Part shown: positions 1 to 64,000 of the stretch, piece after piece
Layout of the letters: each line of letters opens with the position of its first letter
How positions within the stretch are numbered: the stretch's first letter is position 1
Origin: Nannocystis pusilla
GTDB lineage: Bacteria > Myxococcota_A > Polyangia > Nannocystales > Nannocystaceae
DNA: 64,000 nucleotides
Assembly (NCBI RefSeq): GCF_026626665.1
Contig: NZ_JAPNKE010000002.1
Span: forward strand, 3,693,168 to 3,757,167
Direction of reading: 5' to 3'
Notes under the pieces: model-generated
Databases searched by the model: none
What the model was told of the DNA's origin: nothing
The model's input: only the letters and a program-made list of their open reading frames with translations
Program-made: the position numbers and the translations under genes

Positions 1-657
1 CAGGCCCAGCGCGACCTCTCCGTCTCCCTGGAGTGGCTCGGGGACGTGGAAGTGCAGGCGGGCAATCTCGCTGCCGCCCGCGGCCACTTCGACCGCTCCC
101 TCAAGGCCCGCGAAGCGCTGGCCGCCGTGGACCCGACCAGCACCCAGGCCCAGCGCGCCATCTCCGTCTCCCTGATGAAGCTCGGGGACGTGGAAATGCA
201 GGCGGGCAACCTCGCTGCCGCCCGCGGCCACTTCGACCGCTCCCTCAAGGGAGCCGAAGCGCTGGCTGCCGCCGATCCGAACAGTGCCCAGGCCCAGCGC
301 GACCTCTCCGTCCCCCTAGAAAAGCTCGGGGACGTGGAGGTACAGGCAGGCAACCTCGCCGCCGCCCGCGGCCACTTCGACCGTTCCCTCAAGATCGCCG
401 AAGCGCTGGCCGCCGCCGACCCGACCAGCGCCCAGGCCGTGTTTGATGTTGTTCTCTTGCATCTCCGCTTCATGGAGATCACCCTACGCGAACAAAACCC
501 GGCGTCCCTTCGAACACACCTCCAGACCGCAAAAACACTGCTCGCCGAGATGGACCGCCGCGGCCAGGTCGCAGGCTTTGCCCAGCGCGAGCAGCTTCGT
601 ACACTCCTCCAGAATCTACAAGCCGAACTCGACGGCCCTCTCAAACCCCAAAGATGA
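1..657 (+). CDS. TPR-like repeat protein, C-terminal fragment; the 5' end lies outside the window. It contains 3.5 near-identical 120-nt (40-aa) repeats, LGDVExQAGNLAAARGHFDRSLKxAEALAAADPxSxQAQRDLSVSLEK.
   Basis: Frame-1 ORF is open from nt 1 to TGA at 655-657. The repeat periodicity is visible at both nucleotide and protein level. The alpha-helical TPR-like pattern is typical of STAND/NB-ARC C-terminal sensor arrays. Confidence 0.6.
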   Translation, partial: QAQRDLSVSLEWLGDVEVQAGNLAAARGHFDRSLKAREALAAVDPTSTQAQRAISVSLMKLGDVEMQAGNLAAARGHFDRSLKGAEALAAADPNSAQAQRDLSVPLEKLGDVEVQAGNLAAARGHFDRSLKIAEALAAADPTSAQAVFDVVLLHLRFMEITLREQNPASLRTHLQTAKTLLAEMDRRGQVAGFAQREQLRTLLQNLQAELDGPLKPQR

Positions 658-664
658 GCCCCCG

Positions 665-1526
665 ATGTCCTCGCTGCTCGCCGACCTCCGCGCCCGTTAC
701 CTCGAAGGCCGTCTCGTCGTGTTCGCTGGAGCCGGTGTCTCGCACGCGGGCGGCCTCCCCTCCTGGGCCGGCCTGATCCGGTACCTCCTCGCCGAGGCGC
801 GCGCCCTGGCCTCGCCCACGGAGGCGCACGCACTCGGCGAGGCTGACGCTGCGCTCGCCCGCGAGGATTTGATCCGCGCCCTGAGCGTTGTCCAGACGAC
901 GATGACCAGCGCTGCTTACGGCCGTGCCGTCTCCCGCGCCCTCGACGACAGCCGCCTCCCCGCCCCGCCGCTCGCTCGGGCGCTCGCCGGGCTCGCGCCG
1001 ATGCTGCACGCGGTCGTCACCACCAACCTCGATCGCTTCTCGATCGCGCCTTCGCCGGCGAGTGGCCGAGCTTCTCCCTGCCACACCTCAATCTTGGCCA
1101 GCAACGGCATTACATCCTTCAACTCCACGGCACCCGCACAGACCGCAGCTCGTGGGTGCTCGGCGAGCGCGAGTACGAGGATTTGCTGCACGGCCGTCCC
1201 GAACTGCGGCGCTTCGTCGAGGGGCTGTTTCGCTTCCATCCGCTGCTGTTCGTCGGCTACGGTCTGCGCGACCCCGACTTCGACCATCTGTGCGGGCAGC
1301 TCGAGTGTTCGCCCGCGGCCAGGCGCCGCAGCACTTCGCGCTGATGCCGGAGGGCAAGTTCGGCCCGTACGAGCGCCGCCGACTCGCCGAGGCCGGCATC
1401 GAGCTCATCACCTACGCCAACCCTGAAGGCACGCACGCAGCGCTGCTGCAGCTGCTCACGAACCTCGCCGCCGCCCAACCCGGCACCGCGGGTGTGGTAC
1501 CGCCGGATTCCGCGAGGCTCTGTTGA
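665..1526 (+). pseudogene. SIR2_2-family (defence-associated sirtuin-like) protein, disrupted by two frameshifts
   Basis: ATG at 665 is 8 nt after the upstream stop. Motifs seen: LVVFAGAGVSHAGGLPSWAGLI, TTNLDR...AF, LHG...LLFVGYGLRDPDFDHL and a C-terminal ...ELITYANPEGTHAALLQLLTNL. The reading frame goes 2 to 1 at an 11-bp tandem duplication (ctcgatcgc..ctcgatcgc, 1028-1047), then 1 to 3 near 1300. Confidence 0.6.
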
Positions 1527-2290
1527 GGCCGACACCTGGCGCCCGACGGCTTCGCGGCGACGGCCTTGCAACGCCCAGCCGGTCGCTCGTGAGGAGTTCC
1601 ACCGCCTGCTCGCCGCAGAACTCGGCTTGCAGTCGTGGGCGGACGGGCGCGGCGGGACGACCGGCACACGTGGGCAGCGGTCGGCCTGCTGCGCGCTGGG
1701 ATCGTGCGTGACACGGTGGTGGGTGTGCCGGCGCCGACGTGTGCATGGTGCTCCTGAACCTGGAGCGTCTCCACCATCTCTCCACGACACAGGTCGACGC
1801 CCGCGATCCATGGGGACTCGCGGGCGTTCAGAAGGTGAGCGAATTCGTGAACAGATACGCGGGTTTCGGCGATTTGCGAGTGCGATCAACGGGTTGAGAA
1901 ATCCGCGTAGTTACTGCTTCATGCAATAGCCGCCGATCCCTCGATCGCGCTCGCAAGCCGCCCCGAGCCTCCGTCCAGGGCCAGAGGATTCGGCCGATGC
2001 ACGAGAGCCCGCGGACTCGCGGGCTTCGACCTGCGTCCGCGGCTTCGAGCCGAAGCAGCACGAACGAACTGGCGCGCGAGATCCATGAGCGCCGAGGCCA
2101 TCCCGTGACTCTCACCAGGAAATTTCGGCTCCGCGTCGGGGGCGCAATCGGCACGCATCCCGGGCCCGTTCGCTCGCTTGCGCCGAGCCCGCTTCATTGC
2201 ACGCTGAGCTGGCTGGAGGGCGACACGACCGCCCCCCGTCCGATTTGCGATGACCTTGCCTCGGGGCGACTTCCGTCCAGGCTCGCCGCG

Positions 2291-3132
2291 ATGTCCCTCC
2301 CCGCCTTACCTCCTCTCCGTTCGACCGCGACGCCTCTGGCGCTCGCGGCGGCCTGTCTGGTCGCCATGGCCTCCCATGTCGCCACGGGCGCTGCGCCGCA
2401 CGCCGAGGCGACTGCGACTCCAGAGTGCGCCCCGATCCTGTCGCGCCTCTCGCACGCCGCAGCGAATCTCGGTTACGGCATCAGCGCCGAAGCGTTCGGG
2501 CTGGCGGGGAGCAGAGGGCCGAGCCGTCTTCAAGCGACGTGCTCCGCGGAGCGGGTCACGATCGAGCTCACGGAAGAATCCGGCTCCTTGGTGAGCATCC
2601 ACCTCGGCCGCGAGCTCGACCCGCCATTCACGCTGGAGCTCATCGGCCGATTCCCGGGCGCGGGTAACGTCTCGCACACTGCGGTCCTCGGAGACATCAC
2701 AGCAGCCGCGTCGAGTGGATATCTCGCCTTCTCTGCCGACACACCTGGGGGTGGGCGTTCGTCGAGTTCGACCTGGCGGGCGAGGTCTTGGCGGAGGGCG
2801 GGGAGCCGGCGGCAGTGAACCAGGGGCTGGGAACGACGTTGAGCACGTCCGCGACGTGGAAGGATGCCCACGCCCTGAAGCTCGCGCTCGCGGGCTCATG
2901 GGACGCCGGAGCAGGTCAGCCCGGGGACGCGGCGCTCGCGGTCGCGGTCCCCAATCCTCGCGCGTACGGCATCAAGAAGAGCATCATCGGCCAGGCGCTG
3001 GCCTGCGGCGCGGCGGCCCTCACGTGCACGGCCGCCGTGACGTGGTTCCCCCCGGCCGGGGGTTCGTGCGTCGGACAGAGCTCGATCTGCGCCCTGTCGA
3101 TCGGCTGCGCCATCACATCCTGCGCCGACTGA
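2291..3132 (+). CDS. secreted or lipoprotein-like hypothetical protein with a signal peptide and Cys-rich C-terminus; apparent frameshift near 2750 at a G-run
   Basis: N-terminus MSLPALPPLRSTATPLALAAACLVAMAS looks like a signal peptide. Frame 2 (2291-~2760) continues in frame 1 (to 3132) after tgggggtggg. Confidence 0.4.
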
Positions 3133-3146
3133 TCGGAGCTCCCGTC

Positions 3147-3707
3147 GTGCCCGCTCTCCCCGCTCGCCGCACCCTCCTGGACCGCCCGCAGCGCCTCGGC
3201 TTCCTGCCGACCCTTTGGTTCTGGAACGATCGCGAGCGACAGCGCCTCCTGATGCCGCTCATCGTCATGATCGCGCTGCCGCTGACGCCTCTCCTCTTTT
3301 TCCTCATGGTGTGGTTGCAGTTACCCATGTGGACCCTGCTCCTCGCGGGAACCGTGTGGCCGCAACTGGTGTGCGGCCTCGTCGAACGGCGCATTCGTGG
3401 CGAGCTCCGTCGTCGAGCGCTCGACGCGAATCTTCACGCGCTCGCGCCGTTACCCGCGGAGCCGCTGCGGTCGAGCGAGCTCGCGTTCATCCTGTTGGCC
3501 GGCCTCGGGGCCCTCGCAAGCACCCTCGCGGTCGCTGCGGCCTGGGGCGTGGGGCCGGCGCTCTGGACCGCGCTGGGTCTGGTGGTGGTCCTCGTCAGCG
3601 TCTGGGCCGTCTCGCCTCGCCTCTCGCAGCTCGAAGCTCGCGCCCAGGGCGGCCCGGCGCTCGCCGAACCGTCCAGCCCGCGCACCCACCCCGGCGCCCA
3701 CCGGTGA
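3147..3707 (+). CDS. small integral membrane protein, hypothetical
   Basis: Candidate GTG at 3147 sits 15 nt after the upstream stop. Hydrophobic helices MPLIVMIALPLTPLLFFLMVWLQLPMWTLLLAG and AFILLAGLGALASTLAVAAAWGV. Confidence 0.4.
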   Translation: MPALPARRTLLDRPQRLGFLPTLWFWNDRERQRLLMPLIVMIALPLTPLLFFLMVWLQLPMWTLLLAGTVWPQLVCGLVERRIRGELRRRALDANLHALAPLPAEPLRSSELAFILLAGLGALASTLAVAAAWGVGPALWTALGLVVVLVSVWAVSPRLSQLEARAQGGPALAEPSSPRTHPGAHR

Positions 3708-3926
3708 GGCGCCGAGCGGAGGCCCGGCCCCAGGGTTCGAGCACTGCAGCGTCAGCACGCCTCCAATCGTACGAACCTGCCCGCCCACTCAATCAGGGCT
3801 GACCAGGAGCGTCTCTGCGACGTCCCCACGATACCTCGACGACCCCGGGGCAACGACGCTTGCATCAACCCGTGAGCCCCGCCGCGCCCCTGCCCGCCGC
3901 GCGTCCGAAGATGATAGGCTGCCCGG

Positions 3927-5235
3927 ATGTCGCCTTCCCGCTGTCCGGACCCCTGCAGGCTCGCCGCGCTGGCCCTGTTCGCCTGCGGCCCGACCCCCGG
4001 CAGCGACACGACCACCGACACGAGCACGACGACCGCCACGAGTTCCTCGGAGCCGACCGTCGGCACGACGACGACCGGCACGACGACGACCGGCACGACG
4101 ATGACCGGCACACCGACGACCAGCCCCGACGGCGACACGGCCGCCGCCACGACCGTCGGCCCGACGACGACCGGCGTGGACCCGGGCACCACGAGTGACA
4201 CCACCACGACCAGCGACAGCACGACCACCGCCGACGACGACTGCACCATCGTCGAGTTCGCCGAGCCCACGCTCGAGGCCGCCGTGCGCCTAGCCTACGG
4301 TCTACCGCCCGGGCCGATCGCCGGCGACGCGCTGACCGGCCCGGGGGGATCGCCGTCACCGAGCTCCAGCATGGCCCGATCGCCGACCTCACCGGGCTGG
4401 AGTGTGCGACCGGGGTCGTGAGTCTGACCCTGGTCGGCCACGAGGCCTTGACCGACATCTCCCGGATCGCGGGGCTGACCAAGCTCGAGTGGCTCGAGCT
4501 CTCGGAGACCGCGGTCACCGACCTCTCGCCGCTGGCAGAACTGACGGCCCTGAAGAATCTCTACCTCGGCAGCATCCCGGCGACCGACATCAGCCCGCTC
4601 GCCGGTCTGTCCGCCCTCGAATCTCTGAGCCTGAGATCCTCGCCGACCACCGACCTCTCGCCCTTGCAGGGCCTCACGGCGCTCAGGCGGCTCGACCTCG
4701 GCAATACCCTCCCCCCGACCTCTCCCCGCTCACCGGCCTCGTTACCCTCGAGAACCTCGACCTCGCCCTCTCCGGGGTCACCGACCTCGCGCCGCTCGCC
4801 GGCCTGCCGGCGCTCGTCCAGCTCGACCTGACCCACTCCGCGGTCATCGACCTCGGGCCGCTCGCCAGCCTGCCCAAGCTCGAGCGTCTGTTCATCGCCG
4901 ACACCGAGGTCGCCGACCTGTCCCCTCTGACGGGCCTCCCGATCCTCTACCTGTACGCCCCGTCGTGTGCGATCAGCGACCTGAGCCCGATCGCCAGCTT
5001 CCCGCTCCCGGAAGTGATCGACCTCAGGGACAACGCAATCGTCGAGGTCGACGCCCTCGCCGGCGTCGACTGGGTCGCCCCCGAGAATACGTGCGCCATG
5101 CTCCTGCTGACTGGCAATCCGCTGTCCGCCGCGGCCAAGCAGCAGCTCCCCGCCATGTGCGACGCCACCGGTGTCAGCTTCCAGGCCAGCGGCCTCGAGT
5201 GCATCACCGACGCCTGCATCCCCCCGCCGCCCTGA
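3927..5235 (+). CDS. lipoprotein with a Thr-rich linker and leucine-rich repeats (internalin-like, DLSPL periodicity); two apparent frameshifts (~4400, ~4700)
   Basis: N-terminus LAALALFACG is a lipobox. A poly-T/TTTG linker is followed by repeated LxxLxxLxLxxTxVTDLSPLAGL units spread over three frames. Confidence 0.55.
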
Positions 5236-5261
5236 GCTGCCGTCGAACCCGGACGATCCGC

Positions 5262-5746
5262 TCAGCCCGCGGCGCCCTGTTGTAGCGCCGCGAGCACCTG
5301 TGCCTGTCGCGGCGTCGGCTGAGGCGCCGGAAGCTGCGACCTGGCCAGCCGCTCGACGGCCCACGCGTGCGCGGTCATGCCATTGCGGTCGCGCGCGGTC
5401 GGGTCGGCCCCCGCCGCGAGCAGCAGCTCGATCACCGCCACGTCGACATGGCGACCTTGCGGGCGGCGCTCGCGTGCGGAGCGGACGTGAAGGCGTACAA
5501 CGGGCGGCTGTAGCCGAGCAGGTGACGATTCGGATCGGCCCCGGCGGCCAGCAACAGCTCGGTCATCGCCTCGCGCACAGGCGCGTCGGGCCGCATCGTC
5601 GCGGCCCGGATCGGCGCGGTCTCGTATCGGCCGACGCCGTTCGGATCGGCCCCCGCGTCGATCTCCGCACATACGGCCGCGAGGTCCCCGGCTTTGATCG
5701 CCCTGAGCAGGCGCAGCACCTTGCGATGGGCCGGAGTCCTCGCCAC
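5262..5746 (-). CDS. ankyrin-repeat protein with one apparent frameshift
   Basis: Repeated ...LLLAAGADPN... ankyrin consensus on the minus strand, in two frames. Confidence 0.5.
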
Positions 5747-6103
5747 CCAGAGATCTTACCGCGAGCTGCCGCCGACCTCCTTGATCTGCGCCCCGGCGGC
5801 GCTGCCCGACTCGGTCTGCAGCTCGAAATACACCGTGTCGATGCCTGCGCTGGCCCGAGGACCCCGACCCGCGACGCCGCGATCTCCTGAAGCTCTCGCA
5901 CGGAGCAGCGTGGGCGCCTCGCGCAAGACGGGAATGGGCGGCTCCGGGTCGAAGCGCTCCAGCTCCGGCTCGCACACCAAGGTAAGCCGCGCCCGAACCG
6001 CGCACGACCGTCGTGCATCCGGCGGTCGCGCTCGAGGCCGCCGAAAAAATCTACCCTCGCCTTCGCAACACTCGCCCGCGCGGCGGCATACCGGCGGAGA
6101 ACG

Positions 6104-6702
6104 ATGAACCACTCCGGAGCGACCACCGCCCTCGCGGACATCAAGTGGCTGCAACGCCTCGCCGTCGTCCTCGCACGAGACGCCGACGACGCCGCCGACC
6201 TCGTGCAGGACACCCTCGTGACCGCATGGTCCCACCCGCCGGCCGACGACGGCCAGCCGTTGCGCCCGTGGCTGGCGACGGTCCTTCGCAACCGTTTCCG
6301 CATGCAGCTGCGCACGCAGGCGCGCCGTGAGCGGCGCGAGCAGGCCGGGGCGTCGACGGGGGCGACCGTCTCCGAGCCCGACCGAGAGTTGCTGCGCCTG
6401 AGCTGCTCCGTGTCCTCCTCGCCGAGCTCGAGCGGCTCGCGCCCGAGGACCAGAAGATCCTCGTCCGGAGGTTCTTCGAGGGCGAGAGCGCCGCCGAGAT
6501 TGCCCGCGGGCTCGCCATCCCTGCGGCGACCGTCCGCTCGCGCCTCCACCGCTCGCTCCAGCGCCTGCGCGCTCGCATGGACGAGCAGTTCGGGGGCGTT
6601 CGGCCTGGTGTGTCGTGGTCCTGCCCGTGCCTTCCGGCGCGTCGCTCTCATCTGCGAGCCCGAACAGCTCCACGAGCATCGCTGCGAAAGTCATCCTCGT
6701 GA
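6104..6702 (+). CDS. ECF (sigma-70 family) RNA polymerase sigma factor, frameshifted near 6386-6414 by an imperfect ~14-nt tandem duplication
   Basis: Region 2 DLVQDTLVTAW..RPWLATVLRNRFR. Region 4 LLAELERLAPEDQKILVRRFFEGESAAEIARGLAIPAATVRSRLHRSLQRL lies in the adjacent frame. Both frames encode ELLR at the junction. The 3' end is uncertain. Confidence 0.65.
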
Positions 6703-9585
6703 CGAGCATCGTCGGTGTGGCCGGCTGGCTCGCACTCACGGAGCCCTCCCCGGCGGGCCCTCCCTCCGCGGGACCGACTAACTCGCGAACCGTCTCGCAG
6801 TCTCCGGTCGAGGGACCGGCGAGGACGCCGAACGATCCGCGCCGTGCAGATCGGGCGGCCATTTCCGGCTACGTGCGCGACGCCGCGAAGCGACCGGTTC
6901 CGGCCGCGACGGTGTGCGCGGCGTCGTCGTCGGAGGCGCTCGGCGCGTCGGAGCGGCGCGCGAGGCCTTGCACGATCGCAGCGGCGGACGGCTGGTATCG
7001 CCTCGACGGCCTGCTGGCAGCGCCGCATCGCGTCACCGCCAGCGCGCCGCATTTCATCCCGCAGGCGCACCGGAGCGGCTCCGGGGCCCTGGCGCGCGAG
7101 CTGGTGCCTCTGCGCTCCGGGCAGGAACAGCGCGGCATCGACATCACGCTGCTGCCCGGCGGGGTCAACCTCGTCGGGATCGTGCGCGACCTCGGCGGCG
7201 GAGAGGTCGATGGGGCGATCGTCGAAGCGGGCGACGCGGCCGGGCGCTCGGGCGCGGACGGGAGCTTCTCGCTGAGGGTCCGCCCGGGCGAGGTGCTGGT
7301 GAGGGCGACGGCGGAGGGCTACGCGGACACGCAGGCCTCCGGGCGCGCACCGGGATTGACGCTCGAGGTCCTCATGACTCCCGAGTCGGTGCTGCTCGGC
7401 CGGGTGGTGCGCGCCGACGACGGATCGCCGGTCGCGGGCGCCGAGGTGAGCGCGCTCGACGGCGGCGGCTGGGGTCGCCAGGGACCGGCCTTCACCGACG
7501 CCTCCGGAAACTTCAGGATCGACGCGCTGCGACCCGGTGCCTACAAGGCGCGGGCGCTGCATGACGAGGGTCATGGTGCTGCGGCGGCGCTGGTGGTGCT
7601 CGGCCTCGGTGAAACCTCCGCGCCGGTGGAGGTTCGCATGCACCCGGCTTTCCTGGTCGAAGGGACAGTCGTGATCGCCGGCGGGGGCACGTGCGATCGT
7701 GGCTCGATCATCCTCTCGGATCCCCAAGGTCAGCGTCATGCGGCTATCGCCCCCGACGGCAGGGTGCGGATCCCGGCTGCTGCCCGGGAGTTACAAAGTG
7801 GATGTCCGGTGCGAAGGGTTCGTGTCGGCGCCGAGCTACCCGCCCCTGGCGATCGCCGACCGCAGCCTCCGCGAGCTACGGTGGGAGGTCCGACCGGGTC
7901 AGGCGATCCGCGGCACGGTCGTCGCTAAGACCAGGGAGCCCGGCACTGCGACGACGGTGACGGTGAGCCCGCAGGTCGATCCGAGCCGTTCGAATGCGCA
8001 GTCGACCAGCGGCCGCGCAGAGGCCGACGACAACGGACGGTTCGAAGTCACGGGCCTGCTGCCGGGGCGCTATGCATTGCGCGTGTTCGCCGGAGATCCG
8101 CCGCAGCTCCTCCCAGGGCCCGAAATCGAGGTTCGTGAAGGACATGACCTCGACGGCCTCCGCATCGAGCTTCCGGCGGCCGGCGAGGTTCGTGGCGAGG
8201 TCCGCGACGTCCACGGCCGAGCCATCCCCGGCGCGCGAGTCTTGCTTCGCGGGCCGAACTACGCGCAGACGACCAGCCTCGACGACGGGAGCTTCCGCCT
8301 CTCCGGCCTCGCTGCCGGCGCGTACCAGGCGAGCGTGAGCAAGAGCTACCAGCCGATGCGCATGCACGACGCCGAGGACGGTGATGCGCCGCGCGTGCAG
8401 GTCGAGACCGGCGAGGCCGCGGTCCTCGACCTCGTCGTCGAGGCCCCGGGCGGGAGGATCACCGGACGGGTCGTGGATGGCGACGAGGCCGCGCAAGACG
8501 ACGTCTTCGTCGAGGTCTTGCACGAGCCCGAGAGCGGCTCACCCGGGGCCGCCTTGCGCGACATGCGGTGGAGCATGGACCGCGGCCTGCGGCCACGGAT
8601 GACCGACGTCGACGGAAGATTCGAGTTTGGCGACCTGCCTGAAGGGACATATACGCTCGTAGCCCACCGGCGTGGCGGCGGCGAGGGGATCGTCGAACGC
8701 GTGGCGCTCGGCAGCGAGGTCGTCGTCCAGATCGCCGCACCGGGCTCGCTGGTCGGAAGGGTGCGCTCGCCCGTCGGCGGCGGACCGGAGCGATTCTCGG
8801 TGGAGCTCCGCGATGTGGCGACCGGCTACCAGGTACGCGACAGCTTCTTCCGCACCGACGGAACGTTCGCGTTCCCGCAGGTCCCCGCAGGGAAGTTCGT
8901 GGTCGCGGTCGAGGCACCCGAAGGCTCGGGCAAGGCCGAGGTCGCGCTGGTGACGGGCGAGCGCGGACAGGTCGAGGTCGTGCTGGCGGGCCGCGTGACC
9001 GTCCGTGGCCGCGTGCTCGACCTCGACACCGGCGAGCCGGTGCCGGGGATGCGCGTGAAGTTCGGCGCGGAAGGGACAGAGGCGTTCATCAGCTCGGCGG
9101 ATCATGTCGACGAGCGCTCGGTGTCCGACGCGGAGGGCCGGTTCGAGGTCGCCGACGTGCCTGTCGGCCACGCGACGGTGGTCGTCACGGCCCGGAGCTT
9201 CGGAGCGACGAGCGACCACGAGACCATCTGGACGCGGGCGATGATCTCGAGCGGTGGCGTGGTCGAACTGGCGCCGCTCCAGGTGCCGCGACGACGGCTT
9301 CACCCCGGCGACGAGGCCGGCGAGCTCGGCATGAGGATGCGGCGCGACGACCCGACGGAGGGAGCGGAAGCGCGGCGGCCGACAGTCGCGTTCGTGCAGC
9401 CTGGCGGCCCGGCGGCGCACGCCGGGCTGCGGCCCGGCGACGCGATCGTCGCGGTCGACGGACATGACGTCACCGGCGACCACGTGCAGCGCTTCGATGC
9501 CCTGACACGTGTGCCCGTGGGAACCGAGCTCCGCCTCGAGCTCGTGCGTGGAGGCAGCGTCACCCTCACCGCCGCACGCCGATGA
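6615..9585 (+). CDS. membrane-anchored anti-sigma-like protein with carboxypeptidase-regulatory-like (CarboxypepD_reg) repeats and a C-terminal PDZ domain; frameshift near 7700
   Basis: TM helix AKVILVTSIVGVAGWLAL sits just downstream of the sigma gene. Repeated GxVxDxxGxPVxGAxVxxxxxxxxTDxxGxFxxxxLxxGxY units. C-terminal PDZ: GLRPGDAIVAVDG. Confidence 0.6.
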
Positions 9586-9595
9586 GTCGTCGGCT

Positions 9596-11380
9596 TCACT
9601 CGGGGCGCGGTGCGAGCTCGGGGTCGATCAGCGCGCGCACGTAGGCGTGGTAGTGCGTGGCGATCGCCGCCTCGAACCTGGCCTGAAGTTCAGGCGACAT
9701 CCCGAACGGTCCGTCGGCCCAGAAGCTGAAGTCGGCGATGAAGTCGTCCTCGGAGCGGTCGTAGACGCGCCAGTCGATCGCGGGGAACGGCGGGAGATAG
9801 TCGGACGGCGGGAACTCGAGCCACGCGCGCAGGCTGGTGCTCCCGGCGCTCGCCTCCTCGTCGTCGTCCTCGTCGTCCTCGTCGTCCTCGTCGTCCGCGG
9901 CGCGCGGGTCGGTGAACACGACGCCGAGGCCGTTGCGGTCCAGCAGCTCGCGCCAGAACCGGGCGACGATCCGGAACAGCGCCGCGTCGCCGTCGATCGG
10001 CATCACGTGGCCGTTCCACGGGTCGCTCATCAGGATCGTCTCGAACTCGCCGCCGGGCGGGCACAGCGCGATCCGGTCCTCCTGGAACGTCCCGGGCGCA
10101 GGGCGGTGGCACGGGCAGAACAGCACGGTCCAGCCGTCGAGCTCGAGCGCCGCCAGCAGTTGGTCGTCGACGCTCTCGCGCAGCGCGTCGGTCTCGGCCT
10201 CGTCGAGCAGGCGGACGCGCCGCGCGGCCGCGGCCAGGCGCTCCTCGCTCAGCCTCGCCCGCGGCGACGGAGCCGGCGCCGCGCCGGGCGGGCCCTCGGC
10301 GACCCACGTCGCCAGCAGGGCCAGCGGTTGCGACGCCCTCAGGAACCCGTGGCACAGGAACTCGACGTCGGCCGCCACGTCCCCGCGGGCGAGGTACTCC
10401 TGGGCCGCCGCCCGCCACGCCTCGACGGCCGCGCGCGCGACCGATTCGTCGGTCGGCGCGGGGTCCAGGTAGTCCTCCACCGCCAGCGAGCGGACGAACA
10501 CCTCGCGCTCGTGGATGTCGACCAACTCGTCGCCCTCGTGCGTGACGACGCGTACCAGCCAGCGCAAGAGGCCGTACTGGGGCGCCTCGTCCTCGTGCCG
10601 GACCGACATCACGTGCAGCGCGTGGCGCCTCTCGCCGGCGACCGCCTCGACGAGCGGACGATCGCCGCCGGCGCCGAGCAGCTTGATCCCGCGGGAGAGC
10701 AGCCACCCGGCTCGCCCGCCGACGGCCTCGGGGATCAGCGCCTGCAGCAGCGCGCCCGCGATCGACTCCGGATAGCCCGGGCGCGGAGCGGCGAGCGCCG
10801 AGCGCAGCGTCGCCTCGGCCCGCGCGCGCCAGTTCGGCGCGAGCGGGAGGTCGTCGGCGATGTACGACGGCATGCGGACCCAGCCGCGCGCCCGCTGCTG
10901 GACGTCGCCGTCGCTCCAGCGCACCGCGATGTGCACCGCGCCCTCGCTGCCGCGCAGGTGCGGCCGCAGCCAGTCGACCTGCAGCGCCCGCGCCCCGTCG
11001 ACGACGCGCAGCCCGTCGAACACGTGGGTCTTCAGGGCCGCGGCGACGCTACCTGGCCGTTCGGACAGCTCGACGAACTCGTCGCCGACGAGCGCCGCGA
11101 GCTCGGCCCGCAGCGCCGGGTCGGCCGCGTCGCCCGCCTCGGCGAGCGCGACGATCGCCAGCTCGGGGCCGCGACCGAGGCACTGCGTGCGTCGAAGCTC
11201 CTCGGCGAGCGCGTCGCGGTCGAGCGTCGGCACGTTCGCCGGCGGCCAGGCGACGGGCAGGTCTCGCGGCAGCGCGGCCGCCCGCGTCAGCGCCTCGATC
11301 AGGGCCTCGGACAACTCGACGGAGCTCACCGCGCCGACCCTAGCGAATCGGGGCGCCGATCGCCACGGAGACCCGCGCAT
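9596..11380 (-). CDS. hypothetical protein (~595 aa) with a poly-acidic DDEDDEDDEDDDEE stretch
   Basis: Long minus-strand ORF with coding-like GC3 bias. ATG at 11380 is divergent from the lipoprotein gene. No recognisable domain. Confidence 0.45.
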   Translation of the reverse strand: MRGSPWRSAPRFARVGAVSSVELSEALIEALTRAAALPRDLPVAWPPANVPTLDRDALAEELRRTQCLGRGPELAIVALAEAGDAADPALRAELAALVGDEFVELSERPGSVAAALKTHVFDGLRVVDGARALQVDWLRPHLRGSEGAVHIAVRWSDGDVQQRARGWVRMPSYIADDLPLAPNWRARAEATLRSALAAPRPGYPESIAGALLQALIPEAVGGRAGWLLSRGIKLLGAGGDRPLVEAVAGERRHALHVMSVRHEDEAPQYGLLRWLVRVVTHEGDELVDIHEREVFVRSLAVEDYLDPAPTDESVARAAVEAWRAAAQEYLARGDVAADVEFLCHGFLRASQPLALLATWVAEGPPGAAPAPSPRARLSEERLAAAARRVRLLDEAETDALRESVDDQLLAALELDGWTVLFCPCHRPAPGTFQEDRIALCPPGGEFETILMSDPWNGHVMPIDGDAALFRIVARFWRELLDRNGLGVVFTDPRAADDEDDEDDEDDDEEASAGSTSLRAWLEFPPSDYLPPFPAIDWRVYDRSEDDFIADFSFWADGPFGMSPELQARFEAAIATHYHAYVRALIDPELAPRPE

Positions 11381-11570
11381 CGCCGGCCAGACGCGCGGAG
11401 GACGTCGGGCGCGCGACCGCGATACGCGGGCCAGTCGAGCTGCCCCACGCGCGCCGCCGGCCGGTCGACCGCGGCGCGACATCCGAGGACGAACCGCTAC
11501 GCTGTTCGAGCCGTGTCTGGGCCACGGCACGAGGACGACGCCCCGGGGTTCGTGGTACGATGGCGCGCGA

Positions 11571-12839
11571 ATGGTCGCAAAGGACGCGAGCAAGTCGGGG
11601 TGCTTGGCGCTGGCGCTCGGGCTCGTCGCGTGCGCGCCCCAGTCGCGCGAAATCATGGCCTTCGGGACGACGCTGCAGATGATGGGCGGGGCGCCGGAGC
11701 TCTCGTTGATCGGGCTCGAGCTCCATTTGAAAGAAGGCGACCGCGAGGTCTCGGTCGAGTACGGCGCGGGCGCGGTGCTGACGTTTCGCGGGGCCGAGCT
11801 GGCGCCCGGGGCGAAGCTGCACCTGCGCGCCTCGGGGCCGCGCAAGGGGCACACGGCCGCGCCGCCCAGCCTGCCGCTGCTGCGGGCGGTGGCGGAGACG
11901 AGGAGAGCCGACGGAGCCGCCACGGGGCTCGTGGCGCTGCTGCAGAAGCACGAGGGGGACGTGCTCGAAGCGTCGCCGATGGCCTGGGAACCGGCGCTTG
12001 GTTCGGCGCCGCCGCTCGGCTACGTGGAGACCTTGGTGGCGAGCGAGGGCGGGACGCTGGTGCATCTGCGACCGTCGGAGCCGGCGCAGGATCGGGTCAT
12101 CGGCTGGTCGCCGGACGTCGGGGCTCGCTTCACGCTCGCCCCGGGGTTTCCGGCGGATTGGCCGACCGCGTGCCCGCTGGGGACGGAGCGGCTGACGTCG
12201 GGGAGCGCCGGGAGCTTGCGGGTCGCGCCGAGCGGGCGCTTCGCCGTGTTCGCGCGCATCGCGGGAGCGTACTGCACGGCCGCGGGGACGACGACGAGCA
12301 CCCGGCTCGACGAGCTGGTCGAAGCGACCGTGTTCGACACGCGCACCGGTCAGGCGATCGCCGCGCCCGTGCAGGTCCGCGGGGCCAAGCTGCGGCACGA
12401 ATCGGCGAGGCGGGCGGCCGTGACCGACGACGGGGAGCTGCTGGTGTCGCTGCCCGGTGACGAGGACGCGGGGATCGAGCCGCGCTGGAGCGTCCACGCG
12501 GCCGACGGGGCGCAGGTGCTGACGTTCCCGATGCTCCCGGACGCGTGGGCGAACGAGGTGTTCGCGTGGGACGACGGGTGGCTGCTTCGCACCGAGGACG
12601 AGCTGGTGGCGCTGGCCCGCGACGGGACGGAGAAGCGTCGGGCGCCGCTCGCCGCCGACGCGCCGATCGTGGTCACCCGGGACGCGCTGTTCGTGCTCGA
12701 GGTCGAAGCGGCAGAGGACCCGGACCTGCACTTCCCGGGCGAGCGGCCGTGCCTGCACCGGCACGACGCGACCCTGTCGCGCGTGGCGACGAGCTGCCTC
12801 GAGAACGAGGCGATCGCGGCGGCGTTCGATCGCGGTTGA
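11571..12839 (+). CDS. lipoprotein, hypothetical
   Basis: ATG at 11571. N-terminus MVAKDASKSGCLALALGLVACAPQ is a lipobox. The ORF is continuous to 12839. Confidence 0.55.
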   Translation: MVAKDASKSGCLALALGLVACAPQSREIMAFGTTLQMMGGAPELSLIGLELHLKEGDREVSVEYGAGAVLTFRGAELAPGAKLHLRASGPRKGHTAAPPSLPLLRAVAETRRADGAATGLVALLQKHEGDVLEASPMAWEPALGSAPPLGYVETLVASEGGTLVHLRPSEPAQDRVIGWSPDVGARFTLAPGFPADWPTACPLGTERLTSGSAGSLRVAPSGRFAVFARIAGAYCTAAGTTTSTRLDELVEATVFDTRTGQAIAAPVQVRGAKLRHESARRAAVTDDGELLVSLPGDEDAGIEPRWSVHAADGAQVLTFPMLPDAWANEVFAWDDGWLLRTEDELVALARDGTEKRRAPLAADAPIVVTRDALFVLEVEAAEDPDLHFPGERPCLHRHDATLSRVATSCLENEAIAAAFDRG

Positions 12840-13041
12840 CGTCGCGGTAGCGGTCGAGCTCGCTCGCCCGCCGTCCGCAGAGCGGACTCGGGCCCTACGT
12901 GACGTGGCGTCGCCCGTGACTATCGAATCGTGGCAGGCGAAATCGGGGCCGCTCGAAGCCGACGCAATCTCGAAGAGCGCCCCCTTCGCTGGTGTCACGA
13001 TTGAGATGTCGCCGCGGACTTCCGTGCCCCACGAGCGCCGC

Positions 13042-13518
13042 CTAGGCGGCCGGCAGCGCGTCGTCGTCGCCGGCCTTCGCGCCTCTCCGCCGGGGGCGTG
13101 GCGTGCCGCGCTCGACGGATTCGCCGCGGAGGCTGCGGCCGCGTTGAAACACGAACACCCGGCCGAAGACGCCGACGGCGACGGTCGTGTCGCCGGTGGT
13201 GGCCGAAACGAGGAGGTAATCCCCGTGGATGAGCACCGGATCGCTCAATGAGGTGGTCGCGCGGAGCGCGGTCAAATGCTGCGACCGGTCCGGCTTCGTG
13301 AGCAGGGCCAACATGAGCAGCGTCGCCACCGCCAACTGGTCGAGCCAGCGCGGGCGGACCCGGTGCCGCGCTCGCAACGCGAACCAGAGCAGCGCCAGGA
13401 AGGCGACGAAGACCGGGATCACGACTGCCTGCTTCATGAAGGGGCCGATCGCACCTCCCGCCAGCGCAGTGTGCATGAGGGTCGTGGCGGACTGGGAATC
13501 CAGCAGGTCAAGTTGCAT
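13042..13518 (-). CDS. hypothetical small membrane protein
   Basis: Hydrophobic segment AVVIPVFVAFLALLWFAL. Weak call. Confidence 0.25.
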   Translation of the reverse strand: MQLDLLDSQSATTLMHTALAGGAIGPFMKQAVVIPVFVAFLALLWFALRARHRVRPRWLDQLAVATLLMLALLTKPDRSQHLTALRATTSLSDPVLIHGDYLLVSATTGDTTVAVGVFGRVFVFQRGRSLRGESVERGTPRPRRRGAKAGDDDALPAA

Positions 13519-14160
13519 CGGGATCGTCTTCCGCGATCGCGCCTGCGATCTGCGGAATGGCGGCCCGACCACTCCAGAACCTGTGACGGACCTCCCGCCA
13601 CACCCTACGCGGATACGCACCCGCGTACTACGCAGATACCGCACCACGGCTCAGCATGCAAGCGACTTGCGACTCCCATGAACGGAGCGCCCCTCGCGCC
13701 CCGTCCCGACACACTCGCTGGATTGGATTACCCGACTGTCATCTTCGGCCCGCGCTGCCACGGGCAGCACAGGCACCTCTACGCGCCGAGGTCGTCGCTC
13801 GCCGCGCCGCACCGCGCCCCCTGGCGCTCGCAGCGGCCGCGAGGCATCGCCCGCCACCTCCCGGCAGGTAGCGCCGCGCCCGCGGCGACCGCGATGGCCT
13901 TGCGGACCGAAGGACGGCCCGAGGCTCATTGGGGACCTCGGCACGCCGACCCCGCAACATCGATTCACGGCGCGGCTGGACGAGCGCTCGACATGGCAGC
14001 AGACCCTCCGCCGCTCGCCGGGCCGGAGCGACGCCGCGAGCTTTCGGCGCAGTACGACCCCGCAATCACCGAGCCCGGGCGAATCATGTGTGCGCCTCCG
14101 ATCGCTATGAAAATCATCACCGCTCGCCGCGGGGTCCCTACAATCCCCGCAGTCGCGCGG

Positions 14161-15125
14161 TCACACCATTCGCTGCAGCTCTTCCACGATCCGCTTCGCC
14201 TCCTCGCGCACGCTGGGCTCCGGATCGGCGAGGAACATCCGCGCCCTCTCGATGCAATCGGCAGGGCGCCGCTGGAACACGCCCTGAAGCACCGCGAGGC
14301 GGATGTTGGCCGCTTCGTCGCGGCGAAACGACCAGAGGAGCGCCAGGGCGCCCGGGTGCGGGTCGGCGCCGAGCCCGAGCACGACCTCGTACGTGCGATA
14401 CGCCGGTTCGGCGAGCGCCTGGCCGAGAGCATGGAGCGCTTCGTCCGTCGCGTGGCGGCACAATCGCTTCAGCGCCACGAACGGCCGCTCCCCGGGGCGT
14501 TGCAGCAGCCGCACGTAGTGCGAGACCACGCGGCTGTCTTCGATGGTGGCCAGCGCCTGCTCCGCTTCCCGCCAGACGGTGTCGTCGTCGGCCAGCGTCC
14601 GGCGCCCCAGCGCGTCGATGACCGCGCCCAGCGCCGCGCCGTCGGGCGGCTGAACCTCGAGCGTCGTCGCGACCTGGACGCCGATCTCCGCTGCCGGTCG
14701 TCGCATGCTGTCCGCGGACCACGGCTCTTCCGCGCATCGCAGCTGCTTGCCGACCACGATCCGGTGCGCGCCGGCGGCCTCGAAGCGGACCCAGTGCGCG
14801 AGCAACAACCGCCTCCGGAACGGCTTGTCGGGGGAGAGACGCCGCCCGCCGACGACGCCGCCCAGCGGGGCCCTGCGTCGCGGATCGGGAGGCTGCGCCC
14901 GCGCTCCACGTCGATCGCCGCCAGCGCGTAGCTCTCGGGCCGGCCCAGGCGGTTGCGGTAGTCGCCGCCCTCGATCAGGATGAGCGGCTCGCCCGCGACG
15001 AGCCGCACCTCGAAGGTCAGATAGAGCGGCTCGTCCTGACGGAGCGTCCTCCGATCGGGCTCGAGAGACACGGCGAGCTCGCGCGCGAGCAGGTCCACGT
15101 GAATCGCCGACTCGACGGGCGTCAT
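14161..15125 (-). CDS. HEAT/PBS-lyase-like repeat protein with one frameshift (~14870)
   Basis: Repeats of the ...VRxxAxxALGxLG... HEAT type. The N-terminal part (MTPVESAIHVDLLARELAV...) and C-terminal part are in different frames. Confidence 0.5.
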
Positions 15126-15268
15126 GCGCCGAGGATGTCAGACTCGTGCGCAGTCGGGGACCATTGCTCGCTCGAGCCGTTCGAGGCGGGGAGCGCCCTG
15201 ACAGGCGAACTTCGCTGCATTGACGGGGCGGGCGATCTCGCTCAGACTGCCGTCACAGGGAGGATCGC

Positions 15269-15922
15269 ATGATCACGCTCTACGGCTTCGGCCGAGTCCA
15301 TCCAAAGGTCATCGGCGAGACGCGCGACCTGCGGGTGCAGTGGGCGCTCGAGGAGCTCGGGCTGCCGTACCGCGTCCATCCGCTCGACCACACCGGCGGC
15401 GAGTTCGACAGCCCGGCGTTCGCGGCGATAAGCCCGTTCCACCAGGCGCCGGTGATCGACGACGACGGCGTCGTCATCGCCGAGACGGGCGCCATCCTGC
15501 TCTACCTGGCGGAGAAGGCCGGCACGCTGCCGACCGACGCCCCCGGTCGAGCCGCGGTCGTCCAGTGGTGCTTCGCCGCGCTCACCACGGTCGAGCCGCC
15601 GGTCGCCATGATCCAGCTGTCCGACGCCGGCGGGCTGCCGAGCAACGGCGAACAGAGGGCCGCGCTGGTCCGCTGGTCTCACCGCGTCCTCGACGGGATC
15701 GAGCGCCGGCTCGACGGGCGGACCTGGATCGCCGCGGACGAATTCACGGTCGCCGACATCCTCCTCACGAGCGTCCTGCGCGAGATCCGTCGCACCGACC
15801 TCCTCGCCGACTACCCGCGGCTGCGGGCGTATTTCGAGCGGACGCAGGCGCGCCCCGCCTGGCAGCGGACGCTCGAGCGCTACGCGGAGCGGTTCGGCGT
15901 GACCGTCGCGGACATCCGCTGA
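15269..15922 (+). CDS. glutathione S-transferase
   Basis: RBS ggaggatcgc then ATG. Thioredoxin-like N-domain (MITLYGF..ESGAILLYLAEK) plus an alpha-helical C-domain. Intact. Confidence 0.8.
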   Translation: MITLYGFGRVHPKVIGETRDLRVQWALEELGLPYRVHPLDHTGGEFDSPAFAAISPFHQAPVIDDDGVVIAETGAILLYLAEKAGTLPTDAPGRAAVVQWCFAALTTVEPPVAMIQLSDAGGLPSNGEQRAALVRWSHRVLDGIERRLDGRTWIAADEFTVADILLTSVLREIRRTDLLADYPRLRAYFERTQARPAWQRTLERYAERFGVTVADIR

Positions 15923-16033
15923 TCACGACAGCCGCCCTCTCCTGCTCTTCTCTTCGAAAGAGAGCGGCCGCTTCCTCGACCGCCCCGCTCTCGGAGCTGT
16001 TTTCATGCGCGGCACACCTCGCCGCGAATGCCC

Positions 16034-16945
16034 TCATCGCCCCGGGCCCCGCCGCCGCGCCCGCAGGAAATCGACCAGCGCGCGCAGCTTCGGCGCCACC
16101 TGCGTGCGGCTCGGGTAGTACAGAAACAGGCCAGGGAACGGCGGGCAGTACGAAGTCAGCACCCGGACCAGGCGCTTCTCGGCCAGCGCCTCCGTCACCG
16201 AGTTCTCGAGCAGGTACGCCAGCCCGACCCCGTCGAGGGCCGCGCGCACCATCACGTCGTACTCGTTGGTGACCAGCCGACCTTCGACCGCCAGGCTGAT
16301 GTCACGACCCTTCTCGGTGAACTCCCAGCGGTACACCGCTCCGCTGGAGACCCGGCGGTAGTTGATGCATTCGTGCTCGAGCAGCTCGCGCGGGTGCTTC
16401 GGCTTCGGGTGCGCGGCGAAGTACGCCGGCGAGCCGACCACCGCCGAGCGCATGTCGCCCGTCAGGCGGACCGCGACCACGTCCTTGTCGAGCATCTCGC
16501 CGATCCGGACGCCCGCGTCGAAGCCCTGCGCGACGATGTCGGCGAACCCGTCGTCGGTCGTGATCTCGAGGCGAATCTCCGGGTGCGCCGCCAGGAACGG
16601 GGCCAGGATCGGCTCCAGCACCCAGCGGCTGGCCACTCGCGGCACGTTCAGGCGCAGCGTCCCGGTCGGCCGCCCGCGCACCTGATCGAGCGCTTCGAAC
16701 GCGGCCTCGACCCCGGCCATCGCCGGCCGGAGCTGGCCGACGAAGCGCTCCCCCGCCTCGGTCAGCCCCACGCTCCGGGTCGTGCGCTGCAGCAGCCGCA
16801 CCCCCACGCGCTCCTCGAGCGCGCGGACGCTCTGGCTCACCGCCGACGGGGTCACGCGCAGCTCCGCCGCCGCGGCCGTGAAGCTGCGCTTCTCCGCCAC
16901 CACCAGCAGCGCCGTCAGACCCGAGAGATCGTGCATCGCTGCCAT
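16034..16945 (-). CDS. LysR-family transcriptional regulator
   Basis: N-terminal HTH LTALLVVAEKRSFTAAAAELRVTPSAVSQSVRALEERVG plus a substrate-binding domain. Divergent from the SDR gene. Confidence 0.85.
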   Translation of the reverse strand: MAAMHDLSGLTALLVVAEKRSFTAAAAELRVTPSAVSQSVRALEERVGVRLLQRTTRSVGLTEAGERFVGQLRPAMAGVEAAFEALDQVRGRPTGTLRLNVPRVASRWVLEPILAPFLAAHPEIRLEITTDDGFADIVAQGFDAGVRIGEMLDKDVVAVRLTGDMRSAVVGSPAYFAAHPKPKHPRELLEHECINYRRVSSGAVYRWEFTEKGRDISLAVEGRLVTNEYDVMVRAALDGVGLAYLLENSVTEALAEKRLVRVLTSYCPPFPGLFLYYPSRTQVAPKLRALVDFLRARRRGPGR

Positions 16946-17031
16946 TTTTTAGCAGAACTGAAAAGCGAGCGGCAATTGCGCGCTTCTCCGCCGGGGCGCG
17001 GACGCCTAGCTTCTCCCGCCAGGAGACCGCC

Positions 17032-17896
17032 ATGAGCACCCGCCCCGCCCCCGCTTCCGAGACCGCCAAGGTCTGGTTCATCACCGGCTCGTCCTCCGGC
17101 TTCGGCCGCGCCCTCGTCGAGGAGGTCCTCGCCCGCGGCGACAGCGTCGTCGCCACCGCGCGCCGGCCCGACGTCCTCGCCGACCTGGCCGCCCGCGCCC
17201 CCGATCGCTTCCAGCTCGCCGAGCTCGACGTCACCCGCCCCGAGCAGGTGCGCGCCGTCGTCGCCGCCGCCCTGGCCCGCTTCGGCCGCATCGACGTCCT
17301 CGTCAACAACGCCGGCTTTAGCATCCTCGGCGCGCTCGAGGAGACCGACGACGACGCCCTGCGGGCGACCATGGAGCTGATGTTCTTCGCCGCGATCGCC
17401 ACCACCCGCGAGGTCCTGCCGCACATGCGCGCGCCGGAGCGGCACGATCGTCCAGATCACCAGCGTCGGCGGCATCACCACCGCGCCCGGATTCGGGGCC
17501 TACTGCGCGGCCAAGCACGCGCTCGAGGCCGCGTCCGAGAGCCTCGCCGCCGAGGTCGAGCCACACGGCGTGCGCGTCCTCGTGGTCGAGCCGGGCGCCT
17601 TCCGCACCGCCCTGTTCGGCCCGGCCTTCCGCCACATGCCGGCCATGGACGCCTACGCCGCCACCGTCGGGGCCATGCGCTCGTGGGTGACGCAGACCCA
17701 CGGTGAACAGGGCGGCGATCCGGCCAAGGCCGCGCGCGCGATCGTCGACGTCGTCGGCCGCTCCGCCGGCCCGCTGCGCCTCCCGCTCGGCGGCGACGCG
17801 GTCGACCAGATCCGCGCCAAGCTGGCCAGGATCGCCGCCGACGTCGATCACGCCGAAGCGCTGGCCCGCAGCACCGACTTCGACCCGCAGGCCTGA
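17032..17896 (+). CDS. short-chain dehydrogenase/reductase (SDR) with one frameshift (~17430, consistent with loss of one GC from a cgcgcgcg run)
   Basis: TGSSSGFGRAL Rossmann motif, NNAG, then ...VQITSVGG...YCAAK in the +1 frame. RBS aggagaccgcc. Confidence 0.7.
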
Positions 17897-17972
17897 CGCG
17901 ACGGCCGGGCGCTCACCGACTCCAGCGCCGCGCGAGCACCTCCATCACGCCGAATCGACCGCCATCACTCGC

Positions 17973-18498
17973 TCAGTGGGCCGGCGGCGTCGCGTAGGTC
18001 ACCGCGGTCGCGCCGCTCTGCTTGAGCGCCTCGCCGATCGCGAACTCCCACGTCTTGTGACCGGCCAGCTCGCACCGATCGTGCTCGATGTCCTCGCACA
18101 GGTAGAACGGCAGCGGCGAGCCCTGTCCGGGGACCACTGCGAAGCCGGTCCACAGCGGGCACCCGCCGTAGTGCAGCTTGAGGAGCAGCTTGTCGCCCTC
18201 GATCTTGGGCTCGGCCTCGTGCAGAGAGCTGGCGATCCGGAAGCCCTCGGGGCAACGATCGACCACCAGGCCGACGTAGTTGTGGCCCTCGGTCTTGAGC
18301 GCGAACGCGGGATCCTTGCTGCGATCGTTCTTGCTGACCGCTCCAGCCGGCTCGCTCGGCTTGGCCGGCTCGCTCGGCTTGGCCGGCTCGCTCGGCTTGG
18401 CCGGCTCGGCCGCCTTGGCCGGCTCGGCTGCTTCGGCTTGTCGCAGGCGACGAGCACGGGAGAGAGAGGAGAGTGGCGAAGAGATGCGAGGGTTGCAT
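17973..18498 (-). CDS. small secreted/lipoprotein-like protein with (AKPSEP)n repeats encoded by 15-bp tandem repeats
   Basis: N-terminus MQPSHLFATLLSLPCSS. A 15-bp repeat sits at 18345-18420. The C-terminal domain is conserved-looking (HYGGCPLWTGFAVVPG). Frame switching makes the model uncertain. Confidence 0.35.
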
Positions 18499-18620
18499 GG
18501 ACGTGTCTGCCTGGGAGGCCGCGGCCCGGGCGGGGTCGTCTCCCGCCGCGAGGCCGCGGAGCCTACAACGAAGCTCCGCGCCGAGTCACGCCGCGCGAGG
18601 TCTTCGCGCCCGCGATTTCG

Positions 18621-18643
18621 AACATGTCCGTTCAGGCATGTCC
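18621..18643. promoter_or_regulatory. two CATGTCC motifs (AACATGTCC ... GGCATGTCC) spaced 14 bp, ~290 nt upstream of the TSP3 lipoprotein gene
   Basis: Same motif family as at 29543-29595, 31177-31186 and 41538-41587. Confidence 0.35.
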
Positions 18644-18930
18644 TATCAATCCGATCGTGGACCCCGCGCAGCGACGCCGCGGGCCGCGGGCGCGACTCGA
18701 TCGGGTCCTCGAAGCCCCATCTCAGCCGTTCAGCGATCGTGAGTTTGCGAGCGGCCGCACCCGCGAGCGCCGCTTCCCATGCACCTCCTCGCGCCGCGCC
18801 GCGGGAGCTCCTCGCCCGCCCGGACCCCCGCCGCCGCTCGCCCTGCCGGGTCCGAAGTCCGTCCGATCGTCCGCGCGCACGGCCGCAAAATCGATGAGCT
18901 ACTGCGATCTGCTCGCGCGACTGCAGCGTC

Positions 18931-20394
18931 ATGATTCGCCCTCACCACCGCCAACCGCGCCGGCTGCTCGGCGCCGTGCTCCTCGCCCTCGGCGCTTGCA
19001 ACCCCGCCGTGCTCGACCCCTTCGAAACCGACGGCGCCACCGAACCCGGCGCCACCGTCGACCCCGGCAGCACGAGCGGCGCCACCGGCCCCGCCGAATC
19101 GACCTCCGGCGCGAGCACGACCGCCGACCTGACCACCACCGGCACCACCGGCGGCGACGAGCCGCTGCCGAGCTGCGACGGTCCGGTCACCGACTGCAAG
19201 CTGGACCTGGACCGCGACGGCGTGATGGGGCACTGCGACAACGCTCCCGATCACTTCAACCCTGACCAGTCGGACGTCGACGGCGACGGCTTCGGCGACG
19301 TCGCCGACCTCTGCCCCACTCTCCCAGTCGGCGAGCCCAAGGCCGACAGCGACAAGGACGGCATCGGCAACGCCTGCGACCTGTGCGTCAAGGCGGCCGC
19401 GCACTACAACGACCCCGACGCCCCGATCCCCGAGCGCCTGAAGGTGCGCAACATCCCGAGCACCGCCGACAGCGATCGCGACGGCATCGGCGACGCCTGC
19501 GACAACTGCGTGCGCACCCCCAATTGCGAGGGCTACGGCGAGGGCCTCGACCCGTACGAGCTCGGCGATCCGATCGCCTTCGACGGCCCCGACTGCCAGA
19601 TCGACGCCGACAACGATCTCGTCGGCGACGCCTGCGCCGGCACCATGCTCCCGGGCGCCGCCGGCCCGGTCGGCTTCGGCCTCGACGACGACTTCGACCA
19701 GGACGGCCTGCGCAACGGGGACGACGGCTGCCCGCGCCAGCCCGTGCCCCTGCAGGCGTGCGACGACGACGTCGACTGCCCGACGGCCAGCAAGTGCGTC
19801 CAGGGCCAGTGCGGCCACGCCGACCTCGACGGCGACGACGTCGGCGACATCTGCGACCCCCTGCCCCTTCGTCGGCAACCCGCAGCAGGTCCAGCCGGGC
19901 ATGGCGGAGGAGAGCGACCAGGACGGCGACTTCGTCGGCTTCAACTGCGAGTCCACGTCGGACGCCGACCTCGTCCCCGACCCGCGCCGGATCGGCTTCT
20001 ACGACCTCAGCGCCAACGGCTATTGCTGCGTCCGCCTCCACCCCGCCGGCACCACCCTCGATCCCGACGGCGCCACCGTGCCGCTGCCCGCCAAGGTCCT
20101 CGCCCAACCAGGCGTCGGCCAGCTCCGCCCGGCTGCGCCCAGGAGGGCCAGCCGCTGAACGGCACCGTCGACCTCGCCACCTTGTGGGCCAGCTTCTGCC
20201 TCATGCCGCAGTCGGACCAGGACTTCGACGGCGTCGGCGACGTCGTCGATCTGTGCCCCTGGTCGTTCGACCCTGTCAACACCGTCTACGTCGACGACGC
20301 GAACATGCAATGGGAGAACTACGGCGAGTTCTGCCAGGGCGAGTACAGCCCCGAGCACCTTGACCCGGCGATGATGTGCATGCCGGGCACCTGA
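18931..20394 (+). CDS. lipoprotein with thrombospondin type-3 (calcium-binding DxDxDGxxDxxD) repeats; two frameshifts
   Basis: N-terminus LGAVLLALGACNP is a lipobox. Many DSDKDGIGNACDLC / DSDRDGIGDACDNC repeats spread over three frames. Confidence 0.6.
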   Translation: MIRPHHRQPRRLLGAVLLALGACNPAVLDPFETDGATEPGATVDPGSTSGATGPAESTSGASTTADLTTTGTTGGDEPLPSCDGPVTDCKLDLDRDGVMGHCDNAPDHFNPDQSDVDGDGFGDVADLCPTLPVGEPKADSDKDGIGNACDLCVKAAAHYNDPDAPIPERLKVRNIPSTADSDRDGIGDACDNCVRTPNCEGYGEGLDPYELGDPIAFDGPDCQIDADNDLVGDACAGTMLPGAAGPVGFGLDDDFDQDGLRNGDDGCPRQPVPLQACDDDVDCPTASKCVQGQCGHADLDGDDVGDICDPLPLRRQPAAGPAGHGGGERPGRRLRRLQLRVHVGRRPRPRPAPDRLLRPQRQRLLLRPPPPRRHHPRSRRRHRAAARQGPRPTRRRPAPPGCAQEGQPLNGTVDLATLWASFCLMPQSDQDFDGVGDVVDLCPWSFDPVNTVYVDDANMQWENYGEFCQGEYSPEHLDPAMMCMPGT

Positions 20395-20652
20395 TGACGC
20401 GCCCGCTGCGGCGCCTGTCCTTCGCGACATATCCCATCGAACATGCGCATCGTACTCGGCTCGCGGTCGAGCGAGCGCCGTCACCCGGTGACGCGCCACA
20501 CCCAAATACCTCGACCACCGCCAGGACCTCCGCGCGGTATCATGAATGGGCGGCGCCCCGAAGCGCCCGCGCATTCGCGTCACCCGCAGCGGGTCACGCG
20601 TGCGGCTGGCGGGGCGACCGCAGCGCCGGGGGATCGTTCGCGGCGCAAAAGG

Positions 20653-20689
20653 ATTCGGCGCGCCTGCAGGACCTGCAGGCGCGCCGAAT
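20653..20689 (-). terminator. 37-nt near-perfect palindrome ATTCGGCGCGCCTGCAGG-a-CCTGCAGGCGCGCCGAAT, 34 nt downstream of csbD; putative bidirectional terminator hairpin
   Basis: 18-bp inverted arms seen directly in the sequence. It lies between convergent genes (TSP3 lipoprotein and csbD). Confidence 0.45.
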
Positions 20690-20723
20690 CGCATCGCAGA
20701 GCGGCGCGGAGCGCCGACATTCG

Positions 20724-20930
20724 TCACAGGTTGCTGTTGTTCTCGGCCTTGTAGCCCAGCTTGCGCTCGATCTCTTCGCGGCGCTCACCCGAGCGCTCCT
20801 GAATGATCCCGCACAGCTTGTCGGCGTTGCCTTCGGCCTTGAGGAAATCGTCGTCGGTCAGGTTCCCCCAGAACTGCTTCGCCTTGCCCTTGAGCTGCTC
20901 CCACTTCCCCTGGATTTGATCGCGGTTCAT
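20724..20930 (-). CDS. csbD: CsbD-family general stress protein
   Basis: RBS GGAGAAACCGACC then ATG. Product [48 protein letters not shown] is the canonical CsbD fold sequence. Confidence 0.7.
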
Positions 20931-21431
20931 GGTCGGTTTCTCCGCCCACCAGTTTGATCGTGGTTGCACGGCGCGCCTGCCCGACTAGCGCCACGAAACG
21001 GCGCCAGGCGCTCGCCGACGGCCCTTGTCGGACCGTCGATTTCGGCGGCCCGTTCGCCATTCCCACCGTTCGCGCGCATGACGCCGCCCGATCGTACGAA
21101 TCACGCCGCAGCGGGCTCGGCCGTATGAACCCGCCTCCCCCTCGACCTCGGCGCCTTTCTGCGGGGACGCGGGCGTGGAGACGGGGGTATCACCTGGCCC
21201 GCACCCGAGACCCGATCCTCGCAGCGACTCTTGCATAGGCGTCATGCGAAAGATCACCTGCCCGGCCGCGCTCGGCCCCCTGCGCGCCCCGCCACGAATC
21301 ACCATTCGTGCGAATCATGGGCCCTCACGGGCTGCGGCGGCCGGGCGCGGCCACCCGCTCGTCGGAGTTCACCGCGCCGCGGCCAGCGGCCGGCGGGGCG
21401 CCTCGGACACCGCGGACACAAGGAGCATCGG

Positions 21432-24400
21432 GTGAACCTCACCAGGGACGAGCAGCGCACGTCGCTCACCAAGCGGCTCACCGTAGCGATCGCCACGCCG
21501 ATCGCCCTCCTGTTGCTGCTCGGCGTCGTCCTCGGCCGGCAGATCCTCCTGATGGCGGACGACGCCGCCTGGGTCAACCACAGCAATGAAGTCCTCTCGC
21601 AGGCCAACGCGACGATGCTCGAGATCGTCGATCAGGAGACCGCCCTGCGCGGCTTCCTGTTGACCGGCGATCGCCAGTATCTGGGCCCGTTCGAGCGGGC
21701 GCACCCTGACGGCAAGTTCGAGCGCCTGCACGAGATCGTCGCCGACAGCCCCTCGCAGCAGGCTCAGTTCGATCAGGCCCACCAGCACTACCGCGAGTGG
21801 TACGCCACCTGCGAGGCCGCCCTGAACGGTCACGACCTCGACCAGGCGCGCAGCCCCGCCGCCATGCTCGCGCGCAAGGCCCGGATGGACGACATCCGCG
21901 AAGCCATGGCCGTGGCCACCGACATCGAGAAGGACCTGCTGCGCGCGCGCCGTCGCCTCGGAGCGCTCGACCGCGGTCGCGCGGACCGCCTTCGTCGCGC
22001 TGCTCGCCGGCGTCGCCCTCCTGCTCGCCTTCCTCTCGCGCCGTCAGCTCGCCGCGATCGCCAGCACCTTCGGCACCGCCCTCGACGCCGAGCAGCAGGC
22101 CCGCGCCGCGCTCGAGGCCGAGGCGTGGATCCGCGAGGGTCACACGCGCGTCGCCGAGGTCGTGCAGGGCGAGAAGAGCACCGTGCAGGTCGGCCACGAC
22201 TGCCTGGCCGCGCTCGCCGCTCACGCCGGCGCCGACGTCGGCGCCTTCTTCGTGCGCGACGGCGGCGACTGGGTGCGGCGGATCGGCCTCGCGCTCGACT
22301 CGCGGGTCGCCGGGCCCGAGACCTTCGCCGCCGGTGAGGGCGTCATCGGCCGCGCCGCCGCCGGCGGCCAGGTCGTCGAGCTGCGCGACGCCGCCGAGCT
22401 GCCCCTGCGCACCGGCACCAGCGAGCGCTTCCCCGCCCACGTGCTCGTCCTGCCCGCGCGGGTCGACGGCGTCACCGTCGCCGTGCTCGAGCTCGGCTTT
22501 TTGCGCCCGGCCGAGCCGCGCGTGCGCCGCTGCTCGAGCGGATCGGCGAGACCGTCGCGCTCGCGGTCCGCAGCTCCGAGCAGAAGGAGCGGCTCGCCGC
22601 CCTGCTCGAGGAGACCCAGCGCCAGGCCGAGGAGCTGCAGACCCAGCAAGAAGAGCTGCGGGTGCAGAACGAGGAGCTCGAGCAGCAGACCCGCGCGCTC
22701 GAGGAGTCGCGGGCGCGCCTCGGCAATCAGCAGGCCGAGCTCGAGCAGATCAACGCCCACCTCGAGGAGCAGACGCAGGCGCTGCAGGCCGAGCGCGACA
22801 CCCTCACGCAGGCGCAGATCCAGCTCAAGCGGACCTCGGCCTTCAAGTCCGAGTTCCTCGCCAACATGTCGCACGAGCTGCGCACCCCGCTCAACAGCTC
22901 GCTGATCTTGGCCCGCCTGCTGGCCGACAACCGCCAGGGCAACCTCGACGCCGAGCAGGTCAAGTTCGCCGAGACCATCTACTCCGCCGGCAACGACCTC
23001 CTCACCCTCATCAACGACATCCTCGACCTGTCGAAGATCGAGGCCGGCATGCTCGACGTCCGGCCCGAGACCATCTCGCTGGCGCGGCTCACCGATCAGA
23101 TGATGACGACCTTCCGCCCGGTCGCCCGCGACCGGCGGCTCGCCCTCGACCTCGACGTCCAGCGCGACGTCCCGGGCGCGCTCGTCACCGATCCGACGCG
23201 GCTGTCGCAGATCCTGCGCAACCTGCTGTCGAACGCGCTCAAGTTCACCGAGCAGGGCGGCGTCAAGCTCACGGTGCGCGCCGCCGGGGCCGGCAGGGTC
23301 GCCTTCGACGTCACCGACACCGGCATCGGCATCCCGCCCGATCAGCAGGAGCTGATCTTCGAAGCGTTCCGCCAGGCCGACGGCACGACCAACCGCAAGT
23401 ACGGCGGCACCGGCCTTGGTCTGTCGATCTCACGCGACCTCGCGCGCCTGCTCGGCGGCGAGCTCACCGTCGCCAGCGTCGTCGGCCGCGGCAGCACCTT
23501 CACCCTCACCATCCCCGCGCAGCTCGTCGTCCATGGCTCGGCCGCGGCGCCGAGCCTCGCGCCCTTGCCGCCTCCGCCGCCGCTTCCTCCCCTGCGTCGC
23601 CTCCCCGCGCCCCCGCCTCTGCCCCAGACGCCGACCGCCGCGCGCTCGATCCTCCTCGTCGAGGACGACCCCGCGTTCGCCGGCGTCCTCGCCGGCCTCG
23701 CGCGCGAGCTCGACTTCCACCCCTCCACGCCGACACCGCCGAGGAGGGCCTTGCGCTCGCGCGGCAGCAGCGGCCGAGCGCCATCGTCCTCGACGTCTCT
23801 CTGCCCGACCGCTCCGGCCTCAGCGTCCTCGACGCGCTCAAGCATGACCCTGCGACCCGGCACATCCCGGTCCACGTCATCTCCGCCAGCGACCACACCC
23901 GCACCGCGCTCGAGATGGGCGCGGTCGCCTACGCCATCAAGCCCGTCGTCCGCGATCAGCTGGTCACGGCCTTGCGGCGGCTCGAGTCGAAGGCCACCCA
24001 GTCGCTGCGGCGCGTCCTCGTCGTCGAGGACGACGTCGTCCACCGCGAGAGCACCTGCAAGCTGCTCGCGGCCGACGACGTCGAGACCGTCCCGGTGGGC
24101 ACCGCCGCCGACGCGCTCCGCGCGTTGCGCACCACCACCTTCGACTGCATGGTCCTCGACCTCAGCCTGCCCGACAGGTCAGGTTCCGAATTGTTGCGGG
24201 AGATGGCCCAGGGCGAGCAGTACGGGTTCCCGCCCGTCATCGTCTACACCGGCCGCGCGATCAGCCGCGCCGAGGAGCAGGAGCTCGGGCGCTTCTCGCA
24301 GTCCATCATCATCAAGGGCGCGCGCTCGCCGGAGCGGCTGCTCGACGAGGTCACCCTGTTCCTCCACCAGGTCGAGACCAACCTTCCGCCCGAGCGACAG

Positions 24401-24811
24401 CGCATGCTGCGGGACGCTCGCCACCGCGACGCCGTGTTCGAGGGCCGGCGCGTGCTCGTCGTCGAGGACGACGTCCGCAACGTATTCGCCTTGACCAGCG
24501 TGCTCGAGCCGCGCGGGGCCAAGGTGGAGATCGCGCGCAACGGCAAGGAGGCGCTGCAGCACCTGAAGCTCAAGCCGGGCGTCGACCTGATCCTGATGGA
24601 CCTGATGATGCCGGAGATGGACGGCCTCACCGCCACGCGGGCGATCCGCGCCGACCCGGCGACCGCCAAGATCCCGATCATCGCCCTCACCGCCAAGGCC
24701 ATGGCCGACGATCGCGCCAGCTGCCTCGCCGCCGGCGCCAACGACTACATCGCCAAGCCGCTCGACGTCGACAAGCTGCTGTCGCTGGCGCGGGTGTGGA
24801 TGCCCAAATGA
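21432..24811 (+). CDS. hybrid sensor histidine kinase: CHASE3-GAF-(E/Q-rich coiled coil)-HisKA-HATPase-REC-REC-REC; at least three frameshifts
   Basis: RBS aggagcatcg then GTG at 21432. A TM segment precedes the CHASE3 region. GAF: ...[15 protein letters not shown].... H-box: [15 protein letters not shown]-box: GGTGLGLSI. Three D-containing receiver domains follow. Confidence 0.75.
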
Positions 24812-25623
24812 CGACGTCGCCCGACCCCGAGCTGACCGCGCTGCTCGACGCGGTGTACCACCGCTATCACTACGACTTCCGCGGCTACGCCGAGGCCTCG
24901 CTGCGCCGCCGGATCGGCGCCGCCCTGACCCACCTCCGCTGCCCCACCGTGAACGATTTGCGCGAGCGCGTGCTCGCCGAGCCGCGCGGCTTCAGCGAGC
25001 TGCTCCGCTTCCTCACCGTCCAGGTCAGCGACCTGTTCCGCGACCCCTCGTATTATCGATCGCTCCGCGAGCGCATCGTGCCGTACCTGCGCACTTATCC
25101 CTCGCTCAAGGTGTGGGTCGCCGGCTGCGCCACCGGCGAGGAGGCCTACTCGCTCGCCATCGTGTTCGCCGAGGAGGGCCTGCTCGACCGCACCCTCATC
25201 TACGCCACCGACATCCACCCCGAGAGCCTGCGGGCCGCCGAGGCCGGCGTCTACGACCTCGAGCGCTTCGCCCGCTTCTCCGACAGCTACCGCCAGGCCG
25301 GCGGCCGCGGCTCCCTGTCCGACTTCTACACCGCGCAGTACGCCTCGGCGATCCTCGACCGGCGGCTCAAGCAGGCGATCCTGTTCTCCGACCACAGCCT
25401 CGCCACCGACGTCGCCTTCGCCGAGGTCGAGCTGGTGTCGTGTCGCAACGTCCTGATCTACTTCGACCGCCCGCTGCAGGACCGGGCGATCGGCGTCCTG
25501 CGCGACTCGGTGCGGCGCAAGGGCTTCCTCGGCCTGGGCGCCAAGGAGACCCTGCGGTTCTCGGCGCACGCCGAGGCGTTCACCGAGCTCGTCCCCGAGG
25601 ACCGGATCTATCAACGGCGGTAG
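24808..25623 (+). CDS. cheR: CheR-type protein-glutamate O-methyltransferase
   Basis: ATGA overlap with the upstream HK stop. VWVAGCATGEEAYSLAI, RNVLIYF. Intact. Confidence 0.85.
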   Translation: MTTSPDPELTALLDAVYHRYHYDFRGYAEASLRRRIGAALTHLRCPTVNDLRERVLAEPRGFSELLRFLTVQVSDLFRDPSYYRSLRERIVPYLRTYPSLKVWVAGCATGEEAYSLAIVFAEEGLLDRTLIYATDIHPESLRAAEAGVYDLERFARFSDSYRQAGGRGSLSDFYTAQYASAILDRRLKQAILFSDHSLATDVAFAEVELVSCRNVLIYFDRPLQDRAIGVLRDSVRRKGFLGLGAKETLRFSAHAEAFTELVPEDRIYQRR

Positions 25624-25626
25624 ACC

Positions 25627-26222
25627 ATGGCGACGCGCGACATTCACCTGATCGTGATCGGCGGCTCGTCGGGGGCGCTCGACGCCTCGCCGCCCTGCTG
25701 CCCGCGCTGCCCGCGGGCTATCCGCTGGCGCTGGCCGTGGTCCTGCACCTGCCGCCGACCCAGCCCAGCCACCTCGTCGAGGTCCTGCGCACGAGGACCT
25801 CGCTGCCGACGCGGGAGCCCGACGACAAGGAGCCCATCGTGCCCGGCACGCTCTACGTCGCCCCGCCGAACTACCACCTGCTCGTCGAGCGCGGGCGCAG
25901 CTTCGCCCTCTCGGTCGACCGCCCCGAGCTGTTCTCGCGGCCCTCGATCGACGTGCTGTTCGAGTCGGCCGCCGACGCCTTCGGGCCGCACGTCGCCGGC
26001 GTCCTGCTCAGCGGCGCCAACGAGGACGGCGCCCGCGGCCTCGGCCACATCGCCGCGGCCGGCGGCCTCACCATCGTCGAGTCGCCGACCACCGCCGCGG
26101 TCCCGACCATGCCGGCGGCCGCGCTGCGGCGCGTCGCCGTCGACCACGCCGTGCCGGCGGCCGTCATCGGCACCTTGCTCGCGCGGCTCGCCGCGCCCAC
26201 GCGCTCCGGGGAGGCGACATGA
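25627..26222 (+). CDS. cheB: CheB-type methylesterase catalytic domain with no receiver domain; one frameshift (~25690)
   Basis: IVIGGSSGAL ... PSIDVLFESAA ... GVLLSGANEDGARGL. Start is 3 nt after the cheR stop and it ends in an ATGA overlap with the next gene. Confidence 0.7.
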
Positions 26223-27687
26223 ACCTCGAACCGATCAACTTCCTCCTCGTCGACGACACCGAGCAGAACCTCATCGCCCTCGAGGCGCTCCTGCGGCGCG
26301 ACGGCCTCAACATCCTCACCGCGCGCAGCGGCTTCGAGGCGCTCGAGCTGCTGCTCGTCCACGACGTCGCCCTCGCCTTCCTCGACGTGCAGATGCCGGG
26401 GATGGACGGCTTCGAGCTGGCCGAACTGATGCGAGGCACCGAGCGCACCAAGAACGTGCCGATCATCTTCATCACCGCCGGCGCGCGCGACAGCGAGCGG
26501 GTGTTCCAGGGCTACGAGTCCGGCGCGGTCGATTTCCTGCACAAGCCGATCGACCCGCGGGTGCTGCGGAGCAAGGCCGACGTGTTCTTCGAGCTGTCGC
26601 GGCAGCGGCGCGACTGCACCCACGCCCTGCGCCTCAACGAGATGTTCGTCGGCATCCTCGGCCACGACCTGCGCACCCCGCTGTCGGCGATCCAGACCGG
26701 CACCGAGATCCTCGAGCAGCTGGTGGAAGGCGACGACCAGCGCGGCATCTTGCGGCGCATGTTCGTCTCGAGCCACCGCATGAACGAGATGATCGAGCAG
26801 CTGCTCGACCTCACGCGCGCGGCTGGCCGGCGGCCTCGGCTTCGCGCGCGCGCCAACGGGTCGACCTCTTCGAGCTGGTGCAGCGCGCCGTCGACGAGCT
26901 GCGCACCACGCATTCGCAGCGCGAGGTCCGGGTCGAGACCCTCGGCGACACCGTCACCGCCGGCGATCCCGACCGCCTGGTCCAGGCGCTGTCGAACCTG
27001 ATCGGCAACGCGATCCAGCACGGCCACGCGGACGGCCCGATCGGCATCCGCGTGTTCGACGACGGCCACCAGATCGCGGTCGAGATCCGCAACCGCGGCG
27101 TCATCCCGCCCGAGCTCGTGCCGGTGCTGTTCGACCCGTTCCGCGGCCGCGACCACTCGCCCTCGCGCACCAACGCCCGCGGCCTCGGCCTCGGCCTCTA
27201 CATCGCCCAGCAGATCGCCCAGGCCCACGGCGGCACCGTCTCGGTGCTCTCGAGCGACGAGACCGACACCGTGTTCACGCTCCGCCTGCCGCGCGTCTCG
27301 CCCGAGCCCACGCGCGCCGATCGCCCGGCGCGCGGCCACACCGTGCTGATCGCCGACGACGACGAGGCGACCCGCGAGAGCCTGCGCGAGGCCTTCGCCG
27401 GCGAGGGTTACGCGACCATGACCGCGACCAACGGGCGCGACGCCCTCGACCAATTGCTGCACGCGCGGGTCAAGCCCGACCTCGTGATCCTCGACCTCGT
27501 GATGCCGCTGCTCGAGGGCGGGCAGGTCTATCAGGCCATGCAGGCCGTCCCCGAGCTGGCGCGGATCCCCGTCATCGTGTCGACCTCCGATCCGGCCCGC
27601 GCCCCCGCCGGCACGATCCTGATCCCCAAGCCGGTCAAGCTCGGCCGCCTGCTCGACACCGCCGCGCGGCTCGTCCGCTCGCCGTGA
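26219..27687 (+). CDS. hybrid histidine kinase/response regulator (REC-HisKA-HATPase-REC); frameshift near 26830
   Basis: N-terminal REC (LLVDDTEQN...DVQMPGMDGFEL). H-box GILGHDLRTPLSAI. HATPase GLGLGLYIAQQIAQAHGG. C-terminal REC (VLIADDDEATRE...DLVMP). Confidence 0.75.
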
Positions 27688-27690
27688 GCG

Positions 27691-28152
27691 CTACTCTGGC
27701 CCGCCTCGATCAGCGAGCGGGCCGCCTCGGGCCCGAGCATCCCGAGCACGCGGAAGCGCCTCCTCGAGCTCGTTGTAGTGGACGAAGAATTGCTCGAGGT
27801 CGGCCAGCGCGCGCGGGCTGATGTCCTGCACGCGCTGCAGCTGCTCGTACGTACGCGACACGACGCTGACCGCGAGGAAGCGGTCGTTGCGGACCGGCTC
27901 CTCGCCCGCGGTCGATTGCTCGGCCGTCATCACCCCGAGCAATCGCGCCCGCAGCAGGCAGCCGGCGAACGTCGGCTCGTCGGTGAGCACGAGCGCGTCG
28001 AGCGGGTCGCCGTCGCCGCCCCTGGTGCCGGGGATGAACCCGAACTCGAGCGGGAACGCCATCCCGGCCGGCAGCACCTTGTGCAGGGTGAAGCTCTCCA
28101 GCGCCGGGTCCCACTTGAATTTGCTGCGACTGCCGGCCGGCGACTCGATCAC
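27691..28152 (-). CDS. ppa: inorganic pyrophosphatase
   Basis: ...[17 protein letters not shown]...[21 protein letters not shown]...FFVHYNELE. The N-terminus may be slightly longer (GTG start) and the C-terminus looks extended or frameshifted. Confidence 0.7.
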
Positions 28153-28310
28153 GGCGTGGACGTCGCCTTCGACGAACGCCGGGATCCTTGCGATTTGTCG
28201 CGCGACATGCTCGCCTCATAGCACCCGCGCGCACGCCGTCGAATCGCCGGACTCATCCTTGTTGCCCTACAGGTGCGCGTTCACTGCCGAGTCCGCACGG
28301 GGATAATCCC

Positions 28311-28318
28311 GGACGTCC
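28311..28318. promoter_or_regulatory. GGACGTCC palindrome (variant of the GGACATGTCC family) 38 nt upstream of adh; the same octamer recurs at 51264-51271 upstream of the ABC transporter
   Basis: Seen in the sequence, in the divergent ppa/adh intergenic region. Confidence 0.3.
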
Positions 28319-28355
28319 TACCGTCCAGGCCGCGCTCGAGTCATGCCTTCGGCCC

Positions 28356-29525
28356 ATGAAAGCACTGCGCTACCACGGGGCCCGCGACGTGCGGGTCGAG
28401 ACCGTCCCCGATCCGCAGCTCGCCGACGCCAGGGACATGATCGTCAAGGTCACGGCTTGCGCCATCTGCGGCTCGGACCTCCATCTCTATGACGGCCTGA
28501 TCCCCACGCTGCAGAAGGGCGACGTCCTCGGCCACGAGTTCATGGGCGAGGTGCTCGAGGTCGGCCGCGAGGTGCGCGACGTGCAGAAGGGCGACCGCGT
28601 GGTCGTGCCGTTCAACATCGGCTGCGGCGACTGCTTCTTCTGCAAGCGCCAGCTGTGGTCGCTGTGCGATCGCAGCAACCCCAACGCCGCCCTGGCGACC
28701 AAGCAGTTCGGCGCCGCGCCGGCCGGCCTGTTCGGCTATTCGCACATGTTCGGCGGCTATCCGGGCGGCCAGGCCGAGTACGTGCGGGTGCCGTTCGCCG
28801 ACATCAACCACTTCAAGGTCGAGACCGACCTCAGCGACGAGCAGGTGCTGTTCATCGGCGACATCTTCGCCACCGGCTTCATGGCGGTCGACGTGTGCGA
28901 CGTCCAGGAGGGCGACGTCGTGGCCGTGTGGGGCTGCGGGCCGGTCGGCCTGTTCGCGCTGAAGAGCGCCCACATGCTGGGCGCCAAGCGGGTGATCGCC
29001 ATCGACCGCTTCCCCGAGCGCCTCGAGCTGGCGCGGACGAAGTGCGACGCCACCCCGATCGACTACGAGAAGTCCGACGTCATCGAGGTCCTCAAGGAGC
29101 TGACCAGCGGGCGCGGGCCGGACATCTGCATCGACGCCGTCGGCATGGAGGCGCACGGCCACGGCCTCGAGTTCTGGTACGACCGGGTCAAGCAGGCCGT
29201 CGGCCTGCAGGCGGACCGCCCGACCGCGCTGCGCCAGGCGGTCATGGCCTGCCGCAAGGGCGGCACCGTCTCGGTCCCCGGGGTCTACGGCGGCCCCATC
29301 GACCACTTCCCGTTCGGCGCCGCCTTCAACAAGGGGCTGACGCTCAAGATGGGCCAGACCCACACCCACCGCTACGCCCCGGCCCTGCTGCAGCGGATCG
29401 CCGCCGGCGAGATCGATCCGTCCTTCATCATCACCCACCGCCTCCACCTCGAGGAGGCGCCGAAGGGCTACGACATCTTCCAGCACAAGAAGGAAGGCTG
29501 CATCAAGGTCGTGCTGCGGCCGTGA
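28356..29525 (+). CDS. zinc-dependent alcohol dehydrogenase (MDR family, formaldehyde/alcohol dehydrogenase-like)
   Basis: [26 protein letters not shown] Rossmann motif. Intact 389-aa ORF. Confidence 0.85.
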
Positions 29526-29570
29526 GTCTCGCGTGCCCCTTGGGGCATGTCTCTTCTACCATGTCTTTCA

Positions 29571-29594
29571 GGGCATGTCCTCATCGACATGCCC
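29571..29594. terminator. hairpin GGGCATGTC-n6-GACATGCCC between convergent genes (adh + / GAF-HK -); putative bidirectional terminator or REP-like element
   Basis: 9-bp perfect inverted arms. An additional GCCCC-tt-GGGGC hairpin lies at 29535-29546. The region is AT-richer than its flanks. Confidence 0.4.
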
Positions 29595-29595
29595 C

Positions 29596-30908
29596 TCAGG
29601 GACGCGACCCGGGCCCGCCGTCGCCCTCGCTCCCGCTGCACCTCGCCGCGCCGGCGGGCGGCTCGTACATCGGCAGCGCCAGGCGGAAGCAGGCGCCGGG
29701 CCCGTCCGCGTCCTCGACCACGAGCGAGCCGCCGTGCGCCTGGACGATGCTGCGCGCCAGGTAGAGGCCGAGGCCGAGGCCGGACGACGTCGGCCCGAGG
29801 GCGAAGCGGTCGAACAGCGTCGGCAAGAGCTCGGCGGGGATGCCGGGGCCGAAGTCGCGGACGCGGACGAGGCTCCAGTTGGCGCCGTCGAACCGTTCGC
29901 GGCGGATCGTCAGCGACAACGCCGTCCCCTCCGGGGAGTGGGTGCTCGCGTTGTGGATCAGGTTCTCCAGCGCCTGCCGCAGCGCCTCGGGGTCGGCCCA
30001 CGCCAGCACCTGCGGCGGCGCCTCGATCTCGAGCGCCTGCCCGCTGGTGGCGAACAGCGCGGCGGTGCTGCGGGTCAGCTCGACCAGGTCGACCACCTGC
30101 AGCCGGAGGTCGAACAGGCCGCGCTCGATCCGCTCCACGCTGAGCAGGTTGGACAGCACCCGCCCCAGCCGCTCGACCCCGCTGCTCGCCTTGCTCAGCT
30201 CGTCGAGGTCCGCCGCGCGCGCTCCGCCTCCGCCCGCACCGTCAGCACGTCCAGCCGCGCGGCCAGCGGCGCGATCAGGTTGCGCAGGTCGTGCGCCACG
30301 ACCGAAATCAGCTCCTCGGCCGTCCGCTGGCGCGCGCGCTCGGCCGCCACGCGGGTGGCCTCCTCGACCAGCTCGGCGCGGTGGGTGACGACTCCGATCC
30401 ACTGGGCCACGGCGGTCAGGAACTCGAGGTCGCTCCAGCGGTACTTGTTCCTGCTCGCGGCCGTCACCATCAGCACCCCGCGGCGCTTGCCTTGCACCTC
30501 GATCGGCACCGCCATCGTCGACTGCACCTTGAGCCCCTCACGGATCCCCTGCAGTTCGCCGGCGTCGGCTTGCACGTCGTCGCACAGGTAGCGCTTGCCG
30601 GTCTGGAACACCTCGACCGCGCGGCCCCCGTTGCTCAGCGGCAGGCGATCGAGGCCGAGCGCGCGCTGGAGGCGGGACATCGGCGAATCACTGGTCCCGA
30701 TCGCCACCAGCGAATCGCGGGCGGCGTCGTGCAGGAACGCGTCCACCTTGTCGGTCTCGACCACCGAGGCCACGACCTCGCAGGCCGCATCGAGGGTCTC
30801 GCGGACCGACGTGACCGGCGTCGCCAGCAGCCGCGTCAGCGCCACGAACAGTGGGGAGTCGGGCGTGCGCTCGCCGGCTGGGGTTTCGGGCAGATCGACC
30901 ATGGGCAC
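29596..30908 (-). CDS. GAF-domain sensor histidine kinase; frameshift near 30210
   Basis: N-terminal GAF (..VDAFLHDAARDSLVAIGT..). H-box VVAHDLRNL. HATPase ..GLGLGLYLARSIVQAHGG... Confidence 0.7.
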
Positions 30909-31176
30909 ACGGACGTGCAGGCCCGGACCCTATGGACCCGACTCCGGCGATGGGCGAGCCCGCGCTCTCCGGCGGGCGGCGGCGCAGGGAGCAACTTCGC
31001 CCGCCGCATCGTCGCCGGATGCGGCGCGCCCGGGCGCAGGAAACGCACCGTCGGTCGCTTGCCCCGAAGTCGGGAAAACCCCCGCGAGCCGCCTCCGCGG
31101 CGCGCGAAGGCTCCGAGGCCCGCTCGAAGCCCCCGTGCCGCCCGGCCGCCGCGGCGCCCTGCTGTGATTGCCTGAA

Positions 31177-31186
31177 GGACATGTCC
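31177..31186. promoter_or_regulatory. perfect palindrome GGACATGTCC in the divergent promoter region between GAF-HK (-) and SDR (+)
   Basis: Seen in the sequence, 77 nt upstream of ATG 31263. Confidence 0.4.
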
Positions 31187-31262
31187 GATCGGCCATACTA
31201 TGAACGGCCGAGCCCGCCGGCCCTCGCTGGCGCCCCGGCGAATCGCCCGCATACTGCGCGGA

Positions 31263-32255
31263 ATGGGGCGCGCAGGCGAATCGAGGGTCGCGGTCGTCAC
31301 CGGCGCGTCGAGCGGGCTCGGGCGGGCGACCGCCTACGGCCTGGCCGAGCGCGGCTGGCAGGTCGCACTGGCGGCGCGCCGCGAGGCCGAGCTCGAGCGC
31401 ACCGCCGCGGGCTGCCGCGAGCGCGGCGGCCAGGCGCTGGTGGTGCCGACCGACGTCACCCACGAGGACGCGGTGATGCACCTGGCGGAGGCGGCCCTGT
31501 CGACCTGGGGCCGCATCGACGCGTGGATCAACAACGCCGGCGTCACCCTGTTCGCCCCGCTCGAGGGCGGCTCGCTCGCGGATCACCGGCAGGTGATCGA
31601 GACCAACCTGCACGGCGCCCTGCACGGCGCGCGCGCGGTTGTCCCGGTGTTTCGCCGCCAGGGCCGCGGCACCCTCATCAACATCGGCTCGGTGCTCAGC
31701 AAGATCGGCCACGCCTTCGTGCCGTCCTACGTGATCAGCAAGTTCGCGCTGCACGGCCTGTCCGAGGCCCTGCGCGTCGAGCTGGCCGAGTGCCCCGACA
31801 TCCACGTGTGCACCGTCTTCCCCTACGCGATCGACACGCCGCACTTCCAGGTCGCGGCCAACGACCTCGGTCGCCACGTCAACGCCATGCCGCCGGTGCA
31901 GTCGCCCGCGCAGGTCGCGGGCGTGGTGGTCGACCTCGTCGAGCACCCCCGACGCCAGCGCTTCGTCCCGCGGATCGCCGAGCTCGGCCTCGTGATCCAC
32001 CGCGTCTTCCCGCGCACCATGGAGCGGCTGCTCTACCGCGCGCTCGGCAAGTTTCACCTCGGCGCGCCCGAGCCCCCCGTCGAGGGCAACCTGTTCCGCC
32101 CCACCGGCGAGCACGCGGCGGTCCGCGGTCATCGCCCGCCGCGGCTCGGCACCCCGGCGTTCCTCGCCTGGACCGCGCGCGAGCTGCTGCGCATCGAACT
32201 CGACGCCGCCCGCCACCGCCTTCACAAATGGCACGTGACGCGTACGACGCGGTGA
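31263..32255 (+). CDS. SDR-family oxidoreductase
   Basis: [26 protein letters not shown]. Confidence 0.75.
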
Positions 32256-33652
32256 TCGTGGGCGCCGGGCCCAACGGCCTGGCCGCCGCCGTCACCCTGG
32301 CCAGCGCGGGCCGCTCGACGCGGGTGGTCGAGGCCGGCGCGACCCCGGGCGGCGGCTGTCGCTCGGCCGAGCTCACCCTGCCCGGCTTCGTCCACGATCC
32401 GTGCGCCGCGATCCACCCGCTCGGCCTGGCCTCGCCGTACTTCCGCACCCTGCCGCTGGCGCGTCACGGCCTCTCGTGGATCGAGCCGCCGACCCCGCTC
32501 GTGCACCTGCTGGCCGACGGCCGGGCCGTGCGCCTCGAGCGATCGATCACCGCCACCGCGCAGCAGTTCGGCGCCGACGCTCAGGCCTGGTGCGACCTCG
32601 TCGCTCCGTTCGCCGAGCGCTTCGACGCCCTGCTGCCGATGCTCCTCGGCCCGCTGCGCTGGCCCGCCGAACCGCTGCTCCTGGCCCGCTTCGGCGCGTA
32701 CGGCCTGCGGTCGATGCAGGGCCTCGCGCGGCGGTTCACCGGCGAGCCCGCGCGCGCCTTGCTGGCCGGCATCGCCGCCCACGCGATGGTCCCGCTGGAC
32801 GCCCCTGCCACCGCCGCCTTCGCCCTGGTGCTGACGGTGGCCGCGCACGCGGTGGGCTGGCCGCTCGCCCGCGGCGGCTCGCAGGCGATCGTCGACGCCC
32901 TCGTCGCGCACCTGCGCGAGCTCGGCGGCGAGCTCGAGCTGAACCACGAGGTCGCCCACATCTCCGAGCTGCCGCCGGCCCGCGCTTATTTGTTCGACGT
33001 CTCGCCGCGGCGCCTGGCCACCATCACCGCCGGCCGCCTGCCCTCGGCCTACCTGCGCCGGCTCGGCCGCTTCCGCTACGGCCCCGGCGTCTACAAGCTC
33101 GACTGGGCCTTGCGGGCGCCGATCCCCTGGCGCGATCCGGCCTGTGCGCGCGCCGGCACCCTCCACCTCTCGGGCTCCCTCGCGGCCGTCGCCGACACCC
33201 TCGTCCAGGTCCATCGCGGCGCCGTCGCGGCCGAGCCGTTCGTGTTGCTCGCGCAGCCGAGCCTGTTCGACGCCGGCCGCGCACCGCCGGGCATGCACAC
33301 CGCCTGGGCTTACTGTCACGTGCCGCACGGCTCGGCCATCGACGTCGGCGCGCGGATCGAGGCCCACATCGAGCGCTTCGCCCCCGGCTTCCGCGACGTC
33401 GTCCTCGCCCGCTCGGCCCGCACCGCCGTCGACATCGCCCGCTACAACCCCAACTACGTCGGCGGCGACATCAACGGCGGCCTCGCGGACCTGCGCCAGC
33501 TGTTCTTTCGCCCGCTCGTCCGCGCCGATCCGTACACCACCCCCGCACCCGACATCTTCCTCTGCTCGTCGTCGACGCCACCCGGCGGCGGCGTCCACGG
33601 GATGTGCGGCCACGGCTGCGCGCGCAGCGTGCTCGCGCGGGTGTTCGCGTGA
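32228..33652 (+). CDS. FAD/NAD(P)-binding oxidoreductase of the phytoene-desaturase (CrtI/amine oxidase) family
   Basis: N-terminus [22 protein letters not shown] is a dinucleotide-binding motif. C-terminus ...[10 protein letters not shown]. Overlaps the upstream SDR gene by 28 nt. Confidence 0.7.
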
Positions 33653-33670
33653 TCGATCACCCTGTCGGGC

Positions 33671-34477
33671 ATGACCCGGATCCTGTCCCTCAACCTCGGC
33701 GGCTACGGCGATCGGCACGGCCCGTGGAGCGCTCGCCGGCCGCTCGTCGCCGCCATGCTCGCCGAGCAGCGGCCCGACCTCGTCGCCTTGCAGGCGGTCG
33801 CGCGCGACCCGGCGATCGAAGGCGGCAGCGACCAGGCGAGCCAGCTCGCGCGCGACGTCGGCGGCTACGAGGTCGTCTGGCGCCCCGCCGCGGCGGACAC
33901 CGACGGCCGTGAGCTCGGCCTCGCCTTGCTGTCGCGGGCGCCCGCGCTGGCCGTGCACGTCCGCCCGCTGACGCGCCGCCGCGACGCCGACGATCCCTTC
34001 GACCGCGTCCTGCTGCACGGCGTCTTCCCGTGGCCGCGCGGCCCGCTGCACGTCCTGTGCGCCCACCTGTCGTGGACCGAGGCGCAGGCCCGCGACAACG
34101 TCGGCGAGGTCCTCGGGTACCTCGCCGCGGTCCCCGGCCCCAGGCTCCTCCTCGGCGACTTCAACCAGACGCCCACCAGCGACGCGCTCGCCCGCCTGCT
34201 GGAAGCCGGCCTCGTCGACGCCTGGGCTGCGCGGTGCCCCGACCTCCCGGGTCACACCTTTTACGAGCGCGGCGCCCTGCGCAAACGCATCGATTATCTG
34301 CTGCTCGATCGTCAGCTCGCCGCGCGGCTCTGCGACGTCTCGCTCGTCCTCGACGGTCCGGGCGAGCGACGGGCCTCCGATCACGCCGGCCTGCTCGCGC
34401 GGCTCGCAAGCGGCGACGAGCGAGCCGACGTCATGGAATCGACGGACCAGGGTTTCCGCCAGCCCGCGCCCCGCTGA
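33671..34477 (+). CDS. endonuclease/exonuclease/phosphatase (EEP) family protein
   Basis: MTRILSLNLGG...PDLVALQAV...LLGDFNQTP...SDHAGLLARL. Confidence 0.7.
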   Translation: MTRILSLNLGGYGDRHGPWSARRPLVAAMLAEQRPDLVALQAVARDPAIEGGSDQASQLARDVGGYEVVWRPAAADTDGRELGLALLSRAPALAVHVRPLTRRRDADDPFDRVLLHGVFPWPRGPLHVLCAHLSWTEAQARDNVGEVLGYLAAVPGPRLLLGDFNQTPTSDALARLLEAGLVDAWAARCPDLPGHTFYERGALRKRIDYLLLDRQLAARLCDVSLVLDGPGERRASDHAGLLARLASGDERADVMESTDQGFRQPAPR

Positions 34478-34568
34478 CCGCAATCGGCGCAGTCGGCGAC
34501 AATCACAGGACCCCGCGATATGCATCGACCGGGCGGGATTCGACTGGCCCCCTCCGATCGACCGTGTC

Positions 34569-35051
34569 ATGAACGGCCCGATGATCGAAACCGCTCAAGA
34601 CCCCACCATCTACCAGGTGATCCGCGAGCAGCACCGCGCCGTCGCGGAGCTGCTCGCCGAGCTGTCGCGCGAGCGGGACGTCGCGCGGGGGCAGCAGCTG
34701 TTCGGCCAGGTCCGCGACGCGCTCGAGCGCCACGCGCGGGCCGAGGAGGCCGTGTTCGACGACATCCTCGCCCAGCAGGACGCGCAGGGCAAGGCGCTGG
34801 TCAAGGACGCCGAGCGGGACCACGCGCAGGTCCGGCAGCAGCTCGCCGAGCTCGAGGCGATGCGGGCCGACGACGCCAAATGGGCGACGAAGGTCGAGGC
34901 GCTCACCCGCAGCGTCACCGATCACGTCGCGTTCGAGGAGAGCACGATCTTCGCCGCGGTCGAGGCCATCCTCGACGACGATCAGGCGCGCACCCTCGCC
35001 GAGACCTTCGAGGCGCTCGAATCACGGGTCGAGCCCGAGGCCGCCGCGTGA
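34569..35051 (+). CDS. hemerythrin-like domain protein
   Basis: IYQVIREQHRAV...LERHARAEEAVFDDIL...DHVAFEESTIFAAV, an H/E/D-rich four-helix pattern. Confidence 0.65.
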   Translation: MNGPMIETAQDPTIYQVIREQHRAVAELLAELSRERDVARGQQLFGQVRDALERHARAEEAVFDDILAQQDAQGKALVKDAERDHAQVRQQLAELEAMRADDAKWATKVEALTRSVTDHVAFEESTIFAAVEAILDDDQARTLAETFEALESRVEPEAAA

Positions 35052-35096
35052 TCGTCCGACTGTGATGATTCGCGGTTCGCCGGGCAGAGGTCGCCG

Positions 35097-36174
35097 ATGA
35101 GCGGAGTCGTATCACCGGAGTTCGTGCTCGCCTCGCGGGAGCCGGACCTGCGTGCGCGGATCGGCGGCCAGGTCCGCTCGCCGCGCGAGGTCGTGGTCAT
35201 GCGCGCCTTGCCGGGCCTCGGCGACTTCCTGTGCGCCACCCCGGCGCTGCGGGCCCTGCGAGCCGCGCTGCCGCGGGCCAGGATCACCCTCCTGGGCCTC
35301 GCCGGGGCCCGCGAGCTCGTCGCCCGCTACCCGCACCTCGTCGACGACCTGCTCGAGTTCCCCGGCTTCCCCGGCCTGCCCGAGACCCCCGCCGACGTGC
35401 GCGCCCTGCCCGACTTCCTGCGCGCGGTCCAGGGCCGCTTCGACCTCGCCCTGCAGATGCACGGCGACGGCCTCGTCAGCAACATCTTCGTCCAGCTGCT
35501 GGGCGCGCGCGAGCGCCGGCTTCTACGCCCCGCCGCAGCCGTGCCCCGATCCCGCGACCTTCGTGCTCTACCCCGGCGACTTCGCGGAGCCGCGGATCCT
35601 CCTCGCCTTGCTCGCCGCGCTCGGCATCGAGGCGCGCGGCGAGCGGCTCGAGTTCCCGCTCGCGCCGGACGACGCGCACCAGTGCGACGCATTGCTGCAG
35701 GCCGCCGGCCTCGCGCCCGACGCCGCGTTCGCGATCGTCCACCCCGGCGCCGCCGAGCCGCACCGCCGCGTCGACCCCGGCGTCCTCGCGCAGGTCGCCG
35801 ACGGCCTCGTGACCCGCGGCCTCGCGGTCGTCCTCACCGGCGCCGCCGACGAGGCCGACCTCGCCGCCGCGGTCCGCCGCCACGCCCAGCGCGACCTCGT
35901 CGATCGGGTCGGCCGCACCGGCCTCGGCTCGCTCGGCGCCCTGGTCGCGCGCGCTCGCCTCGTCGTCGCCGGCGACACCGGCGTCTCGCACCTCGCCAGC
36001 GCGCTGTGTACCCCGAGCGTCGTCGTCTTCCGCAGCACCGCCCCGGGCCGCTGGGCGCCCCTCGATCGCGTGCGTCACCGCGTCGTCGACGCCCGCGTGG
36101 TCGCGCCGACGGCCGCGGCGATCCTCGCCGAGGCCGACGCCGCCCTGTTCCTCGCGGGGGTGGATCGTGCTTGA
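35097..36174 (+). CDS. GT9-family glycosyltransferase (ADP-heptose heptosyltransferase-like); frameshift near 35515
   Basis: N-domain [23 protein letters not shown]-domain [24 protein letters not shown]. Confidence 0.65.
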
Positions 36175-36688
36175 CCCGCGGGTCGCCCTCCGCCGCGCTC
36201 GCCGGCTGCTCGTCGTCCCGCCCGCGGCCGGCTGCGACGAGCTCGGGCCGGCGCTCGTGCGCCTGCGCGTCGCGGTGCCGCAGGCGAAGGTGGTCCTGCT
36301 GGCCGACGCGCGCGCGGCCGGGCGCGTCGCCGCCTTCGTCGACCAGGTCGTGCCGGCCGGCGCCCTGACGCGGTTCGACGCCCCGCACCTCTCGACCCTG
36401 GTCGAGCGGCTGGCCGCAGCGCGCCTCGACGCCGCCCTGGTGTTCACGGCCGCCGGCGAGACCGCCTTCGAGGTCGCCTACCTCGCCTATCTCGCCGGCA
36501 TCCCGGTGCGCGCCGGCTTCGCCGGCGAGTTCGGCGGCGGCGTGCTGGCGCCGGCCGTCCCGCCCCCGTCGGCCCGCGTCATCGGTCCGGGGCGTCACCT
36601 CTCCCTGCTCGACGCGCTCGACCTGAGCGCGGCTCTCGCCCCCGCGAGCGCGAAAGCGAGGCCCTCGTGCGACGACTCCGCGTCCTGA
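36167..36688 (+). CDS. GT9 N-terminal-domain-only protein; possibly fused to the downstream GT4 by a frameshift
   Basis: GTG overlaps the upstream stop. Matches only the N-terminal Rossmann half of heptosyltransferases. It ends 20 nt into the next ORF in another frame. Confidence 0.4.
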
Positions 36689-37630
36689 CCTGGCACGTTC
36701 ACGGCAGCTACCTCTACTACCTCACCCAGGCCCCGCACGAGTTCTACCTGCCCGTAAAGCCAGGTCGTCCCGAGGGCTACGGCGGGCGCAGCGGCAGCTT
36801 CCCCTGGGGCGCCAACGTCCACGAGGTCCCGGTCGAAGCCGTCGCCCAGCAGCCATTCGACGTCGTCCTGTTCCAGTCGCGCCGCAACTACGAGTGCGAT
36901 CAATTCGAGGTCCTCGGCGCCGCCCAGCGCCGCCTGCCGCGCGTCTACCTCGAGCACGATCCGCCGCGCGAGTCGCCGACCGACACCCGCCACCCCGTCG
37001 ACGACCCCGACGTCTTGCTCGTCCACGTCACCCCGTTCAACGCCCTGATGTGGGACGCCGGGCGCACCCCCGTGCGGGTCGTCGAGCACGGCGTCGTCGT
37101 CCCCGACGACGCCGTCTACAGCGGCGAGCTCGCGCGCGGCGTCGTCGTCGTCAACGACCTCGCGCGGCGCGGGCGACGGCTCGGCCGCGACGTGTTCGAC
37201 CGCGTGCGCGCCCACGTCCCGCTCGACCTCGCCGGCATGGACTCGGCCGCGCTCGGCGGCCTCGGCGACCTGCCGCTGGGCGAGCTCCACGCCCGGCTCG
37301 GCCGCTACCGCTTCTTCTTCAACCCGATCCGCTACACCAGCCTCGGCCTGGCCGTGTGCGAGGCGATGATGATCGGCCTGCCGATCCTCGGCCTCGCCAC
37401 CACCGAGATGAGCACCGCCGTGCAGCGCGGCGTCAACGGCTACGTCGAGACCGACCTCGACCGCCTGCTCGCGCACATGCGGCGCCTGCTCGCCGATCCG
37501 GCCGAGGCCGCCGAGCTGGCCGCCGGCGCGCGGCGGATCGCCCGCCAGCGGTTCGGCATCGCCCGCTTCGCCGCCGACTGGTCGCGGATCCTGGGCGAGG
37601 TCACAGGCTGTCCCGAAGGACATCTAATAA
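36667..37630 (+). CDS. GT4-like glycosyltransferase; 3' end unresolved
   Basis: [19 protein letters not shown]...EAMMIGLPILG.... Frame 1 has no stop until 40098 and runs into a 78-bp repeat array with atypical codon usage. A +1 shift near 37595 would end at the double stop TAATAA (37625-37630). Confidence 0.5.
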
Positions 37631-38040
37631 CCCACGCTCGCGGATGTCCCGAGAGCCAGGTCGGAGCCCCGGCCGAGGTCACCGGGTGTCCGGATGGACA
37701 TGCCACCGCCCACGCCACGGGATGTCCCGAGAGCCAGGTCGGAGCCCCGGCCGCTCTCCAAGGATGTGCCGATGGACCTGCCATCGCCCACGCCACGGGA
37801 TGCCCCGAAAGCCAGGTCGGAGCCCCGGCCGATATCCCCGGATGTCCCGATGGACTAGCCACCACCGGCGCCACGGAATGTCCCGAGAGCCAGGTCGGAG
37901 CCCCGACCGACCTCCCCGGATGTCCCGATGGACAGGCTATCGCCCCACCCGGCTCCCCGGCATGTCCCGGAGACCAGGTCGGCCCCCTGGCCGGGATCAC
38001 CGCCTGTCCCGCGGGACAGGCCCCGGAGCCCCCCGGAGGA
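37598..38040. repeat. tandem array of ~5.6 copies of a 78-bp unit (one copy 84 bp) between the two GT4 genes; each unit carries GGATGTCCCGAGAGCCAGGTCGGAGCCCCGGCC and GTCCGGATGGACATGCC-like motifs; ends in the perfect palindrome CCTGTCCCGCGGGACAGG (37999-38016)
   Basis: Direct repeat boundaries at 37598, 37675, 37753, 37831, 37909 and 37993. GC3 of the in-frame reading is far below the local coding norm (gga/tgt/gat/cat codons). Confidence 0.7.
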
Positions 38041-38044
38041 CCGC

Positions 38045-39916
38045 GTGAAGCCGCTGCCGTTCGAGACCGGCGCCGGCGTCGGCCATTCGCAGAGCCCGCT
38101 GCGGATCGCCATGATCAGCGAGCACGCCTCGCCGCTCGCCCCGCTCGGCGGGCGCGACAGCGGCGGCCAGAACGTCTACGTCGCCCAGGTCGCGCGCCAC
38201 CTCGGCCGCCTCGGCCACCGCGTCGACGTGTTCACCCGCCGCGACAGCCCGACCTTGCCGGCGGTCGTCGAGCTGGCCGACGGCGTGCGCGTGATCCCGG
38301 TCGACGCCGGCCCGCCCGCGCCGCTGGCCAAGGAGTCGCTGCTGCCGCTCATGCCTGCCTTCACCCGCGAGGTCGCGGCCCACGCCCGGCGCGAGCGCTA
38401 CGACCTCGCGCACGCCAACTTCTTCATGAGCGGCCTCGTCGCCGCCGAGCTCAAGCGCGAGCTCGGCGTCCCGTTCGCGGTCACCTTCCACGCGCTCGGC
38501 AAGGTCCGGCGGCAGCACCAGGGCCAGGCCGACGGCTTCCCCGACGAGCGCTTCGCCATCGAGGCGCGGGTCGTCGGCGAGGCCGACCTGATCGTCGCCG
38601 AGTGTCCGCAGGACGAGGTCGACCTCATGACCCTCTACGCGGCCGACCCCGAGAAGCTGGTCATGATCCCGTGCGGCTTCGACCCCGAGGAGTTCTGGCC
38701 CGGCGGTCGCGCCGAGGCCCGCGCCGCGCTCGGCCTCGCCGACGGCGACCGCGTCGTCTTGCAGCTCGGGCGCATGGTCCCGCGCAAGGGCGTCGACAAC
38801 GTCATCCGCGCGCTCGCGCGGCTGCCGGGCGAGCTGCGCGCGCGGCTCGTCGTCGTCGGCGGCGAGTCGCGCCGGCCCGACCCGGCCCTCACCCCCGAGA
38901 TCGGCCGATTGATGGCGGTCGCCCGCGACGAGGGCGTCGCCGATCGCGTCACCTTCGTCGGCAGCCGCGGCCGCGGCGAGCTGCGCGACTACTACGTCGC
39001 CGCCGACGTATTCGTCAGCACCCCCTGGTACGAGCCGTTCGGCATCACCCCGCTCGAGGCCATGGCCTGCGGCGTCCCGGTCGTCGGCGCCAACGTCGGC
39101 GGCATCGCCCACACCGTCGCCCACGGCGAGACCGGCTACCTCGTCCCGCCGAGCGACCCCGACGCCCTGGCCGACAAGCTCGCCCTCGTGCTGTCGCAGC
39201 CGCGCCTGGCCCGGCGCCTGGCCCAGCTCGGCCTGCAGCGCGTCCACGCGTTGTTCACCTGGGAGAAGGTCGCCGCCCGCCTGGCCGACGCCTTCGCCGC
39301 GGCCGCGGGCCGGCGCCCCGCCCAGGCCCCCACCGCCGCCTTCGCCGCGGTCGATCGCGGCTTCGACGACCTCCTCGCGGTGCTCTCGCGCGCCAAGACC
39401 TGCCTGCGCGACGACATCGTCCGCGCCGCCGACCTCGTCAGCGGCGCCTTTGCCCGCGGCGCCAAGGTGCTCGTGTGCGGCAACGGCGGCAGCGCCACCG
39501 ACGCCCAGCACTTCGCCGCCGAGCTCGTCGGCCGCTTCCTCGCCCCCGACCGCGCCGCCTTGCCGGTCATCGCCCTCAACGCCGACACCGCGGTCCTGAC
39601 CGCGTGGGCCAACGACGTCGGCTACGCCGACGTGTTCGCCCGCCAGGTCCGCGCCTACGGCCGCCCCGGCGACGTGGTGTTCGGCATCTCGACCAGCGGG
39701 CGCTCGGCCAACGTCGTCGCCGCCCTCAAGACCGCGCGCGACTGCGGCCTGCGCACCTTCGCCTTGCTCGGCGGCACCGGCGGCGAGGCCGGCGATCTCG
39801 CCGACTGCGCCCTCATCGTCCCCTCCCCCGACACGCAGCGCATTCAGGAGGTCCACACATTGGCCCTCCACCTGATCTGCGAATTGGTCGAGGCGCGGGT
39901 GGCCCCGTCGTCCTGA
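38045..39916 (+). CDS. bifunctional GT4 glycosyltransferase (MshA-like) fused to SIS-domain sedoheptulose-7-phosphate isomerase (GmhA)
   Basis: RBS ggagga then GTG 38045 (alternative ATG 38111). GT4: LRIAMISEHASPL...GGQNVYV...EPFGITPLEAMACGVPVV. C-terminal SIS: VCGNGGSATDAQHFAAELVGRF...GISTSGRSANV. Confidence 0.75.
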   Translation: MKPLPFETGAGVGHSQSPLRIAMISEHASPLAPLGGRDSGGQNVYVAQVARHLGRLGHRVDVFTRRDSPTLPAVVELADGVRVIPVDAGPPAPLAKESLLPLMPAFTREVAAHARRERYDLAHANFFMSGLVAAELKRELGVPFAVTFHALGKVRRQHQGQADGFPDERFAIEARVVGEADLIVAECPQDEVDLMTLYAADPEKLVMIPCGFDPEEFWPGGRAEARAALGLADGDRVVLQLGRMVPRKGVDNVIRALARLPGELRARLVVVGGESRRPDPALTPEIGRLMAVARDEGVADRVTFVGSRGRGELRDYYVAADVFVSTPWYEPFGITPLEAMACGVPVVGANVGGIAHTVAHGETGYLVPPSDPDALADKLALVLSQPRLARRLAQLGLQRVHALFTWEKVAARLADAFAAAAGRRPAQAPTAAFAAVDRGFDDLLAVLSRAKTCLRDDIVRAADLVSGAFARGAKVLVCGNGGSATDAQHFAAELVGRFLAPDRAALPVIALNADTAVLTAWANDVGYADVFARQVRAYGRPGDVVFGISTSGRSANVVAALKTARDCGLRTFALLGGTGGEAGDLADCALIVPSPDTQRIQEVHTLALHLICELVEARVAPSS

Positions 39917-39928
39917 ATCATGGCCCCC

Positions 39929-40171
39929 GGAGGACCGATGACCCGCGTGTTCGCATCATCCCTCGCCACGACCGACCGCTCGGACCTCTGCATCGAATCA
40001 TCGCCATCGGAGGACCGATGACCCGCGTGATCGCATCTCTCGTCACCCGCGGCGGCTCCGGCCCCTGCATCGAATCATCGCCATCGGAGGACCGATGACC
40101 CGCGTGATCGCATCTCTCGTCACCCGCGGCGGCTCCGGCCCCTGCATCGAATCATCGCCATCGGAGGACCG
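39929..40171 (+). repeat. three tandem copies (80, 77, 77 nt) of the RBS + start codon + first ~20 codons of the downstream SDR gene; they form a chain of three ATGA-overlapping mini-ORFs (27, 26, 26 aa)
   Basis: ggaggaccgATGacccgcgtgatcgc... recurs at 39929, 40009 and 40086. The authentic gene starts at 40172. Each mini-ORF stop, TGA, overlaps the next ATG. Confidence 0.75.
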
Positions 40172-40912
40172 ATGACCCTCGTGATCGAATCACCCCTCGC
40201 GGACAAGATCGTCCTCGTCACCGGCGGCGGCTCGGGCCTCGGCGCCGAGATCGGTCGCACCCTCGCGGCCGCCGGCGCCCACGTGATCGCCGCCGACATT
40301 CAGACCGGCCCGCTCGCCCGCCTCGTCGCCGAGGTGCGCGACCTCGGCGGCCGCATCGAGGCGGCGGAGCTCGACGTCCGCGACGCCGACGCCGGCCAGG
40401 CCTTGGTCGACGGCATCGTCGCCCGCCACGGCCGGCTCGACGTCCTCGTCAACAACGCCGGCACCGACAAGACCTTGGCGGTCGACGAGCTCAGCGTCGA
40501 CGACATCGACCGCGTCCTCGCCGTCAACCTGCGCGGCCCGTTCGTCCTCAGCCGCGCCGCCTTCCCGCGCCTGCGCGCCCAGGGGGGCGGCTACATCGTC
40601 AACATCGTCTCGACCGCCGCCAAGCGGGCCTGGCAGAACGCCAGCGCCTACCACGCCAGCAAGTGGGGCCTTTTGGGCCTCTCGCACGCCCTGCACGTCG
40701 AGGGCCGCCCATTCGGCATCAAGGTCACCGCCCTGCTGGCCGGCGGCATGCGCACCCCCTTCATCCTCGACCGCTTCCCCGACACCCCGATCACCAACCT
40801 TCAGGACCCGCGCAACGTCGCCGAGACCATCCGCTTCCTCCTCGCCATGCCCGGCGAGTCGGTCATCCCCGAGCTGATGGTCGTGCCGATGCGCGAGACG
40901 AGCTGGCCATGA
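40172..40912 (+). CDS. classical SDR-family oxidoreductase
   Basis: VLVTGGGSGLGAEIG, NNAG, YHASKWGL. Intact. Overlaps gmhB via ATGA. Confidence 0.8.
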   Translation: MTLVIESPLADKIVLVTGGGSGLGAEIGRTLAAAGAHVIAADIQTGPLARLVAEVRDLGGRIEAAELDVRDADAGQALVDGIVARHGRLDVLVNNAGTDKTLAVDELSVDDIDRVLAVNLRGPFVLSRAAFPRLRAQGGGYIVNIVSTAAKRAWQNASAYHASKWGLLGLSHALHVEGRPFGIKVTALLAGGMRTPFILDRFPDTPITNLQDPRNVAETIRFLLAMPGESVIPELMVVPMRETSWP

Positions 40913-41553
40913 CCCGCCTCCGCCCCGCCGCCTTCCTCGACAAGGACGGCACCCTCATCGACGACGTCCCCTACAACGTCGACCCCGCCCACGTCCGCCT
41001 CACCCGCGGCGCCCGCGACGGCGCCTGGTCGCTGCGGGCCGCCGGCTACGCCCTCGTCGTCGTCACCAACCAGTCCGGCGTCGCCCGCGGCCTGTTCGGC
41101 GCCCACGACCTGCTCGGCGTCCAGGCCCGCGTCGAGGACCTCCTCGGCCTCGAGCTCGACGGCTTCTACTGGTGCCCGCACCTGCCCGCCGGCGTCGTCG
41201 CCGAGTACGCGATCGTCTGCGCCTGCCGCAAGCCCGCCCCCGGCCTGCTCACCCGCGCCGCCGCCGAGCTCGGCCTCGACCTCGCGCGCTCGTGGATGAT
41301 CGGCGACATCGCCAGCGACATCGAGGCCGGCCGCCGCGCCGGCTGCCGCACCGCCCTGCTCGCCGCCTCGCCGCCCCCGGCCCTGCGCCCCGCGCCCACC
41401 CTCGTCGCCGCCGACCTCGCCGAGGCCGCCCGCCGGATCGTCGGCGACGCCGCCCGCAGCGACCACGACGAGCACCCCGCGCCCCCGCCTGAGCGCCCGC
41501 GATGCTCTCTCGCAGCTCACGCTCGCCGGTCCTTAAAGACATGTCCTCCATGA
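40909..41553 (+). CDS. gmhB: D-glycero-D-manno-heptose 1,7-bisphosphate phosphatase (HAD family)
   Basis: AAFLDKDGTLI...VVVTNQSGVARG...CPHLP...CRKPAPGLL...MIGDIASDIEAG. Confidence 0.75.
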   Translation: MTRLRPAAFLDKDGTLIDDVPYNVDPAHVRLTRGARDGAWSLRAAGYALVVVTNQSGVARGLFGAHDLLGVQARVEDLLGLELDGFYWCPHLPAGVVAEYAIVCACRKPAPGLLTRAAAELGLDLARSWMIGDIASDIEAGRRAGCRTALLAASPPPALRPAPTLVAADLAEAARRIVGDAARSDHDEHPAPPPERPRCSLAAHARRSLKTCPP

Positions 41554-41587
41554 CATGTCCAAAAACGAATGTCCGAACGGACATGTT
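41538..41587. promoter_or_regulatory. cluster of four GACATGTCC-type motifs spaced 14 bp apart, including the inverted repeat ATGTCCG-aa-CGGACAT, in the AT-richer gmhB-hldE intergenic region
   Basis: agACATGTCCtccatgACATGTCCaaaaacgaATGTCCgaacGGACATgttc seen directly in the sequence. It lies upstream of the hldE ATG at 41633. Confidence 0.45.
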
Positions 41588-41632
41588 CTCAAAGGCATGG
41601 TTTAGAACACACCATCACCCGGAGCGCCCGCG

Positions 41633-43096
41633 ATGACCCACGTCCTGCTCCCCGTGCTCGACGCCTTCGCCGACCTGCGGACCCTCGTGATCGGCGAGGC
41701 CATGCTCGACGCCTACCTCGACGGCCACAGCGAGCGGCTGTGCCGCGAGGCCCCGGTGCCCGTCGTCGACGTCGACGCGCGCCGCGACGTCCCCGGCGGC
41801 GGCGCCAACACGGCCGTCAACGCGGCCGCGCTCGAGGCCCGGGTCACCTTCCTCTCCGTCGTCGGCGGCGACGACGAGGCCGACCGCCTGGCGCGCTCGC
41901 TGGCCGCCCTCGGCGTCCCCGCCCACGGCCTCGTGCGCGCCGGCGGGCGCCGCACCCTCGTCAAGCAGCGCGTCCTCGCCGGCGGCCAGATCCTCCTGCG
42001 CCTCGACGCCGGCAGCCGCGACGACCTCGACCCCGTCACCGAGGCCCGCCTGTGCGAGCGCCTGCGGGCCGCCTGGAGCGACGTCGACGCCGTCATCGTC
42101 TCCGACTACGGCTACGGCCTCCTCACGGGCGGCGTGATCGACGAGCTCGCCGCACTGCAGGCCGCCCACCCGCGCGTCCTCGTCGCCGACGCCAAGGACC
42201 TGCGCCGGCTAGCGCGCGCCCGGCCCACCGCCGTCAAGCCCAACTACTGCGAGGCCGCGCGCCTGCTCGGCCTCGCCAATGGCCACGGCGACGGCCGCGT
42301 CGAGCAGATCGCCGCCCACGAGGCCGAGTTCCTGCAGATCACCGGCGCGCGGATCGCCGCCGTCACCCTCGACTGCGCCGGCGCCCTGGTCTTCGAGACA
42401 GGTCAGCCCGCCTACCGCACCTACGCCCGGCCCTCCTCCGACGCCAACGCCACCGGCGCCGGCGACACCTTCGTCGGCGCCCTCGCCCTCGCCCTCGCCG
42501 CCGGCGCCCCGACCCACGCCTGCGCCGACCTGGCCTCGAGCGCCGCCAGCCTCGTGGTCGCGCGCGACGGCACCACCGCCTGCAGCGCCGCCGAGCTGCG
42601 CGTCCACCTCGCCTCGCAGGACAAGCTGCTCGGCCACGACGACCTCGCCCTGCTCGCCGACTGCCTGCACCGCGCCGGCAAGCGGCTCGTGTTCACCAAC
42701 GGCTGCTTCGACATCCTCCACCGCGGCCACATCACCTGCCTCAGCCGCGCCAAGGCGCTGGGCGACGTCCTGATCGTCGGCCTCAACGCCGACGCCAGCG
42801 TCCGCCGGCTCAAGGGCGCCGCTCGCCCGATCAACTGCGCCGCCGATCGGGCCCAGGTGCTGGCCGCCCTCTCGTGCGTCGACCACATCGTCGAGTTCGC
42901 CGACGACACCCCGACCCGCCTCATCGAGCTCGCGCGGCCCGACGTCTACGTCAAGGGCGGCGACTACAGCCTCGACAAGCTGCCCGAGGCCCCGCTCGTG
43001 TCGCGCCTCGGCGGCGAGGTCTGCTTCATGCCCTACCTCGACGATGTCAGCACCACCGGGATCCTCGCGCGGATCGGCGAACGAGGCCCGGGATGA
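41633..43096 (+). CDS. hldE: bifunctional D-beta-D-heptose 7-phosphate kinase / D-beta-D-heptose 1-phosphate adenylyltransferase
   Basis: N-terminal PfkB kinase domain (GGGANTAVN...NATGAGDTF). C-terminal cytidylyltransferase domain (FTNGCFDILHRGH). Intact. Confidence 0.9.
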   Translation: MTHVLLPVLDAFADLRTLVIGEAMLDAYLDGHSERLCREAPVPVVDVDARRDVPGGGANTAVNAAALEARVTFLSVVGGDDEADRLARSLAALGVPAHGLVRAGGRRTLVKQRVLAGGQILLRLDAGSRDDLDPVTEARLCERLRAAWSDVDAVIVSDYGYGLLTGGVIDELAALQAAHPRVLVADAKDLRRLARARPTAVKPNYCEAARLLGLANGHGDGRVEQIAAHEAEFLQITGARIAAVTLDCAGALVFETGQPAYRTYARPSSDANATGAGDTFVGALALALAAGAPTHACADLASSAASLVVARDGTTACSAAELRVHLASQDKLLGHDDLALLADCLHRAGKRLVFTNGCFDILHRGHITCLSRAKALGDVLIVGLNADASVRRLKGAARPINCAADRAQVLAALSCVDHIVEFADDTPTRLIELARPDVYVKGGDYSLDKLPEAPLVSRLGGEVCFMPYLDDVSTTGILARIGERGPG

Positions 43097-44196
43097 CCTG
43101 GTCGTCCGCCCGCCGCGTCCTGTGCGTCCGCCTCGACACCGTCGGCGACGTGCTCATGACCACCCCGGCCCTGCGCGCGCTCAAGGAGGGTCACCCGCAG
43201 CGCCACCTCACCCTCCTCACCTCGAGCCCCGGCGCCCTCGTCGGCCGCCTCGTGCCCGAGGTCGACGACGTCTGGACCTACGACGCCGCCTGGCTCAAGG
43301 CCGGCCCCGCGCGCCGCGACGCCAGCCTCGACCGCGGCGTGATCGACCGCCTCCGCGCCGGCCGCTTCGACGCCGCCGTCGTCTTCACCGTCTACAGCCA
43401 GAACCCGCTGCCCGCCGCCCTCCTCGCCTGGCTCGCCGACATCCCGCTGCGCCTGGCTCACTGCCGCGAGAACCCCTACCAGCTCCTCACCGACTGGATC
43501 CCCGAGACCGAGCCCGAGCGCGGCGTGCGGCACGAGGTCACCCGCCAGCTCGACCTCGTCGCCGCCGTCGGCCTGCGCCCCTCGCATCATCGACTGTCCC
43601 TCCGGCCATGTCCCGAAGACCACCTCGCGGCCGAGGCCGAGCTCCGCCCCCTGCGCCTCGGCCGGCGCTGGGCCGTCGTCCACCCCGGCGCCACCGCCAG
43701 CTCGCGCCGCTACCCGCCCGCCGCCTTCGCCGTGGTCGCCCGCGCCCTCGTCCGCGACCACGGCGTCGGCCTCGTGTTCACCGGCGCCGGCGACGAGGTC
43801 CCTCTGGTCGAGCAGATCCGCGGCGCCGCCGGCGTCCCCACCCACTCCCTCGCCGGCCGCCTCTCGCTCGGCGCCCTCGCGGCCGTGATCGCCCGCGCCG
43901 GCCTGCTCATCAGCAACAACACCGGCCCCGCCCACGTCGCCGCCGCCGTGGGCACCCCCGTCGTCGACCTCTACGCCCTCACCAACCCGCAGCACACCCC
44001 CTGGGCCGTCCCCGCGCGGGTCCTGAACCACCCGGTCCCGTGCGCCCCCTGCTACCGCTCGACCTGTCCCGAAGGCCATCACCTGTGCCTGCGCGGCGTC
44101 CCCCCGGCCGCGGTCGTCGCCGCCGCCCTCGAGCTGCTGCGCCCCGACCCCCGCGAAGCCCCCACCGCCGCCCCGGTCCCCCTCGCCCTCACGTGA
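43093..44196 (+). CDS. GT9 heptosyltransferase
   Basis: ATGA overlap with hldE. RVLCVRLDTVGDVLMTTPALRAL..., C-domain ...NNTGPAHVAAAVGTPVVDLY. Intact. Confidence 0.8.
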   Translation: MTWSSARRVLCVRLDTVGDVLMTTPALRALKEGHPQRHLTLLTSSPGALVGRLVPEVDDVWTYDAAWLKAGPARRDASLDRGVIDRLRAGRFDAAVVFTVYSQNPLPAALLAWLADIPLRLAHCRENPYQLLTDWIPETEPERGVRHEVTRQLDLVAAVGLRPSHHRLSLRPCPEDHLAAEAELRPLRLGRRWAVVHPGATASSRRYPPAAFAVVARALVRDHGVGLVFTGAGDEVPLVEQIRGAAGVPTHSLAGRLSLGALAAVIARAGLLISNNTGPAHVAAAVGTPVVDLYALTNPQHTPWAVPARVLNHPVPCAPCYRSTCPEGHHLCLRGVPPAAVVAAALELLRPDPREAPTAAPVPLALT

Positions 44197-44247
44197 CGCG
44201 TCGCCTCGACCGCAACCCCACTTCGAATCACTCGCCTCCTCGATGTC

Positions 44248-45603
44248 ATGAGTCCCATGTCTCCACGCAACGACCTGCTCCCCGACGTCGCCCCGCTCGC
44301 CCTCGATCCCCGGCCGCGGCTCGGCCGCGACTACTCGCGGCTGACCGGCCCGGGCCCGGCCGCGCTGCTCGAGCGGGCGCGCCTCCTCGACGGGTCGCGC
44401 GTGCGGCGGATCCTCGTCGTCCGGCTCGACAACCTCGGCGACATCATCCTCACCGGCCCGGCCCTGCGCGCGCTCAAGGCCCATCTCCCGCACGTCCACC
44501 TCACCCTGCTCGCCAGCCCCGGCGGCGCCGCCGCGGCCGCCCTGCTGCCGTGGGTCGACGCCGTCGAGCCCTGCCGCGCCCTGTGGCAGGACCTGGGCCG
44601 CCTCGCCTTCGATCCCGCGCGCGAGCGCGAGCTCATCGCCACCCTGCGGCGCGGCGAGTACGACCTCGCCTTCATCCTCACCAGCTTCCGCCAGAGCCCG
44701 CACCCGGCCGCCGTCGTCTGCGCCATGGCCGGCATCCCTGTGCGGATCGGCGAGTCGCGCGAGCGCGGGCGGGCCCTCACCGTCGCCCTCCCGCACGCCG
44801 ACGACGGCCTCCATCAGAGCGAGCGCAACCTTCAACTCGTCGAGCGCCTCGGCGTGCCGGTCGTCGATCGCCGGCTCGAAATCCGCCTCCCGCGGCCCGC
44901 CTGGACCGCCGCCCAGGCCCGCCTGGCCGCCCACGGCGTCGCCGGCGACTACCTCGTGTGGAACCCCTTCGCCAGCTGCGCCGCGCGCACCTACGACCCC
45001 TTGCGCCACGCCCTCGCCGCCCGCGCTCTGGCCGAGTACGCCGACCTGCGCCTGCTCGTCTGCGGCGCCGCCCGCGACCGCGAGCGCGCCCGCGAGCTCC
45101 TGCCGCTGCTCGGCCCGCGCGGCCTCGACCTGGTCGGAGAGACAGATCTGCCCGAGTTCGCCGCCCTCCTCGCCGGCGCCCGCCTCGTCCTCACCAACAA
45201 CACCGCCGCCCTCCACCTCGCCGACGCCCTCGCGGTGCCCCAGCTCGTCACCTACGCCGGTACCGACCGCGACAGCCAGTGGATGCCCCGCACCTCGCCC
45301 CACCGCCTCCTGCGCCGCCCCACCGCCTGCACCCCCTGCTATCGCTTCGCCTGCCCGACCGGCCACGAGTGCCTCGCCCTGGCCCCCGCCGAGGTCCTCG
45401 CCGCCGGCCTCTCGCTGCTCGCCGAGACCGCCGTGCGCGTGAAGCCCGGAGCGGCGAGCGCTCGTGCGCGTGACGTGAGAGCGCAGCAGCGCCGCCGCGG
45501 CGGCAGGCTGCTGACCGACCTGCCGCGCGTCCGACCGAGCTCGCAACGAGCGCGGCGCCGCTACGGCGCGGGGCACACGCCCTTGTCGTTGTACCCGTCG
45601 TAG
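44248..45603 (+). CDS. GT9 heptosyltransferase (second copy); C-terminal ~50 aa look non-native and overlap the convergent gene
   Basis: RILVVRLDNLGDIILTGPALRAL..., C-domain ...NNTAALHLADALAVPQLV. Confidence 0.7.
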   Translation: MSPMSPRNDLLPDVAPLALDPRPRLGRDYSRLTGPGPAALLERARLLDGSRVRRILVVRLDNLGDIILTGPALRALKAHLPHVHLTLLASPGGAAAAALLPWVDAVEPCRALWQDLGRLAFDPARERELIATLRRGEYDLAFILTSFRQSPHPAAVVCAMAGIPVRIGESRERGRALTVALPHADDGLHQSERNLQLVERLGVPVVDRRLEIRLPRPAWTAAQARLAAHGVAGDYLVWNPFASCAARTYDPLRHALAARALAEYADLRLLVCGAARDRERARELLPLLGPRGLDLVGETDLPEFAALLAGARLVLTNNTAALHLADALAVPQLVTYAGTDRDSQWMPRTSPHRLLRRPTACTPCYRFACPTGHECLALAPAEVLAAGLSLLAETAVRVKPGAASARARDVRAQQRRRGGRLLTDLPRVRPSSQRARRRYGAGHTPLSLYPS

Positions 45604-46102
45604 AACAGCCCGCGGCAACGGCCACAGTAGCGCCATTGCCCCTGGCCGATCGAGCTGTTGCCGCCTTGATGGTCATTCGGCAGGTAGAACACCCAACCGA
45701 CGGGGAGTGCTCCCCGCCCGCAGGACATACCGATCCGAGGCTCTGATTGCCTGGTGCCCAGAATAGGCCGTGGCATTTGCCGCAGAACCGCCAGTCTCGT
45801 TGGCCCGTGCTGTCGGTCGCGCCCATCTGATCGTTCGGGAGATAGAAGTTCAGCCCCTGGAGAGCGTGTTCCCCCCCGGTCGGGCACACAGCGCCCACGG
45901 TCTCCCCATTTTGCGCATAAAACATCCCGAAGCACTTGCGGCAGAACCGCCAGTCCTTCTGGCCGGGGAGCGCGGGGGCCCCCGCGGAGTCATTGGGGAT
46001 GAAGAACTCCCAGCCCGCGGCGACGTGCCCGCCGACTCTGGAATGTTGGCACCCGCCGCGCCGATCGGCGTGAGGCGCGCCATTCGAGGCGTCTTTCGTC
46101 AT
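45561..46102 (-). CDS. small Cys-rich protein with three ~45-aa repeats (W[RE]FCxKCxG[ML]F...G.VCPxGGEH...Y.PND); one frameshift
   Basis: Strong RBS GGAGGAGACC then ATG at 46102 (MTKDASNGAP). The repeat motif recurs three times in two frames. Confidence 0.5.
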
Positions 46103-46706
46103 GGTCTCCTCCGATTCCAGGAAACGATGCCTCGAGACGGACCCCCGGTCGGCCGAATCGTGGTGCCGACCACAGAAGCGCCACGAAATCGCTCGCCCCG
46201 CGGAAGACATCGCGCTTCACCGCCACGACACGGCGGAGCTTTCACGGTCGGAGCGCAGCAGCAAACCTCGGAGCGCGCGAGGAGCTCGCAGGCCTCGGCC
46301 CAGGCGCCGAGGACGTCGCACGAGCGCTCCACACGCCCTGGGCGCCGGTCTCTTACGGCCTCGCGCCTCCGCCCCGACCGATTTCGCGCCTTCCCTGGGC
46401 CCGGCCGCGCCACGGACCCCCGCCTGCGAGCACCCGGACACACATCATTCGCAAATCCTGAGTCTGCCGCAGCAGCCTGATGTATCGAGGCCCGAAGCTG
46501 CGGCTGAGACCGTCCCACATCCCTCGGCGCACAGATCGATCCGACCGCCGCGCACCGTGCGCGATTGCCTGAGACCCGGCATCGAGCGCAAACGGGACCC
46601 CCAGCAGAGCGGCCCGCACACCCCTCTACGCCGCGCCTCTGGCGATTAGTGCGAACCGCCTCGCAGGCAACTGCCAACAAAATCTCACCCGGGAGGAACA
46701 CTCGCC

Positions 46707-46892
46707 ATGCATCTCGAACGAGTCGAAACCCGATCGGAGCAGAGCCACGGCACCGCCGTGGAGCCGTGGAGCAACCTCGACGAGGACGACTTTCTCATCG
46801 CGGCCGAGGCCAGCCTCGAAGCCCTGTACGAGGGCGAGGACGAGGAGGAGTTGTCCCCGGACGACATCGAGGAGTTGCCCGAAGATCAGTAG
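46707..46892 (+). CDS. small acidic protein (61 aa), hypothetical
   Basis: RBS gggaggaacactcgcc then ATG. C-terminus is very acidic (EGEDEEELSPDDIEELPEDQ). Confidence 0.35.
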   Translation: MHLERVETRSEQSHGTAVEPWSNLDEDDFLIAAEASLEALYEGEDEEELSPDDIEELPEDQ

Positions 46893-47084
46893 GCCGATCC
46901 TGCCGTCCGGGCCGACATCCGGGACCACCCGCTCTACATAGTCTCCTTACATCACCCAGACTTGCTCACCGCCGGGCACCGCGCAGACCCCCTGATATCA
47001 ATCATGGCCCTCGCCCAGAGGAGCGATTGCCACCCGGGCTGAAGCCCGCGCCACTGCTCCGAGCGGCGCCCCGGCGCCTGCCTG

Positions 47085-48011
47085 ATGCAGCTCGCCGCGG
47101 GACGCCCGGTCGAGATTCTCACTTCGACACCGCCGCGCCCGCCCGCGACAGATGCGGCTTCGCCGACCCGCCCCGTCCTGCGGCATCATGGCGTTGCCAT
47201 GCGGTTCGGTCCCGGACAATTCCTCGGCGTCTGCGAGCGGCGGCGAACCGCCCACGGCCTCGCGCTCGCCGATCTGCGGCCGACCGTGCCCGAGCACGAG
47301 GTTCACCGGCACACCCACGACGACGCCCACTTCCTGCTCTTGCTCGCCGGTCGCTATCTCAGCAGCGCGCGCGGCATGCCGGCCGTCTGCGACCACCCTG
47401 CGCTCGTCCTCAACCCGCCGGGCACCACCCACGACGATCGCTTCCGCGGCCTCGACGGCCGCTTCTTCACCCTGTCCGTCCCCACCGATAACTGGCGAGC
47501 CGTCACCACCACCTGCCCGCTCCCCGACCACCCCGTGCGGCTGGGCACGGCAGCCCTGCTCGCGGCCTATCGCCTGTGCCACGAATTGCCCCGCTGGGAC
47601 GACGCCTCCGCGCTCGTCGTCGAGTCCGAGTACCATCTGCTCCTCGCCGAGGCCGCGCTCGACGCCCGCGAGCGGCGCTCGTCCGGACCGCCCTGGCTGG
47701 CGCGCGCCCGCGATCACTTGCACGACACCTGCGCCGTCACCCCGCGCCTGTCCGAGCTCGCCGCCGCCGCCGACGTCCACCCCGTCCACTTCGCGCGCGC
47801 CTTCCGGGCCCGCTACGGCCGCTCTCCCGGCGAGTACCTGCGTCACTGTCGCCTCGAGCGCGCCAGCGCCTTGCTGCGGGACCTCCGCACGCCCCTCGCC
47901 GACATCGCCGACCAGTGCGGCTACGTCGACCAGAGCCACTTCAGCCGCGCCTTCCGCCGCGCCTACCGACTCACGCCCGCCGCCTTCCGCCGGCTCGTGC
48001 GGCCCGCCTGA
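47085..48011 (+). CDS. AraC-family transcriptional regulator
   Basis: C-terminal HTH pair ...[28 protein letters not shown]...[33 protein letters not shown]. Confidence 0.8.
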
Positions 48012-48078
48012 CACGTTCACCGCGTACAAGACCGGGCCCCGCCGCGCGGCTAGCCTCGCGCTCTCCCGACCTGGCCCG

Positions 48079-49170
48079 ATGCCCGCCTTCAAGCTGTTCG
48101 CCGCCTGCCCCCTCGCCCTCCTGCTGCTCCTCGACGCCACCGCGCCGTCCTGTCCCGCCGACGCTCCGGCCCCGCTCGCCCCGCCCGCGCCGCCCCGCCT
48201 CGAGGACCTCACGAGCGCCGTCGAGGCCGGCGAGTTCGGCCGGATCACCAGCATCCTCGTCGCCCGCGACGGCCAGCGGCTCTACGAACATTACTTCGAC
48301 GACGGCGGACCCGAGGCCGCGCGCAACACCCGGTCCGCCACCAAGACCCTCGCCGGCATCCTCGTCGGCCAGGCCATCGCCGACGGCAAGCTGCCCGGCG
48401 TGCAGGCCCCGATCCTCGACTACCTCGCCGCCTACGGCCCGCCCGAGCACCCCGATCCGCGCAAGGCCGCGATCACCGTCGAGGACCTGCTGACCATGTC
48501 GTCGCTGCTCGAATGCCACGACGAGAACCAGTTCTCGCGCGGCCACGAGGAGCGCATGTACCTCGTCGAGGATTGGGTCAAGTTCTACCTCGACCTGCCG
48601 ATCCAGGGCTTCCCGGCCTGGATGCCGAAGCCGGCCGATTCGCCGCACGGCCGCAGCTTCCGCTACTGCACCGCCGGCGTGACCGCGCTCGGCGCCGTGC
48701 TGCAGGCCGCGGTCGGCGAGCGCCTCGACCTCTACGCCCAGCGCAAGTTGCTCACGCCGCTCGGCATCGCCGACCCCCAATGGCAATACTCGCCGCTGGG
48801 TCTGCCGCAGGCCGGCGGCGGCCTCGGCCTGCGCAGCCGCGACCTCCTGGCGCTCGGCCAGCTCTACCTCGACGGCGGCCGCCACGCCGGCCGGCAGCTC
48901 GTGCCCGCCGAGTGGGTCGCGCGCTCCGTCCAGCCGCACGCCCGCGTCGACGAGGGCGTCGAGTACGGCTATTTGTGGTGGTTGATGCAGTTCCCCGTCG
49001 GCGACCGGATCTGGCAGTCGTGGGCGATGAACGGCAGCGGCGGCAATACCGTGCAGGTGTTCCCGACCGAGAGAGTCGTCGTCGTCATCACCACCACCAA
49101 CTTCGATCGCCCGCAGCCGCATCGCCTCACCGCCAAGCTGCTGACCGACAAGCTCCTCCCGGCCCTGTGA
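48079..49170 (+). CDS. serine hydrolase of the beta-lactamase/transpeptidase family, secreted
   Basis: Signal peptide [24 protein letters not shown] (SxxK) motif. ...YCTAG...GSGGN. Confidence 0.8.
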
Positions 49171-49238
49171 GCGGCGACGAAGCGAGGGACGCATCGCCGG
49201 CAGGCGACGCGCCCCTCTCGCGCCCGCAGCTCGCCGGC

Positions 49239-51074
49239 TCAGGCCAGCTCGCAGGCCATGTGCGGGCGCTCGTCGGGCATGGCGAACAGCGGCCGCTCGC
49301 GCGGCAGCTGCGACGGCGACAGCTCGTGCACGGCGCCGTCCTCCACGAACAGCACCCGGTCGAACAGCGACAGCAAGCTCCAGCGGTGGCACGCCGCCAG
49401 CACCGTCGCCTCGGGCGACGACTGGAAGATGGCAGCCAGCACCTCGCGCTCGGTCGGCGGGTCCAGGGCCGCCGTCGGCTCGTCGAGCAGCAGCAGGTCC
49501 CGCGAGTGCGCCCGCAGCAGCCCGCGGGCCAGCGCGATCCGCTGGCGCTCGCCGCCGGACAGGTTGAGGCCGCTCTGGGCCAGGTGCGTGTCCCAGCCCG
49601 CGGGCAGCTTGGCGATCACCGGTCCCAGGCGCGCCAGGCGGATCACCTGCGCCAGCAGCTCCTCCGGCACGGCCTCGCCGAGCGTCACGTTGTAGCGCAG
49701 CGTCTCCGAGAAGATCTGCGGCTCCTGCGGGATCAGCAGCGTGCGCTGGGCCAGCGCCTCGAACGAGCTGCGGCGGCCGTCGAGCGCCACCTCGCCCGCC
49801 TCCGGGCGCAGCATCCCGGCCAGCAGCTTGAGCAGCGTCGACTTGCCGCCGCCGCTCGTGCCGACCACCGCGATCTTCTCGCCGCGGCGGATCGTCAGCG
49901 ACCCGCAGCGGAGCGCCCGCGCATCGTCTGCGTAGCTGAACCCCAGCGCGTCGAGCCGCAGCTCGCGCCAGCGCGGCCCGGCCACCGACGCCGGCATGGC
50001 CGCCGGCGACCCGCGCAGCAGCTCGCTGGCGTCTTCGTAGGCGGTGCAGGCCTCGACGATGTTGCCGTAGTAGGCCGAGAAGGAGCTGATCGCCCCGAAG
50101 ATCTTGTCGAGGTAGGCGATGAGCACGTAGACCTGCGCCACGTCGAGCGCGGTGCCCTGCAGGCCGGCGCCGTGGAAGTACCACAGCAGCGACGTCGCCA
50201 TCACCAGCGCGTAGCCGCAGCTCACCGCCCCCCACTTGAGCTCGCTGAAGCGCGACACCCGGCGGACCAGCTCGCCGCCCTGGGCTCGCTGGCGCCCGAG
50301 GTCGGCGCAGGCCAGCGCCTCGAGGTTCAGCGTCTTCACCGTGACCACGTTCGTCAGGTAATCGACGCACACCCGGCCGACCGTGTTGTCGAATTGATTG
50401 ACCAGGCGGATGTTGTCGACCATGCGGCGGTTGAAGTACAGCATCGCCGCGATGGTGACCCCGCCCATGACCACCACGTTGGCGGCCACGCGCACGTCGA
50501 GGGCCCACAGCGCCGCGCTGGCGAGCACCACCTTGACGCTGCCCTCGAGCACCTGCCACGAATACTGGCCGACCACGTTGCCGACCGCGAGCGCCGAGCG
50601 GTTGAGCTTGGCCAGGTTCTCGCCCGTGTGGCGCTCCACGTGCCAGTGCAGCCCGTAGCCGAGCAGCGCCTGGAACACCCCCGTCATCGTCGTCATGCGC
50701 GCCTGATAGGCCACCCCGCTCTGCAGGTAGCGCCCCAGGTGGTGCAGCAGGATGTTGGCGAAGCGCAGCCCGAGGTACGCGCCGATCCCGAGCAGCGCGC
50801 CCTCGTAGGCGACCTGCGAGAAGCCGTGCTCGACGAACACGCCGACCGTGTAGCCGATGGCCCACGGGACCAGCAGCTCGGCCGTGTTGGCGGCGATGAA
50901 CAGGGCGACGAACGCCCAGAAGCGCGACCGGCTGGGGGCCACGGCCGCCCACGCGGCCCGCAGCAGCGGCGCCAGCCCGCGCGCGGGTGGCAGCGGCCGC
51001 GCCGGCCCGGCGGCTTCGCGGGCCCCGACCCCGGCCCACGACCACGGCGAGAGGAAACGAGCGAGTGCGTGCAT
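49239..51074 (-). CDS. ABC transporter, fused permease/ATP-binding exporter (MsbA-like)
   Basis: Six-TM N-terminal domain. Walker A GTSGGGKST, signature LSGGERQRIALAR, Walker B LLLLDEPT. Intact. Confidence 0.85.
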   Translation of the reverse strand: MHALARFLSPWSWAGVGAREAAGPARPLPPARGLAPLLRAAWAAVAPSRSRFWAFVALFIAANTAELLVPWAIGYTVGVFVEHGFSQVAYEGALLGIGAYLGLRFANILLHHLGRYLQSGVAYQARMTTMTGVFQALLGYGLHWHVERHTGENLAKLNRSALAVGNVVGQYSWQVLEGSVKVVLASAALWALDVRVAANVVVMGGVTIAAMLYFNRRMVDNIRLVNQFDNTVGRVCVDYLTNVVTVKTLNLEALACADLGRQRAQGGELVRRVSRFSELKWGAVSCGYALVMATSLLWYFHGAGLQGTALDVAQVYVLIAYLDKIFGAISSFSAYYGNIVEACTAYEDASELLRGSPAAMPASVAGPRWRELRLDALGFSYADDARALRCGSLTIRRGEKIAVVGTSGGGKSTLLKLLAGMLRPEAGEVALDGRRSSFEALAQRTLLIPQEPQIFSETLRYNVTLGEAVPEELLAQVIRLARLGPVIAKLPAGWDTHLAQSGLNLSGGERQRIALARGLLRAHSRDLLLLDEPTAALDPPTEREVLAAIFQSSPEATVLAACHRWSLLSLFDRVLFVEDGAVHELSPSQLPRERPLFAMPDERPHMACELA

Positions 51075-52487
51075 GATCACCAATCGGCGCCGGAGGACCG
51101 GGTCGAAGGGGCGCTCAGCCCCGCAGCTCCACGAGGTTCGCAACGAACGCTCGTGCGCGGATGGAGGAGGTTCTCGGGCAGGGACGGCGCGTCGGCGTGA
51201 TCATGAGGAATGAACGTCGGTGCGGAGGCATCAAAATGCATGGAGTCCAGGGATTGCGAGCGAGGACGTCCTCCGACGATCGCTCGCAGCAGCAGAGGCG
51301 GCTGACTATAACAGACGGCCGTCCGCCGCCGCCAGCCGTGAATCGCAGCGGCGGCCGCTCCGCCCGGCGGAGCGAGCGCCGCGCCGCAAGGCGACTATGA
51401 TCATAGCGCGCCCGCCGATCGCCCTGCGTCCGCGAATGGCCGACCCTCTCGCAAGTAGCGACGATCGGTCGCAGCCTCGACGCCCCGGCCATGCACCAGC
51501 ATCAATCTCCGCGATCTCACGCCGCGCGGGCACGGGGGCCCGTCACCGGCGTCTCTTGCCGGCATTCGCCCCCCATTCGCCGCTGCCGCCTCCCGGCACA
51601 TTCACCTCCGCAGAGCCCGCTGGTTCGCCGGTCCGCGCGCCGCCGGAGCCCCCCAATTACATCCTACCGGGTCCTGCGAGCACGACCGGAAATCCCCCAC
51701 CTGCGCGGGCATTTGCCAGGTTGACCGCTGTCCCCGGGCCAATTAGCCCAGTGTGATGTCCCCCCGCAACGAGCAAACCCGGCAGCGCTCCGGGACGAGA
51801 CTATCGTCTGCAACTTGACGTATCAAACCCGGCGCTTCCTGGTGCTCCGCGGCGACCTCGAGCTGGCCGGCATCGATCGGGCGCTGCAGCCGCGCTCGCA
51901 GATCGAGGCGAGGTTCGACTCTCTGTGGCAGACGGCGCTCGAGCCGGCGCTGCGGGCCGGTCTCGAGCTCACGTTCGCCGAGCGATGCGGCGCCTCGCCG
52001 CCGCTCGTGGCGCTACGAGAATCGCAGCCATGGCGACCGCCGATTGCCCGCCGCTCTCGCTCTTCGCGGCGACGCGCTGCGGTGATTCCACGCCACCCGG
52101 AGCGCCCCTCGCTCGGCGTCGCCGAATGCTCGCCCTCACCGAGCGTCGCGATACGTCGATTCGTAAGCGTTCGCTCTACCGCGTCGTGATGCTGGCGCAT
52201 CTTGATTTATATCTCATGTGTGAGCACCGAATCTGCCTTCACCCCGCTGGCCCCGTGCTGGCTGGGGCTCGCGTTGTGGTCACCGACCCTGCTTACGGGC
52301 CATCCGCGCGGGATCCCCGAAGAAGAAATCGAGGATATCTGCGACGGCCTGTTCGGCCGTATCCCACGCGTGTACGAAATCTCCTGGTCCCGGCCCAGAC
52401 TCCCAGTCTTCGGAGCTGACGATCCACTGGCCGCTCGCGCGGTGCAGCACGAGCGATGGTGCGTCACACACCGGCCCGTCGAGCCGC

Positions 52488-52745
52488 CTGGAGCTGCCGA
52501 TCGAGCGCGGCCTCGCCGGCCCCGGCCTCCTCGCCGACACGATCGTCCATCGCTGGCAAGACCACCTGCCCGCGAACCGCCTCGAGGCGCTCTACGCCCG
52601 CGACGGCCTCCAGCTCGCGCGCTCGACGATCTGCGGCTGGCACGAGCAGCTCGCCGACCTCGTCGAGGCGCGCTGGCGGCTGTTGGCGGCGAGCGGGGTG
52701 TCGCTGGAGCAGGCCGCGCTCGAGATCGGCGTGGCAGTGGTCGAG
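52488..52745 (+). mobile_element. degenerate internal fragment of an IS66-family transposase
   Basis: Frame-3 translation PIERGLAGPGLLADTIVHRWQDHLPANRLEALYARDGLQLARSTICGWHEQLADLVEARW matches the conserved IS66 TnpC core (P-x-ERG-x-AGPGLLA...LPLYRQ...RSTLA.W). There is no intact ORF on either side. Confidence 0.5.
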
Positions 52746-53119
52746 TTGCGCGCGTGGTCACGAAGCGCGGAGGGCGAGGCGAGGTGGAGAAGGAGCGCCG
52801 GCAATTCGAGGCGATCGTCGGGGCGCACGTGCGCGAGGGACTACCGAGTCCATGGGACTGTCTGGCGGCGACGATGGCGAGCAGCTGGGCCGCCCTCTCC
52901 CGCGGCAGGGCGATCTCGATCGAGACGGTGTACTTCATGGTGGAGCGCTCCAGGTTCTCACGCGGACCCTCTACGACTCAGGCACTTGACCCGGTGCGGG
53001 AATTACGGCATGAAACTTCTTAAGCACAAGACAAGACAAACCGGTTCACCTTCAAGTGACCCATAAACAGGGCATGCCGGTTCCGGCCCCGAAACAGACA
53101 TTGAAGAAAGCAGGATAAG

Positions 53120-53374
53120 ATGAATATTGATCAAATGATCGAGGCGGCAGTCCACGTCAATGAACTGCAAAGATTTCAAAACTATTATCTGATTAATTTT
53201 TACGGCGGTTCTATCGGATGGCCGATGAGAGTGCCGGCCGACTATAGTGATGGCTACTGCAACATACGAGCCGAACCGGGTGAATGGGCGAGAGACGATC
53301 AGCGCCTCCAATGGCGCTTCAACGATGCGCAAGGCCTGCATCGGGCCCTAATTATCCGGGGCTTAAACCTGTGA
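53120..53374 (+). CDS. hypothetical small protein A (84 aa) in a low-GC island
   Basis: RBS aagcAGGAtaag then ATG. Local GC is roughly 45-50% against ~70% in the flanks. No recognisable domain. Confidence 0.4.
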   Translation: MNIDQMIEAAVHVNELQRFQNYYLINFYGGSIGWPMRVPADYSDGYCNIRAEPGEWARDDQRLQWRFNDAQGLHRALIIRGLNL

Positions 53375-53688
53375 CAGTTGTAAGCAGGTTCAACGCTGTG
53401 TTCGCGTTCCAGGATGATACGACTACCGAGGATATCGCTTTTCCATTTTATAGAATAAAGGGGCACTCTGGCTTGAATGCCGCGTTCGAGGATCGCGCCA
53501 ACTTTGGGCTTGTGCCGGTCGAGGAAACGAAATGGTTCAATATAATCTCCTTGGCGACTTTCAACGGATCGCCAACATTTATCAGTTGTGGCCCCAAAAA
53601 TGAGCCGAGCGTCTGGGCTGAGCCGGAATCATGGGCCAAGAAAGGTGTCAGCGACCTGCGATGGATCGCCGTCCCCGCGACGGAGTAG
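53371..53688 (+). CDS. hypothetical small protein B (105 aa), GTGA-coupled to protein A; alternatively A+B are one gene with a frameshift
   Basis: GTG 53371 overlaps the TGA 53372-74 of gene A. Low-GC composition continues to 53688. W/F-rich, beta-strand-like sequence. Confidence 0.35.
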   Translation: MTVVSRFNAVFAFQDDTTTEDIAFPFYRIKGHSGLNAAFEDRANFGLVPVEETKWFNIISLATFNGSPTFISCGPKNEPSVWAEPESWAKKGVSDLRWIAVPATE

Positions 53689-54421
53689 ATATGCACAGCC
53701 AAATCCGGTCCGAGCCTAGGTGTTCGATGCCGGGGTTTGAGCGCCTGCGCGTGCTTGCGCAGCAGGTCCGCGACCCTGCGCGCCGACCACGACAGCCTCC
53801 GCACCAGCTCGGCGACCTCGGCCTCGACCTCAATTTGCTCGTCGCGCTCGACGCCCTGCTCCCGCCGCCCCGAGTTGGCCGTCGCGTCAGCACCAAAGCG
53901 ATGCGGTTGCTTTCCGGCGGCCTGGTCACTCATGGTTCACCTATTCTCCGCAGGCCCGTCGCCGCGCAACCAGCGCACAATGCGTGCAACCGGTTCACGC
54001 ATCAGATCCTCGTCGTCGTCCATCTTCGAACCTCCGAGGCGCTTGGTAGCGCCTCGAGGCCGAGCCCGTCACGACGCGGTTCGCCGCACGCTTACGTCGA
54101 TTCGACACCCAAGTCCACGCGTCGGATGCGCCTCGCTGCTATTTGCCTGCGCCACCTCGCGGCGACGAGCCCGCGCACCTGAAGATGCGGCGTTCCGCGT
54201 GCATCCACGCCGATTCGCCGCTCGTCCAGGCGACGATTGCTCGCGCCCATTGCGGCGTCTCCGCTCGCCTGCCGCCGATTCGCCGCTCCCGACGACGCCG
54301 CGATGCATCGCCTCGCGGCCGGCCGCCCGCGCGGCCGGCCCCGTGCTGCCGTGCAAGCAGGCGGCCCCGGCACCGCGCGAGGAGAAGCCGGTGCTCGCGC
54401 GATGGAGGTCCGCCGACGCAC

Positions 54422-54817
54422 TCAGCGCTGGCGATGCCCGCCGCCCTGCCCGCCGCGCTCGCGCTGTTGCGACGCTTGCGACGAGCGGCGCTCACGCTCC
54501 TCGTCCGAGCTGCGGCTCTCCTCGCCGCGGCCCTCGCCGGTGCGGCGGCCGCCGTGCGACGCGTGGCCGCCCTTGGCGCCGATCTCGGCCATGTGCTCGC
54601 GGTCCTGGCTGACCGCCTCGCCGCCCTTGCGGCCGGCCTCGCGCGCCTCCTCGGACGTGAACTCGTGCGCGGTGCCCTTCTCGTGGGCGGCGTGACCGCC
54701 CTTGCTTGCGATCTCGCGTTGTTTGTCCTCGTCCATCCCGGCGAAGCCGCGCCCACCCCCGCGCTGGCCCTTGGTCTCGCCCTTGTTCTCGTTGCGGTTG
54801 TCGTCCCTGGTAGGCAT
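54422..54817 (-). CDS. KGG-repeat stress-induced protein (YciG/Con-6-like)
   Basis: MPTRDDNRNENKGETKGQRGGGRGFAGMDEDKQREIASKGGHAAHEKG...GAKGGHASHGG with repeated KGG motifs. Length checks against the ORF track. Confidence 0.7.
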   Translation of the reverse strand: MPTRDDNRNENKGETKGQRGGGRGFAGMDEDKQREIASKGGHAAHEKGTAHEFTSEEAREAGRKGGEAVSQDREHMAEIGAKGGHASHGGRRTGEGRGEESRSSDEERERRSSQASQQRERGGQGGGHRQR

Positions 54818-55084
54818 GACGTCCTCGTATTTCCTGGCGCGGCGCGCCGGACTCGGACATCGGAGACCTGGCGCGACCGCATTGCGCGGAGTATGGCGCG
54901 CTACCGCGCCGGGACAAGCTCGACTATGACGATTTGCCGGACGCGGCGAATGACAGTACTCCCCAGTTCGCCCGATTTGCGGAGGCCGAGGGCGGTGGAC
55001 CGCAGGCGCCGGCCCCGGCGGGGGCGGATGACCGAGGGAAACTCCCAGGGTTGCCGAGCGTGCGGACCCGACCATACCTGGGAC

Positions 55085-56251
55085 ATGAGAGCCGGTCTCG
55101 AAGGTATGTTGAACGACATGGATCGGCCTCTGCCGGCGCAGACCAGCGCCGCCGGCCATCCGATCCTGTGGGTCTCGCAGCTCGCCTGGGACGCCATCCC
55201 CCGGCGCCTGCGGCACCTCCTGTGTCGCGGCGCGCGGCAACGGCGCGTCGTCTTCGTCGAGGCCGTGGTGCCGACCGCCGGCCCGCCGCGGATGGACTTC
55301 GATCACCGCGAAGGACTGGTGGTCGCCACTCCCTTCGTGCCCCGCGGCTTGACCGGCGACGAGGCGACCGGCCTCCTGCGCGGCCTGCTCGACGGCGTCG
55401 TCCGCGACCTCGGCCTCGGGGGCTTCGTCCTCTGCCACGATTCGCCGCGGGCCATGGCCGCCTGCCGCCTCAAGCCGGTCGCCACCATCTACTACGATTG
55501 CCCCGGCGGGCCGCGGTCGCCGCTCGAGGGCGACGAGGCCCTGCGGGAGGAGGCCCTGCGCCGGGCGGACGCCGTGTTCGTCGACGCCGGCCACGACCCG
55601 CTCGGCCCCGAGTTCGGCCCGGCCACTCACCTCCTGCCGAGCGGGGTCGACCTGGCGCACTTCGCCCGCGCCCGCGCCGGCGGCCCCGACCCGGCCGATC
55701 AGCGCGACATCCCCCACCCCCGCCTCGGCTTCTACGGCGCCCTCGACCGCGACGTCGACCTCGACCTCCTGGTCGCCGTCGCCGACCTGCGGACCGACTT
55801 CCACATCGTCCTCATCGATCACGACGGCGGCCCCGATCGGCCGCGCCTGCCCGCCCGGCCCAACATCCACGAGCTCGGGCCCAAGCCCTACGCCGAGCTG
55901 CCGGCCTACCTCGCCGGCTGGGACATCGCCCTCCTGCCCTTCAACCACGAGGCCGCCCTCCGCCGCGCCAAACCGTCCCAGACCCTCGAGTACCTGGCCG
56001 CCGGCAAGCCGGTGGTGGCCACCCCGCTGCGCGACGTCATCAACCCGTACGCCATCCAGGGCATGGTCTCGATCGCCGAGGGCGCCGAGGACTTCGTGAT
56101 CGCCGTCCAGTGCGAGCTCCACCGCGCCGACCGGCGCCGCTGGCTGCAGCGCGTCGACACCAGCCTGCGCGGCAGCTCGTGGGACGACACCTGGGGCGTC
56201 ATGGAGGCCGTGCTGACGCGCCTCGTCGCCCCGCCCGTCGCCACGCCCTGA
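55085..56251 (+). CDS. glycosyltransferase (GT1/GT4-like, C-terminal Rossmann domain recognisable)
   Basis: ...HPRLGFYGALDRDVDLDLLVAVA...LLPFNHEAALRRAKPSQTLEYLAAGKPVVATPL.... The start is uncertain (ATG 55085 or 55109). Confidence 0.6.
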   Translation: MRAGLEGMLNDMDRPLPAQTSAAGHPILWVSQLAWDAIPRRLRHLLCRGARQRRVVFVEAVVPTAGPPRMDFDHREGLVVATPFVPRGLTGDEATGLLRGLLDGVVRDLGLGGFVLCHDSPRAMAACRLKPVATIYYDCPGGPRSPLEGDEALREEALRRADAVFVDAGHDPLGPEFGPATHLLPSGVDLAHFARARAGGPDPADQRDIPHPRLGFYGALDRDVDLDLLVAVADLRTDFHIVLIDHDGGPDRPRLPARPNIHELGPKPYAELPAYLAGWDIALLPFNHEAALRRAKPSQTLEYLAAGKPVVATPLRDVINPYAIQGMVSIAEGAEDFVIAVQCELHRADRRRWLQRVDTSLRGSSWDDTWGVMEAVLTRLVAPPVATP

Positions 56252-56377
56252 GCTGCGTCGCCTGCGCGCGCCCCCGGCCACGCCGGCTCCAGTATCGCCG
56301 CGCGGCGAGCCGAACCCCGCGCGGTCGCTCGTTCGCGCCGCACCGCCGCCCGTCACGCCGCGCAGCGCGCAGCCGCC

Positions 56378-56712
56378 TGCTCGCATTCCCGGGCCGCCTG
56401 CCCGCATTGCGCCAGCGCCCCTCCGCGATGCGTGGCACGCCCTCCTGCTCGCATTCCGGGCCCGCCTGCTCGAATCGCAGTCCGCCTGCCCGCATTGCCG
56501 TTCCGTCTGCTCGCATCGCAGTCCTGCCTGCCCGCATTGCAGTTCGCCTGCTCGCATCGCAGTTCCGCCTGCCCGCATCGCAGATCCGTCTGCTCGCATC
56601 GCAGTCCTGCCTGCCCGCATTGCAGTTCCGCCTGCTCGCATCGCAGTTCCGCCTGCCCGCATCGCAGTTCCGCCTGCCCGCATCGCAGTTCCGCCTGCTC
56701 GCATCGCGTTCG
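56378..56712. repeat. ~16 tandem copies of a degenerate 21-bp unit (CGCCTGCCCGCATCGCAGTTC and variants) in the intergenic region upstream of gene 56857
   Basis: Direct repeats seen in the sequence. No spacers and no intact ORF with coding-like composition. Confidence 0.7.
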
Positions 56713-56856
56713 TGCGCCGCCTACGCCGAGGCATTCGCCGCCAGCGAGGCCATGCACGCGGCTTGTGGCTCGCGCGCCGCGGCGCCGATCGAGTCGCACG
56801 AATGGTGGCCCCCGCGGGCGATTCGTTCAAAGACCTGCGCGACCGGAGGATTCATC

Positions 56857-57393
56857 ATGAACGAGAACAAGCGCAATCAAGAGCCCCTGAGCGACCTCGC
56901 CTACGATTGGGTCACCATCATCCAGCACAAATCGGAGGCCCTCCGCGCCTACGAGCAGTACATTCAGGACGCTCAGCAGGCGAACTCACCCGAGTGCGTC
57001 GAGCTCATGCAGCAGATCTACGAACAGGACGCCCGGCACATCGAGCAGGCCACCCGCCACCTCACCGAGGTCCTGCGCAGCGGCCGGATGGGCCGCACCC
57101 AGGGCGAGAGCCAGACCAGCCAGGGCGAGGCCGGCCGCATGGGCCAGACGAGCGGCCAGAGCGGTCGCGCAGGCATGAGCCAGGGCGAGCGGAGCGGCGC
57201 AGGCACCAGCCAGGCCGCCAGTCAGGGCCGCATGGGCGGCATGAACCAGGGCGAGGGCGGCCAGGGCCGCATGGGCCAGACGAGCGGCCAGGGCGGCATG
57301 TCCGGCGGCAGCGGCATGACCCAGGGCGAGAACCCCCGCGAGTCGATGCAGGGCGAGTCGAGCGAGCGACGCGGCCAGCGGAACCCCCGCTAG
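56857..57393 (+). CDS. hypothetical protein: helical N-domain plus Gly/Gln/Met-rich low-complexity repeats (GRMGQTSGQ...)
   Basis: RBS ggagga with 6-nt spacing then ATG 56857. The N-terminus LSDLAYDWVTIIQHKSEALRAYEQYIQDAQQ looks like a ferritin-like/four-helix stress protein. Confidence 0.5.
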   Translation: MNENKRNQEPLSDLAYDWVTIIQHKSEALRAYEQYIQDAQQANSPECVELMQQIYEQDARHIEQATRHLTEVLRSGRMGRTQGESQTSQGEAGRMGQTSGQSGRAGMSQGERSGAGTSQAASQGRMGGMNQGEGGQGRMGQTSGQGGMSGGSGMTQGENPRESMQGESSERRGQRNPR

Positions 57394-57580
57394 GATTCGT
57401 CCCCAGCGGACTGGACCGCATGCACCCATTCCTCCTCGAGCGCATGATGCGCTCGCGGCGGATGGCAGACACGACAATGACTGACGAATGTGTAAACCGG
57501 ATCACTAATCCGGCACCTCATTCTCATGGTTCACGATTTGCCTTGCCCAGGGCCCGCGAGGATGAACTATAAGCGTCACC

Positions 57581-58625
57581 TTGACGAGAGCAGACCCCAC
57601 GGCCTCGCGCGACATCGTCGTGATGGGGGCGTCCGCCGGCGGCCTCACCGCGTTGTTCGACATCGTGCGGGGGCTGCCGCGCGATTTCCCGGCCGCGGTG
57701 TTCGTGGCGATGCACATGTCGCCCGACAATCCGGGCGTGCTGTCGGATCTGCTGGGGCGCGTCGCCGCGTTGCCGACCGCGCTGGCTGAAGACCGTCAGG
57801 CGATCGAGCGCGGCCGGATCTACATCGCCCGCCCCGATCACCACCTGCTCGTCAAGCGGGCCTACGTGCGGGTCACTCGCGGCCCCAAGGAGAACGGCTT
57901 CCGCCCCGCGGTCGACCCGTTGTTCCGCAGCGCCGCGCTGGCCTACGGCGCGCGCGTCATCGGCGTCGTGCTCTCGGGCGGCCTCAACGACGGCACCGAG
58001 GGCCTGCTGCGGATCACCGAGGCGGGCGGCCTGGCGATCGCCCAGGACCCGGCCGAGGCCACCATCCCCAGCATGCCGCTCAGCGCCATCCAGAACGTCG
58101 AGGTCCACAGCGTGCTGCAGGCCGCCGCGATCCCGGGGCTGCTGAGCCAGCTCGTCCTGCAGTCCGTGGCCGACCCCAACGCGCTCGGCGCTCCCGAGGT
58201 CGAGGACAGCGCCGAGACCGGGCGCGCCCTGCAGCAGAGCCAGCCGGTCGGCGCCCGCTCGCCGTACACCTGCCCCGAGTGCGGCGGCGCCCTGTGGGAG
58301 CTCGCCGACGGCGAGAAGCTGCTGAAGTTCCGCTGTCACGTCGGCCACGCCTTCACCGCCGAGGTGTTGCTGGCCGAGCAAGGCTCCAAGCTCGAGGGCG
58401 CGCTGTGGGGCGCCCTGCGGGCCCTCGAGGAGAACGCCGCCCTGTACCGCCAGCAAGCCGCCCGCACCGGCTCGGCCGGCTTTTTGGCCCTGTCGCGGCA
58501 GTACGGCGAGAGCGCCGCCGAGATCGAGGAGTACGCCGCCACCCTGCGGCCGCTGCTGCACCGGACCTCCGTGCAGTTGACCCCGCCCGCTCCGACCGCG
58601 CCTCCGCCCGAATCACCGGAAGGAA

Positions 58626-58636
<11 letters not shown>
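57581..58636 (+). CDS. stand-alone CheB-type methylesterase domain protein with a C-terminal zinc-ribbon-like extension (CPECGGALWE...FRCHVGH)
   Basis: IVVMGASAGGL...AVDPLFRSAA...GVVLSGGLNDG. No receiver domain. Confidence 0.75.
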
Positions 58637-61714
<3,078 letters not shown>

Positions 61715-61718
<4 letters not shown>

Positions 61719-63310
61719 CCGACCGCGCTCCCCTCGACGACGGCGCCCTCCTCCGCGCCGAGGTCGTGCGGCTCACCGCGCTGCTCGCCGACACCGACGA
61801 GCACCACCACCGCCTGCGCGACGCCCTCATCGTCCGCAGCGAGACGCTCGAGGGCCATGTCCAGGCCCTCGAGTCCCTGCTCGACTGGTACGCCGACCTC
61901 TACGAGCACGCCCCGATCGCCTACCTCGCCCTCGACGGCAACGGCGTGGTGCGCGAGGTCAACCTCACCGGCGCCACGCTGCTCGGCATCGAACGCCTGC
62001 GCCTGATCGGCCGCCCGCTGCGCCTGCACGTCGTCCTGCGCGACCGCCGGAAGTTCCTCGATCACATGCTGCGCTGCCGCCGGGAGACCGAGCCCGTCGT
62101 CACCGAGCTCGAGATCGAGGCCCGGCGCCGCGTCGTCCCGGTCCAGCTGATCAGCCGCCGCTCGGCCGTCGCCGGCGAGGCCGGCACCTACTTCCGCACC
62201 GCCGTGTTCGACCTGACCGAGCGCCGACGCGCCGACTCGGCCCTGCGCCTCGAGCACGAGCGCCTCGGCCTGGCGCTGGTCGCCTGCGGCGCCGGCCTCT
62301 ACGACTACTCGTGGCCGGCGGCCGAGCTGACCCCGAGCGAGCGCTGGTGGCAGCTCGTGGGTCGCCCGCCCGGCGAGCCGCCCCAGGGCGCCGCGCTGTG
62401 GCAGTGGTTCCAGGCCCGGATCGTCCCCGAAGATCGGGCCGCCCGCGACGACGCCCACGCCCGCTTCGTCGCCGGCGAATCGACCGCCTACGCCGCCGAA
62501 TTCCGCCTCCTGCGCCACGACCGGCCCCCCGTGTGGCTGCGCGAGCTGAGCCGCGCCGCCGAGCGCAGCCCCGACGGCCAGGCGCACCACGTCGTCGGCG
62601 TGCTGATGGACATCTCCGCCGAGAAGCAGCGCATCGAGGCCGCCGCCCACCAGACCGCGCTGCTGCGCGACCTCTCCGCGGCGCTGTTCCGCGTCGAGGA
62701 GAACGAGCGGCGCGAGCTCGCCACCCTGCTGCACGACGTCCTCGGCCAGCAGCTCGTCGCCGCCCGCCTGCAGCTCGGCGCGCTGAGGCCGACCGCAGGC
62801 GACGCCGACACCGTGCGCGAGGTCGTCGCCCTCCTCGACGACGCCCACCAGGCGGTCCGCTCGGTCACCTTCCAGCTGCGCCCGCCGATCTTGCAGGACC
62901 TCGGCCTGGTCGCCGGCCTGCGCTGGCTGGCCCGCGAGACCTCGGCGCAGTTCAAGCTGCCGATCGCCGTGATCGCCGAGGACACCCTGCCGCGCCTCGC
63001 CGGCGATCCCGAGTACCTGCTGTTCCGCTGCGTCCGCGAGCTGCTGCTCAACGTCGTCAAGCACGCCGAGGCCACCGCGGCCCGCGTCGAGGTCGGCGGC
63101 GACGAGGACGACACCCTCGTGATCCGCGTCAGCGACGACGGCAAGGGCTTCGACCCGCCGCGCCTCGCCGCCGACCGCCCGGAGAGCCGCAGCTTCGGCC
63201 TCCTCAGCGTGCGCGAGCGAATCATGGGCCTCGGCGGCCACGTACACATCGACAGCGCCCCCGGCCAGGGCACCCGCGTCGAGCTGCACGTCCCGCTCGC
63301 CGACAGCTGA
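61715..63310 (+). CDS. PAS/PAC sensor histidine kinase of the NarL-partner type (HisKA_3 + HATPase_c)
   Basis: GTG overlaps the upstream TGA. Two PAS-like regions. H-box RRELATLLHDVLGQQL. ATPase ...GKGFDP...GLLSVRERIMGLGGHV. Confidence 0.8.
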
Positions 63311-63405
63311 TCGTCAAGGCCGCCTCGCGCTGCGCGTCCTGTTCGCCGACCGCCGCTCGTCACGACGGCGGCGAGCTGCCCATCCCGCTCGCCGCCGTCG
63401 GCTCG

Positions 63406-64000
63406 TCAGTCGCGCTTGCGCAGCGGCGCGAGCCCGTGCTCGAGCGCGTAGCGGGTCATCGCCGCCCGCGAGCGCAGGCCGAGCTGCTGGGAGATCCGCG
63501 CCTTGTGGAATTCGACCGTCTTGAGCGCGATGCCCAGGTCGCCGGCGATCTCCTTGCCCGCCATGCCGGAGGCGACGCGGACCAGGATCTCGCGCTGACG
63601 CGTGGTGAGCAGGTTGCCCCCCGCGGCGGCGCGGCGCCGTCTCGCTCGTCCCCTTCAGCAGCGCCTCGATCGCCGGGCTGACGTGGCTGCCGCCCGCGGC
63701 GACCGTGCGCACCCCGGCGACCAGCTCCTCGGGCGACGCGTCCTTGAGCACGTACCCGCGGGCCCCCGCCGCCAGGGCCGAGTGGGCCCACTGCGGGTCG
63801 GCGTGGCGAGTGACGACCAGCGCGCGGCTCGCCGAGCTCGTCTGCAGCGCGCGCAGCAGCTCGAGCCCCCCAGCGTCGGCAGCTCGAGCTCGAGCGCCAC
63901 CACGTCGGGCTGCAGCTCGCGCGCGGCCGCCAGCGCCGTGGCGCCGTCGGTGAACGCCCCGACCACCTCGAACTCGCCGCCGAGCAGGACGCTCAGGCAC
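63406..64000 (-). CDS. NarL/LuxR-family response regulator (REC + HTH_LuxR), partial; its 5' end lies outside the window; two apparent frameshifts
   Basis: C-terminal HTH ...LTTRQREILVRVASGMAGKEIAGDLGIALKTVEFHKARISQQLGLRSRAAMTRYALEHG. N-terminal receiver fragments are in other frames. Convergent with the HK. Confidence 0.65.

What the first reader, a model, noticed from the sequence alone, without database searches (positions are those of the whole stretch)
1..1526. TPR-repeat sensor-like gene followed immediately by a SIR2_2 effector-like gene, the latter broken by an 11-bp tandem duplication
SIR2_2 domains (here LVVFAGAGVSHAGGLPSWAGLI ... TTNLDR ... LLFVGYGLRDPDF) are NAD+-depleting effectors in Thoeris, DSR, SIR2-HerA and Avs-type antiviral systems. 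Here the SIR2 gene starts 8 nt after the stop of a gene whose visible C-terminus is a recently expanded 40-aa TPR-like repeat array. Such arrays are typical of STAND/Avs sensor C-termini. A split sensor/effector arrangement like this is not a named system as far as I know. The SIR2 frame is broken by a clean 11-bp duplication (ctcgatcgc-tt-ctcgatcgc, 1028-1047). Removing one copy restores TTNLDRAFAGEW. A second 1-nt indel lies near 1303. A clean duplication looks like a genuine inactivating mutation rather than a homopolymer read error.
Basis: partly seen in the sequence, partly recalled or inferred. Interest (0 to 1): 0.6.

Follow-up and report, generated by a model that had tools for sequence, protein, structure and literature searches.

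The report
SIR2 effector beside STAND–TPR sensor
The window opens with the tail of a large NLR-like (STAND) sensor gene and, 7 bases later, a SIR2 NAD-degrading effector gene, which is a variant of known antiviral SIR2–STAND systems. The "breaks" in the SIR2 gene are two single-base gaps of the kind found throughout this nanopore-only assembly, not an 11-bp duplication.

Summary
**The two genes are real.**
- Window 1-657 encodes the last 218 aa of a TPR protein. It has three 144-bp (48-aa, not 40-aa) units plus a conserved tail.
- A SIR2_2 gene starts at 665 and runs through three frames to 1526.

**The "11-bp duplication" is wrong.**
- Every relative reads TTNLDRFL(D/E)RAF, so the repeated LDR is native. 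The window lacks one C at 1039/1040.
- A second C is missing at about 1302.

**The breaks are probably sequencing errors.**
- The source is the Nannocystis pusilla Na p29T genome, assembled from nanopore R9.4.1 Flongle reads alone.
- At least eight more frameshifts break five unrelated genes in these 64 kb, so the SIR2 breaks are most likely artefacts.

**The upstream gene is a STAND sensor.**
- In the same genome (P0083) and in orthologues it reads SIR2-like domain, nSTAND1 NTPase, one hydrophobic helix, then the TPR array.
- Its own SIR2-like domain has lost GAGxS and the catalytic His. The free SIR2 keeps GAGVS, TTN and HG.
- The pair sits 2-7 nt apart in eight loci.

**Reading and score.** I read it as an Avs5-like NAD-depletion module whose active SIR2 is supplied in trans. 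That makes it a new variant of a known kind, of moderate interest.

The parts
1..432 (+). Three tandem 144-bp (48-aa) TPR-like units. They are the last units of the sensor array of a STAND protein whose 5' part lies upstream of the window.
   Evidence: TRF gives period 144, 3.0 copies, 87% matches. Pfam gives TPR_12, TPR_2 and TPR_16. The units are in register with the 14 units of the L002 orthologue.
433..657 (+). Non-repeat C-terminal tail of the STAND-TPR protein (AVFDVVLLHLRF...LLAEMDRRGQVAGFAQREQL), with stop TGA at 655-657.
   Evidence: tblastn with the L002 STAND tail hits window 355-615 at 63% identity, E 2e-31. The same tail precedes the free SIR2 gene in L003-L006, L086 and L094-L096.
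658..664 (.). 7-nt spacer between the two genes.
   Evidence: The spacer is 2-7 nt in all eight loci that hold the pair.
665..1039 (+). SIR2 gene, first frame piece. It runs from the ATG through GAGVS (NAD loop) to TTNLDRF.
   Evidence: Translation; alignment to 25 homologues.
1039..1040 (+). Frameshift site 1. One C is missing: native TTC-CTC-GAT against window TTC-TCGAT.
   Evidence: DNA alignment with L001, L002, L003, L006 and L086 shows a single-column gap in the window only. Protein consensus is TTNLDRFLERAF.
1040..1302 (+). SIR2 gene, second frame piece. It holds the catalytic HG (ILQLHG) and LLFVGYGLRDPDFD.
   Evidence: The His aligns with H146 of the KomC NADase, which was solved as an H146N mutant.
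1301..1303 (+). Frameshift site 2. One base is missing: native CAG-CTC-CGA-GTG (QLRV) against window CAGCTCGAGTG.
   Evidence: blastn alignments to 12 relatives each need a 1-nt gap in the window at this spot.
1303..1526 (+). SIR2 gene, third frame piece (RVFARGQAPQHFALMPEG...LAAAQPG...), with stop TGA at 1524-1526. No C-terminal add-on domain follows.
   Evidence: tblastn with the relatives' C-terminal domains finds nothing in 1526-5000. No Pfam hit for ORFs in 1492-4100.

Best explanation
**What it is.** Window 1-1526 is the 3' end of a two-gene NLR-like immune module of Nannocystis pusilla.
- Gene 1 is mostly upstream of the window. It encodes a STAND protein made of a degenerate SIR2-like domain, an nSTAND1 NTPase, one hydrophobic helix and an array of at least 10 48-aa TPR units.
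- Gene 2 starts 7 nt after gene 1. It encodes a free SIR2_2 NADase with all catalytic motifs.

**Proposed mechanism (inferred, not shown).**
1. The TPR array binds an invader-derived ligand.
2. The NTPase oligomerises.
3. The clustered SIR2-like N-terminal domains, which have lost GAGxS and the catalytic His, act as docking sites. They recruit the free SIR2 and order it into an active SIR2 oligomer.
4. That oligomer hydrolyses NAD+ and stops the infected cell. The model is EfAvs5, where SIR2 dimers within a filament switch on NADase activity.

**The frameshifts.** The two frame breaks in gene 2 are single-base gaps. They are most likely errors of the unpolished nanopore assembly, so the gene is probably intact in the organism.
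For: **Identity of gene 2**
- SIR2_2 at 2.8e-21, with partial ThsA, Dsr1 and SIR2 hits in PADLOC.
- GAGVS, TTN and HG are conserved. The His aligns with KomC H146.

**Identity of gene 1**
- P0083, on the same 11,948,136-bp contig as window proteins, carries SIR2_2 + nSTAND1 + AAA_16 + TPR_12, with Walker A GPSGVGKSS.
- The L002 orthologue hits nSTAND1 at 1.1e-84, and its tail matches the window.

**Coupling of the two genes**
- The tail-then-SIR2 junction has a 2-7 nt spacer in eight loci, across 57-78% SIR2 identity.

**Division of labour**
- The N-terminal SIR2 of partnered STANDs reads GP(L/G/A) and K(I/V/L/M)(R/L)G.
- Free SIR2s and single-chain SIR2-STAND fusions keep GAG and HG.
- 0 of 7 His-intact STAND loci hold a second SIR2 gene, against 5 of 7 His-lost loci (Fisher p=0.02, uncorrected for relatedness).

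**Mechanistic precedent**
- EfAvs5 SIR2-NOD filaments stabilise dimeric SIR2 and activate NADase (PMC11897194).
- NTPase N-terminal adaptors pair with effectors encoded separately (PMC8195603).

**Frameshifts as artefacts**
- Both are 1-nt gaps against all relatives.
- An adh_short domain is split into profile positions 1-124 and 129-190 across two frames at 17439.
- HisKA and HATPase_c are split at 26819, and a hybrid kinase lies in four frame pieces. LRR and GT9 genes are also split.
- P0083 runs out of frame inside its TPR array.
- The assembly method was ONT Flongle R9.4.1 with Flye, Racon and Medaka only (PMC10435759).
Against: - No read data or second assembly of this strain was available, so a real pseudogene cannot be excluded. 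Two breaks in 862 nt is above the window average of about one per 5 kb.
- Loss of His does not prove inactivity. PaAvs5-1 has NG in place of HG and still depletes NAD+ (bioRxiv 10.1101/2025.07.08.663546).
- Two His-lost STANDs (L147, L148) have no second SIR2 on their contigs.
- The free SIR2 clade also occurs without an nSTAND1 neighbour: next to a WD40 protein, next to a kinase-TPR protein, fused to NACHT, and orphaned in ILAH1.
- I could not read the DNA between the end of P0083 and window position 1. That P0083 and window 1-657 are one gene is therefore inferred.
- No SIR2:SIR2-like contact was modelled or measured.
Confidence: 0.6

Rival explanations
1. A genuinely decayed module. The SIR2 gene, and the STAND gene upstream, carry real frameshift mutations, and the locus is a dead defence system in this strain.
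For: - There are three frame breaks in about 6 kb of this locus.
- Related loci do decay. IS21 cuts the STAND gene in L003, and ILAH1 keeps only about 150 nt of the STAND tail before an orphan SIR2.
- No C-terminal add-on domain is present, and 2.4 kb of sequence without coding signal follows the gene.
Against: - Apart from the two gaps, the coding sequence is clean: no in-frame stops, and 72-78% identity to intact orthologues along its whole length.
- The same kind of break hits at least five unrelated genes in the window, including an SDR and two histidine kinases.
- The assembly is unpolished ONT R9.4.1.
Confidence: 0.15
2. Two independent effectors side by side. The STAND protein is a self-sufficient Avs5-type enzyme with a non-canonical but active SIR2. 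The downstream SIR2 works separately, for instance through EAD1-EAD1 contacts with other proteins in the relatives that carry EAD1.
For: - NG-type Avs5 proteins are active without the His.
- TTNxD is kept in 4 of 5 partnered STAND N-termini.
- Relatives of the free SIR2 carry EAD1, CHAT or TIR add-ons: P0013 and P0015 have PF19955, and P0005 scores 22.8 bits. They also occur in other gene contexts.
Against: - The 2-7 nt spacing is kept in eight loci.
- Both GAGxS and HG are lost together in the partnered STANDs.
- A second SIR2 is absent from all seven His-intact loci.
- The window's own SIR2 has no adaptor domain at all.
Confidence: 0.2
3. The module is not antiviral. It would be a membrane receptor-type STAND that senses an extracytoplasmic cue, such as kin recognition, predation or developmental lysis in a social myxobacterium, and triggers NAD+ depletion as regulated cell death.
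For: - A single strongly hydrophobic stretch preceded by an Arg run sits between the NTPase and the TPR array in P0083, L002, L095a, P0085, P0087 and P0088. This predicts that the TPR array lies outside the cytoplasm.
- The family is concentrated in Myxococcota.
- The rest of the window is not an obvious defence island.
Against: - Topology was inferred from hydropathy alone.
- Every characterised SIR2-STAND and SIR2_2 effector is antiviral.
- Related loci sit beside mobile and defence-like genes: IS21, SLFN_AlbA_2, AAA_15/21, HMUDK_hel and MazG_C.
Confidence: 0.1

Closest known systems
Avs5 / AVAST type 5 (SIR2-STAND), e.g. EfAvs5 and PaAvs5
   Same: - The domain order is N-terminal SIR2-fold domain, STAND NTPase, then a C-terminal repeat sensor.
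- The output is SIR2-mediated NAD+ hydrolysis.
- Activity is switched on by SIR2 oligomerisation (PMC11897194).
   Different: - The NTPase belongs to the nSTAND1 clade, and PADLOC Avs models do not match.
- A hydrophobic helix separates the NTPase from the TPR array.
- The cis SIR2 has lost GAGxS and HG, and a second, motif-intact SIR2 is encoded 7 nt downstream.
- Avs5 is described as a single gene.
nSTAND1 / effector-associated-domain (EAD) conflict systems of Kaur, Burroughs, Iyer and Aravind (eLife 2020, 2021)
   Same: - The NTPase is nSTAND1.
- The effector is encoded as a separate neighbouring gene.
- The N-terminus of the NTPase matches a domain on the effector protein.
- Relatives of the free SIR2 carry EAD1, CHAT or TIR.
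   Different: - Here the matching pair is a SIR2-like domain and a SIR2 enzyme, not a small non-catalytic EAD or Death-like domain.
- The window's SIR2 has no EAD.
KomC (Kongming), ThsA (Thoeris), DSR1 and DSR2 SIR2 NADases
   Same: - The SIR2_2-type catalytic domain has GAGxS, TTNxD and HG.
- KomC is the best solved match, with the catalytic His aligned.
- PADLOC gives partial ThsA and Dsr1 hits.
   Different: - There is no SLOG/STALD domain, no DSR-type C-terminal sensor and no KomA/KomB partners.
- Matches cover only the SIR2 domain, and the NCBIfam Dsr1 score is 32.9 bits against a cut-off of 1400.

Membership tests
SIR2_2 (PF13289) NADase-type sirtuin domain | Profile match above the curated cut-off | tested here: met
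   76.6 bits against a cut-off of 24.5, covering profile positions 2-140 of 141, on the frame-repaired product.
SIR2_2 (PF13289) NADase-type sirtuin domain | NAD-binding and catalytic motifs GAGxS, TTNxD and HG | tested here: met
   GAGVS at 22-26, TTNLD at 119-123 and LHG at 154-156 of the repaired protein, conserved in 25 homologues. The His aligns with KomC H146.
SIR2_2 (PF13289) NADase-type sirtuin domain | Uninterrupted reading frame | tested here: inconclusive
   The assembled sequence has two 1-nt gaps. The window-wide frameshift load and the ONT-only assembly make artefacts likely. No reads were available.
Avs5 / SIR2-STAND | One polypeptide with N-terminal SIR2, STAND NTPase and C-terminal sensor | tested here: met
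   This holds for gene 1, judged from P0083 (same contig) and the L002 orthologue: SIR2_2 + nSTAND1/AAA_16 + TPR. Only the last 218 aa lie in the window.
Avs5 / SIR2-STAND | Catalytically equipped SIR2 in cis (GAGxS, TTNxD, HG or NG) | tested here: not met
   P0083 reads VGPLVP, TTNLD and KVRG. L002 reads AGPLVS, TTNLD and KIRG. GAGxS and the His (or Asn) are lost and only TTNxD remains.
Avs5 / SIR2-STAND | Match to curated Avs models (PADLOC) | tested here: not met
   The L002 STAND orthologue gives only weak Dsr1 and ThsA hits on its SIR2 part and no Avs model. P0083 itself was not scanned.
Avs5 / SIR2-STAND | Protection against phage through NAD+ depletion | not testable with these tools
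   This needs an experiment.
nSTAND1 / EAD-type conflict system (Aravind group) | nSTAND1-clade NTPase | tested here: met
   PF20703 at 1.1e-84 on L002 residues 292-716. P0083 carries precomputed PF20703.
nSTAND1 / EAD-type conflict system (Aravind group) | The same small adaptor (EAD or Death-like domain) on the NTPase N-terminus and on a separately encoded effector | tested here: not met
   The NTPase N-terminus is a SIR2-like domain, not an EAD. The window's SIR2 has no add-on domain. EAD1 occurs only on some relatives of the free SIR2.
Thoeris ThsA / DSR1 / DSR2 | SIR2 joined to SLOG/STALD (ThsA) or to the long DSR sensor region, with a full-length model match | tested here: not met
   Hits cover only the SIR2 region of those models: ThsA profile positions 144-226 of 478, and Dsr1 positions 24-277 of 1227. 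NCBIfam Dsr1 scores 32.9 bits against a cut-off of 1400.

The most novel reading that the evidence does not exclude
This would be a membrane-spanning NLR-like receptor. Its N-terminal SIR2 domain has become a catalytically dead adaptor, a pseudo-enzyme playing the role that Death or EAD domains play elsewhere. The adaptor recruits and activates a separately encoded paralogous SIR2 NADase. In relatives that NADase carries CHAT, TIR or EAD1 as a second output. The 48-aa TPR array may sense ligands outside the cytoplasm.
Probability: 0.3. Interest if true: 0.6.

Novelty: new variant of a known kind. Interest (0 to 1): 0.35.

Why it matters
**For this finding.** The claim that drew attention, a clean 11-bp inactivating duplication, is a misreading. 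The apparent pseudogene is best explained by nanopore indel errors. The practical lesson is that frame breaks in this genome should not be read as biology without polished reads.

**For the biology.** The locus shows a recurring myxobacterial variant of SIR2-STAND immunity. In it the sensor's own SIR2 has lost its NAD loop and catalytic His, and a motif-intact SIR2 paralogue is translationally coupled downstream. If the dead domain really docks the live enzyme, this would be a case of an effector domain turning into an adaptor. That is a plausible route by which single-chain NLR-like proteins become multi-component systems, and a way for one effector to serve two sensors, as in L095. PADLOC v2 has no model for the pair.

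Tried and rejected
1. **Fetching the source contig upstream of the window.**
   - The look-up of encoding contigs with three window proteins and with P0083 returned nothing.
   - The genome-contig scan did not contain the strain.
   - The continuity of P0083 with window 1-657 therefore stays inferred.
2. **Searching with the 218-aa TPR tail.** The repeat words saturated the candidate list. Neither the N. pusilla protein nor the L002 protein came back, so the search was uninformative.
3. **Looking for a degraded C-terminal domain after 1526.** Neither search found anything:
   - tblastn with all relatives' C-termini;
   - Pfam on ORFs in 1492-4100.
4. **Comparing flanks.** blastn and tblastn of the relatives' flanking genes against window 1480-8000 found no shared downstream genes.
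5. **Programmed frameshifting or phase variation.** I rejected this. Both sites are CC-to-C in non-slippery, non-repetitive contexts, and the same kind of break is scattered over unrelated genes.
6. **A universal rule that a dead cis SIR2 always has a free SIR2 next door.** I rejected this as universal, because L147 and L148 lack a partner on their contigs.
7. **Viral, plasmid and E. coli collections.** I did not search them. The locus is chromosomal and myxobacterial.
Full report
**What is in the sequence**

Window 1-657 (+) is the 3' end of an ORF that runs off the window start and stops at TGA 655-657. Tandem Repeats Finder reports a 144-bp period, 3.0 copies and 87% matches over 1-438. Pfam calls the region TPR (TPR_12 2.4e-12, TPR_2 and TPR_16).

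Seven nucleotides after the stop, an ATG at 665 opens a gene that can be followed through three reading frames to TGA 1524-1526. Its frame-repaired product hits SIR2_2 (PF13289) at 76.6 bits against a cut-off of 24.5. It also hits the SIR2 parts of the ThsA, Dsr1 and SIR2 models of PADLOC.

**The "11-bp duplication" does not exist**

The protein search returned 26 close homologues, the best being Nannocystis sp. ILAH1 at 78% identity.
- All 25 aligned homologues read TTNLDRF(L/I/M)(D/E/Q)RAF(A/S/T)G at this spot. The doubled "LDR" is native.
- At the DNA level, five relatives read CGCTTCCTCGA(T/G)CG where the window reads CGCTT-CTCGATCG.
- ILAH1 even has the intact near-repeat TCGATCGGTTCCTCGATCGC.
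- The lesion is thus one missing C at 1039/1040.
- Removing 11 bp also restores the frame, but only because -11 and +1 are equivalent modulo 3. It would delete four conserved residues.

The second lesion is likewise one missing base at 1301-1303: CAGCT-CGAGT in the window against CAGCT(C/G)CG(C/G)GT in 12 relatives. Once one base is added at each site, the protein is collinear with its homologues over residues 1-275. It keeps GAGVS, TTNLD and LHG. The His aligns with H146 of the solved KomC NADase.

**Are the two gaps real mutations?**

An exact look-up of window proteins placed the window on an 11,948,136-bp contig of Nannocystis pusilla, with locus tags OV079_16200 and OV079_16220. The paper describing that genome states that N. 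pusilla Na p29T (DSM 14622T) was sequenced only on an Oxford Nanopore Flongle R9.4.1. It was assembled with Flye and corrected with Racon and Medaka, without short reads (PMC10435759).

A codon-position HMM over the window, followed by a stop-codon test, gave at least eight further same-strand frame switches that are not gene boundaries. Pfam confirms that these breaks split genes:

| Gene | Position of break | Evidence (unless stated) |
|---|---|---|
| Short-chain dehydrogenase (adh_short) | 17439 | Profile positions 1-124 in one frame, 129-190 in the next |
| REC histidine kinase | 26819 | HisKA ends and HATPase_c begins at the switch |
| Hybrid histidine kinase, 21420-24805 | 21941, 22530, 23721 | Four frame pieces; the GAF and HisKA-HATPase_c pieces hit Pfam; the other two were read from the translations only |
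| LRR lipoprotein | 4341 (G6 run), 4712 (C6-7 run) | LRR repeats in both frames |
| GT9 glycosyltransferase | 35513 | Only the downstream piece hits Glyco_transf_9; the upstream piece has no Pfam hit, so this break rests on the frame HMM |

The upstream STAND gene carries yet another break. The last roughly 130 residues of P0083 are an out-of-frame reading of TPR units: ETWPPLAVTSTAPS is GNLAAARGHFDRS shifted by one base.

With about one frameshift per 5 kb across unrelated genes, the two SIR2 breaks are not evidence of inactivation. I rate them as probable assembly errors, at about 0.8. Only accurate reads can settle this.

**What the upstream gene is**

Searching with the N-terminal 760 aa of the orthologous STAND protein of Nannocystis sp. 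SCPEA4 (L002) returned P0083. It is annotated "SIR2 family protein [Nannocystis pusilla]", is 1147 aa long, and lies on the same 11.9-Mb contig. It is 73% identical to the query and carries SIR2_2, nSTAND1, AAA_16 and TPR_12. Its end lies upstream of the window, and I could not fetch the DNA in between. That it is the 5' part of the window's TPR gene is therefore a strong inference, not a direct reading.

The L002 orthologue is complete at 1639 aa. It has these parts:
- SIR2_2 at residues 108-232;
- nSTAND1 at 292-716 (1.1e-84);
- one hydrophobic stretch preceded by an Arg run at about 756-780;
- 14 units of exactly 48 aa;
- a tail that matches window 355-615 at 63% identity.

Its stop lies 7 nt before a 413-aa SIR2 gene, P0005.

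**The pair is conserved**

The STAND tail followed by the free SIR2 gene recurs with a 2-7 nt spacer in eight loci: the window, L002, L003, L006, L086, L094, L095 and L096. These span 57-78% SIR2 identity. Variants also exist:
- L095 has two STAND genes flanking one SIR2-CHAT gene.
- L098 has a STAND gene, a truncated copy and SIR2-CHAT.
- L003 has the STAND gene cut by IS21.
- ILAH1 keeps only about 150 nt of the STAND tail before an orphan SIR2.

The free SIR2 clade carries variable C-terminal add-ons: CHAT, TIR, EAD1 or none. EAD1 is clear on P0013 and P0015, and P0005 scores 22.8 bits, just under the cut-off. The clade also occurs next to a WD40 protein, next to a kinase-TPR protein, or fused to NACHT. 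The window's copy has no add-on, and nothing recognisable follows it.

**A division of labour between two SIR2 domains**

I aligned three groups of SIR2 domains.

| Group | Members | Motifs |
|---|---|---|
| Free SIR2s | window, L002, L095, L098 | GAGV(S/A), TTNLD (TTTLD in L002), (Q/K)LHG |
| Single-chain SIR2-STAND fusions | L008, L010, L014-L016, L093, P0085 | GAGV(S/A/P), TT(N/S)(L/I)D (TTSID in L008), KLHG |
| N-terminal SIR2 of partnered STANDs | P0083, L002, L095a, L095b, L098a, L098b | G(P/S)(L/G/A) for GAG; K(V/I/L/M)(R/L)G for HG; TTNLD mostly kept |

Across the loci I hold, none of seven His-intact STAND loci has a second SIR2 gene in the flank, whereas five of seven His-lost loci do. 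Fisher's exact test gives p=0.02, but the sample is small and is not corrected for relatedness. The exceptions are L147 and L148. In L146 the second SIR2 is 5.7 kb away and has a degenerate Gly loop.

**How it most likely works**

- **Shown:** the domain content, the motif states and the tight gene coupling.
- **Established for the family:** SIR2_2 effectors deplete NAD+. In EfAvs5, SIR2 and NOD contacts build filaments that stabilise a dimeric SIR2 and switch on NADase activity (PMC11897194). Effectors encoded apart from a STAND NTPase are recruited through a matching N-terminal domain (PMC8195603).
- **Inferred:** ligand binding by the TPR array drives nSTAND1 oligomerisation. The clustered, catalytically degenerate SIR2-like domains then template assembly of the free SIR2, which carries out NAD+ hydrolysis.

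Caveats:
- PaAvs5-1 works with NG in place of HG, so loss of His alone does not prove that the cis domain is dead.
- No contact between the two SIR2 domains was modelled.
- The hydrophobic helix suggests that the TPR array may lie outside the cytoplasm. That would change what the sensor can see. This rests on hydropathy alone.

**Comparison with known systems**

The module works like Avs5 (SIR2-STAND). It fails membership on two tested features: the cis SIR2 is not catalytically equipped, and no PADLOC Avs model matches the L002 orthologue. P0083 itself was not scanned against PADLOC.

It belongs to the nSTAND1 world described by Kaur and colleagues. However, it uses a SIR2-like/SIR2 pair where those systems use small EAD or Death-like adaptors. 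It is not Thoeris, DSR or Kongming, because only the SIR2 domain matches.

**Verdict**

The gene pair is real and was correctly recognised as sensor plus SIR2 effector. The repeat length, the 11-bp duplication and the "genuine inactivation" argument are wrong. The module is a new variant of a known kind and is of moderate interest. Most of that interest lies in the dead-SIR2/live-SIR2 arrangement and the possible membrane topology, and both remain hypotheses.

Noticed in passing
window 3927-5235 (+): An LRR lipoprotein gene is split over three frames. The switches are at about 4341, inside a G6 run, and about 4712, inside a C6-7 run. LRR_4 hits occur on both sides of the second switch. The annotated 164-aa 'hypothetical protein' OV079_16200 is its first fragment.
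   Followed up: partly
window 17011-17893 (+): A short-chain dehydrogenase is broken at 17439. Pfam adh_short positions 1-124 lie in one frame and 129-190 in the next. This is the clearest single-domain proof of an indel in the window.
   Followed up: yes
window 21420-24805, 26216-27675 and 35118-36162 (+): Three more genes show frame breaks. A hybrid histidine kinase lies in four frame pieces. A REC-HisKA / HATPase_c-REC kinase is split at 26819. A GT9 glycosyltransferase appears split at 35513, though only its downstream piece has a Pfam hit. Together these show an assembly-wide indel problem of about one per 5 kb.
   Followed up: partly
window 1527-3950: These 2.4 kb downstream of the SIR2 stop have no codon-position signal in the frame HMM, no Pfam hit on any long ORF, and no similarity to the flanks of any related locus.
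   Followed up: partly
P0083 residues ~758-780; L002:5074-9993 residues ~756-780; also L095a, P0085, P0087, P0088: A single strongly hydrophobic 19-21 aa stretch (Kyte-Doolittle 19-residue mean of 1.9-2.4), preceded by an Arg run, sits between the nSTAND1 module and the TPR array. It suggests a single-pass membrane STAND with the repeat sensor outside the cytoplasm.
   Followed up: partly
L003:4541-9995; L001:9850-10000: Related loci show decay of the sensor gene. An IS21 element (rve + IstB) truncates the STAND gene in L003. In Nannocystis sp. ILAH1 only about 150 nt of the STAND tail remain in front of an orphan SIR2 gene.
   Followed up: partly
L095:761-11290; L098:4234-11467: In L095 one SIR2-CHAT gene is flanked by two paralogous His-lost STAND genes, which could mean two sensors share one effector. 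L098 has a full STAND gene, a truncated second copy and a SIR2-CHAT gene.
   Followed up: partly
window 1-432 versus L002:7756-9770: The window's three TPR units are 86-88% identical to one another at the DNA level. The mean is 76% within the 14-unit L002 array and 77% between the two genomes, which hints at local duplication or gene conversion. Variable residues cluster at unit positions 7-8, 11-12, 15, 18-19 and 35-37.
   Followed up: partly

Follow-up and report, generated by a model that had tools for sequence, protein, structure and literature searches.

A candidate DNA-level repeat family of Nannocystis built from abutting 14-bp palindromes and concentrated at gene ends

The REP, BIME, and REPIN elements of Enterobacteria and Pseudomonas occur as hundreds of clustered extragenic palindromes, located downstream of genes or between convergent genes, and they are lineage specific and variable between strains. 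In E. coli, REPs are bound by the host DNA proteins IHF and gyrase. The repeat described here, found in a 64,000-nt stretch of Nannocystis pusilla DNA (the window), resembles these elements in all of the former respects. The Myxococcota offer a precedent for a widespread sequence-specific site in CdbA, a nucleoid-associated protein of Myxococcus xanthus that binds a specific GC-rich site at over 500 positions but does not regulate genes in the classical sense; about one-third of its 569 peaks are intergenic, the others lie within genes, and no gene-end bias was reported (PMC7156744). The CdbA motif is a direct repeat 4 bp apart (PMC7156744), whereas the Nannocystis unit is palindromic, and the identity of the two was rejected on that basis. 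Our search of the literature on Nannocystis repeats, GGACATGTCC, TGTCC/GGACA palindromes, and myxobacterial REPs found no description of such an element, and the repeat is apparently a previously undescribed family of the genus Nannocystis.

The original prediction for this DNA held that a palindromic motif, GGACATGTCC or GRCATGTCC, recurs in several intergenic regions. This recurrence is well above chance: GRCATGTCC is matched 9 times in the window against 0.90 expected, a count reached by 0 of 100 shuffles, and pairs with a period of 14 (CATGTCY-N7-CATGTCY, up to 2 mismatches) are matched 19 times against 0.69 expected. When one mismatch is allowed, ATGTC-N6-GACAT is observed 12 times (0.52 expected) and TGTCC-N4-GGACA 13 times (1.6 expected). 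The word GGACGTCC, which had been counted among the copies at 28311 and 51264, is a different one and occurs at chance level (2 matches against 3.1 expected). The basic unit is the 14-bp palindrome TGTCC-N4-GGACA, surrounded by weaker flanks that extend it to 18 bp (C-M-TGTCC-N4-GGACA-K-G). Units are found singly or as head-to-tail arrays, and it is this head-to-tail abutment that gives both the exact 14-bp period and the decamer GGACATGTCC, which is the junction of two abutting units. There are 35 isolated 14-mers and 4 isolated decamers, 65 of 68 pairs of adjacent decamers are spaced 14 bp apart, and odd and even numbers of units per array are equally common. The spacer within a site measures 4 nt in 110 cases, 3 nt in 1, and 5 nt in none; the spacer sequences are not tetraloop motifs, and their preference, Y...R, is symmetric. 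Junctions of two weak half-sites are scarce (20 observed versus ~34 expected, p=5e-4). Avoidance of a restriction site does not account for the lack of GCATGC junctions, as the observed/expected ratio for GCATGC is 0.93 across the Nannocystis-like sequences analyzed. We also observed that GGACATGTCC resembles a p53 half-site, a likeness that we take as coincidence.

The features of the window are collected in Table 1. Most of the copies listed in the original prediction were recovered at their places, namely, the two copies 14 bp apart at 18621-18643 (two units, array A), the four copies at 29543-29595 (four units including CATGTC-N6-GACATG, array B), and the perfect GGACATGTCC at site D. The four copies placed 14 bp apart at 41538-41587 likewise belong to a genuine array, although it comprises five units, with spacings of 14, 15, 13, and 14 bp (array C). 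A degenerate array past the TSP3 gene had been overlooked, as had the weak sites in coding sequence at 43593-43613 and 44065-44078, the latter of which is exact in two orthologues (L120 and L124).

TABLE 1 Arrays, single sites, and associated repeats discussed in the text (window positions)
Feature	Position	Strand	Description
Array A	18620..18643	.	Two decamer units, GAACATGTCC gttc AGGCATGTCC; in the gap between divergent genes, upstream of TSP3 lipoprotein gene
Degenerate three-unit array	20414..20450	.	CCTGTCC ttcg CGACATATCC catc GAACATGCGC; ~20 nt past TSP3 gene stop
Array B	29543..29594	.	Four units taking up the 70 bp that separate the convergent genes for ADH (stop 29525) and histidine kinase (stop 29596)
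Site D	31177..31186	.	Single perfect GGACATGTCC in divergent GAF-kinase/SDR promoter region
78-bp (26-codon) tandem expansion	37607..38021	+	3' end of glycosyltransferase gene; seeded on TGTCCCGAAGGACA site
Direct repeat GAGCGCCCGCGATG, left copy	41491..41504	+	Flanks the insertion carrying array C
Array C	41537..41602	.	Five units between gmhB stop (~41490) and hldE start (41633), within one operon
Direct repeat GAGCGCCCGCGATG, right copy	41622..41635	+	Ends on hldE start codon
Two abutting weak sites	43593..43613	.	TGTCCctccGGCCA and TGTCCcgaaGACCA, in heptosyltransferase coding sequence; membership doubtful
One-mismatch site	44065..44078	.	TGTCCCGAAGGCCA, in coding sequence ~120 nt ahead of heptosyltransferase stop

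The motif had also been placed inside every unit of a 78-bp repeat at the 3' end of the glycosyltransferase gene. It is present in most of them: TGTCC-N4-GGACA is exact at 37687 and 37921, has one mismatch at 37843, and is degenerate in the unit at ~37765, with further exact sites at 37609, just upstream of the 78-bp array, and at 38005, in the partial unit that closes it. These sites tie the expansion to the 14-bp family, yet it forms no 14-bp-phased array. It lacks a codon-position GC bias (0.78/0.70/0.68), orthologues of the glycosyltransferase measure 328, 352, and 434 amino acids, and a genome 98% related to the window (L246) carries exact sites 78 bp apart.

The position of the arrays relative to genes was evaluated in ~612 kb of Nannocystis-like DNA containing 147 arrays, most of them from contigs picked via the motif, on which the gene calls are our own, GC3 based, and checked against public calls at a few loci. 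The family is almost confined to intergenic DNA, where it lies directly after stop codons and above all between convergent genes. Intergenic arrays make up 118 of the 147, and the 98 that could be classified by gap type are divided into 52 convergent, 40 codirectional, and 6 divergent ones, against 96, 188, and 84 gaps available (chi-square, 56; p=6e-13). Of the convergent arrays, 46 of 52 lie no more than 25 nt from a stop; an array in a codirectional gap stands, at the median, 15 nt behind the preceding stop and 141 nt ahead of the following start. The same picture emerged from public gene calls at the motif-independent loci L246 and L249. Enrichment relative to start codons, the check that had been proposed, thus revealed a bias to stop codons instead, and the promoter-operator regulon put forward in the original prediction is not supported as a general explanation.

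Operators of one dimeric transcription factor governing a regulon would nevertheless fit the palindromic site with its fixed spacing, the location of array A in a divergent gap, and, in particular, site D. Four Nannocystis genomes share the decamer of site D without a change, within a conserved, promoter-like block; the partner arms are half degenerate (TTGCC-tgaa-GGACA and TGTCC-gatc-GGCCA), and this site may be a true operator. Fixed half-site spacing is seen throughout; orthologous promoter conservation is seen at site D only. The unit resembles CRP/FNR-, LexA-, or PadR-like operators (ATGT-N8-ACAT, CTGT-N8-ACAG, and a 5-N4-5 geometry), but gene-end position and copy number speak against such a regulon. 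Divergent gaps hold few of the classifiable arrays and the remainder hug stop codons, the density of arrays (~1 per 5 to 20 kb) far exceeds that of a specific regulon, array B fills a convergent gap that has no promoter, the genes adjoining arrays are functionally unrelated, and arrays come and go between near-identical genomes. For the family as a whole, we therefore regard a regulon as very improbable.

Conservation in relatives, also raised in the original prediction, extends to the site D decamer. Arrays are gained or lost from one close relative to the next, or give way to other arrays. Array A is identical in L246 and missing from a genome that is 97% related (L247). The degenerate array behind the TSP3 gene survives in better shape in L246 (GGACATGTCC ttcg AGACATGCCC cgtt GAACATGCGG), and a deletion has removed it from L247. 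The gap occupied by array B holds an array in four genomes, and its units and spacers cannot be aligned between the window or L246 on one side and L247 or L248 on the other. Array C, next to an hldE gene whose product is 97%, 90%, and 81% identical to Nannocystis proteins, has orthologous counterparts in L122, L119, and L123 and is absent in L120, L121, and L124, where gmhB and hldE overlap. By this comparison, array C was inserted between two genes that once overlapped, and a copy of a 14-bp direct repeat stands on either side of the insertion. Clear direct repeats of this kind were limited to the hldE insertion, which ruled out target-site duplications as a general feature; extended flank complementarity is not general among the arrays either.

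A purely selfish mini-repeat, spread by a REP-associated tyrosine transposase (RAYT) or a similar enzyme that recognizes a single-stranded-DNA hairpin and tolerated only at gene ends without any host function, would be in keeping with this presence/absence and replacement between close relatives, with the insertion between translationally coupled genes and its flanking direct repeat, and with the confinement to one genus; the strict geometry, too, would suit recognition by an enzyme. However, the flanks of the site (C-M and K-G) contain no GTAG-type head, as found in REPs, and known REPs are much longer than this unit. Incidentally, no transposase was noticed beside the arrays. Moreover, the cores are conserved over the spacers in the orthologous array C (41 of 50 core positions and 8 of 16 spacer positions match between the window and L122, counted by hand), and the site D decamer is invariant, suggesting constraint after insertion. 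We consider an element with no host function to be quite unlikely.

As seen above, arrays lie just past stop codons and in convergent gaps, which is exactly where terminators or mRNA-stabilizing hairpins are expected. The arms could pair as hairpins in 3' untranslated regions (5- to 7-bp stems with a 4-nt loop, or longer nested stems) and terminate transcription without a U-tract or block 3'-5' exonucleases, like the REP hairpins of E. coli. Array B is predicted to fold strongly on both strands (-43 kcal/mol, z=-6), as any array of palindromes would as RNA, and canonical terminators are often missing from high-GC genomes. Several observations argue against recognition as RNA. The arms do not covary (T/A, 137; T/G, 66; C/A, 62; C/G, 22; odds ratio, 0.74; p=0.33), and a C·A mismatch occupies the middle of the 5-bp stem in 22% of the sites. 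G·U-compatible variants are not favored on the sense strand (39 versus 44), and the fold energy is the same for the sense and the antisense strand (p=0.80). The loop is always 4 nt although its sequence varies, even and odd numbers of units are equally frequent, and single conserved sites that are unable to fold exist. Of 56 oriented arrays, only 1 is followed by a T-tract (four or more T within 8 nt), the downstream T content being 16%, and a scan for consensus terminators found none at arrays on the sense strand of flanking genes, the one hit at array C lying on the minus strand. The arrays are thus not intrinsic terminators, in which a U-tract comes after a GC-rich hairpin on the sense strand. 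Positions 18000 to 45000 gave no match to the Rfam 15 covariance models at E≤1; the sole hit at gathering score in the window, nhaA-I at 13555-13605, is unrelated. Overall, a role as RNA hairpins seems unlikely. A sponge RNA of the CsrA/Rsm type, considered for the minus-strand GGA repeats, was rejected given that GGA sits in paired arms, that there is no Rfam hit, and that there is no strand bias.

The family is also restricted in range. Exact TGTCC-N4-GGACA sites number 100 in the 612 kb of Nannocystis-like DNA, and a single one is present in 408 kb of control DNA of high GC content. In a scan of 185,579 species, Nannocystis genomes accounted for 11 of 118 hits, and these 11 all had period 14. 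Five hits outside the genus, in delta-/myxobacterial records, were inspected and discarded as simple tandem or coding repeats, and the remaining non-Nannocystis hits gave no match to a stricter three-unit pattern. Low-GC metagenome matches to the three-unit pattern are unrelated, perfect 14-bp satellites with identical spacers, and no match was found in the viral contigs searched. By extrapolation from ~0.2 Mb of motif-independent sequence, in which the density is uneven (0 to ~7 arrays per 21 kb), a genome of 12 to 13 Mb would hold on the order of a thousand sites.

Such a short, genus-specific, strand-symmetric word recalls the DNA-uptake signals of Neisseria (DUS) and Haemophilus (USS), in which sequence likewise takes precedence over structure and inverted pairs often lie just after genes. 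Biased uptake and recombination could enrich a word of this kind and pile it up as inverted pairs at gene ends. Sequence conservation free of structural covariation, 3'-end enrichment, and rapid turnover at orthologous positions agree with this idea, and DUS pairs commonly double as terminators. Unlike DUS and USS, whose genome-wide excess takes in coding DNA, the Nannocystis sites have an exact 4-nt spacing and form head-to-tail tandem arrays, neither of which is needed for uptake, and they are rare in coding DNA, from which they are largely excluded. An uptake signal is accordingly a highly doubtful explanation.

The fixed 4-nt spacer, the symmetry of the site, and the lack of RNA-type covariation lead us to infer recognition at the DNA level by a dimeric protein, and the dimeric-protein idea of the original prediction is consistent with this anatomy. 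We lean toward a Nannocystis-specific dispersed repeat that functions as a DNA-level element at gene ends, a reading built on sequence comparison, in which each 14-bp site would be read by a dimeric sequence-specific protein with fixed geometry. This protein may line up along an array, one 14-bp site after another, and an active DNA-level process, possibly with the same protein, may scatter units into permissive gene-end positions. Judged by position, the role for the host could be that of a bidirectional transcription barrier or insulator, or of a landing site for a topology or nucleoid protein where two transcription units converge. More tentatively, a dedicated dimeric protein might polymerize on arrays after hundreds of stops and thereby mark gene ends genome-wide and in both directions, as a protein-based roadblock terminator, insulator, or supercoil sink, in a large high-GC host without canonical hairpin-plus-U terminators; an active process at the DNA level would deposit and renew the arrays.

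If recognition of the arrays as DNA is correct, Nannocystis marks many gene ends by a DNA signal of fixed geometry and not by RNA hairpins, a structurally distinct family joins the REP-type intergenic repeats, and a handle is gained on the way in which very large myxobacterial genomes of 72% GC delimit their transcription units. The anatomy defines a clean protein bait, namely, a three-unit array versus its version with a 5-nt spacer. The motif is also a strong marker of Nannocystis DNA in metagenomes, can aid the annotation of gene 3' ends, and flags hot spots of structural variation inside operons.

Compared with described systems, the assignment to a REP/terminator family, the other option in the original prediction, holds for distribution and dynamics, the repeat being extragenic, multicopy, and lineage specific, and does not hold for the defining features of classical REPs and intrinsic terminators. 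REPs are imperfect palindromes of ~20 to 40 nt and are kept as stem-loop structures, whereas the Nannocystis unit of 14 (to 18) bp shows no covariation in its stem. REPs alternate in orientation with variable linkers between them; the Nannocystis units are symmetric in themselves, abut at an exact 14-bp period, and do not form clusters of that kind. Protein-roadblock terminators (Sal-box arrays bound by TTF-I, and Reb1 and mTERF sites) share the placement of tandem protein-binding sites just past the 3' end of a gene; they are eukaryotic or organellar and found at few loci, and the likeness is one of mechanism by analogy, with no homology implied. The operator arrays of ribbon-helix-helix proteins (MetJ metboxes, omega-repressor heptads, and ParG/ParR centromere repeats) resemble the Nannocystis arrays in their short, gapless, head-to-tail sites of variable copy number, and they are read by dimers that polymerize cooperatively along the DNA. 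These operator arrays are located at promoters or plasmid centromeres at few loci, whereas the Nannocystis arrays stand at hundreds of gene ends.

As proposed in the original prediction, copies of the palindromic motif were present in arrays A, B and C and at site D, and an additional, degenerate array was observed (see the table). In the window, which has a GC content of 72%, GRCATGTCC matched 9 times (0.9 expected), ATGTC-N6-GACAT with at most 1 mismatch 12 times (0.5 expected), and pairs of period 14 with at most 2 mismatches 19 times (0.7 expected), confirming a frequency far above chance. The GGACGTCC sites at 28311 and 51264, which had also been proposed as copies, occurred at chance level (2 versus 3.1 expected) and were excluded from the family.

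Features of the window, with positions in nucleotides
Feature	Position	Description
144-bp repeat	1-438	3 copies
nhaA-I riboswitch RF03057	13555-13605 (-)	51.6 bits versus a gathering score of 37; sole Rfam match in the window
18-bp repeat	18346-18428	4.5 copies; PSEPAK repeats in one minus-strand frame
Array A	18620-18643	Two units; divergent gap
20414 array	20414-20450	Degenerate; directly 3' of the TSP3 gene stop
Array B	29543-29594	Four units; convergent gap
Site D	31177-31186	One perfect GGACATGTCC; divergent gap
Glycosyltransferase ORF with 78-bp expansion	36667-40098	Ancestral stop lost around 38020-38048
77-bp tandem array	39915-40191	3.6 copies, 91% identity
14-bp direct repeat GAGCGCCCGCGATG	41491-41504 and 41622-41635	Brackets the array C insertion; duplicates the old gmhB/hldE junction
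Array C	41537-41602	Five units; after a stop, between gmhB and hldE
Low-GC stretch	52001-54000	Local GC down to 0.625 (rest of window 0.69-0.76); could be foreign or non-coding DNA
21-bp repeat	56462-56711	12 copies
21/42-bp repeats	60738-60955	

In 612 kb of Nannocystis-like DNA, the palindrome TGTCC-N4-GGACA had 100 occurrences, compared with a single one in 408 kb of high-GC control loci, and isolated 14-mers outnumbered isolated decamers by 35 to 4. Therefore, the decamer is not the basic unit, and the arrays consist of head-to-tail, abutting 14-bp palindromic sites; CATG is nearly invariant because it lies where GGACA meets TGTCC, at the junction between neighboring sites. Adjacent decamers were exactly 14 bp apart in 65 of 68 pairs, and the spacer within the site measured 4 nt in 110 cases, 3 nt in one and 5 nt in none. 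The flanks weakly prolong the symmetry (C-M-TGTCC...GGACA-K-G), and the spacers in arrays are variable in sequence, about 50 to 55% GC (summed from tables); they favor Y...R symmetrically and are not enriched in GNRA or UNCG. Intergenic arrays contain 2 to 11 decamer units, odd counts being as frequent as even ones. The same site also appeared in a variant layout with longer periods, (C)CTGTCC-N4-GGACAGG, at three of the compared loci (L129, 4434-4629; L201, 2200-2271; L207, 290-396), with a period of 21 bp in L129 (TGTCCGCGGGGACAGGTGAGC) versus the 14-bp abutment of the main family. The 18-bp, 21-bp, 21/42-bp and 144-bp repeats of the window contained no palindrome.

A regulon operator in promoter regions seemed plausible from the window alone, since A and D are divergent, B is convergent, and stops precede both C and the 20414 array. 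We used a GC3-based gene caller, checked against public calls on a Nannocystis bainbridge locus (L119), to assign a position relative to genes to each of 147 arrays from 75 sequences. Convergent gaps held 52 arrays (96 gaps of this type), co-directional gaps 40 (188 gaps) and divergent gaps only 6 (84 gaps), a distribution departing from background (chi-square 56, p=6e-13); another 29 arrays, mostly weak two-unit chains, lay inside called coding sequence and 20 at contig edges. In co-directional gaps, arrays started at a median of 15 nt past the upstream stop and ended 141 nt ahead of the next start, 29 being closer to the stop and 11 to the start (two-sided binomial, ~0.006). As many as 46 of the 52 convergent-gap arrays were within 25 nt of a stop, and many overlapped the stop codon itself. 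This gene-end placement was also seen with public gene calls for loci chosen independently of the motif: 5 of 7 intergenic arrays abut stops in N. pusilla L249, and array B fills the convergent gap between the adh and histidine-kinase genes in L246, L247 and L248. Since arrays concentrate at gene ends, the regulon operator was rejected as a general explanation.

Any palindrome array necessarily folds strongly as RNA, and array B had a predicted fold of -43 kcal/mol (z=-6) on both strands. Nevertheless, the discriminating tests favor DNA-level, sequence-specific recognition over RNA structure. The sole variable arm position showed no covariation (T/A 137, T/G 66, C/A 62, C/G 22; odds ratio 0.74, p=0.33), and therefore the 62 C/A sites place a C·A mismatch mid-way in the 5-bp stem of 22% of sites. 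G·U-compatible variants had no preference for the sense strand of the upstream gene (39 versus 44), fold energy did not differ between sense and antisense (p=0.80), and the arrays matched no Rfam family. Spacer length is constant while spacer sequence is free, and abutting weakened half-sites at junctions were rarer than expected (20 versus ~34, p=5e-4), with no genome-wide avoidance of GCATGC (observed/expected 0.93). Moreover, site D, alone and unable to form a hairpin, was perfectly conserved in four genomes.

Array C was present in the window, in L122 (97%) and in N. bainbridge L119 (90%), split 2+2 in L123 (89%), and absent from N. pusilla L120, L121 and L124/125, where gmhB and hldE overlap. 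The insertion spans ~125 bp, and the start codon of hldE forms part of the direct repeat that flanks it. Between the window and L122, hldE third codon positions were 92% identical and the gmhB-hldE gap 77%; in array C, the single orthologous array compared in detail, cores were better conserved than spacers (41/50 versus 8/16 matches, counted from the alignment). Cores of the family can also mutate, GGGCATGTCC in the window being GGGAATGTCC in L246. Arrays A and 20414 are common to the window and L246 (98%) and missing in L247 (97%), and array B, found in all four syntenic genomes, has units, spacers and flanks that are unalignable between window/L246 and L247 or L248. Arrays are therefore gained, lost and exchanged for others more quickly than the genes beside them diverge. 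In a related genome, the HldE relative P0014 (799 aa) is a HAD phosphatase (gmhB) fused to HldE; array C separates the two genes in the window.

The 78-bp array contains family sites but is a repeat of another kind, in which 26 codons at the 3' end of a glycosyltransferase gene have been expanded in tandem. Its seed is a TGTCCCGAAGGACA site, which N. bainbridge also has within coding sequence. The array showed no codon-position GC bias, and its copy number varies among relatives (orthologous proteins of 328, 352 and 434 aa). As assembled, the glycosyltransferase ORF continues out of frame over the next gene, with a 1-nt length difference from N. bainbridge directly before the GTGA stop/start overlap; the stop loss could be genuine or result from misassembly of the repeat. 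The 77-bp array duplicates the RBS, ATG and approximately the first 17 codons of a short-chain dehydrogenase gene (real start 40172), where the gap in N. bainbridge measures only 25 nt (L119, 8552-8578). Thus, three gene junctions of the LPS-core operon carry duplications that relatives lack (77-bp, 78-bp and array C repeats).

The window HldE is 97% identical to a Logan contig protein, 90% to N. bainbridge and 81% to N. pusilla, and its ADH shares 98 to 93% identity with Nannocystis proteins. One genome for each of 185,579 species was scanned for three CATGTC words 7 to 9 nt apart, which gave at least 118 loci. Among the matches listed, 11 belonged to genomes of Nannocystis (N. punicea, N. 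bainbridge, N. radixulma, strain RBIL2 and MAGs), and every one of them combined a period of 14 and GGACATGTCC-like cores with spacers that vary; the inspected non-Nannocystis matches were simple tandem or coding repeats. A stricter three-unit pattern retained only Nannocystis loci among 125 and, in metagenomes, matched many contigs of 70 to 77% GC. Low-GC metagenome matches (L168, L192, L205, L140, L145 and others) were set aside as perfect 14-bp satellites unrelated to the Nannocystis family; they contain GRCATGYC (e.g., GGCATGTCTCTTTT repeated) with identical spacers and 35 to 50% GC. The pattern had no match in viral contigs, and a literature search found no description of this repeat family.

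Overall, these sequences are best explained by a dispersed DNA-level element that is specific to the genus and forms contiguous arrays at gene ends; a dimeric protein would recognize its 14-bp palindromic unit in a fixed geometry. An active DNA-level process may disperse the units to gene ends, where they could act as a transcription barrier, insulator or topology site. The terminator reading of the original prediction did not hold for intrinsic terminators, whose U-tract the element lacks: of 56 oriented arrays, just one is followed by a T-tract. Its REP-like reading stood in part: the element differs from REP/BIME in size, stem maintenance and alternating orientation, and its flanks show no GTAG head, but it resembles them in distribution and dynamics.

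Follow-up and report, generated by a model that had tools for sequence, protein, structure and literature searches.

The closest described relatives of the locus analyzed here are the RsbK/RsbM module of Bacillus cereus and two gene clusters of Pseudomonas. RsbK has the domain order CHASE3-HAMP-GAF-S-helix-HK-REC and is methylated on its S-helix by the CheR-type enzyme RsbM (PMC4574943, PMC12848376); this methylation has been shown by others to repress signaling, and the module has no cognate CheB (PMC4574943). In Pseudomonas putida, the cfcABCDE cluster (PP_3761) has a CHASE3/GAF hybrid kinase gene, after which come genes for CheR, CheB, and a kinase with a REC domain (PMC4951495), and the bmsA cluster of Pseudomonas alkylphenolica has a kinase-CheR-CheB-REC kinase arrangement (PMC8175716). 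Others have shown that the CfcA signal is passed to CfcR, a diguanylate cyclase. According to PMC4951495, mutants in the other cfc genes retain the crinkly phenotype (unpublished results cited there), and CheR3/CheB3 (CfcB/CfcC) do not take part in chemotaxis (citing Garcia-Fontana 2013). Methylation of CfcA is neither proposed nor tested in the accessible Pseudomonas literature on the cfc and bmsA clusters.

We analyzed a 64-kb stretch of DNA (the window), in which positions 21432-27687 are likely to form a self-contained four-gene cassette, HK1-CheR-CheB-HK2, that is unrelated to chemotaxis:

21432 to 24811, plus strand: HK1, RsbK/CfcA-type hybrid sensor kinase, about 1127 to 1129 aa when repaired (Pfam)
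24808 to 25623, plus strand: cheR, RsbM-type protein-glutamate methyltransferase, 271 aa (Pfam CheR_N and CheR)
25627 to 26222, plus strand: cheB, methylesterase catalytic domain without a receiver, 198 aa after repair (CheB_methylest, E 3.9e-51)
26219 to 27687, plus strand: HK2, hybrid kinase of the order REC-HisKA-HATPase-REC, about 490 aa after repair (Pfam)

The gene order and junctions given in a preliminary description were all read in the sequence. HK1 extends from a GTG start at 21432 to a TGA stop at 24809-24811, which the cheR ATG at 24808 overlaps as ATGA; the TAG stop of cheR (25621-25623) is followed by a 3-nt gap and the cheB ATG at 25627; and the cheB stop and HK2 start share an ATGA at 26219-26222, with GGGGAGG 5 to 11 nt upstream of the HK2 start and the end of HK2 at 27687. 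The preliminary description overlooked that only cheR is unbroken and that HK1, CheB, and HK2 are split across frames. Pfam domain calls made on the frame-repaired proteins matched the domain contents claimed earlier, including a CheB that lacks a REC. The repaired HK1 was 96 to 98% identical to intact 1127-aa Nannocystis proteins, and intact HK2 orthologs had 489 to 490 aa. The reported absence of an MCP, CheA, or CheW nearby was upheld over all 64 kb: coding pieces of 90 residues or more, selected by GC3 across the whole window, contained neither an MCPsignal or CheW domain nor one specific to CheA.

The repaired HK1 matched CHASE3, GAF_2, HisKA, HATPase_c, and three Response_reg domains in Pfam, and its features are as follows:

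21477 to 22038, plus strand: sensor module (CHASE3 match and hydrophobic stretches read directly)
21477 to 21536, plus strand: TM1 (hydrophobic stretch)
21564 to 21950, plus strand: periplasmic CHASE3 (Pfam, E 9.6e-25)
21985 to 22038, plus strand: TM2 (hydrophobic stretch)
22183 to 22568, plus strand: cytoplasmic GAF, residues 256-379 (GAF_2, E 7.4e-07), containing the frame break at 22528
22602 to 22838, plus strand: S-helix coiled coil, residues about 391-469 (column statistics, 121 and 80 sequences)
22629 to 22679, plus strand: EEL heptad array of 17 residues, proposed CheR/CheB modification site
22845 to 23522, plus strand: kinase core (HisKA, E 8e-19; HATPase_c, E 1e-31)
22872 to 22874, plus strand: His481 codon, within the H-box at 22866-22895
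about 23187 to 23522, plus strand: HATPase_c (Pfam, E 1e-31)
23646 to 24808, plus strand: three receiver domains (Response_reg)
about 23646 to 23962, plus strand: REC1, containing the break at 23720
about 24011 to 24334, plus strand: REC2 (Response_reg)
about 24449 to 24808, plus strand: REC3, ending in the tail RVWMPK (24791-24808), which is kept in 66 of 69 HK1 orthologs

The coil occupies about 80 residues between the sensor domains (CHASE3 and GAF) and the catalytic His, and at 22629-22808 a single frame reproduces, without any change, the E/Q-rich segment quoted in the preliminary description. Leucine recurs at every seventh residue from 402 to 465, the heptad register continues into the DHp helix, and the array Glu pairs 400/401, 407/408, and 414/415 occupy heptad positions b and c. 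The motif RQxEELQxQxEELRVxNEELExQ was invariant or nearly so among 121 homologs with overall identities of 55 to 96%, and it was just as well kept across 80 species of five phyla, on par with the H-box, with Glu in at least 96% of these species at each of the six array positions. Almost every sequence had 69, 76, or 83 residues between the array and the His, a distance that varied only by whole heptads. HK2 has no coil comparable to this S-helix. EE[LM] heptad coils with no CheR or CheB nearby also exist, for example, in a PAS protein of Chondrinema litorale.

A six-frame translation of the window contained two copies of the triple EE[LMI] heptad array, one in the HK1 coil and one at about 60.8 kb in the following protein:

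58650 to 61715: CheB-CheR fusion PAS sensor protein, carrying xNEELQS repeated about eight times

Outside HK1 orthologs, no triple array was found in 1.35 Mb of related loci. The coil of the fusion protein was the second-best match to the S-helix profile in the window (E 0.002). MCP methylation sites typically vary between E and Q and have the consensus E-E-x-x-A-S/T. The proposed likeness to MCP helices held for the geometry only, that is, for the heptad-spaced EE pairs; a profile search of the repaired HK1 gave no MCPsignal match at an E value of ≤0.01 (Pfam), and the flanks of the EE pairs (L, Q, R, V, and N) are off the canonical small-residue consensus. Additionally, the Glu pairs were invariant, with no E/Q interchange in the sets of 121 and 80 sequences.

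For the comparison with Bacillus we used the RsbK sequence P0183, the numbering of which agrees with the published H505, N625, and D827. HK1 was 30% identical to RsbK over 874 residues (E 3e-103), the greater part of its length, with the EEL heptads in register, and its array aligned with RsbK residues 431-447, such that E408 corresponds to E439 and E415 to E446. Chen et al. in 2012 reportedly identified Glu439 and Glu446 as the methylated residues of RsbK. RsbK has one REC, and REC3 of HK1 shared 50% identity with it. The rsbM gene directly adjoins rsbK on the downstream side, and the CheR of the window was 39% identical to B. cereus RsbM (224 bits), while RsbM scored 118 bits when aligned with the CheR domain of the fusion protein and 95 bits with an approximate E. 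coli CheR sequence. An RsbK-like gene on a B. thuringiensis plasmid has no adjacent rsbM.

The operon architecture proved to be widespread. Informative loci, those in which the sequence continued for at least 4 kb past the downstream end of the coil, numbered 70. CheR and an HK2-like gene were present in all 70 and CheB in 68, on the same strand and at fixed offsets; two loci lacked CheB. This gene order spans five phyla and includes Pseudomonas, in which two Pseudomonas/Pseudomonadaceae loci (L080 and L063) carry the same S-helix family and the same four genes. The SAM motifs of CheR were conserved in 70 orthologs, and Ser14, His41, and Asp134 of CheB were conserved in 68. MCP matches occurred near the cassette in 4 of 80 loci, three of them on the opposite strand, and a CheW match occurred in 1 of 80.

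On the basis of these comparisons, the HK1 coil is most likely methylated and demethylated by its dedicated CheR and CheB. Direct methylation of a histidine kinase by an adjacent CheR/CheB pair, as suggested in the preliminary description, is supported by the RsbK/RsbM homology (E 3e-103 for the kinase and 39% for CheR). We infer that CheR acts on Glu residues of the coil, that CheB reverses this modification, and that adaptation is the outcome. The RsbM-type CheR would methylate solvent-exposed Glu residues at the b/c positions of three consecutive EEL heptads, with E401, E408, and E415 as the likeliest targets, and the receiver-less CheB would strip the methyl esters. The methylation state would then alter the packing of the coil and the docking of REC3, the counterpart of the inhibitory REC of RsbK, and this would reset what the kinase passes on to HK2, to unlinked response regulators, or to both. 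The mechanism is not new, because methylation of RsbK by RsbM has already been shown in Bacillus cereus; the description of it as poorly characterized holds only outside Bacillus.

Alternatively, CheR and CheB might act on another substrate, such as distant chemoreceptors, HK2, or another site in HK1; the conservation of the coil could then reflect structure or REC docking, and the linkage to the kinases would serve coregulation only. This would fit with a coil that is off the MCP consensus and has no MCPsignal match, with invariant Glu pairs that lack the E/Q variation typical of MCPs, and with the occurrence of similar EE[LM] coils without adjacent CheR or CheB, and the methylation data for this family come from Bacillus alone. 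However, the counterpart of this helix in RsbK is methylated by RsbM, a close homolog of the CheR (PMC4574943), CheR was linked to an HK1-type kinase in 70 of 70 loci (against 4 of 80 for MCP and 1 of 80 for CheW), HK2 lacks a comparable coil, and the P. putida pair CheR3/CheB3 is described as having no chemotaxis role (PMC4951495). We regard another substrate as unlikely and favor methylation of the HK1 coil.

Six deletions of 1 to 2 nt, none in a long homopolymer, interrupt HK1, CheB, and HK2 and were mapped relative to intact orthologs from Nannocystis sp. RBIL2 and N. pusilla:

21941/2 (2 nt), 22528 (1 nt), and 23720 (1 nt): deletions in HK1
25686 (1 nt, after 25685): deletion in CheB
26812 and 26843 (2 nt each): deletions in HK2

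If the deletions were real, which their position outside long homopolymers and the splitting of three genes across frames would suggest, the operon would be a nonfunctional pseudogene cassette in the source strain, but this is quite improbable. The same type of deletion was found in at least five unrelated neighboring genes within 22 kb (PPase, GAF-HK, SDR1, and others), and coding indels of 1 to 2 nt comprised about 17 deletions and only one insertion (1 nt), in contrast to the balanced intergenic indels (17 versus 17). An independent assembly of the same strain (Logan contig L001), 99.9% identical over 2.3 kb, contains the missing T and an intact 198-aa cheB, and the CheR protein is identical on an independent Logan contig. 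The segments between breaks retain a strong third-position GC bias with no in-frame stops, and the N. pusilla HK1 protein aligned to the window (tblastn) in four pieces, in frames 3, 1, 3, and 2, with 97.8% identity. The frame breaks are most probably sequencing deletions rather than gene decay, because unrelated neighbors are similarly affected and the independent assembly carries the CheB base.

CheR and CheB otherwise typify chemosensory systems, and this CheB has lost its receiver domain, but it is barely conceivable that the cassette is a degenerate chemosensory remnant without MCP, CheA, and CheW, in which CheR and CheB are leftovers lacking a substrate: the orthologous cassettes lie mostly outside complete che clusters (MCP nearby in 4 of 80 loci), and the conserved four-gene order across five phyla, the retained catalytic residues, and the tight translational coupling indicate that the cassette is a functional unit maintained by purifying selection and is not decaying.

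Compared with the known systems, the cassette shares with canonical MCP adaptation (Tar/Tsr, CheR, and CheB) the same enzyme families with intact catalytic residues, their opposing activities, and candidate Glu pairs that follow one another at exact 7-residue intervals along a single face of a coiled coil. In contrast to that system, it has no MCPsignal domain, CheA, or CheW, its CheB has no regulatory receiver, the HK1 flanks do not match E-E-x-x-A-S/T, and there is no C-terminal pentapeptide on a flexible linker; the putative substrate is a coil joined directly to a HisKA kinase, and this coil is presumably a parallel dimer of two helices rather than a four-helix bundle. The CheB-CheR fusion protein also joins a heptad array of this kind to catalytic domains of CheB and CheR. 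There, however, enzymes and coil share one polypeptide, whereas the cassette encodes the enzymes in separate neighboring genes; the coil of the fusion precedes PAS domains and not HisKA, and the CheR domains are only 28% identical. The cfc and bmsA clusters have the same series of genes as the cassette, a likeness drawn from the L080 and L063 loci and the published descriptions; the published work focuses on biofilm and on c-di-GMP output via CfcR, and the window does not encode a GGDEF partner. RsbK differs from HK1 in having a HAMP segment, a single REC, and four EEL heptads; in HK1, no HAMP is detectable, there are three RECs, and the three EEL heptads lie two heptads farther from the His. 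The Bacillus output proceeds through RsbY (a PP2C phosphatase) to sigma-B, while the cassette has CheB and a second hybrid kinase but no RsbY, RsbV, RsbW, or SigB. HK1 and RsbK have in common the order CHASE3-TM-GAF-S-helix-HisKA-HATPase-REC, an EEL array at the same place in the S-helix, a C-terminal REC ending in VW[ML]xK, and a CheR-family methyltransferase gene immediately 3' of the kinase.

The four genes lie in the order HK1-CheR-CheB-HK2, and the positions and junctions claimed for them in the preliminary description were borne out, as were the domain contents, including a CheB that lacks a receiver, by Pfam on the repaired proteins. The operon and its borders are as follows:

21432-24811, plus strand: HK1, GTG start at 21432 and TGA stop at 24809-24811, the stop overlapping the cheR ATG at 24808; CHASE3, GAF_2, HisKA, HATPase_c and three Response_reg domains in the frame-repaired translation.
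24808-25623, plus strand: cheR, ATG start at 24808 and TAG stop at 25621-25623; CheR_N and CheR domains.
25627-26222, plus strand: cheB, starting 3 nt past the cheR stop; CheB_methylest alone, residues 9-183 of 198 amino acids.
26219-27687, plus strand: HK2, starting within the ATGA at 26219-26222 shared with the cheB stop; REC-HisKA-HATPase-REC.
20727-20960, minus strand: csbD-like gene, divergent, the upstream border.
27691-28206, minus strand: pyrophosphatase gene, convergent, the downstream border.

The sequence GGGGAGG lay directly 5' of the cheB/HK2 junction, and a promoter and terminator scan of 20900-28300 found nothing exceeding the shuffle expectation. NCBIfam assigned no specific family to any of the four proteins; CheR scored 55 bits against the canonical CheR equivalog, for which the cutoff is 435. 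The window has a GC content of about 72%, and its nearest kin are Nannocystis species, with 21.8 kb of DNA 95.7% identical to an N. pusilla contig and the repaired HK1 97.8% identical to an N. pusilla protein. Unlike a canonical chemosensory pathway, the 64-kb window encoded no MCPsignal receptor, CheW or CheA-type domain, and no Hpt domain, in a Pfam search of GC3-selected coding pieces of at least 90 residues. No MCP, CheW or CheA was called within 10 kb of the cassette in three Nannocystis relatives, so the claim that these partners are absent nearby held on both counts.

The preliminary description overlooked that HK1, CheB and HK2 are not intact open reading frames in the window sequence. 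The third-position GC signal changes frame near 21960, 22530, 23740, 25700 and 26850, and because of these breaks a plain listing of open reading frames gave chimeric ones; the domain calls were therefore made on frame-stitched proteins and checked against intact orthologues. Alignment to two relatives whose operon is intact, Nannocystis sp. RBIL2 (L002) and N. pusilla (L084), placed the deletions in the window as follows:

HK1: 21941/2 (2 nt), 22528 (1 nt) and 23720 (1 nt).
CheB: 25686 (1 nt).
HK2: 26812 and 26843 (2 nt each).

If the six deletions were real, the operon would be a pseudogene cluster that has decayed in the source strain. This is quite improbable, because deletions of the same type occurred in many unrelated neighboring genes of the 22-kb comparison, namely, the pyrophosphatase gene (3 sites), a GAF kinase gene, an SDR gene and three hypothetical genes. 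Additionally, coding indels of 1 to 2 nt in this comparison were nearly all deletions (about 17, versus one insertion in the window), while intergenic indels were balanced at 17 versus 17. An independent Logan assembly, ERR2215891, differed at 2 of 2,289 aligned positions (99.9% identity) and supplied the missing base, a T at 25686, giving an intact CheB frame of 198 amino acids. On these grounds we read the breaks as systematic deletion errors of the source record, as the comparison suggests, and not as decay of the operon, and in this record they are best handled as sequence errors. Relative to N. pusilla and Nannocystis sp. RBIL2, the frame-breaking deletions of 1 to 2 nt in unrelated genes were located at 14867, 17427, 18437-18458, 19041-20394, 27695, 27762, 28193 and 30222; the genes affected include two hypothetical genes, an SDR gene, the gene of a thrombospondin-repeat protein, the pyrophosphatase gene and a GAF kinase gene. 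Near 35500, a third-position GC frame switch of similar appearance within a heptosyltransferase gene possibly marks a further deletion.

The E/Q-rich coil between GAF and HisKA of HK1, which the preliminary description had quoted, was found in one single reading frame. In an alignment of repaired HK1 with 120 homologues (55 to 96% identical overall), the segment R397-Q-x-E-E-L-Q-x-Q-Q-E-E-L-R-V-x-N-E-E-L-E-x-Q419 was invariant or nearly so, with a conservation equal to that of the H-box. A leucine stands at each seventh residue between 402 and 465, a register that exposes the Glu pairs 400/401, 407/408 and 414/415 at heptad positions b and c and has polar residues (Q, N, S or G) at the a positions. 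The six Glu positions were at least 96% Glu across 80 further species (the best 80 of at least 439 S-helix matches), and no interchange of E and Q was seen at the Glu pairs of the HK1 family. In these best 80 of at least 439, the array lay 69, 76 or 83 residues from the phospho-accepting His, with the exception of two sequences at 84 and one without a detectable H-box. Since this spacing varies by whole heptads, the array and the DHp helix appear to be rigidly coupled. The window contained a triple EE[LMI] heptad array only in HK1 and in a CheB-CheR fusion protein, and 1.35 Mb of collected loci contained one only in HK1 orthologues.

The coil had been likened to the methylation helices of MCPs, and this resemblance stood for the geometry only. 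The coil of repaired HK1 gave no MCPsignal match at an E value of ≤0.01 in Pfam and is therefore not homologous to MCP signaling domains. The canonical MCP methylation consensus has small residues around an [EQ][EQ] pair (E-E-x-x-A-S/T), and the HK1 pairs depart from it, being preceded by A, Q or N and followed by L-Q-T-Q, L-R-V-x or L-E-x-Q.

To follow the cassette across genomes, the S-helix alignment was scanned against one genome per species; tblastn confirmed at least 439 stretches, and the analysis retained the 80 best loci. These best 80 of at least 439 came from Myxococcota, Alpha-, Beta- and Gammaproteobacteria, Acidobacteriota, Verrucomicrobiota and Planctomycetota, with a coil identity of 63 to 81% over 62 to 80 residues and one Nannocystis locus at 100%. 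The co-occurrence survey, which the preliminary description had suggested for Myxococcota and which here spanned five phyla, bore out the linkage of the genes: among the 70 of these best 80 of at least 439 loci with at least 4 kb of sequence 3' of the coil, CheR lay downstream on the same strand at +2.2 to +2.8 kb in 70/70; a CheB came next in 68/70, and an HK2-like REC-kinase in 70/70. An MCP match was found in 4 and a CheW match in 1 of the best 80 of at least 439 loci, mostly on the opposite strand. The Ser, His and Asp residues of CheB and the SAM-binding motifs of CheR were kept throughout the loci, and the same four-gene order is present in the annotated A. vitis pAt plasmid. Being the best matches, the 80 loci are orthologues; they show conservation of the cassette and not a linkage of motif and enzyme independent of ancestry. 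Two loci, from a member of the Kofleriaceae (L052) and from Hydrocarboniphaga (L055), had HK1-CheR-HK2 with no detectable CheB between and resemble the Bacillus arrangement, which has the methyltransferase only.

The C terminus of HK1 orthologues ended in KLLSLxRVW[MI][PR][KR] in 66 of 69 proteins from five phyla (window 24791-24808; loci L004 to L083), and that of B. cereus RsbK ends in SVWLIK. By its length this tail is the alpha-5 helix of the last REC domain and not a loose tether, and its conservation points to a REC interaction surface. CheR and CheB are tethered by the pentapeptide NWETF. A similar tethering role for RVWMPK was rejected as unlikely, because only 15 residues follow the KPL motif in HK1, the normal length of a REC alpha-5, so that there is no flexible linker, and no terminal aromatic residue is present.

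The window holds a second CheB/CheR module (57566-63307), independent of the HK1 cassette and also unaccompanied by MCP, CheA or CheW:

57566-58621, plus strand: CheB-like gene with a Cys-rich C-terminal extension.
58650-61715, plus strand: CheB-CheR fusion of 1,022 amino acids with eight xNEELxx heptads followed by PAS_10 and PAS.
61682-63307, plus strand: PAS-PAS-HisKA_3-HATPase kinase.

Just 5' of this module, at 56462-56711, is a 21-bp tandem repeat of 12 copies with 84% matches (consensus CCGCCTGCCCGCATCGCAGTT), which translates in one frame to a heptad-like peptide repeat. Between 52000 and 54000, the GC content falls to 62.5%, compared with about 72% elsewhere, and an IS66-family transposase fragment lies at 52443-52799; this region is probably an insertion-sequence remnant. 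A long same-strand cluster at about 35000-45500 (plus strand) encodes several family-9 heptosyltransferases and GT4 glycosyltransferases, an SIS domain protein, a PfkB kinase with a cytidylyltransferase-like domain and a HAD phosphatase, and it looks like an ADP-heptose and LPS-core-type pathway.

In B. cereus, the domains of RsbK run CHASE3-HAMP-GAF-S-helix-HK-CA-REC, and the CheR-type RsbM methylates its signaling helix and thereby represses sigma-B signaling, the REC domain acting together with this methylation; the system has no cognate CheB, and RsbK-like kinases are reported from 10 phyla (PMC4574943; PMC12848376). The RsbK protein that we recovered (P0183, 896 amino acids) agrees in numbering with the published H505, N625 and D827. 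It aligned collinearly with HK1 by blastp (30% identity over 874 amino acids; E value, 3e-103), and Pfam and blastp gave HK1 the same CHASE3-TM-GAF-S-helix-HisKA-HATPase-C-terminal REC order. Unlike RsbK, HK1 has no HAMP domain between TM2 and GAF (none at an E value of ≤0.01), and the alignment is gapped there by about 30 residues. The RsbK S-helix reads TEELQVQ-SEELQTQ-AEELQMQ-AEELRTT, and the HK1 array is in register with RsbK 431-454, so that E401, E408 and E415 align with E432, E439 and E446. Two of the RsbK EEL heptads have their second Glu at 439 and 446, respectively, and Chen et al. (2012) reportedly mapped the methylated sites to Glu439 and Glu446. The sole REC domain of RsbK was 50% identical to REC3 of HK1, with a shared C-terminal VW[ML]xK. 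As in Bacillus, where rsbM lies 3' of rsbK, a CheR-family gene directly follows the kinase gene, cheR overlapping the HK1 stop. RsbM and the window CheR were 39% identical over the full length (224 bits) and far closer to each other than either was to E. coli CheR or to the CheR domain of the fusion. The encoded output partners differ: the B. cereus locus carries the RsbY PP2C and RsbV/RsbW/SigB, while Pfam found no SpoIIE/PP2C or STAS domain in the coding pieces of the window, and its only sigma-factor match was an unlinked Sigma70_r2 at about 6.1-6.4 kb, with no sigB/rsbW cluster. A plasmid of B. thuringiensis YBT-1518 (pBMB0231, 75166-87705; L085) carries a second sigma-B module, in which the RsbK-like kinase has three EEL heptads and is joined by RsbY, an RsbV-like STAS protein, RsbW and SigB. 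The RsbK-like gene of this module has no adjacent rsbM, which counts against the methylation reading. The CHASE3 kinase RsfS of M. smegmatis is likewise described as having no RsbM homologue (PMC10950880).

Methylation acting directly on the kinase, as proposed in the preliminary description, is supported by this homology of helix, scaffold and enzyme to the experimentally characterized RsbK and RsbM, but the mechanism is not new. To our knowledge, B. cereus RsbK is the one histidine kinase shown to be methylated by a CheR-type enzyme, and, lacking a methylesterase, that system does not speak to reversibility or adaptation. In the myxobacterial operon, the same helix, kinase scaffold and RsbM-like CheR are accompanied by a CheB and a second kinase, and the cassette hardly varies across five phyla among the best 80 of at least 439 loci. 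CheR would methylate the c-position Glu of the EEL heptads, and the receiver-less CheB would remove the methyl esters. The isolated catalytic domain of canonical CheB is constitutively active. Methylation may alter how the coil packs and how REC3 docks, which would reset the kinase, and conformation-dependent access of the two enzymes could yield adaptation without CheB phosphorylation. By analogy with the proposal for CfcD (PMC4951495), HK1 could plausibly pass its phosphoryl group to the N-terminal REC of HK2. We tentatively suggest, at somewhat less than even confidence, that the cassette may be a complete, chemoreceptor-free module for reversible methylation and adaptation, present in hundreds of genomes of at least five Gram-negative phyla. 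If so, the xEELxxx array would be a portable recognition element for CheR and CheB, used intramolecularly in CheB-CheR fusion sensors, and activity-dependent demethylation by a receiver-less CheB would give non-motility outputs, among them c-di-GMP and biofilm control, an MCP-like adaptation; the orphan CheR3/CheB3 (CfcB/CfcC) of Pseudomonas would also be explained. A testable assignment is thereby at hand for the CheR/CheB pairs that stand as orphans in Pseudomonas and in many soil bacteria, with Glu401, Glu408 and Glu415 of the adjoining kinase as candidate substrate; it also ties these pairs to the NEEL coils found in CheB-CheR fusions. For annotation, CheR and CheB of such cassettes should not be tallied as chemotaxis genes.

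Compared with canonical CheB, the 198-amino-acid window CheB has no N-terminal phosphorylatable receiver. The operon also differs from the CheB-CheR fusion PAS sensors in that its CheR and CheB are separate genes; CheB, CheR, NEEL coil and PAS are united in one polypeptide in the window gene at 58650-61715. A Bacteroidota PAS protein on a Chondrinema litorale plasmid (L089, CDS 5593-9279) has two related coils (QEEEMRQ-NMEELSA-TQEEMQR), each before a PAS domain, with neither CheR nor CheB within 6 kb, and EE[LM] heptads should therefore not be taken as diagnostic of CheR/CheB linkage. In Pseudomonas, the cassette is known genetically as cfcABCDE, in which CfcA is a CHASE3/GAF hybrid kinase that activates the diguanylate cyclase CfcR, and cfcB and cfcC encode CheR3 and CheB3, which play no part in chemotaxis (PMC4951495). 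A literature search found no paper proposing that CfcB and CfcC act on CfcA. The one further example on record is the bmsA cluster (PMC8175716). Judged by the published descriptions, the window kinase is likened to P. putida PP_3761 (CfcA) and P. alkylphenolica BmsA (PMC4951495; PMC8175716), and the operon shares with the cfc and bmsA cassettes the four-gene order on one strand and the tight coupling. Two Pseudomonas-group loci among the best 80 of at least 439, L063 (Pseudomonadaceae) and L080 (Pseudomonas sp.), had the same S-helix, CheR, CheB and HK2 family. Overall, the window module is a further member of the RsbK/RsbM-type and CfcA/BmsA cassettes and does not represent a new mechanism.

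Follow-up and report, generated by a model that had tools for sequence, protein, structure and literature searches.

A gene cluster in the myxobacterium Nannocystis pusilla combines enzymes of heptose activation with several glycosyltransferases, one of them fused to a heptose-phosphate isomerase, which raises the question of what this set of genes builds and on which acceptor. The window (the whole stretch of DNA analysed, 64,000 nucleotides of contig NZ_JAPNKE010000002.1) carries at 35097-45603 a co-directional cluster on the + strand, as seen by third-position GC frame analysis and Pfam/NCBIfam searches. Its order is GT9, half-GT9 ORF, small GT4 (GT4s), GT4::GmhA fusion, SDR, GmhB-type phosphatase (HAD), HldE, GT9 and GT9. 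The enzyme families named in the initial annotation were correct according to Pfam and NCBIfam, and the myxobacterial host that it suggested is indeed Nannocystis, of the N. pusilla group.

Genes of the cluster and their families

The features considered are the following, together with the two flanking genes.

33671..34477, + strand: EEP (exo/endonuclease/phosphatase) gene, by PF03372 on the orthologues in the related loci L001, L002 and L084
34569..35051, + strand: hemerythrin-like gene, by PF01814 on orthologues and an NCBIfam PA2171-family match
35097..36174, + strand: GT9A, Pfam PF01075, broken by a frame switch at ~35512
36167..36688, + strand: ORF173 (173 aa), a stand-alone N-terminal GT9 half, by hhalign
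36667..38048, + strand: GT4s, a small atypical GT4-like transferase with a C-terminal repeat tail, by the Pfam GT1 C-terminal domain
37603..38040, + strand: tandem array A, 11 units of 36-42 bp with a 78-bp super-period, by TRF
38045..39916, + strand: GT4::GmhA fusion, 623 aa, GTG start, by Pfam, NCBIfam and PDB matches
39915..40191, + strand: tandem array B, 3.6 copies of a 77-bp unit, by TRF
40172..40912, + strand: classical SDR, Pfam PF00106, 176 bits
40909..41553 as read, + strand: GmhB-type HAD-IIIA phosphatase, by Pfam, NCBIfam and motifs
41541..41584, no strand: palindrome ATGTCC-N4-GGACAT, two copies, in the AT-richer spacer upstream of hldE
41633..43096, + strand: HldE-type bifunctional heptose-7-phosphate kinase / heptose-1-phosphate nucleotidyltransferase, by Pfam PfkB and CTP_transf_like
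43093..44196, + strand: GT9B, Pfam 105 bits, joined to the HldE stop by an ATGA overlap
44248..45603 as read, + strand: GT9C, by Pfam; relatives stop at the equivalent of ~45444

The fusion is the central protein of the cluster. Pfam finds Glyco_transf_4, Glycos_transf_1 and SIS_2 in the translation of 37928-39916, and the protein fits a family of single polypeptides of ~620-660 aa that begin with a two-lobed GT4 and end in a SIS domain; it is 98-99% identical to N. pusilla proteins. Members of the family are annotated as "glycosyltransferase" or "phosphoheptose isomerase". Pfam/NCBIfam and comparison with GmhA structures identify the C-terminal part as a sedoheptulose-7-phosphate isomerase domain. 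Its ligands H489, E493, Q601 and H609 are invariant in the family alignment and align with the GmhA structures 1tk9 and 2xbl; we take the metal/catalytic residues of B. pseudomallei GmhA to be H64, E68, Q175 and H183. When the whole fusion protein was used as the query, the GmhA equivalog models stayed below cutoff (TIGR00441, 188.9 vs 209.45; NF010546, 192.7 vs 276). With the four metal/catalytic residues kept, the SIS domain is thus GmhA-like by sequence, as first proposed, short of a certified equivalog.

The N-terminal GT-B domain resembles sucrose-phosphate synthase (SPS) and MshA, its best solved relatives being TeSPS (6kih, E 1e-101) and MshA (3c48). In TeSPS, R105 and R178 are phosphate ligands and H158 and E331 are catalytic (PMC7264703). 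R105, R178, H158 and E331 align to K96, R169, H149 and E330 of the fusion, all of them invariant in the family. The dedicated models score below cutoff on the fusion (MshA, 289.7 vs 462.5; SPS N-domain, 122 vs 576), and the Pfam "GT4-conflict" match, at 60 bits, lies far below the generic GT4 matches.

Among the remaining pathway enzymes, the HAD phosphatase shows the motifs DKDGT (DxDGT), TNQSG, GDIASD (GDxxxD) and a zinc loop, CPH...CACRKP. It is above cutoff on the HAD-IIIA and histidinol-phosphatase-domain models and below it on the GmhB models (TIGR00213, 115 vs 149.6; NF006506, 121 vs 178). In HldE the nucleotidyltransferase domain exceeds its cutoff (TIGR02199, 194.2 vs 181.5), while the kinase domain (TIGR02198, 218 vs 345) and the full-length model (NF008454, 351 vs 521 bits) do not; in an alignment by eye, the residue at the presumed "STTR5" position is not Arg. 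Because all the pathway enzymes except this nucleotidyltransferase domain fall below the NCBIfam equivalog cutoffs, their substrates may differ from those of the textbook pathway. The absence of HldD that had been noted holds for the window and for every related locus, where a search with an HldD query found nothing HldD-like. Since there is no epimerase, D-glycero-D-manno-heptose is the expected sugar.

The SDR carries a TGGGSGLG cofactor motif and a YxxxK motif, and its translational coupling to gmhB is confirmed by the ATGA overlap that joins the SDR stop to the HAD start. As the SDR is classical rather than extended, the deoxy sugar envisaged in the initial annotation is an unlikely product. 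Neither is its place between isomerase and phosphatase an oddity, as had been thought: the position is conserved across phyla, with an SDR there in 59 of 76 loci.

GT9 genes do start at 35097, 43093 and 44248, with an N-domain-only ORF at 36167, as described before; the ORF of 35097-36368, however, is not one gene frame. These three genes match Pfam GT9, and all the GT9s miss the HepI/II/III equivalog cutoffs. GT9B comes near on HepII (127.2 vs 134.6) and has 3tov and WaaF 1psw as PDB matches. ORF173, which shares 8 and 22 nt with the genes on either side, has no Pfam or NCBIfam match, and hhalign aligns it with the N-terminal half of the GT9B/C family, at residues 24-192 (probability 100%, E 4e-38). 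It is kept in at least 23 loci, and several Chloroflexota and Actinomycetota loci have a full-length GT9 in its position. The half-GT9 is a conserved part of a cross-phylum cassette and not a local peculiarity. In the GT4s family, the first Glu of the EX7E motif is replaced.

No transmembrane-like segments were found in the cassette proteins, which all look soluble by sequence, and none of the nine matches a PADLOC anti-phage model at E <= 1e-5.

Frame breaks and tandem arrays

The cassette genes contain four indels that break the reading frame, all within (GC)n or C runs. GT9A lacks two bases of a (GC)n run at ~35512 relative to L001, L002 and L084, and ends at 36174; with the two bases restored it encodes 359 aa, ~97% identical to the N. 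pusilla orthologue. GT4s lacks one C of a C-run at ~38026, so that the ORF as read runs to 40098; its proper stop, a GTGA overlap with the fusion start, is out of frame in this copy, and the restored protein has 460 aa. The HAD ORF is 20 aa over-long owing to one base missing at 41486, which puts the expected stop at 41490-41492 out of frame. GT9C is ~50 aa over-long, two bases being missing from a (GC)n run at ~45440 when its 3' end is aligned with L084 and its protein tail is compared with those of relatives.

These breaks could be real mutations of a cluster that is decaying into pseudogenes in this strain, perhaps slipped-strand switches at simple repeats. The confinement of all four indels to (GC)n or C runs would suit that reading, as would the location of three of them within the last ~25 codons, where real mutations are tolerable, and the different breaks seen in the same cluster of assembly L001. 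We nevertheless hold decay to be quite unlikely. Unrelated genes across the window are likewise split: a CHASE3-GAF-HisKA-HATPase-REC kinase is spread over 3-4 frames, and a second hybrid kinase, an SDR and a GAF kinase at 30222 are also broken. Besides, the restored cassette genes are intact and ~97% identical to relatives, showing no further decay, and all cassette genes are intact in three other N. pusilla-group assemblies. As genes that have nothing to do with the cassette are broken too, the frame breaks are most likely assembly errors and not biology.

Two tandem arrays, A and B, lie either side of the fusion gene and are strain-variable. Array A is translated in frame into 12-14-aa "GCP(E/D)GQ..." repeats, and many of its units contain the palindrome TGTCC-N4-GGACA; a motif search gave 9 matches vs 0.18 expected. 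GT4s measures 328, 352, 434 or 460 aa depending on the strain, and the unit counts of array A differ too. The unit of array B consists of the ribosome-binding site GGAGGA, an ATG and the first part of the SDR gene. The upstream copies each form a mini-ORF of 26 codons whose end overlaps the next start in an ATGA, and the motif search gave 4 matches vs 0 expected. There is one copy in N. exedens, N. bainbridge and ILAH1 and two in two N. pusilla genomes. The palindrome of the spacer upstream of hldE has syntenic copies in other Nannocystis genomes, and this conserved palindrome recurs throughout the region. Frame breaks, arrays and palindrome did not figure in the initial annotation.

Distribution of the cassette

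The fusion had been regarded as uncommon, a view that its distribution contradicts: at least 584 species genomes carry it, and the best 120 of ~8000 database matches scored are all full length, with 58-99% identity. We defined the cassette as the co-directional series GT9 - (GT9 or half-GT9) - small GT4 - GT4::SIS - SDR - HAD - HldE - GT9, which is the order found in the window; it was traced with a tblastn map of 83 loci. By tblastn, the order GT9A-(GT9 or half-GT9)-GT4s-GT4::SIS-SDR-HAD-HldE-GT9B is syntenic at 50-67% protein identity in at least six phyla, its hosts being Nannocystis, Cyanobacteria, Chloroflexota, Actinomycetota, Bacteroidota, Balneolaceae, Nitrospiraceae and a Roizmanbacteria MAG. 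Counts of the families over 76 loci were 76, 68, 60, 59, 59, 57 and 56. The cassette is widespread, and its distribution is probably both vertical and horizontal.

The EEP and hemerythrin-like flanks reported earlier are supported by PF03372 and PF01814 on orthologues. By tblastn, the EEP gene accompanies the cassette in Nannocystis loci only and is outside the cross-phylum cassette; the hemerythrin-like gene has weak counterparts beside it in a few cyanobacterial loci (L020, L022, L034). Among 137 ORFs flanking the cassette in 44 loci we found extra GT1/GT4, GT2 and GT9 genes, PucR-type regulators and carbamoyltransferases; flippase, polymerase and priming-transferase families were not among the 25 commonest.

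An unfused version of the cassette is present on secondary replicons of Burkholderia, Paraburkholderia, Cupriavidus and Ralstonia, for example B. multivorans NZ_CP143553. Orthologues in the B. multivorans island share 57% (GT4 domain), 63% (GT4s), 57% (GT9B), 43% (GT9A), 55% (SDR) and 54% (HAD) with the cassette proteins, and the island also has a carbamoyltransferase and a Zn-ADH that shares 51% identity with the Zn-ADH encoded upstream of the cassette in Nannocystis. It differs in that the GT4 is unfused and gmhA and hldE are missing, and it is set among BON, DUF892, DUF4142, DUF2795 and sigma-54 regulator genes. Burkholderia multivorans has its own LPS heptose genes; a cassette without gmhA and hldE where such genes exist fits a need for ADP-heptose.

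Proposed function and relation to known heptose systems

Our literature search found no paper on the product or function of the cassette and no biochemical or genetic data for any of its members. From the gene content, we lean modestly towards the view that the cassette would supply its own ADP-D,D-heptose and use it to assemble, on a phosphosugar primer, a heptose oligosaccharide other than LPS. In the fusion, the GmhA domain, whose residues are observed, would convert sedoheptulose-7-phosphate to heptose-7-phosphate, and without HldD, judging from family membership, the activated sugar would not be epimerised to the L,D form. The GT4 domain may make the primer by transferring a hexose onto an acceptor that bears a phosphate; the most plausible candidate is the 7-phospho-heptose or heptulose on which the fused isomerase would act. 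To this primer the three GT9s would add heptose and the small GT4 a further sugar, with the half-GT9 as a possible accessory subunit and the classical SDR as a putative redox tailoring step. Because genes for a carrier lipid, a flippase or a polymerase are not linked to the cassette, the glycan is probably assembled in the cytoplasm, on an acceptor that is soluble or already present; genes for export or attachment could be located in other parts of the genome.

Since the best-known GT9 proteins are LPS heptosyltransferases, the cluster might instead be an LPS/LOS inner-core locus whose GT9s act on Kdo-lipid A like WaaC, WaaF and WaaQ. The near-cutoff HepII score of GT9B, with WaaF among its best solved relatives, points in that direction. 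The carbamoyltransferases of cassettes in other phyla also recall the Pseudomonas core, which contains 7-O-carbamoyl-heptose. Furthermore, the cluster was found in every Nannocystis genome examined, as the initial annotation would have expected of a standard LPS core locus; its make-up, however, does not look LPS-core-like. No Kdo transferase, lipid A, O-antigen, core glycosyltransferase or ligase gene occurs within 10 kb in Nannocystis, and elsewhere none of these is among the 25 commonest flanking families. All GT9s remain under the HepI/II/III cutoffs and HldD is lacking. The cassette is also found, with its gene order unchanged, in Chloroflexota and Actinomycetota, phyla that are not known to make LPS; this speaks against Kdo2-lipid A or heptosyl-Kdo2-lipid A as the acceptor in those hosts. 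A role in core heptosylation is therefore unlikely and the non-LPS target already suspected is likely, although, Nannocystis being diderm, the cassette may still be linked to its outer-membrane glycolipid.

Alternatively, the ADP-heptose transferases could decorate an S-layer, an adhesin or another protein, in the manner of autotransporter heptosyltransferases. Such a function has a precedent in E. coli, where NDP-heptose serves protein O-heptosylation according to PMC11461863, and the soluble look of the cassette proteins and the lack of linked lipid-carrier genes agree with it. We find it very unlikely, since no candidate target protein is conserved beside the cassette, the GT4 keeps the phosphate-binding residues of phosphosugar-acting enzymes, and at least five transferases suggest an oligosaccharide over a single-sugar decoration.

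The phosphosugar-primed oligosaccharide that we prefer can be set against three known systems. With the LPS heptose pathway the cassette shares the four enzyme families leading from sedoheptulose-7-phosphate to activated heptose, including the GmhA metal/catalytic residues, the GmhB motifs and both HldE domains, and GT9s as consumers. It differs in the missing HldD, the lack of linked Kdo/lipid A genes, the sub-cutoff scores, the fusion of GmhA to a GT4, the added SDR, small GT4 and half-GT9, and hosts that include LPS-less phyla.

The closest solved relatives of the GT4 domain belong to sucrose-phosphate synthase with its phosphatase (TeSPS Tll1590, PDB 6KIH) and to mycothiol synthesis (MshA, PDB 3C48). 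The acceptor-phosphate ligands and the catalytic His/Glu are kept, and the HAD phosphatase two genes downstream matches the logic by which SPS/SPP glycosylate a phosphosugar and then dephosphorylate it. Unlike in SPS, the GT4 is joined to a heptose-phosphate isomerase and not to an SPP-like domain, and unlike in both systems, the pathway also makes NDP-heptose and has three GT9s.

Heptose activation outside LPS, in Gram-positive or non-classical bacteria, is the third parallel, and it raises the question of what use these organisms have for NDP-heptose. Examples are GDP-D,D-heptose in S-layer glycan or capsule and septacidin and hygromycin B derived from ADP-heptose in actinomycetes; according to PMC11461863, Tang et al. 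2024 reported that heptose biosynthetic enzymes are widespread. The kinase/nucleotidyltransferase of the cassette is HldE-type and not HddA/HddC, the cassette has no genes for an aminotransferase, a nucleoside or an aglycone, and conservation of the gene set between phyla far exceeds what is typical of natural-product clusters.

Gene content and order of the cassette

With the window at 70-75% G+C, simple listing of ORFs yields many spurious frames. Third-position GC analysis delimited a single co-directional block on the + strand, from 35097 to ~45450, and its genes were identified with Pfam and NCBIfam.

Features of the cassette (Pfam/NCBIfam for the gene products)
from 35097, + strand: GT9A, a family 9 glycosyltransferase
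36167-36688, + strand: ORF173, 173 aa, no family match in Pfam or NCBIfam
from 36667, + strand: GT4s, a small GT4-like protein
37603-38040: tandem array A, 11 units of 36-42 bp
38045-39916, + strand: GT4::GmhA fusion, 623 aa, GTG start; Glyco_transf_4, Glycos_transf_1 and SIS_2
39915-40191: tandem array B, 3.6 copies of a 77-bp unit with RBS, ATG start and initial SDR codons
40172-40912, + strand: classical SDR
from 40909, + strand: GmhB-type HAD-IIIA phosphatase (HAD)
41633-43096, + strand: HldE-type kinase/nucleotidyltransferase
43093-44196, + strand: GT9B, a family 9 glycosyltransferase
from 44248, + strand: GT9C, a family 9 glycosyltransferase

ATGA overlaps join the SDR to HAD and HldE to GT9B. 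This order, together with the EEP (exo/endonuclease/phosphatase) and hemerythrin genes found upstream, matches the gene list of the initial annotation, which is therefore essentially right. A search with an HldD query sequence found no HldD-like sequence in the window or in any related locus. None of the cassette proteins has transmembrane-like segments. A fusion of GT4s with the GT4::GmhA gene was ruled out, since their frames differ and relatives show a GTGA stop/start overlap between them. The cassette matched no PADLOC defence-system model, and the cluster contained no Rfam cis-regulatory RNA or riboswitch. The sole Rfam match was an nhaA-I riboswitch element at 13.5 kb (13555-13605, - strand; 51.6 bits versus a gathering score of 37). 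Between 52001 and 54000 the G+C content falls to 0.625, versus 0.70-0.75 elsewhere in the window; this stretch may be foreign or non-coding DNA.

Frame breaks, tandem arrays and a palindrome

Several cassette genes are out of frame when compared with loci from N. pusilla (L001, L084), ILAH1-type strains (L085, L086) and N. exedens (L002). In GT9A, a (GC)n run at 35512 is 2 bases short, and GT4s is one C short in a C-run at ~38026, which removes its stop, so that the ORF extends to 40098. Stops are likewise removed from HAD by 1 missing base at 41486 and from GT9C by 2 bases missing from a (GC)n run at ~45440. Restoring the bases yields intact proteins of 359 aa (GT9A, then sharing ~97% identity with the N. 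pusilla orthologue) and 460 aa (GT4s). Unrelated genes are also split between frames: an SDR at ~17.4 kb (17032-17896), a CHASE3-GAF-HisKA-HATPase-REC hybrid kinase (21231-24811, over 3-4 frames), a second hybrid kinase at ~26.8 kb (REC-HisKA / HATPase-REC, 26219-27687) and a GAF histidine kinase at 30222 (29596-30929). Since unrelated genes are affected and all cassette genes are intact in three other assemblies of the species group, we take indel errors in assembly to be the most likely source of the breaks, and the split unrelated genes suggest that such errors are frequent in the assembly underlying the window. The window copy is an unremarkable orthologue of the cassette in a sequence that carries many indel errors, and its own value is lower than that of the cassette as a whole. 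The complete N. pusilla genome used in the comparison (CP185339.1, 7360723-7382594) has breaks of its own, with 1-base insertions in ORF173 and GT4s and split matches to SDR, HAD and an FAD-oxidoreductase; this record also looks error-prone.

In relatives, array A extends GT4s in frame at its C-terminus with 'GCP(E/D)GQ...' repeats of 12-14 aa. There is one unit in N. exedens and in N. bainbridge, three in ILAH1, 5 and 9 in two N. pusilla genomes and 11 in the window; because unit number varies, intact or restored copies of GT4s measure 328, 352, 434 and 460 aa (the last restored). In array B, each upstream copy forms a mini-ORF of 26 codons whose stop overlaps the next start as ATGA. The copy number is one in N. 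exedens, N. bainbridge and ILAH1, 2 in two N. pusilla genomes and ~4 in the window. The arrays are not dispersed repeats, every copy being local within the window. Both are specific to the N. pusilla lineage and therefore lie outside the conserved design of the cassette.

The palindrome ATGTCC-N4-GGACAT has 7 matches with at most 1 mismatch, versus 0.04 expected in the whole window, all within a 12-kb stretch at 29.5-41.6 kb (29575, 31181, 37608, 37686, 37920, 41541 and 41569). They fall in array A, in the HAD-hldE spacer (twice), in the ADH-kinase spacer and just upstream of the gene at 31200. Other Nannocystis genomes have the palindrome at syntenic places, and it is nearly absent from the non-Nannocystis loci, with 5 matches in 1.38 Mb of sequence from other phyla. 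It may act as an operator or form an mRNA hairpin. In N. exedens the HAD-hldE spacer (L002, 13218-13625) spans ~400 bp, versus 80 bp in the window, and contains three copies of a ~35-nt element built on this palindrome.

Distribution across phyla and the question of LPS

The initial annotation had presented the GT4-GmhA fusion as uncommon and the SDR as oddly wedged between isomerase and phosphatase. Neither view survives comparison with other genomes. Nannocystis pusilla and Nannocystis sp. ILAH1 have proteins with 98-99% identity to the fusion, and N. exedens has one with 95%. When ~8000 candidates were scored, the best 120 were all full-length GT4+SIS proteins with 58-99% identity, from Deinococcus, Chloroflexota, Cyanobacteria, Actinomycetota and others, and at least 584 genomes encode the fusion in a scan of one genome per species. 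Placing the cassette proteins by tblastn on the 80 best loci revealed a recurrent order, GT9A-(GT9 or half-GT9)-GT4s-GT4::SIS-SDR-HAD-HldE-GT9B, mostly followed by another GT9, so the SDR holds the same position across phyla. Hosts include Cyanobacteria, Chloroflexota, Actinomycetota, Bacteroidota (often without the SDR), Balneolaceae, Nitrospiraceae, a gammaproteobacterial MAG and a Roizmanbacteria MAG, and the cross-phylum proteins are 50-67% identical to the Nannocystis ones.

Clustering of all ORFs from 76 loci, many of them truncated contigs, gave families present in 76, 68, 60, 59, 59, 57 and 56 loci. ORF173 is kept in at least 23 loci, and hhalign shows its homology with the N-terminal half of GT9B/C family members (probability 100%, E 4e-38); a full GT9 takes its place in several Chloroflexota and Actinomycetota loci. 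Accessory genes in other loci include those for a PucR-type regulator, in 24 loci, for GT2 enzymes, in 23 and 15, and for a NodU/CmcH-type carbamoyltransferase, in 20. Flippase, polymerase, ligase and priming phosphoglycosyl-transferase were absent from the 25 commonest families among 137 flanking ORFs of 44 loci.

In Nannocystis itself, the cassette may be linked to an outer-membrane glycolipid. Against an LPS role, however, the same cassette occurs in phyla whose lack of LPS is well established. Moreover, Kdo and lipid A genes are not linked to it, either in the Nannocystis loci or among the commonest flanking families elsewhere, and every GT9 scores under the HepI/II/III cutoffs. The cassette joins a complete heptose-activation pathway to five transferases, in a fixed order, in at least six phyla including LPS-less ones, and is therefore a concrete, testable candidate for non-LPS use of NDP-heptose. 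Recent work, summarised in PMC11461863, found heptose-activating enzymes to be widespread well outside the LPS producers and leaves open the role of their products there. Our full-text literature search found no paper on the GT4::GmhA fusion, the cassette or its product.

Active sites and a possible product

The SIS domain of the fusion aligns over its whole length with solved GmhA structures, and the GmhA metal/catalytic residues H489, E493, Q601 and H609 are invariant in the family alignment; NCBIfam GmhA scores are slightly under the curated cutoffs. The best solved relatives of the GT4 domain are the sucrose-phosphate synthase (SPS) of Thermosynechococcus (6KIH; profile E 1e-101) and MshA (3C48). 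In the Thermosynechococcus enzyme, R105 and R178 bind the phosphate of sucrose-6-phosphate, and H158 and E331 are required (PMC7264703). The residues R105, R178, H158 and E331 correspond to K96, R169, H149 and E330 of the fusion, all invariant in the family. HAD carries the GmhB motifs, including the zinc loop. The SDR has TGxxxGxG and YxxxK motifs and only generic relatives; a role as 4,6-dehydratase or deoxy-sugar enzyme was ruled out, as it is a classical SDR of 246 aa and not an extended one.

Going from domain identity and residue conservation to the pathway, we infer that the SPS/MshA-like GT4 domain would make a hexosyl-phosphosugar primer, to which the GT9 enzymes would add heptose and GT4s another sugar, and that the product would be tailored by the SDR and, in other phyla, by the carbamoyltransferase. 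A natural variant supports this proposal. On a Burkholderia multivorans megaplasmid (NZ_CP143553, 313593-349000), an island that includes a carbamoyltransferase holds cassette orthologues with the GT4 unfused (identities: GT4 57%, GT4s 63%, GT9B 57%, GT9A 43%, SDR 55% and HAD 54%). Neither gmhA nor hldE is present in this island, and LPS heptose genes are present elsewhere in B. multivorans. Its neighbours encode BON, DUF892, DUF4142 and DUF2795 proteins, a PIG-L deacetylase, a UDP-glucuronate-decarboxylase-like protein, a sigma-54 regulator and a Zn-ADH that shares 51% identity with the Zn-ADH preceding the cassette in Nannocystis; this setting hints at a stress context. Heptose is unmentioned in the papers on the Burkholderia lxa (low-oxygen) locus. 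B. multivorans offers a tractable organism for the function of the unfused cassette.

It is tempting to go further, to a reading that we hold to be rather unlikely: the cassette would make a soluble product, either a heptose glycoside resembling sucrose or trehalose or a short heptose oligosaccharide. The SPS-like GT4::GmhA would supply a hexosyl-heptose(heptulose)-7-phosphate primer, the GmhB-like phosphatase would remove its phosphate, and the product would protect soil and mat bacteria during stress or dormancy. The hints are the host range (Deinococcus, crust- and mat-forming cyanobacteria, Chloroflexota, soil Bacteroidota and Nannocystis), the Burkholderia setting of BON, DUF892, DUF4142 and sigma-54 regulator genes, and the hemerythrin, GAF kinase and Zn-ADH neighbours in Nannocystis. 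If true, such a product would add a new class to the bacterial carbohydrates and would answer what LPS-less bacteria use NDP-heptose for.

In summary, the cassette is an uncharacterised variant of NDP-heptose glycan biosynthesis that is worth experiment, and GT4::GmhA, with its SPS-like acceptor site, provides a direct biochemical entry point. Both SPS and MshA transfer a sugar to a phosphorylated sugar or cyclitol, and their product is then the substrate of a dedicated phosphatase. In the cassette, the GT4 is fused to an enzyme handling 7-phospho-heptoses, and a phosphatase is encoded two genes downstream.

Follow-up and report, generated by a model that had tools for sequence, protein, structure and literature searches.

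Among the systems described so far, the closest to the locus that we analyze here are the MIRU-VNTRs, in which units of tens of bases stand in tandem between two genes of an operon, with a copy number that varies from strain to strain. Each MIRU unit holds a short ORF that reads in the same direction as the genes on either side and that overlaps the downstream start by 4 nt (a -4 overlap). As summarized in PMC12548453, which cites Supply et al. 1997 on this point, the -4 nt coupling of MIRU ORFs is thought to minimize their impact on the downstream gene. In the senX3-regX3 region of H37Rv there are three such units of 77 bp (PMC4213456). In leaders of another kind, a short upstream ORF that has its own SD and ends on the start of a gene (ATGA) passes ribosomes on to that gene and keeps its initiation region open (PMC12548453). 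Tandem units between two genes, a copy number that varies with the strain, and short ORFs with a -4 overlap are found again in an array of Nannocystis pusilla, located in the 64,000-nt stretch of DNA that we analyzed (the window). How this array is built, where it came from, and whether it does anything are the questions that we address using the window and the corresponding loci of its relatives.

The array lies in the gap between a GT4-GmhA fusion gene and an SDR gene. The gap is 255 nt long (window 39917-40171), and reading the sequence confirms the GmhA stop at 39916 and the SDR start at 40172 that a preliminary description of this DNA had given. It is made of a 21-nt spacer followed by head-to-tail units of 80, 77, and 77 nt (Table 1). 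TRF reports the array at 39915-40191 with a period of 77, 3.6 copies, 91% matches, and a score of 422. The 16-mer GGAGGACCGATGACCC has four exact occurrences (at 39929, 40009, 40086, and 40163) where 0.09 would be expected by chance, and a count of 4 was reached in 0 of 100 shuffles. The TRF result and the fourfold 16-mer bear out the three-copy tandem array of the preliminary description, with the correction that the first unit has 80 nt rather than 77. Every unit opens with ATGA behind GGAGGAccg, and has GGAGGAccgATGA and an open frame of 26-27 codons. The TGA of each of these mini-ORFs has three bases in common with the next ATG (ATGA), with overlaps at 40018, 40095, and 40172, all with a stop/start distance of -4 and in a single orientation. 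Thus, the claim that each copy has its own RBS, its own ATG, and a 26-27-codon ORF with its TGA on the next ATG also agrees with the sequence. An ATG at 39920, specific to the window, is in the frame of mini-ORF 1, which would have 33 aa if this start were used. Units 2 and 3 of the window are identical in sequence, which points to unit 3 as the most recent duplication. Within the window, the repeat unit is found at this one locus only.

Table 1. Positions in the window of the repeat units, their mini-ORFs, and the flanking genes.
Feature	Position	Strand	Remarks
GT4-GmhA fusion (GT family 4 + SIS/sedoheptulose-7-phosphate-isomerase-like domain)	38045-39916	+	Pfam Glyco_transf_4, Glycos_transf_1, SIS_2
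GT4-GmhA stop TGA	39914-39916	+	Read from sequence
Original intercistronic spacer, 21 nt, diverged	39917-39937	+	SD GGAGGA at 39929-39934
Repeat unit 1, 80 nt	39938-40017	+	SD for next unit 40009-40014
Mini-ORF 1, 27 aa, product MTRVFASSLATTDRSDLCIESSPSEDR	39938-40021	+	TGA overlaps next ATG
Repeat unit 2, 77 nt	40018-40094	+	Next SD 40086-40091
Mini-ORF 2, 26 aa, product MTRVIASLVTRGGSGPCIESSPSEDR	40018-40098	+	
Repeat unit 3, 77 nt	40095-40171	+	SD of the SDR gene at 40163-40168
Mini-ORF 3, 26 aa	40095-40175	+	TGA overlaps SDR ATG at 40172
SDR gene, 246 aa	40172-40912	+	Pfam adh_short, E = 7e-52
HAD-family phosphatase, GmhB-like	40909-41493	+	Start overlaps SDR stop by 4 nt

The Pfam matches in Table 1 confirm the identities that had been proposed for the two neighboring genes. 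GT4-GmhA starts at GTG 38045, preceded by ggaggaccgc, and its orthologues in relatives are called at 623 aa; a 662-aa version of this ORF was rejected, as it starts too early and an exact look-up found no record of it. The SDR protein is 100% identical to an SDR of Nannocystis pusilla, with near homologues in other Nannocystis genomes and in metagenomes. Beyond the HAD phosphatase, Pfam identifies a PfkB-cytidylyltransferase (HldE-like) gene and GT9 heptosyltransferases, and from the Pfam content of these neighbors we take the region to be a heptose-sugar operon. The operon uses -4 overlaps as a rule, with other instances at GT/GT4-GmhA, SDR/HAD, and HldE/GT9. A promoter scan of 39400-40700 found no sigma-70-like promoter, and the number of terminator-like sites in the same interval is 0. 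The missing terminator and promoter suggest that the genes are co-transcribed across the array.

The 139-nt spacer between the HAD and HldE genes (41494-41632) has a feature of its own. It holds several copies of GACATGTCC / GGACATGT, with the palindromic core ACATGT, and these are kept in position in two other N. pusilla genomes (L082 and L086) and in Nannocystis sp. RBIL2 (L083), while the remaining spacer differs by 15-19%. The copies are candidate operator sites, or a candidate hldE promoter region.

We reached the loci of the relatives via SDR homologues and exact-protein look-ups, and scored copy number by the length of the gap that separates the GmhA stop from the SDR start. In the window this gap of 255 nt corresponds to 3 extra units. 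There is 1 extra unit in L082 (the second N. pusilla genome; gap 99 nt), in L086 (the third; gap ~99 nt), and in L091, a JGI metagenome contig (gap 101 nt). There are 0 extra units in Nannocystis sp. RBIL2 and ILAH1 (L083 and L084; gap 22 nt), in the soil-metagenome contig L090, with an SDR 99% identical (gap 22 nt), and in N. exedens, N. punicea, and N. bainbridge (L085, L087, and L088; gap 21-25 nt). At all six of these last loci the gene order matches and the array is not present. By the nucleotides of the flanking genes, the window, L082, L083/L084, L086, L090, and L091 form a complex of strains ~3% apart, within which the number of units is 3, 1, 1, 1, 0, 0, 0, and N. exedens, N. punicea, and N. 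bainbridge are 4.5-9% distant. The window and L082 differ by 0.9-1.6% in the flanking genes and by 1-4% in the flanking DNA overall. These distances, together with the 0/1/3 distribution, indicate that the array has its origin in the N. pusilla complex, among whose members it is polymorphic. The variation in copy number at orthologous loci for which the preliminary description had proposed a check is indeed found, with 0, 1, or 3 units among close strains and 0 in the outgroups.

Other searches added no further cases. Comparison of the GT4-GmhA protein with a genome collection returned distant relatives only (at most 63% identity) and no Nannocystis, and metagenome scans with a copy-specific 29-mer and with a true-junction 29-mer gave 0 matches each and hence no extra natural alleles. 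A more distant genome also labelled N. pusilla (L089, SDR 83% identical) shows another arrangement, in which a 654-aa GT4-GmhA overlaps the SDR start by 35 nt (2071-4035 / 4001) and there is no 22-nt spacer. An overlap in place of the spacer indicates that the GmhA-SDR junction is evolutionarily flexible.

The array, or its three copies, might have resulted from repeat mis-assembly. In favor of this, units 2 and 3 are identical, and the window assembly has at least one homopolymer indel error when compared to short reads of the same strain. Those reads come from run ERR2215891, in which a short-read contig (L001) matches 4,344 nt of the window at 99.95% identity, which assigns it to the same strain. 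At window position 41482 there are five Cs where L001 has six, and the missing C tells us that the window assembly has homopolymer indel errors. In the window, the HAD ORF seems to extend to 41553, not 41493; the end coordinate in Table 1 is the one taken from L001, given the C missing at 41482. We nevertheless find an artefact very improbable. The same short-read contig breaks exactly at the branch point between repeat and unique sequence: its first bases are GAATCATCGCCATCGGAGGACCGATGACCCT, the first 31-mer that separates the SDR start from the repeat units. We infer that the assembly graph branched at the start of L001, and for such a branch the reads must contain one extra unit or more. 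In addition, three further assemblies, independent of this one (L082, L086, and L091), also carry an extra 77-nt unit. Finally, the ~11.9-Mb source contig and the homopolymer indel suggest that the window comes from a long-read assembly, and long reads should span the 255-nt array, although the exact count of three deserves a check.

A similar single-base difference affects the glycosyltransferase (GT) ORF upstream of GT4-GmhA, which runs from 36667 onward. In the window, its stop is lost at 38026-38048, where six Cs precede ggaggaccgcGTGA and L082 has seven; the frame misses the TGA at 38046-38048 and spuriously continues to 40098, the TGA of mini-ORF 2. This difference at the GT end is probably a homopolymer sequencing error, and could also be a real frameshift.

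Where does the unit come from? In the relatives, the order at the ancestral junction is TGA, then the 22-nt spacer AATCATCGCACTCGGAGGACCG, then ATGACCCTCGTG. We model the origin of the unit as a 99-nt segment in which SDR nt 1-69 are followed by the final 8 nt of GmhA (TGTCCTGA) and the 22-nt spacer. Aligned to the unit of L086, this model shows a single mismatch; three gaps, of 18, 3, and 1 nt, reduce it to 77 nt. The coding-like part of the unit has its source in SDR nt 1-69, and the preliminary description was right that the unit includes the SDR start; in addition, every unit carries ~8 nt from the end of the GmhA gene, since the final 8 nt and the stop codon of GT4-GmhA fall within the duplicated segment. 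The mini-ORF peptides do resemble the SDR N-terminus, as had been proposed, with the correction that they carry an internal deletion of 18-21 nt. All units in all strains have in common the 18-nt deletion and an A17C change (GAATC to GCATC) that are never seen in the true SDR, which argues for a single origin. Within this family, the units of the window and L082 form a subgroup, in which position 8 has changed from T to G and the spacer has changed as well. The suggestion that the array is the footprint of repeated partial gene duplication is therefore strongly supported, given that unique sequence next to the array accounts for the unit with one mismatch, that the outgroup species do not have the unit, and that close strains vary in having 0, 1, or 3 copies.

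The same origin explains the geometry of the frames. The period of all six units, in four genomes, is 77 or 80 nt, that is, 2 (mod 3). When units that start with ATGA follow one another at a period of 2 (mod 3), reading from one ATG runs into the TGA inside the next ATGA. The overlaps thus follow automatically from the duplication, and a chain of ATGA-coupled mini-ORFs needs no design. A 99-nt unit, being in frame with the SDR, would have given an N-terminally extended enzyme, and it appears to be the 1-nt deletion that turned the copy into a separate mini-cistron.

The units differ between lineages by 13-17% (5% for L086 vs. L091). For comparison, in the non-coding DNA between HAD and HldE the window is 3.6% different from L082 and 15-19% different from L086 or L083 (19% for the spacer relative to L086). 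By this measure the units diverge at about the non-coding rate. On the other hand, the unit of L082 has 9-11 mismatches plus indels relative to both distinct units of the window, despite the strains being near-identical. This gap requires either old paralogous copies that have been differentially lost and kept, or a locally raised mutation rate in the middle of the unit.

Besides this gap, a second departure from simple neutrality is that variation is distributed unevenly along the unit. Variable columns number 4 of 42 in the SD, spacer, and first 20 nt, versus 24 of 38 in the middle (Fisher p = 4e-7), a comparison made on only five distinct units. The 16-nt SD-ATG core has no variation in any copy, while non-coding DNA differs by 15-19% between lineages, and length changes between copies stay in frame (+3, -3/+3). 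The pattern could mean that selection keeps each mini-cistron translatable; alternatively, the ends could be homogenized by recombination of units with each other or with the true junction. Diagnostic differences from the true SDR start remain in every copy, which counts against homogenization by the true junction.

The window has other tandem arrays. One gene upstream, at 37608-38021, there is a second array with a period of 78 nt and sub-units of 36-39 nt. It encodes GCPE[GS]Q repeats in the C-terminal tail of the upstream glycosyltransferase, whose gene stops at the GTGA with which GT4-GmhA starts, and it is also present at L082 1642-2010 and L086 1606-1771. The GCPE[GS]Q motif is found once in N. 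exedens, N. punicea, and N. bainbridge, 3 times in RBIL2/ILAH1, 5 times in L086, 10 times in L082, and 12 times in the window; the SDR-leader array and this one expand in the same lineages. Comparing by eye the consensus units of the 77-nt and 78-nt arrays, we saw no obvious similarity. At 56462-56711, the 21-nt unit CCGCCTGCCCGCATCGCAGTT is repeated 12 times (match 84%); five of the six frames across 56440-56730 are open, and one minus-strand frame has a stop near its start. Further arrays are found at 1-438 (period 144), 57133-57300 (period 66), 60738-60955 (periods 21 and 42), and 63274-63408 (period 46). With several arrays along it, the region can be described as rich in tandem repeats.

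Could the array have been kept for a function? The preliminary description offered an attenuator as one possibility. In such a leader, a terminator or a hairpin that sequesters the SD would form or not depending on whether the mini-ORFs are translated, and the SDR and downstream genes would be regulated in this way. There are short ORFs immediately upstream of the gene, and a weak 6-bp CCUCUG-SD pairing is predicted in most units, but the expected features do not appear and we take an attenuator to be highly improbable. There is no terminator-like or promoter-like site; the 341-nt leader RNA is less stable than all 100 of its dinucleotide shuffles (z = +2.48), and such openness is the signature of initiation regions, not of attenuators. 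The consensus fold of the five distinct units has weak structure, with an unfavorable covariation term and a double change in 1 of the 21 predicted pairs. A search of Rfam at a permissive threshold (E up to 1) gave no match, there are no regulatory codon runs in the mini-ORFs, and most relatives have the same operon without the element. A conserved RNA element in general was discarded too, since the consensus structure is weak and there is no supporting covariation. So was a phase-variable contingency locus, in that loci with 0, 1, or 3 units all have an intact SDR ORF and SD and no promoter-like site is found in or near the array. We give still less credence to the mini-ORFs encoding functional micropeptides. 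All units have open frames, each with a strong SD, and N- and C-terminal residues are conserved; but the only residues in common are ESSPSEDR, encoded by the SD and spacer, and MT[R/L]V[I/F]AS, encoded by the first codons in the initiation region. The middle third of the peptide is wholly different between strains, GC3 is 0.74 in the mini-ORFs versus 0.96-0.98 in the real genes that flank them, and close relatives do not have these ORFs.

The other function that had been suggested, a relay of ribosomes along the chain, is plausible, as the geometry permits it: each unit has an intact SD, ATG, and ATGA overlap, in RNA that is predicted to be unusually unstructured. It is a larger step to propose that the units are kept as ribosome-loading mini-cistrons that would pass ribosomes on via ATGA termination-reinitiation, so that a copy number of 0, 1, or 3 would set the translation of the SDR and of the -4-coupled heptose genes. 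That would imply heritable variation from strain to strain in a surface-sugar pathway. Such an expression tuner is consistent with the invariant SD-ATG core, with the contrast between conserved initiation-region ends and a middle that changes fast (p = 4e-7), with the 2 (mod 3) period that every unit retains despite indels, with the openness of the leader RNA (z = +2.48), and with the -4 overlaps elsewhere in the operon (GT/GT4-GmhA, SDR/HAD, HldE/GT9); and ribosome delivery by short upstream ORFs is an accepted mechanism (PMC12548453). We still think a tuner unlikely, while giving it some weight. Most relatives do without the array, strains only ~3% diverged included, which makes it dispensable; the overlap geometry is automatic and undesigned; recombination between units can yield conserved ends, and the sample is only five distinct units. 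Moreover, an adjacent coding array that expands in the same lineages points to a mutational tendency and not to selection at this site.

Our preferred reading, which we believe is probably correct, is that the array is a young, lineage-specific tandem-repeat polymorphism (VNTR) of an initiation region, one that is tolerated and is not a dedicated regulator. Its structure, its origin, its polymorphism, and its lack of attenuator features are shown by the loci compared here. The upstream GT gene has a similar tendency: its own tandem array, with 1, 3, 5, 10, or 12 motifs, is expanded in the same lineages. In this reading, the course of events is as follows. A segment of ~99 nt, from 8 nt before the GmhA stop through the spacer and SD to SDR nt 69, underwent a single duplication in the N. 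pusilla complex, after which the copy lost 18, 3, and 1 nt and was thereby trimmed to 77 nt. Later, the array expanded and contracted via unequal recombination or slippage. Each unit is a self-contained mini-cistron with its own SD, ATG, ~26 codons, and a TGA on the next ATG, such that ribosomes loading on any unit would end exactly at the next start codon, there to reinitiate or leave. If the mini-ORFs are translated and coupled in this manner, the initiation region of the SDR would stay free, and the SDR would gain no added residues. With SDR initiation neither blocked nor fused, the duplication would be tolerated. The mini-ORF peptides themselves would have no function, and the effect on the SDR and the downstream genes is probably small, which would make the array close to neutral.

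We found nothing in the literature on tandem repeats in Nannocystis genomes, and the array is best placed by comparison with better known elements. As in an ordinary intergenic VNTR, the repeats are direct and head-to-tail, their source adjoins them, outgroups do not have the array, close strains vary in copy number, and precise loss is possible by recombination between units. An ordinary VNTR is inert spacer DNA, however, while the piece duplicated here is a whole translation-initiation region, an unusual property for a tandem-duplication polymorphism, and the result is a chain of coupled mini-cistrons. As a genome feature this is otherwise a minor polymorphism at the level of strains. Its interest is that it provides a clean natural case in which a complete bacterial initiation region has been duplicated in tandem with the operon still working, and the existing strains with 0, 1, and 3 units are a ready series in which to measure the effect of serial -4-coupled upstream ORFs. 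It also offers a plausible origin for intercistronic repeats of the MIRU type.

With leader-peptide attenuators, the array has in common the short ORFs upstream of a structural gene; it differs from them in having no alternative hairpins, terminator, regulatory codon runs, or conservation. It is closer to ribosome-delivering uORFs and to the leaders of bicistronic designs, where again a short ORF with its own SD ends on an ATGA start. Compared to those leaders, there are here from one to three ORFs in series, and these are recent, polymorphic, and unconserved.

The MIRUs resemble the array most, in the ways described at the outset, and they also differ from it. MIRUs are a dispersed family present at many loci, apparently mobile, and found in mycobacteria only, whereas the Nannocystis unit was born locally from the adjacent SDR start, carries the SD of the SDR gene, and occupies one locus in the 64-kb window; and, in contrast to MIRUs, the first ORF of the Nannocystis array does not overlap the stop of the upstream gene. 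The match in length with the 77-bp units of senX3-regX3 is a coincidence of size and not homology. Indeed, homology to the MIRU consensus is implausible for a unit that comes from an SDR gene in a myxobacterial host. One may speculate that we are seeing a MIRU-like intercistronic module caught at birth, in which selection would maintain the SD, the ATG, and a period of 2 (mod 3), leaving the remainder of the unit to drift or to be actively diversified, and copy number would set the stoichiometry of the SDR and the heptose enzymes. We hold this to be quite doubtful. If it were true, N. pusilla strains would get heritable variation in surface glycans, and the locus would illustrate a way in which MIRUs and other dispersed repeats with coupled ORFs could arise. 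In our preferred reading, that of a tolerated VNTR, the Nannocystis array appears, by analogy of mechanism, to be a counterpart of the MIRUs that stands outside their family.
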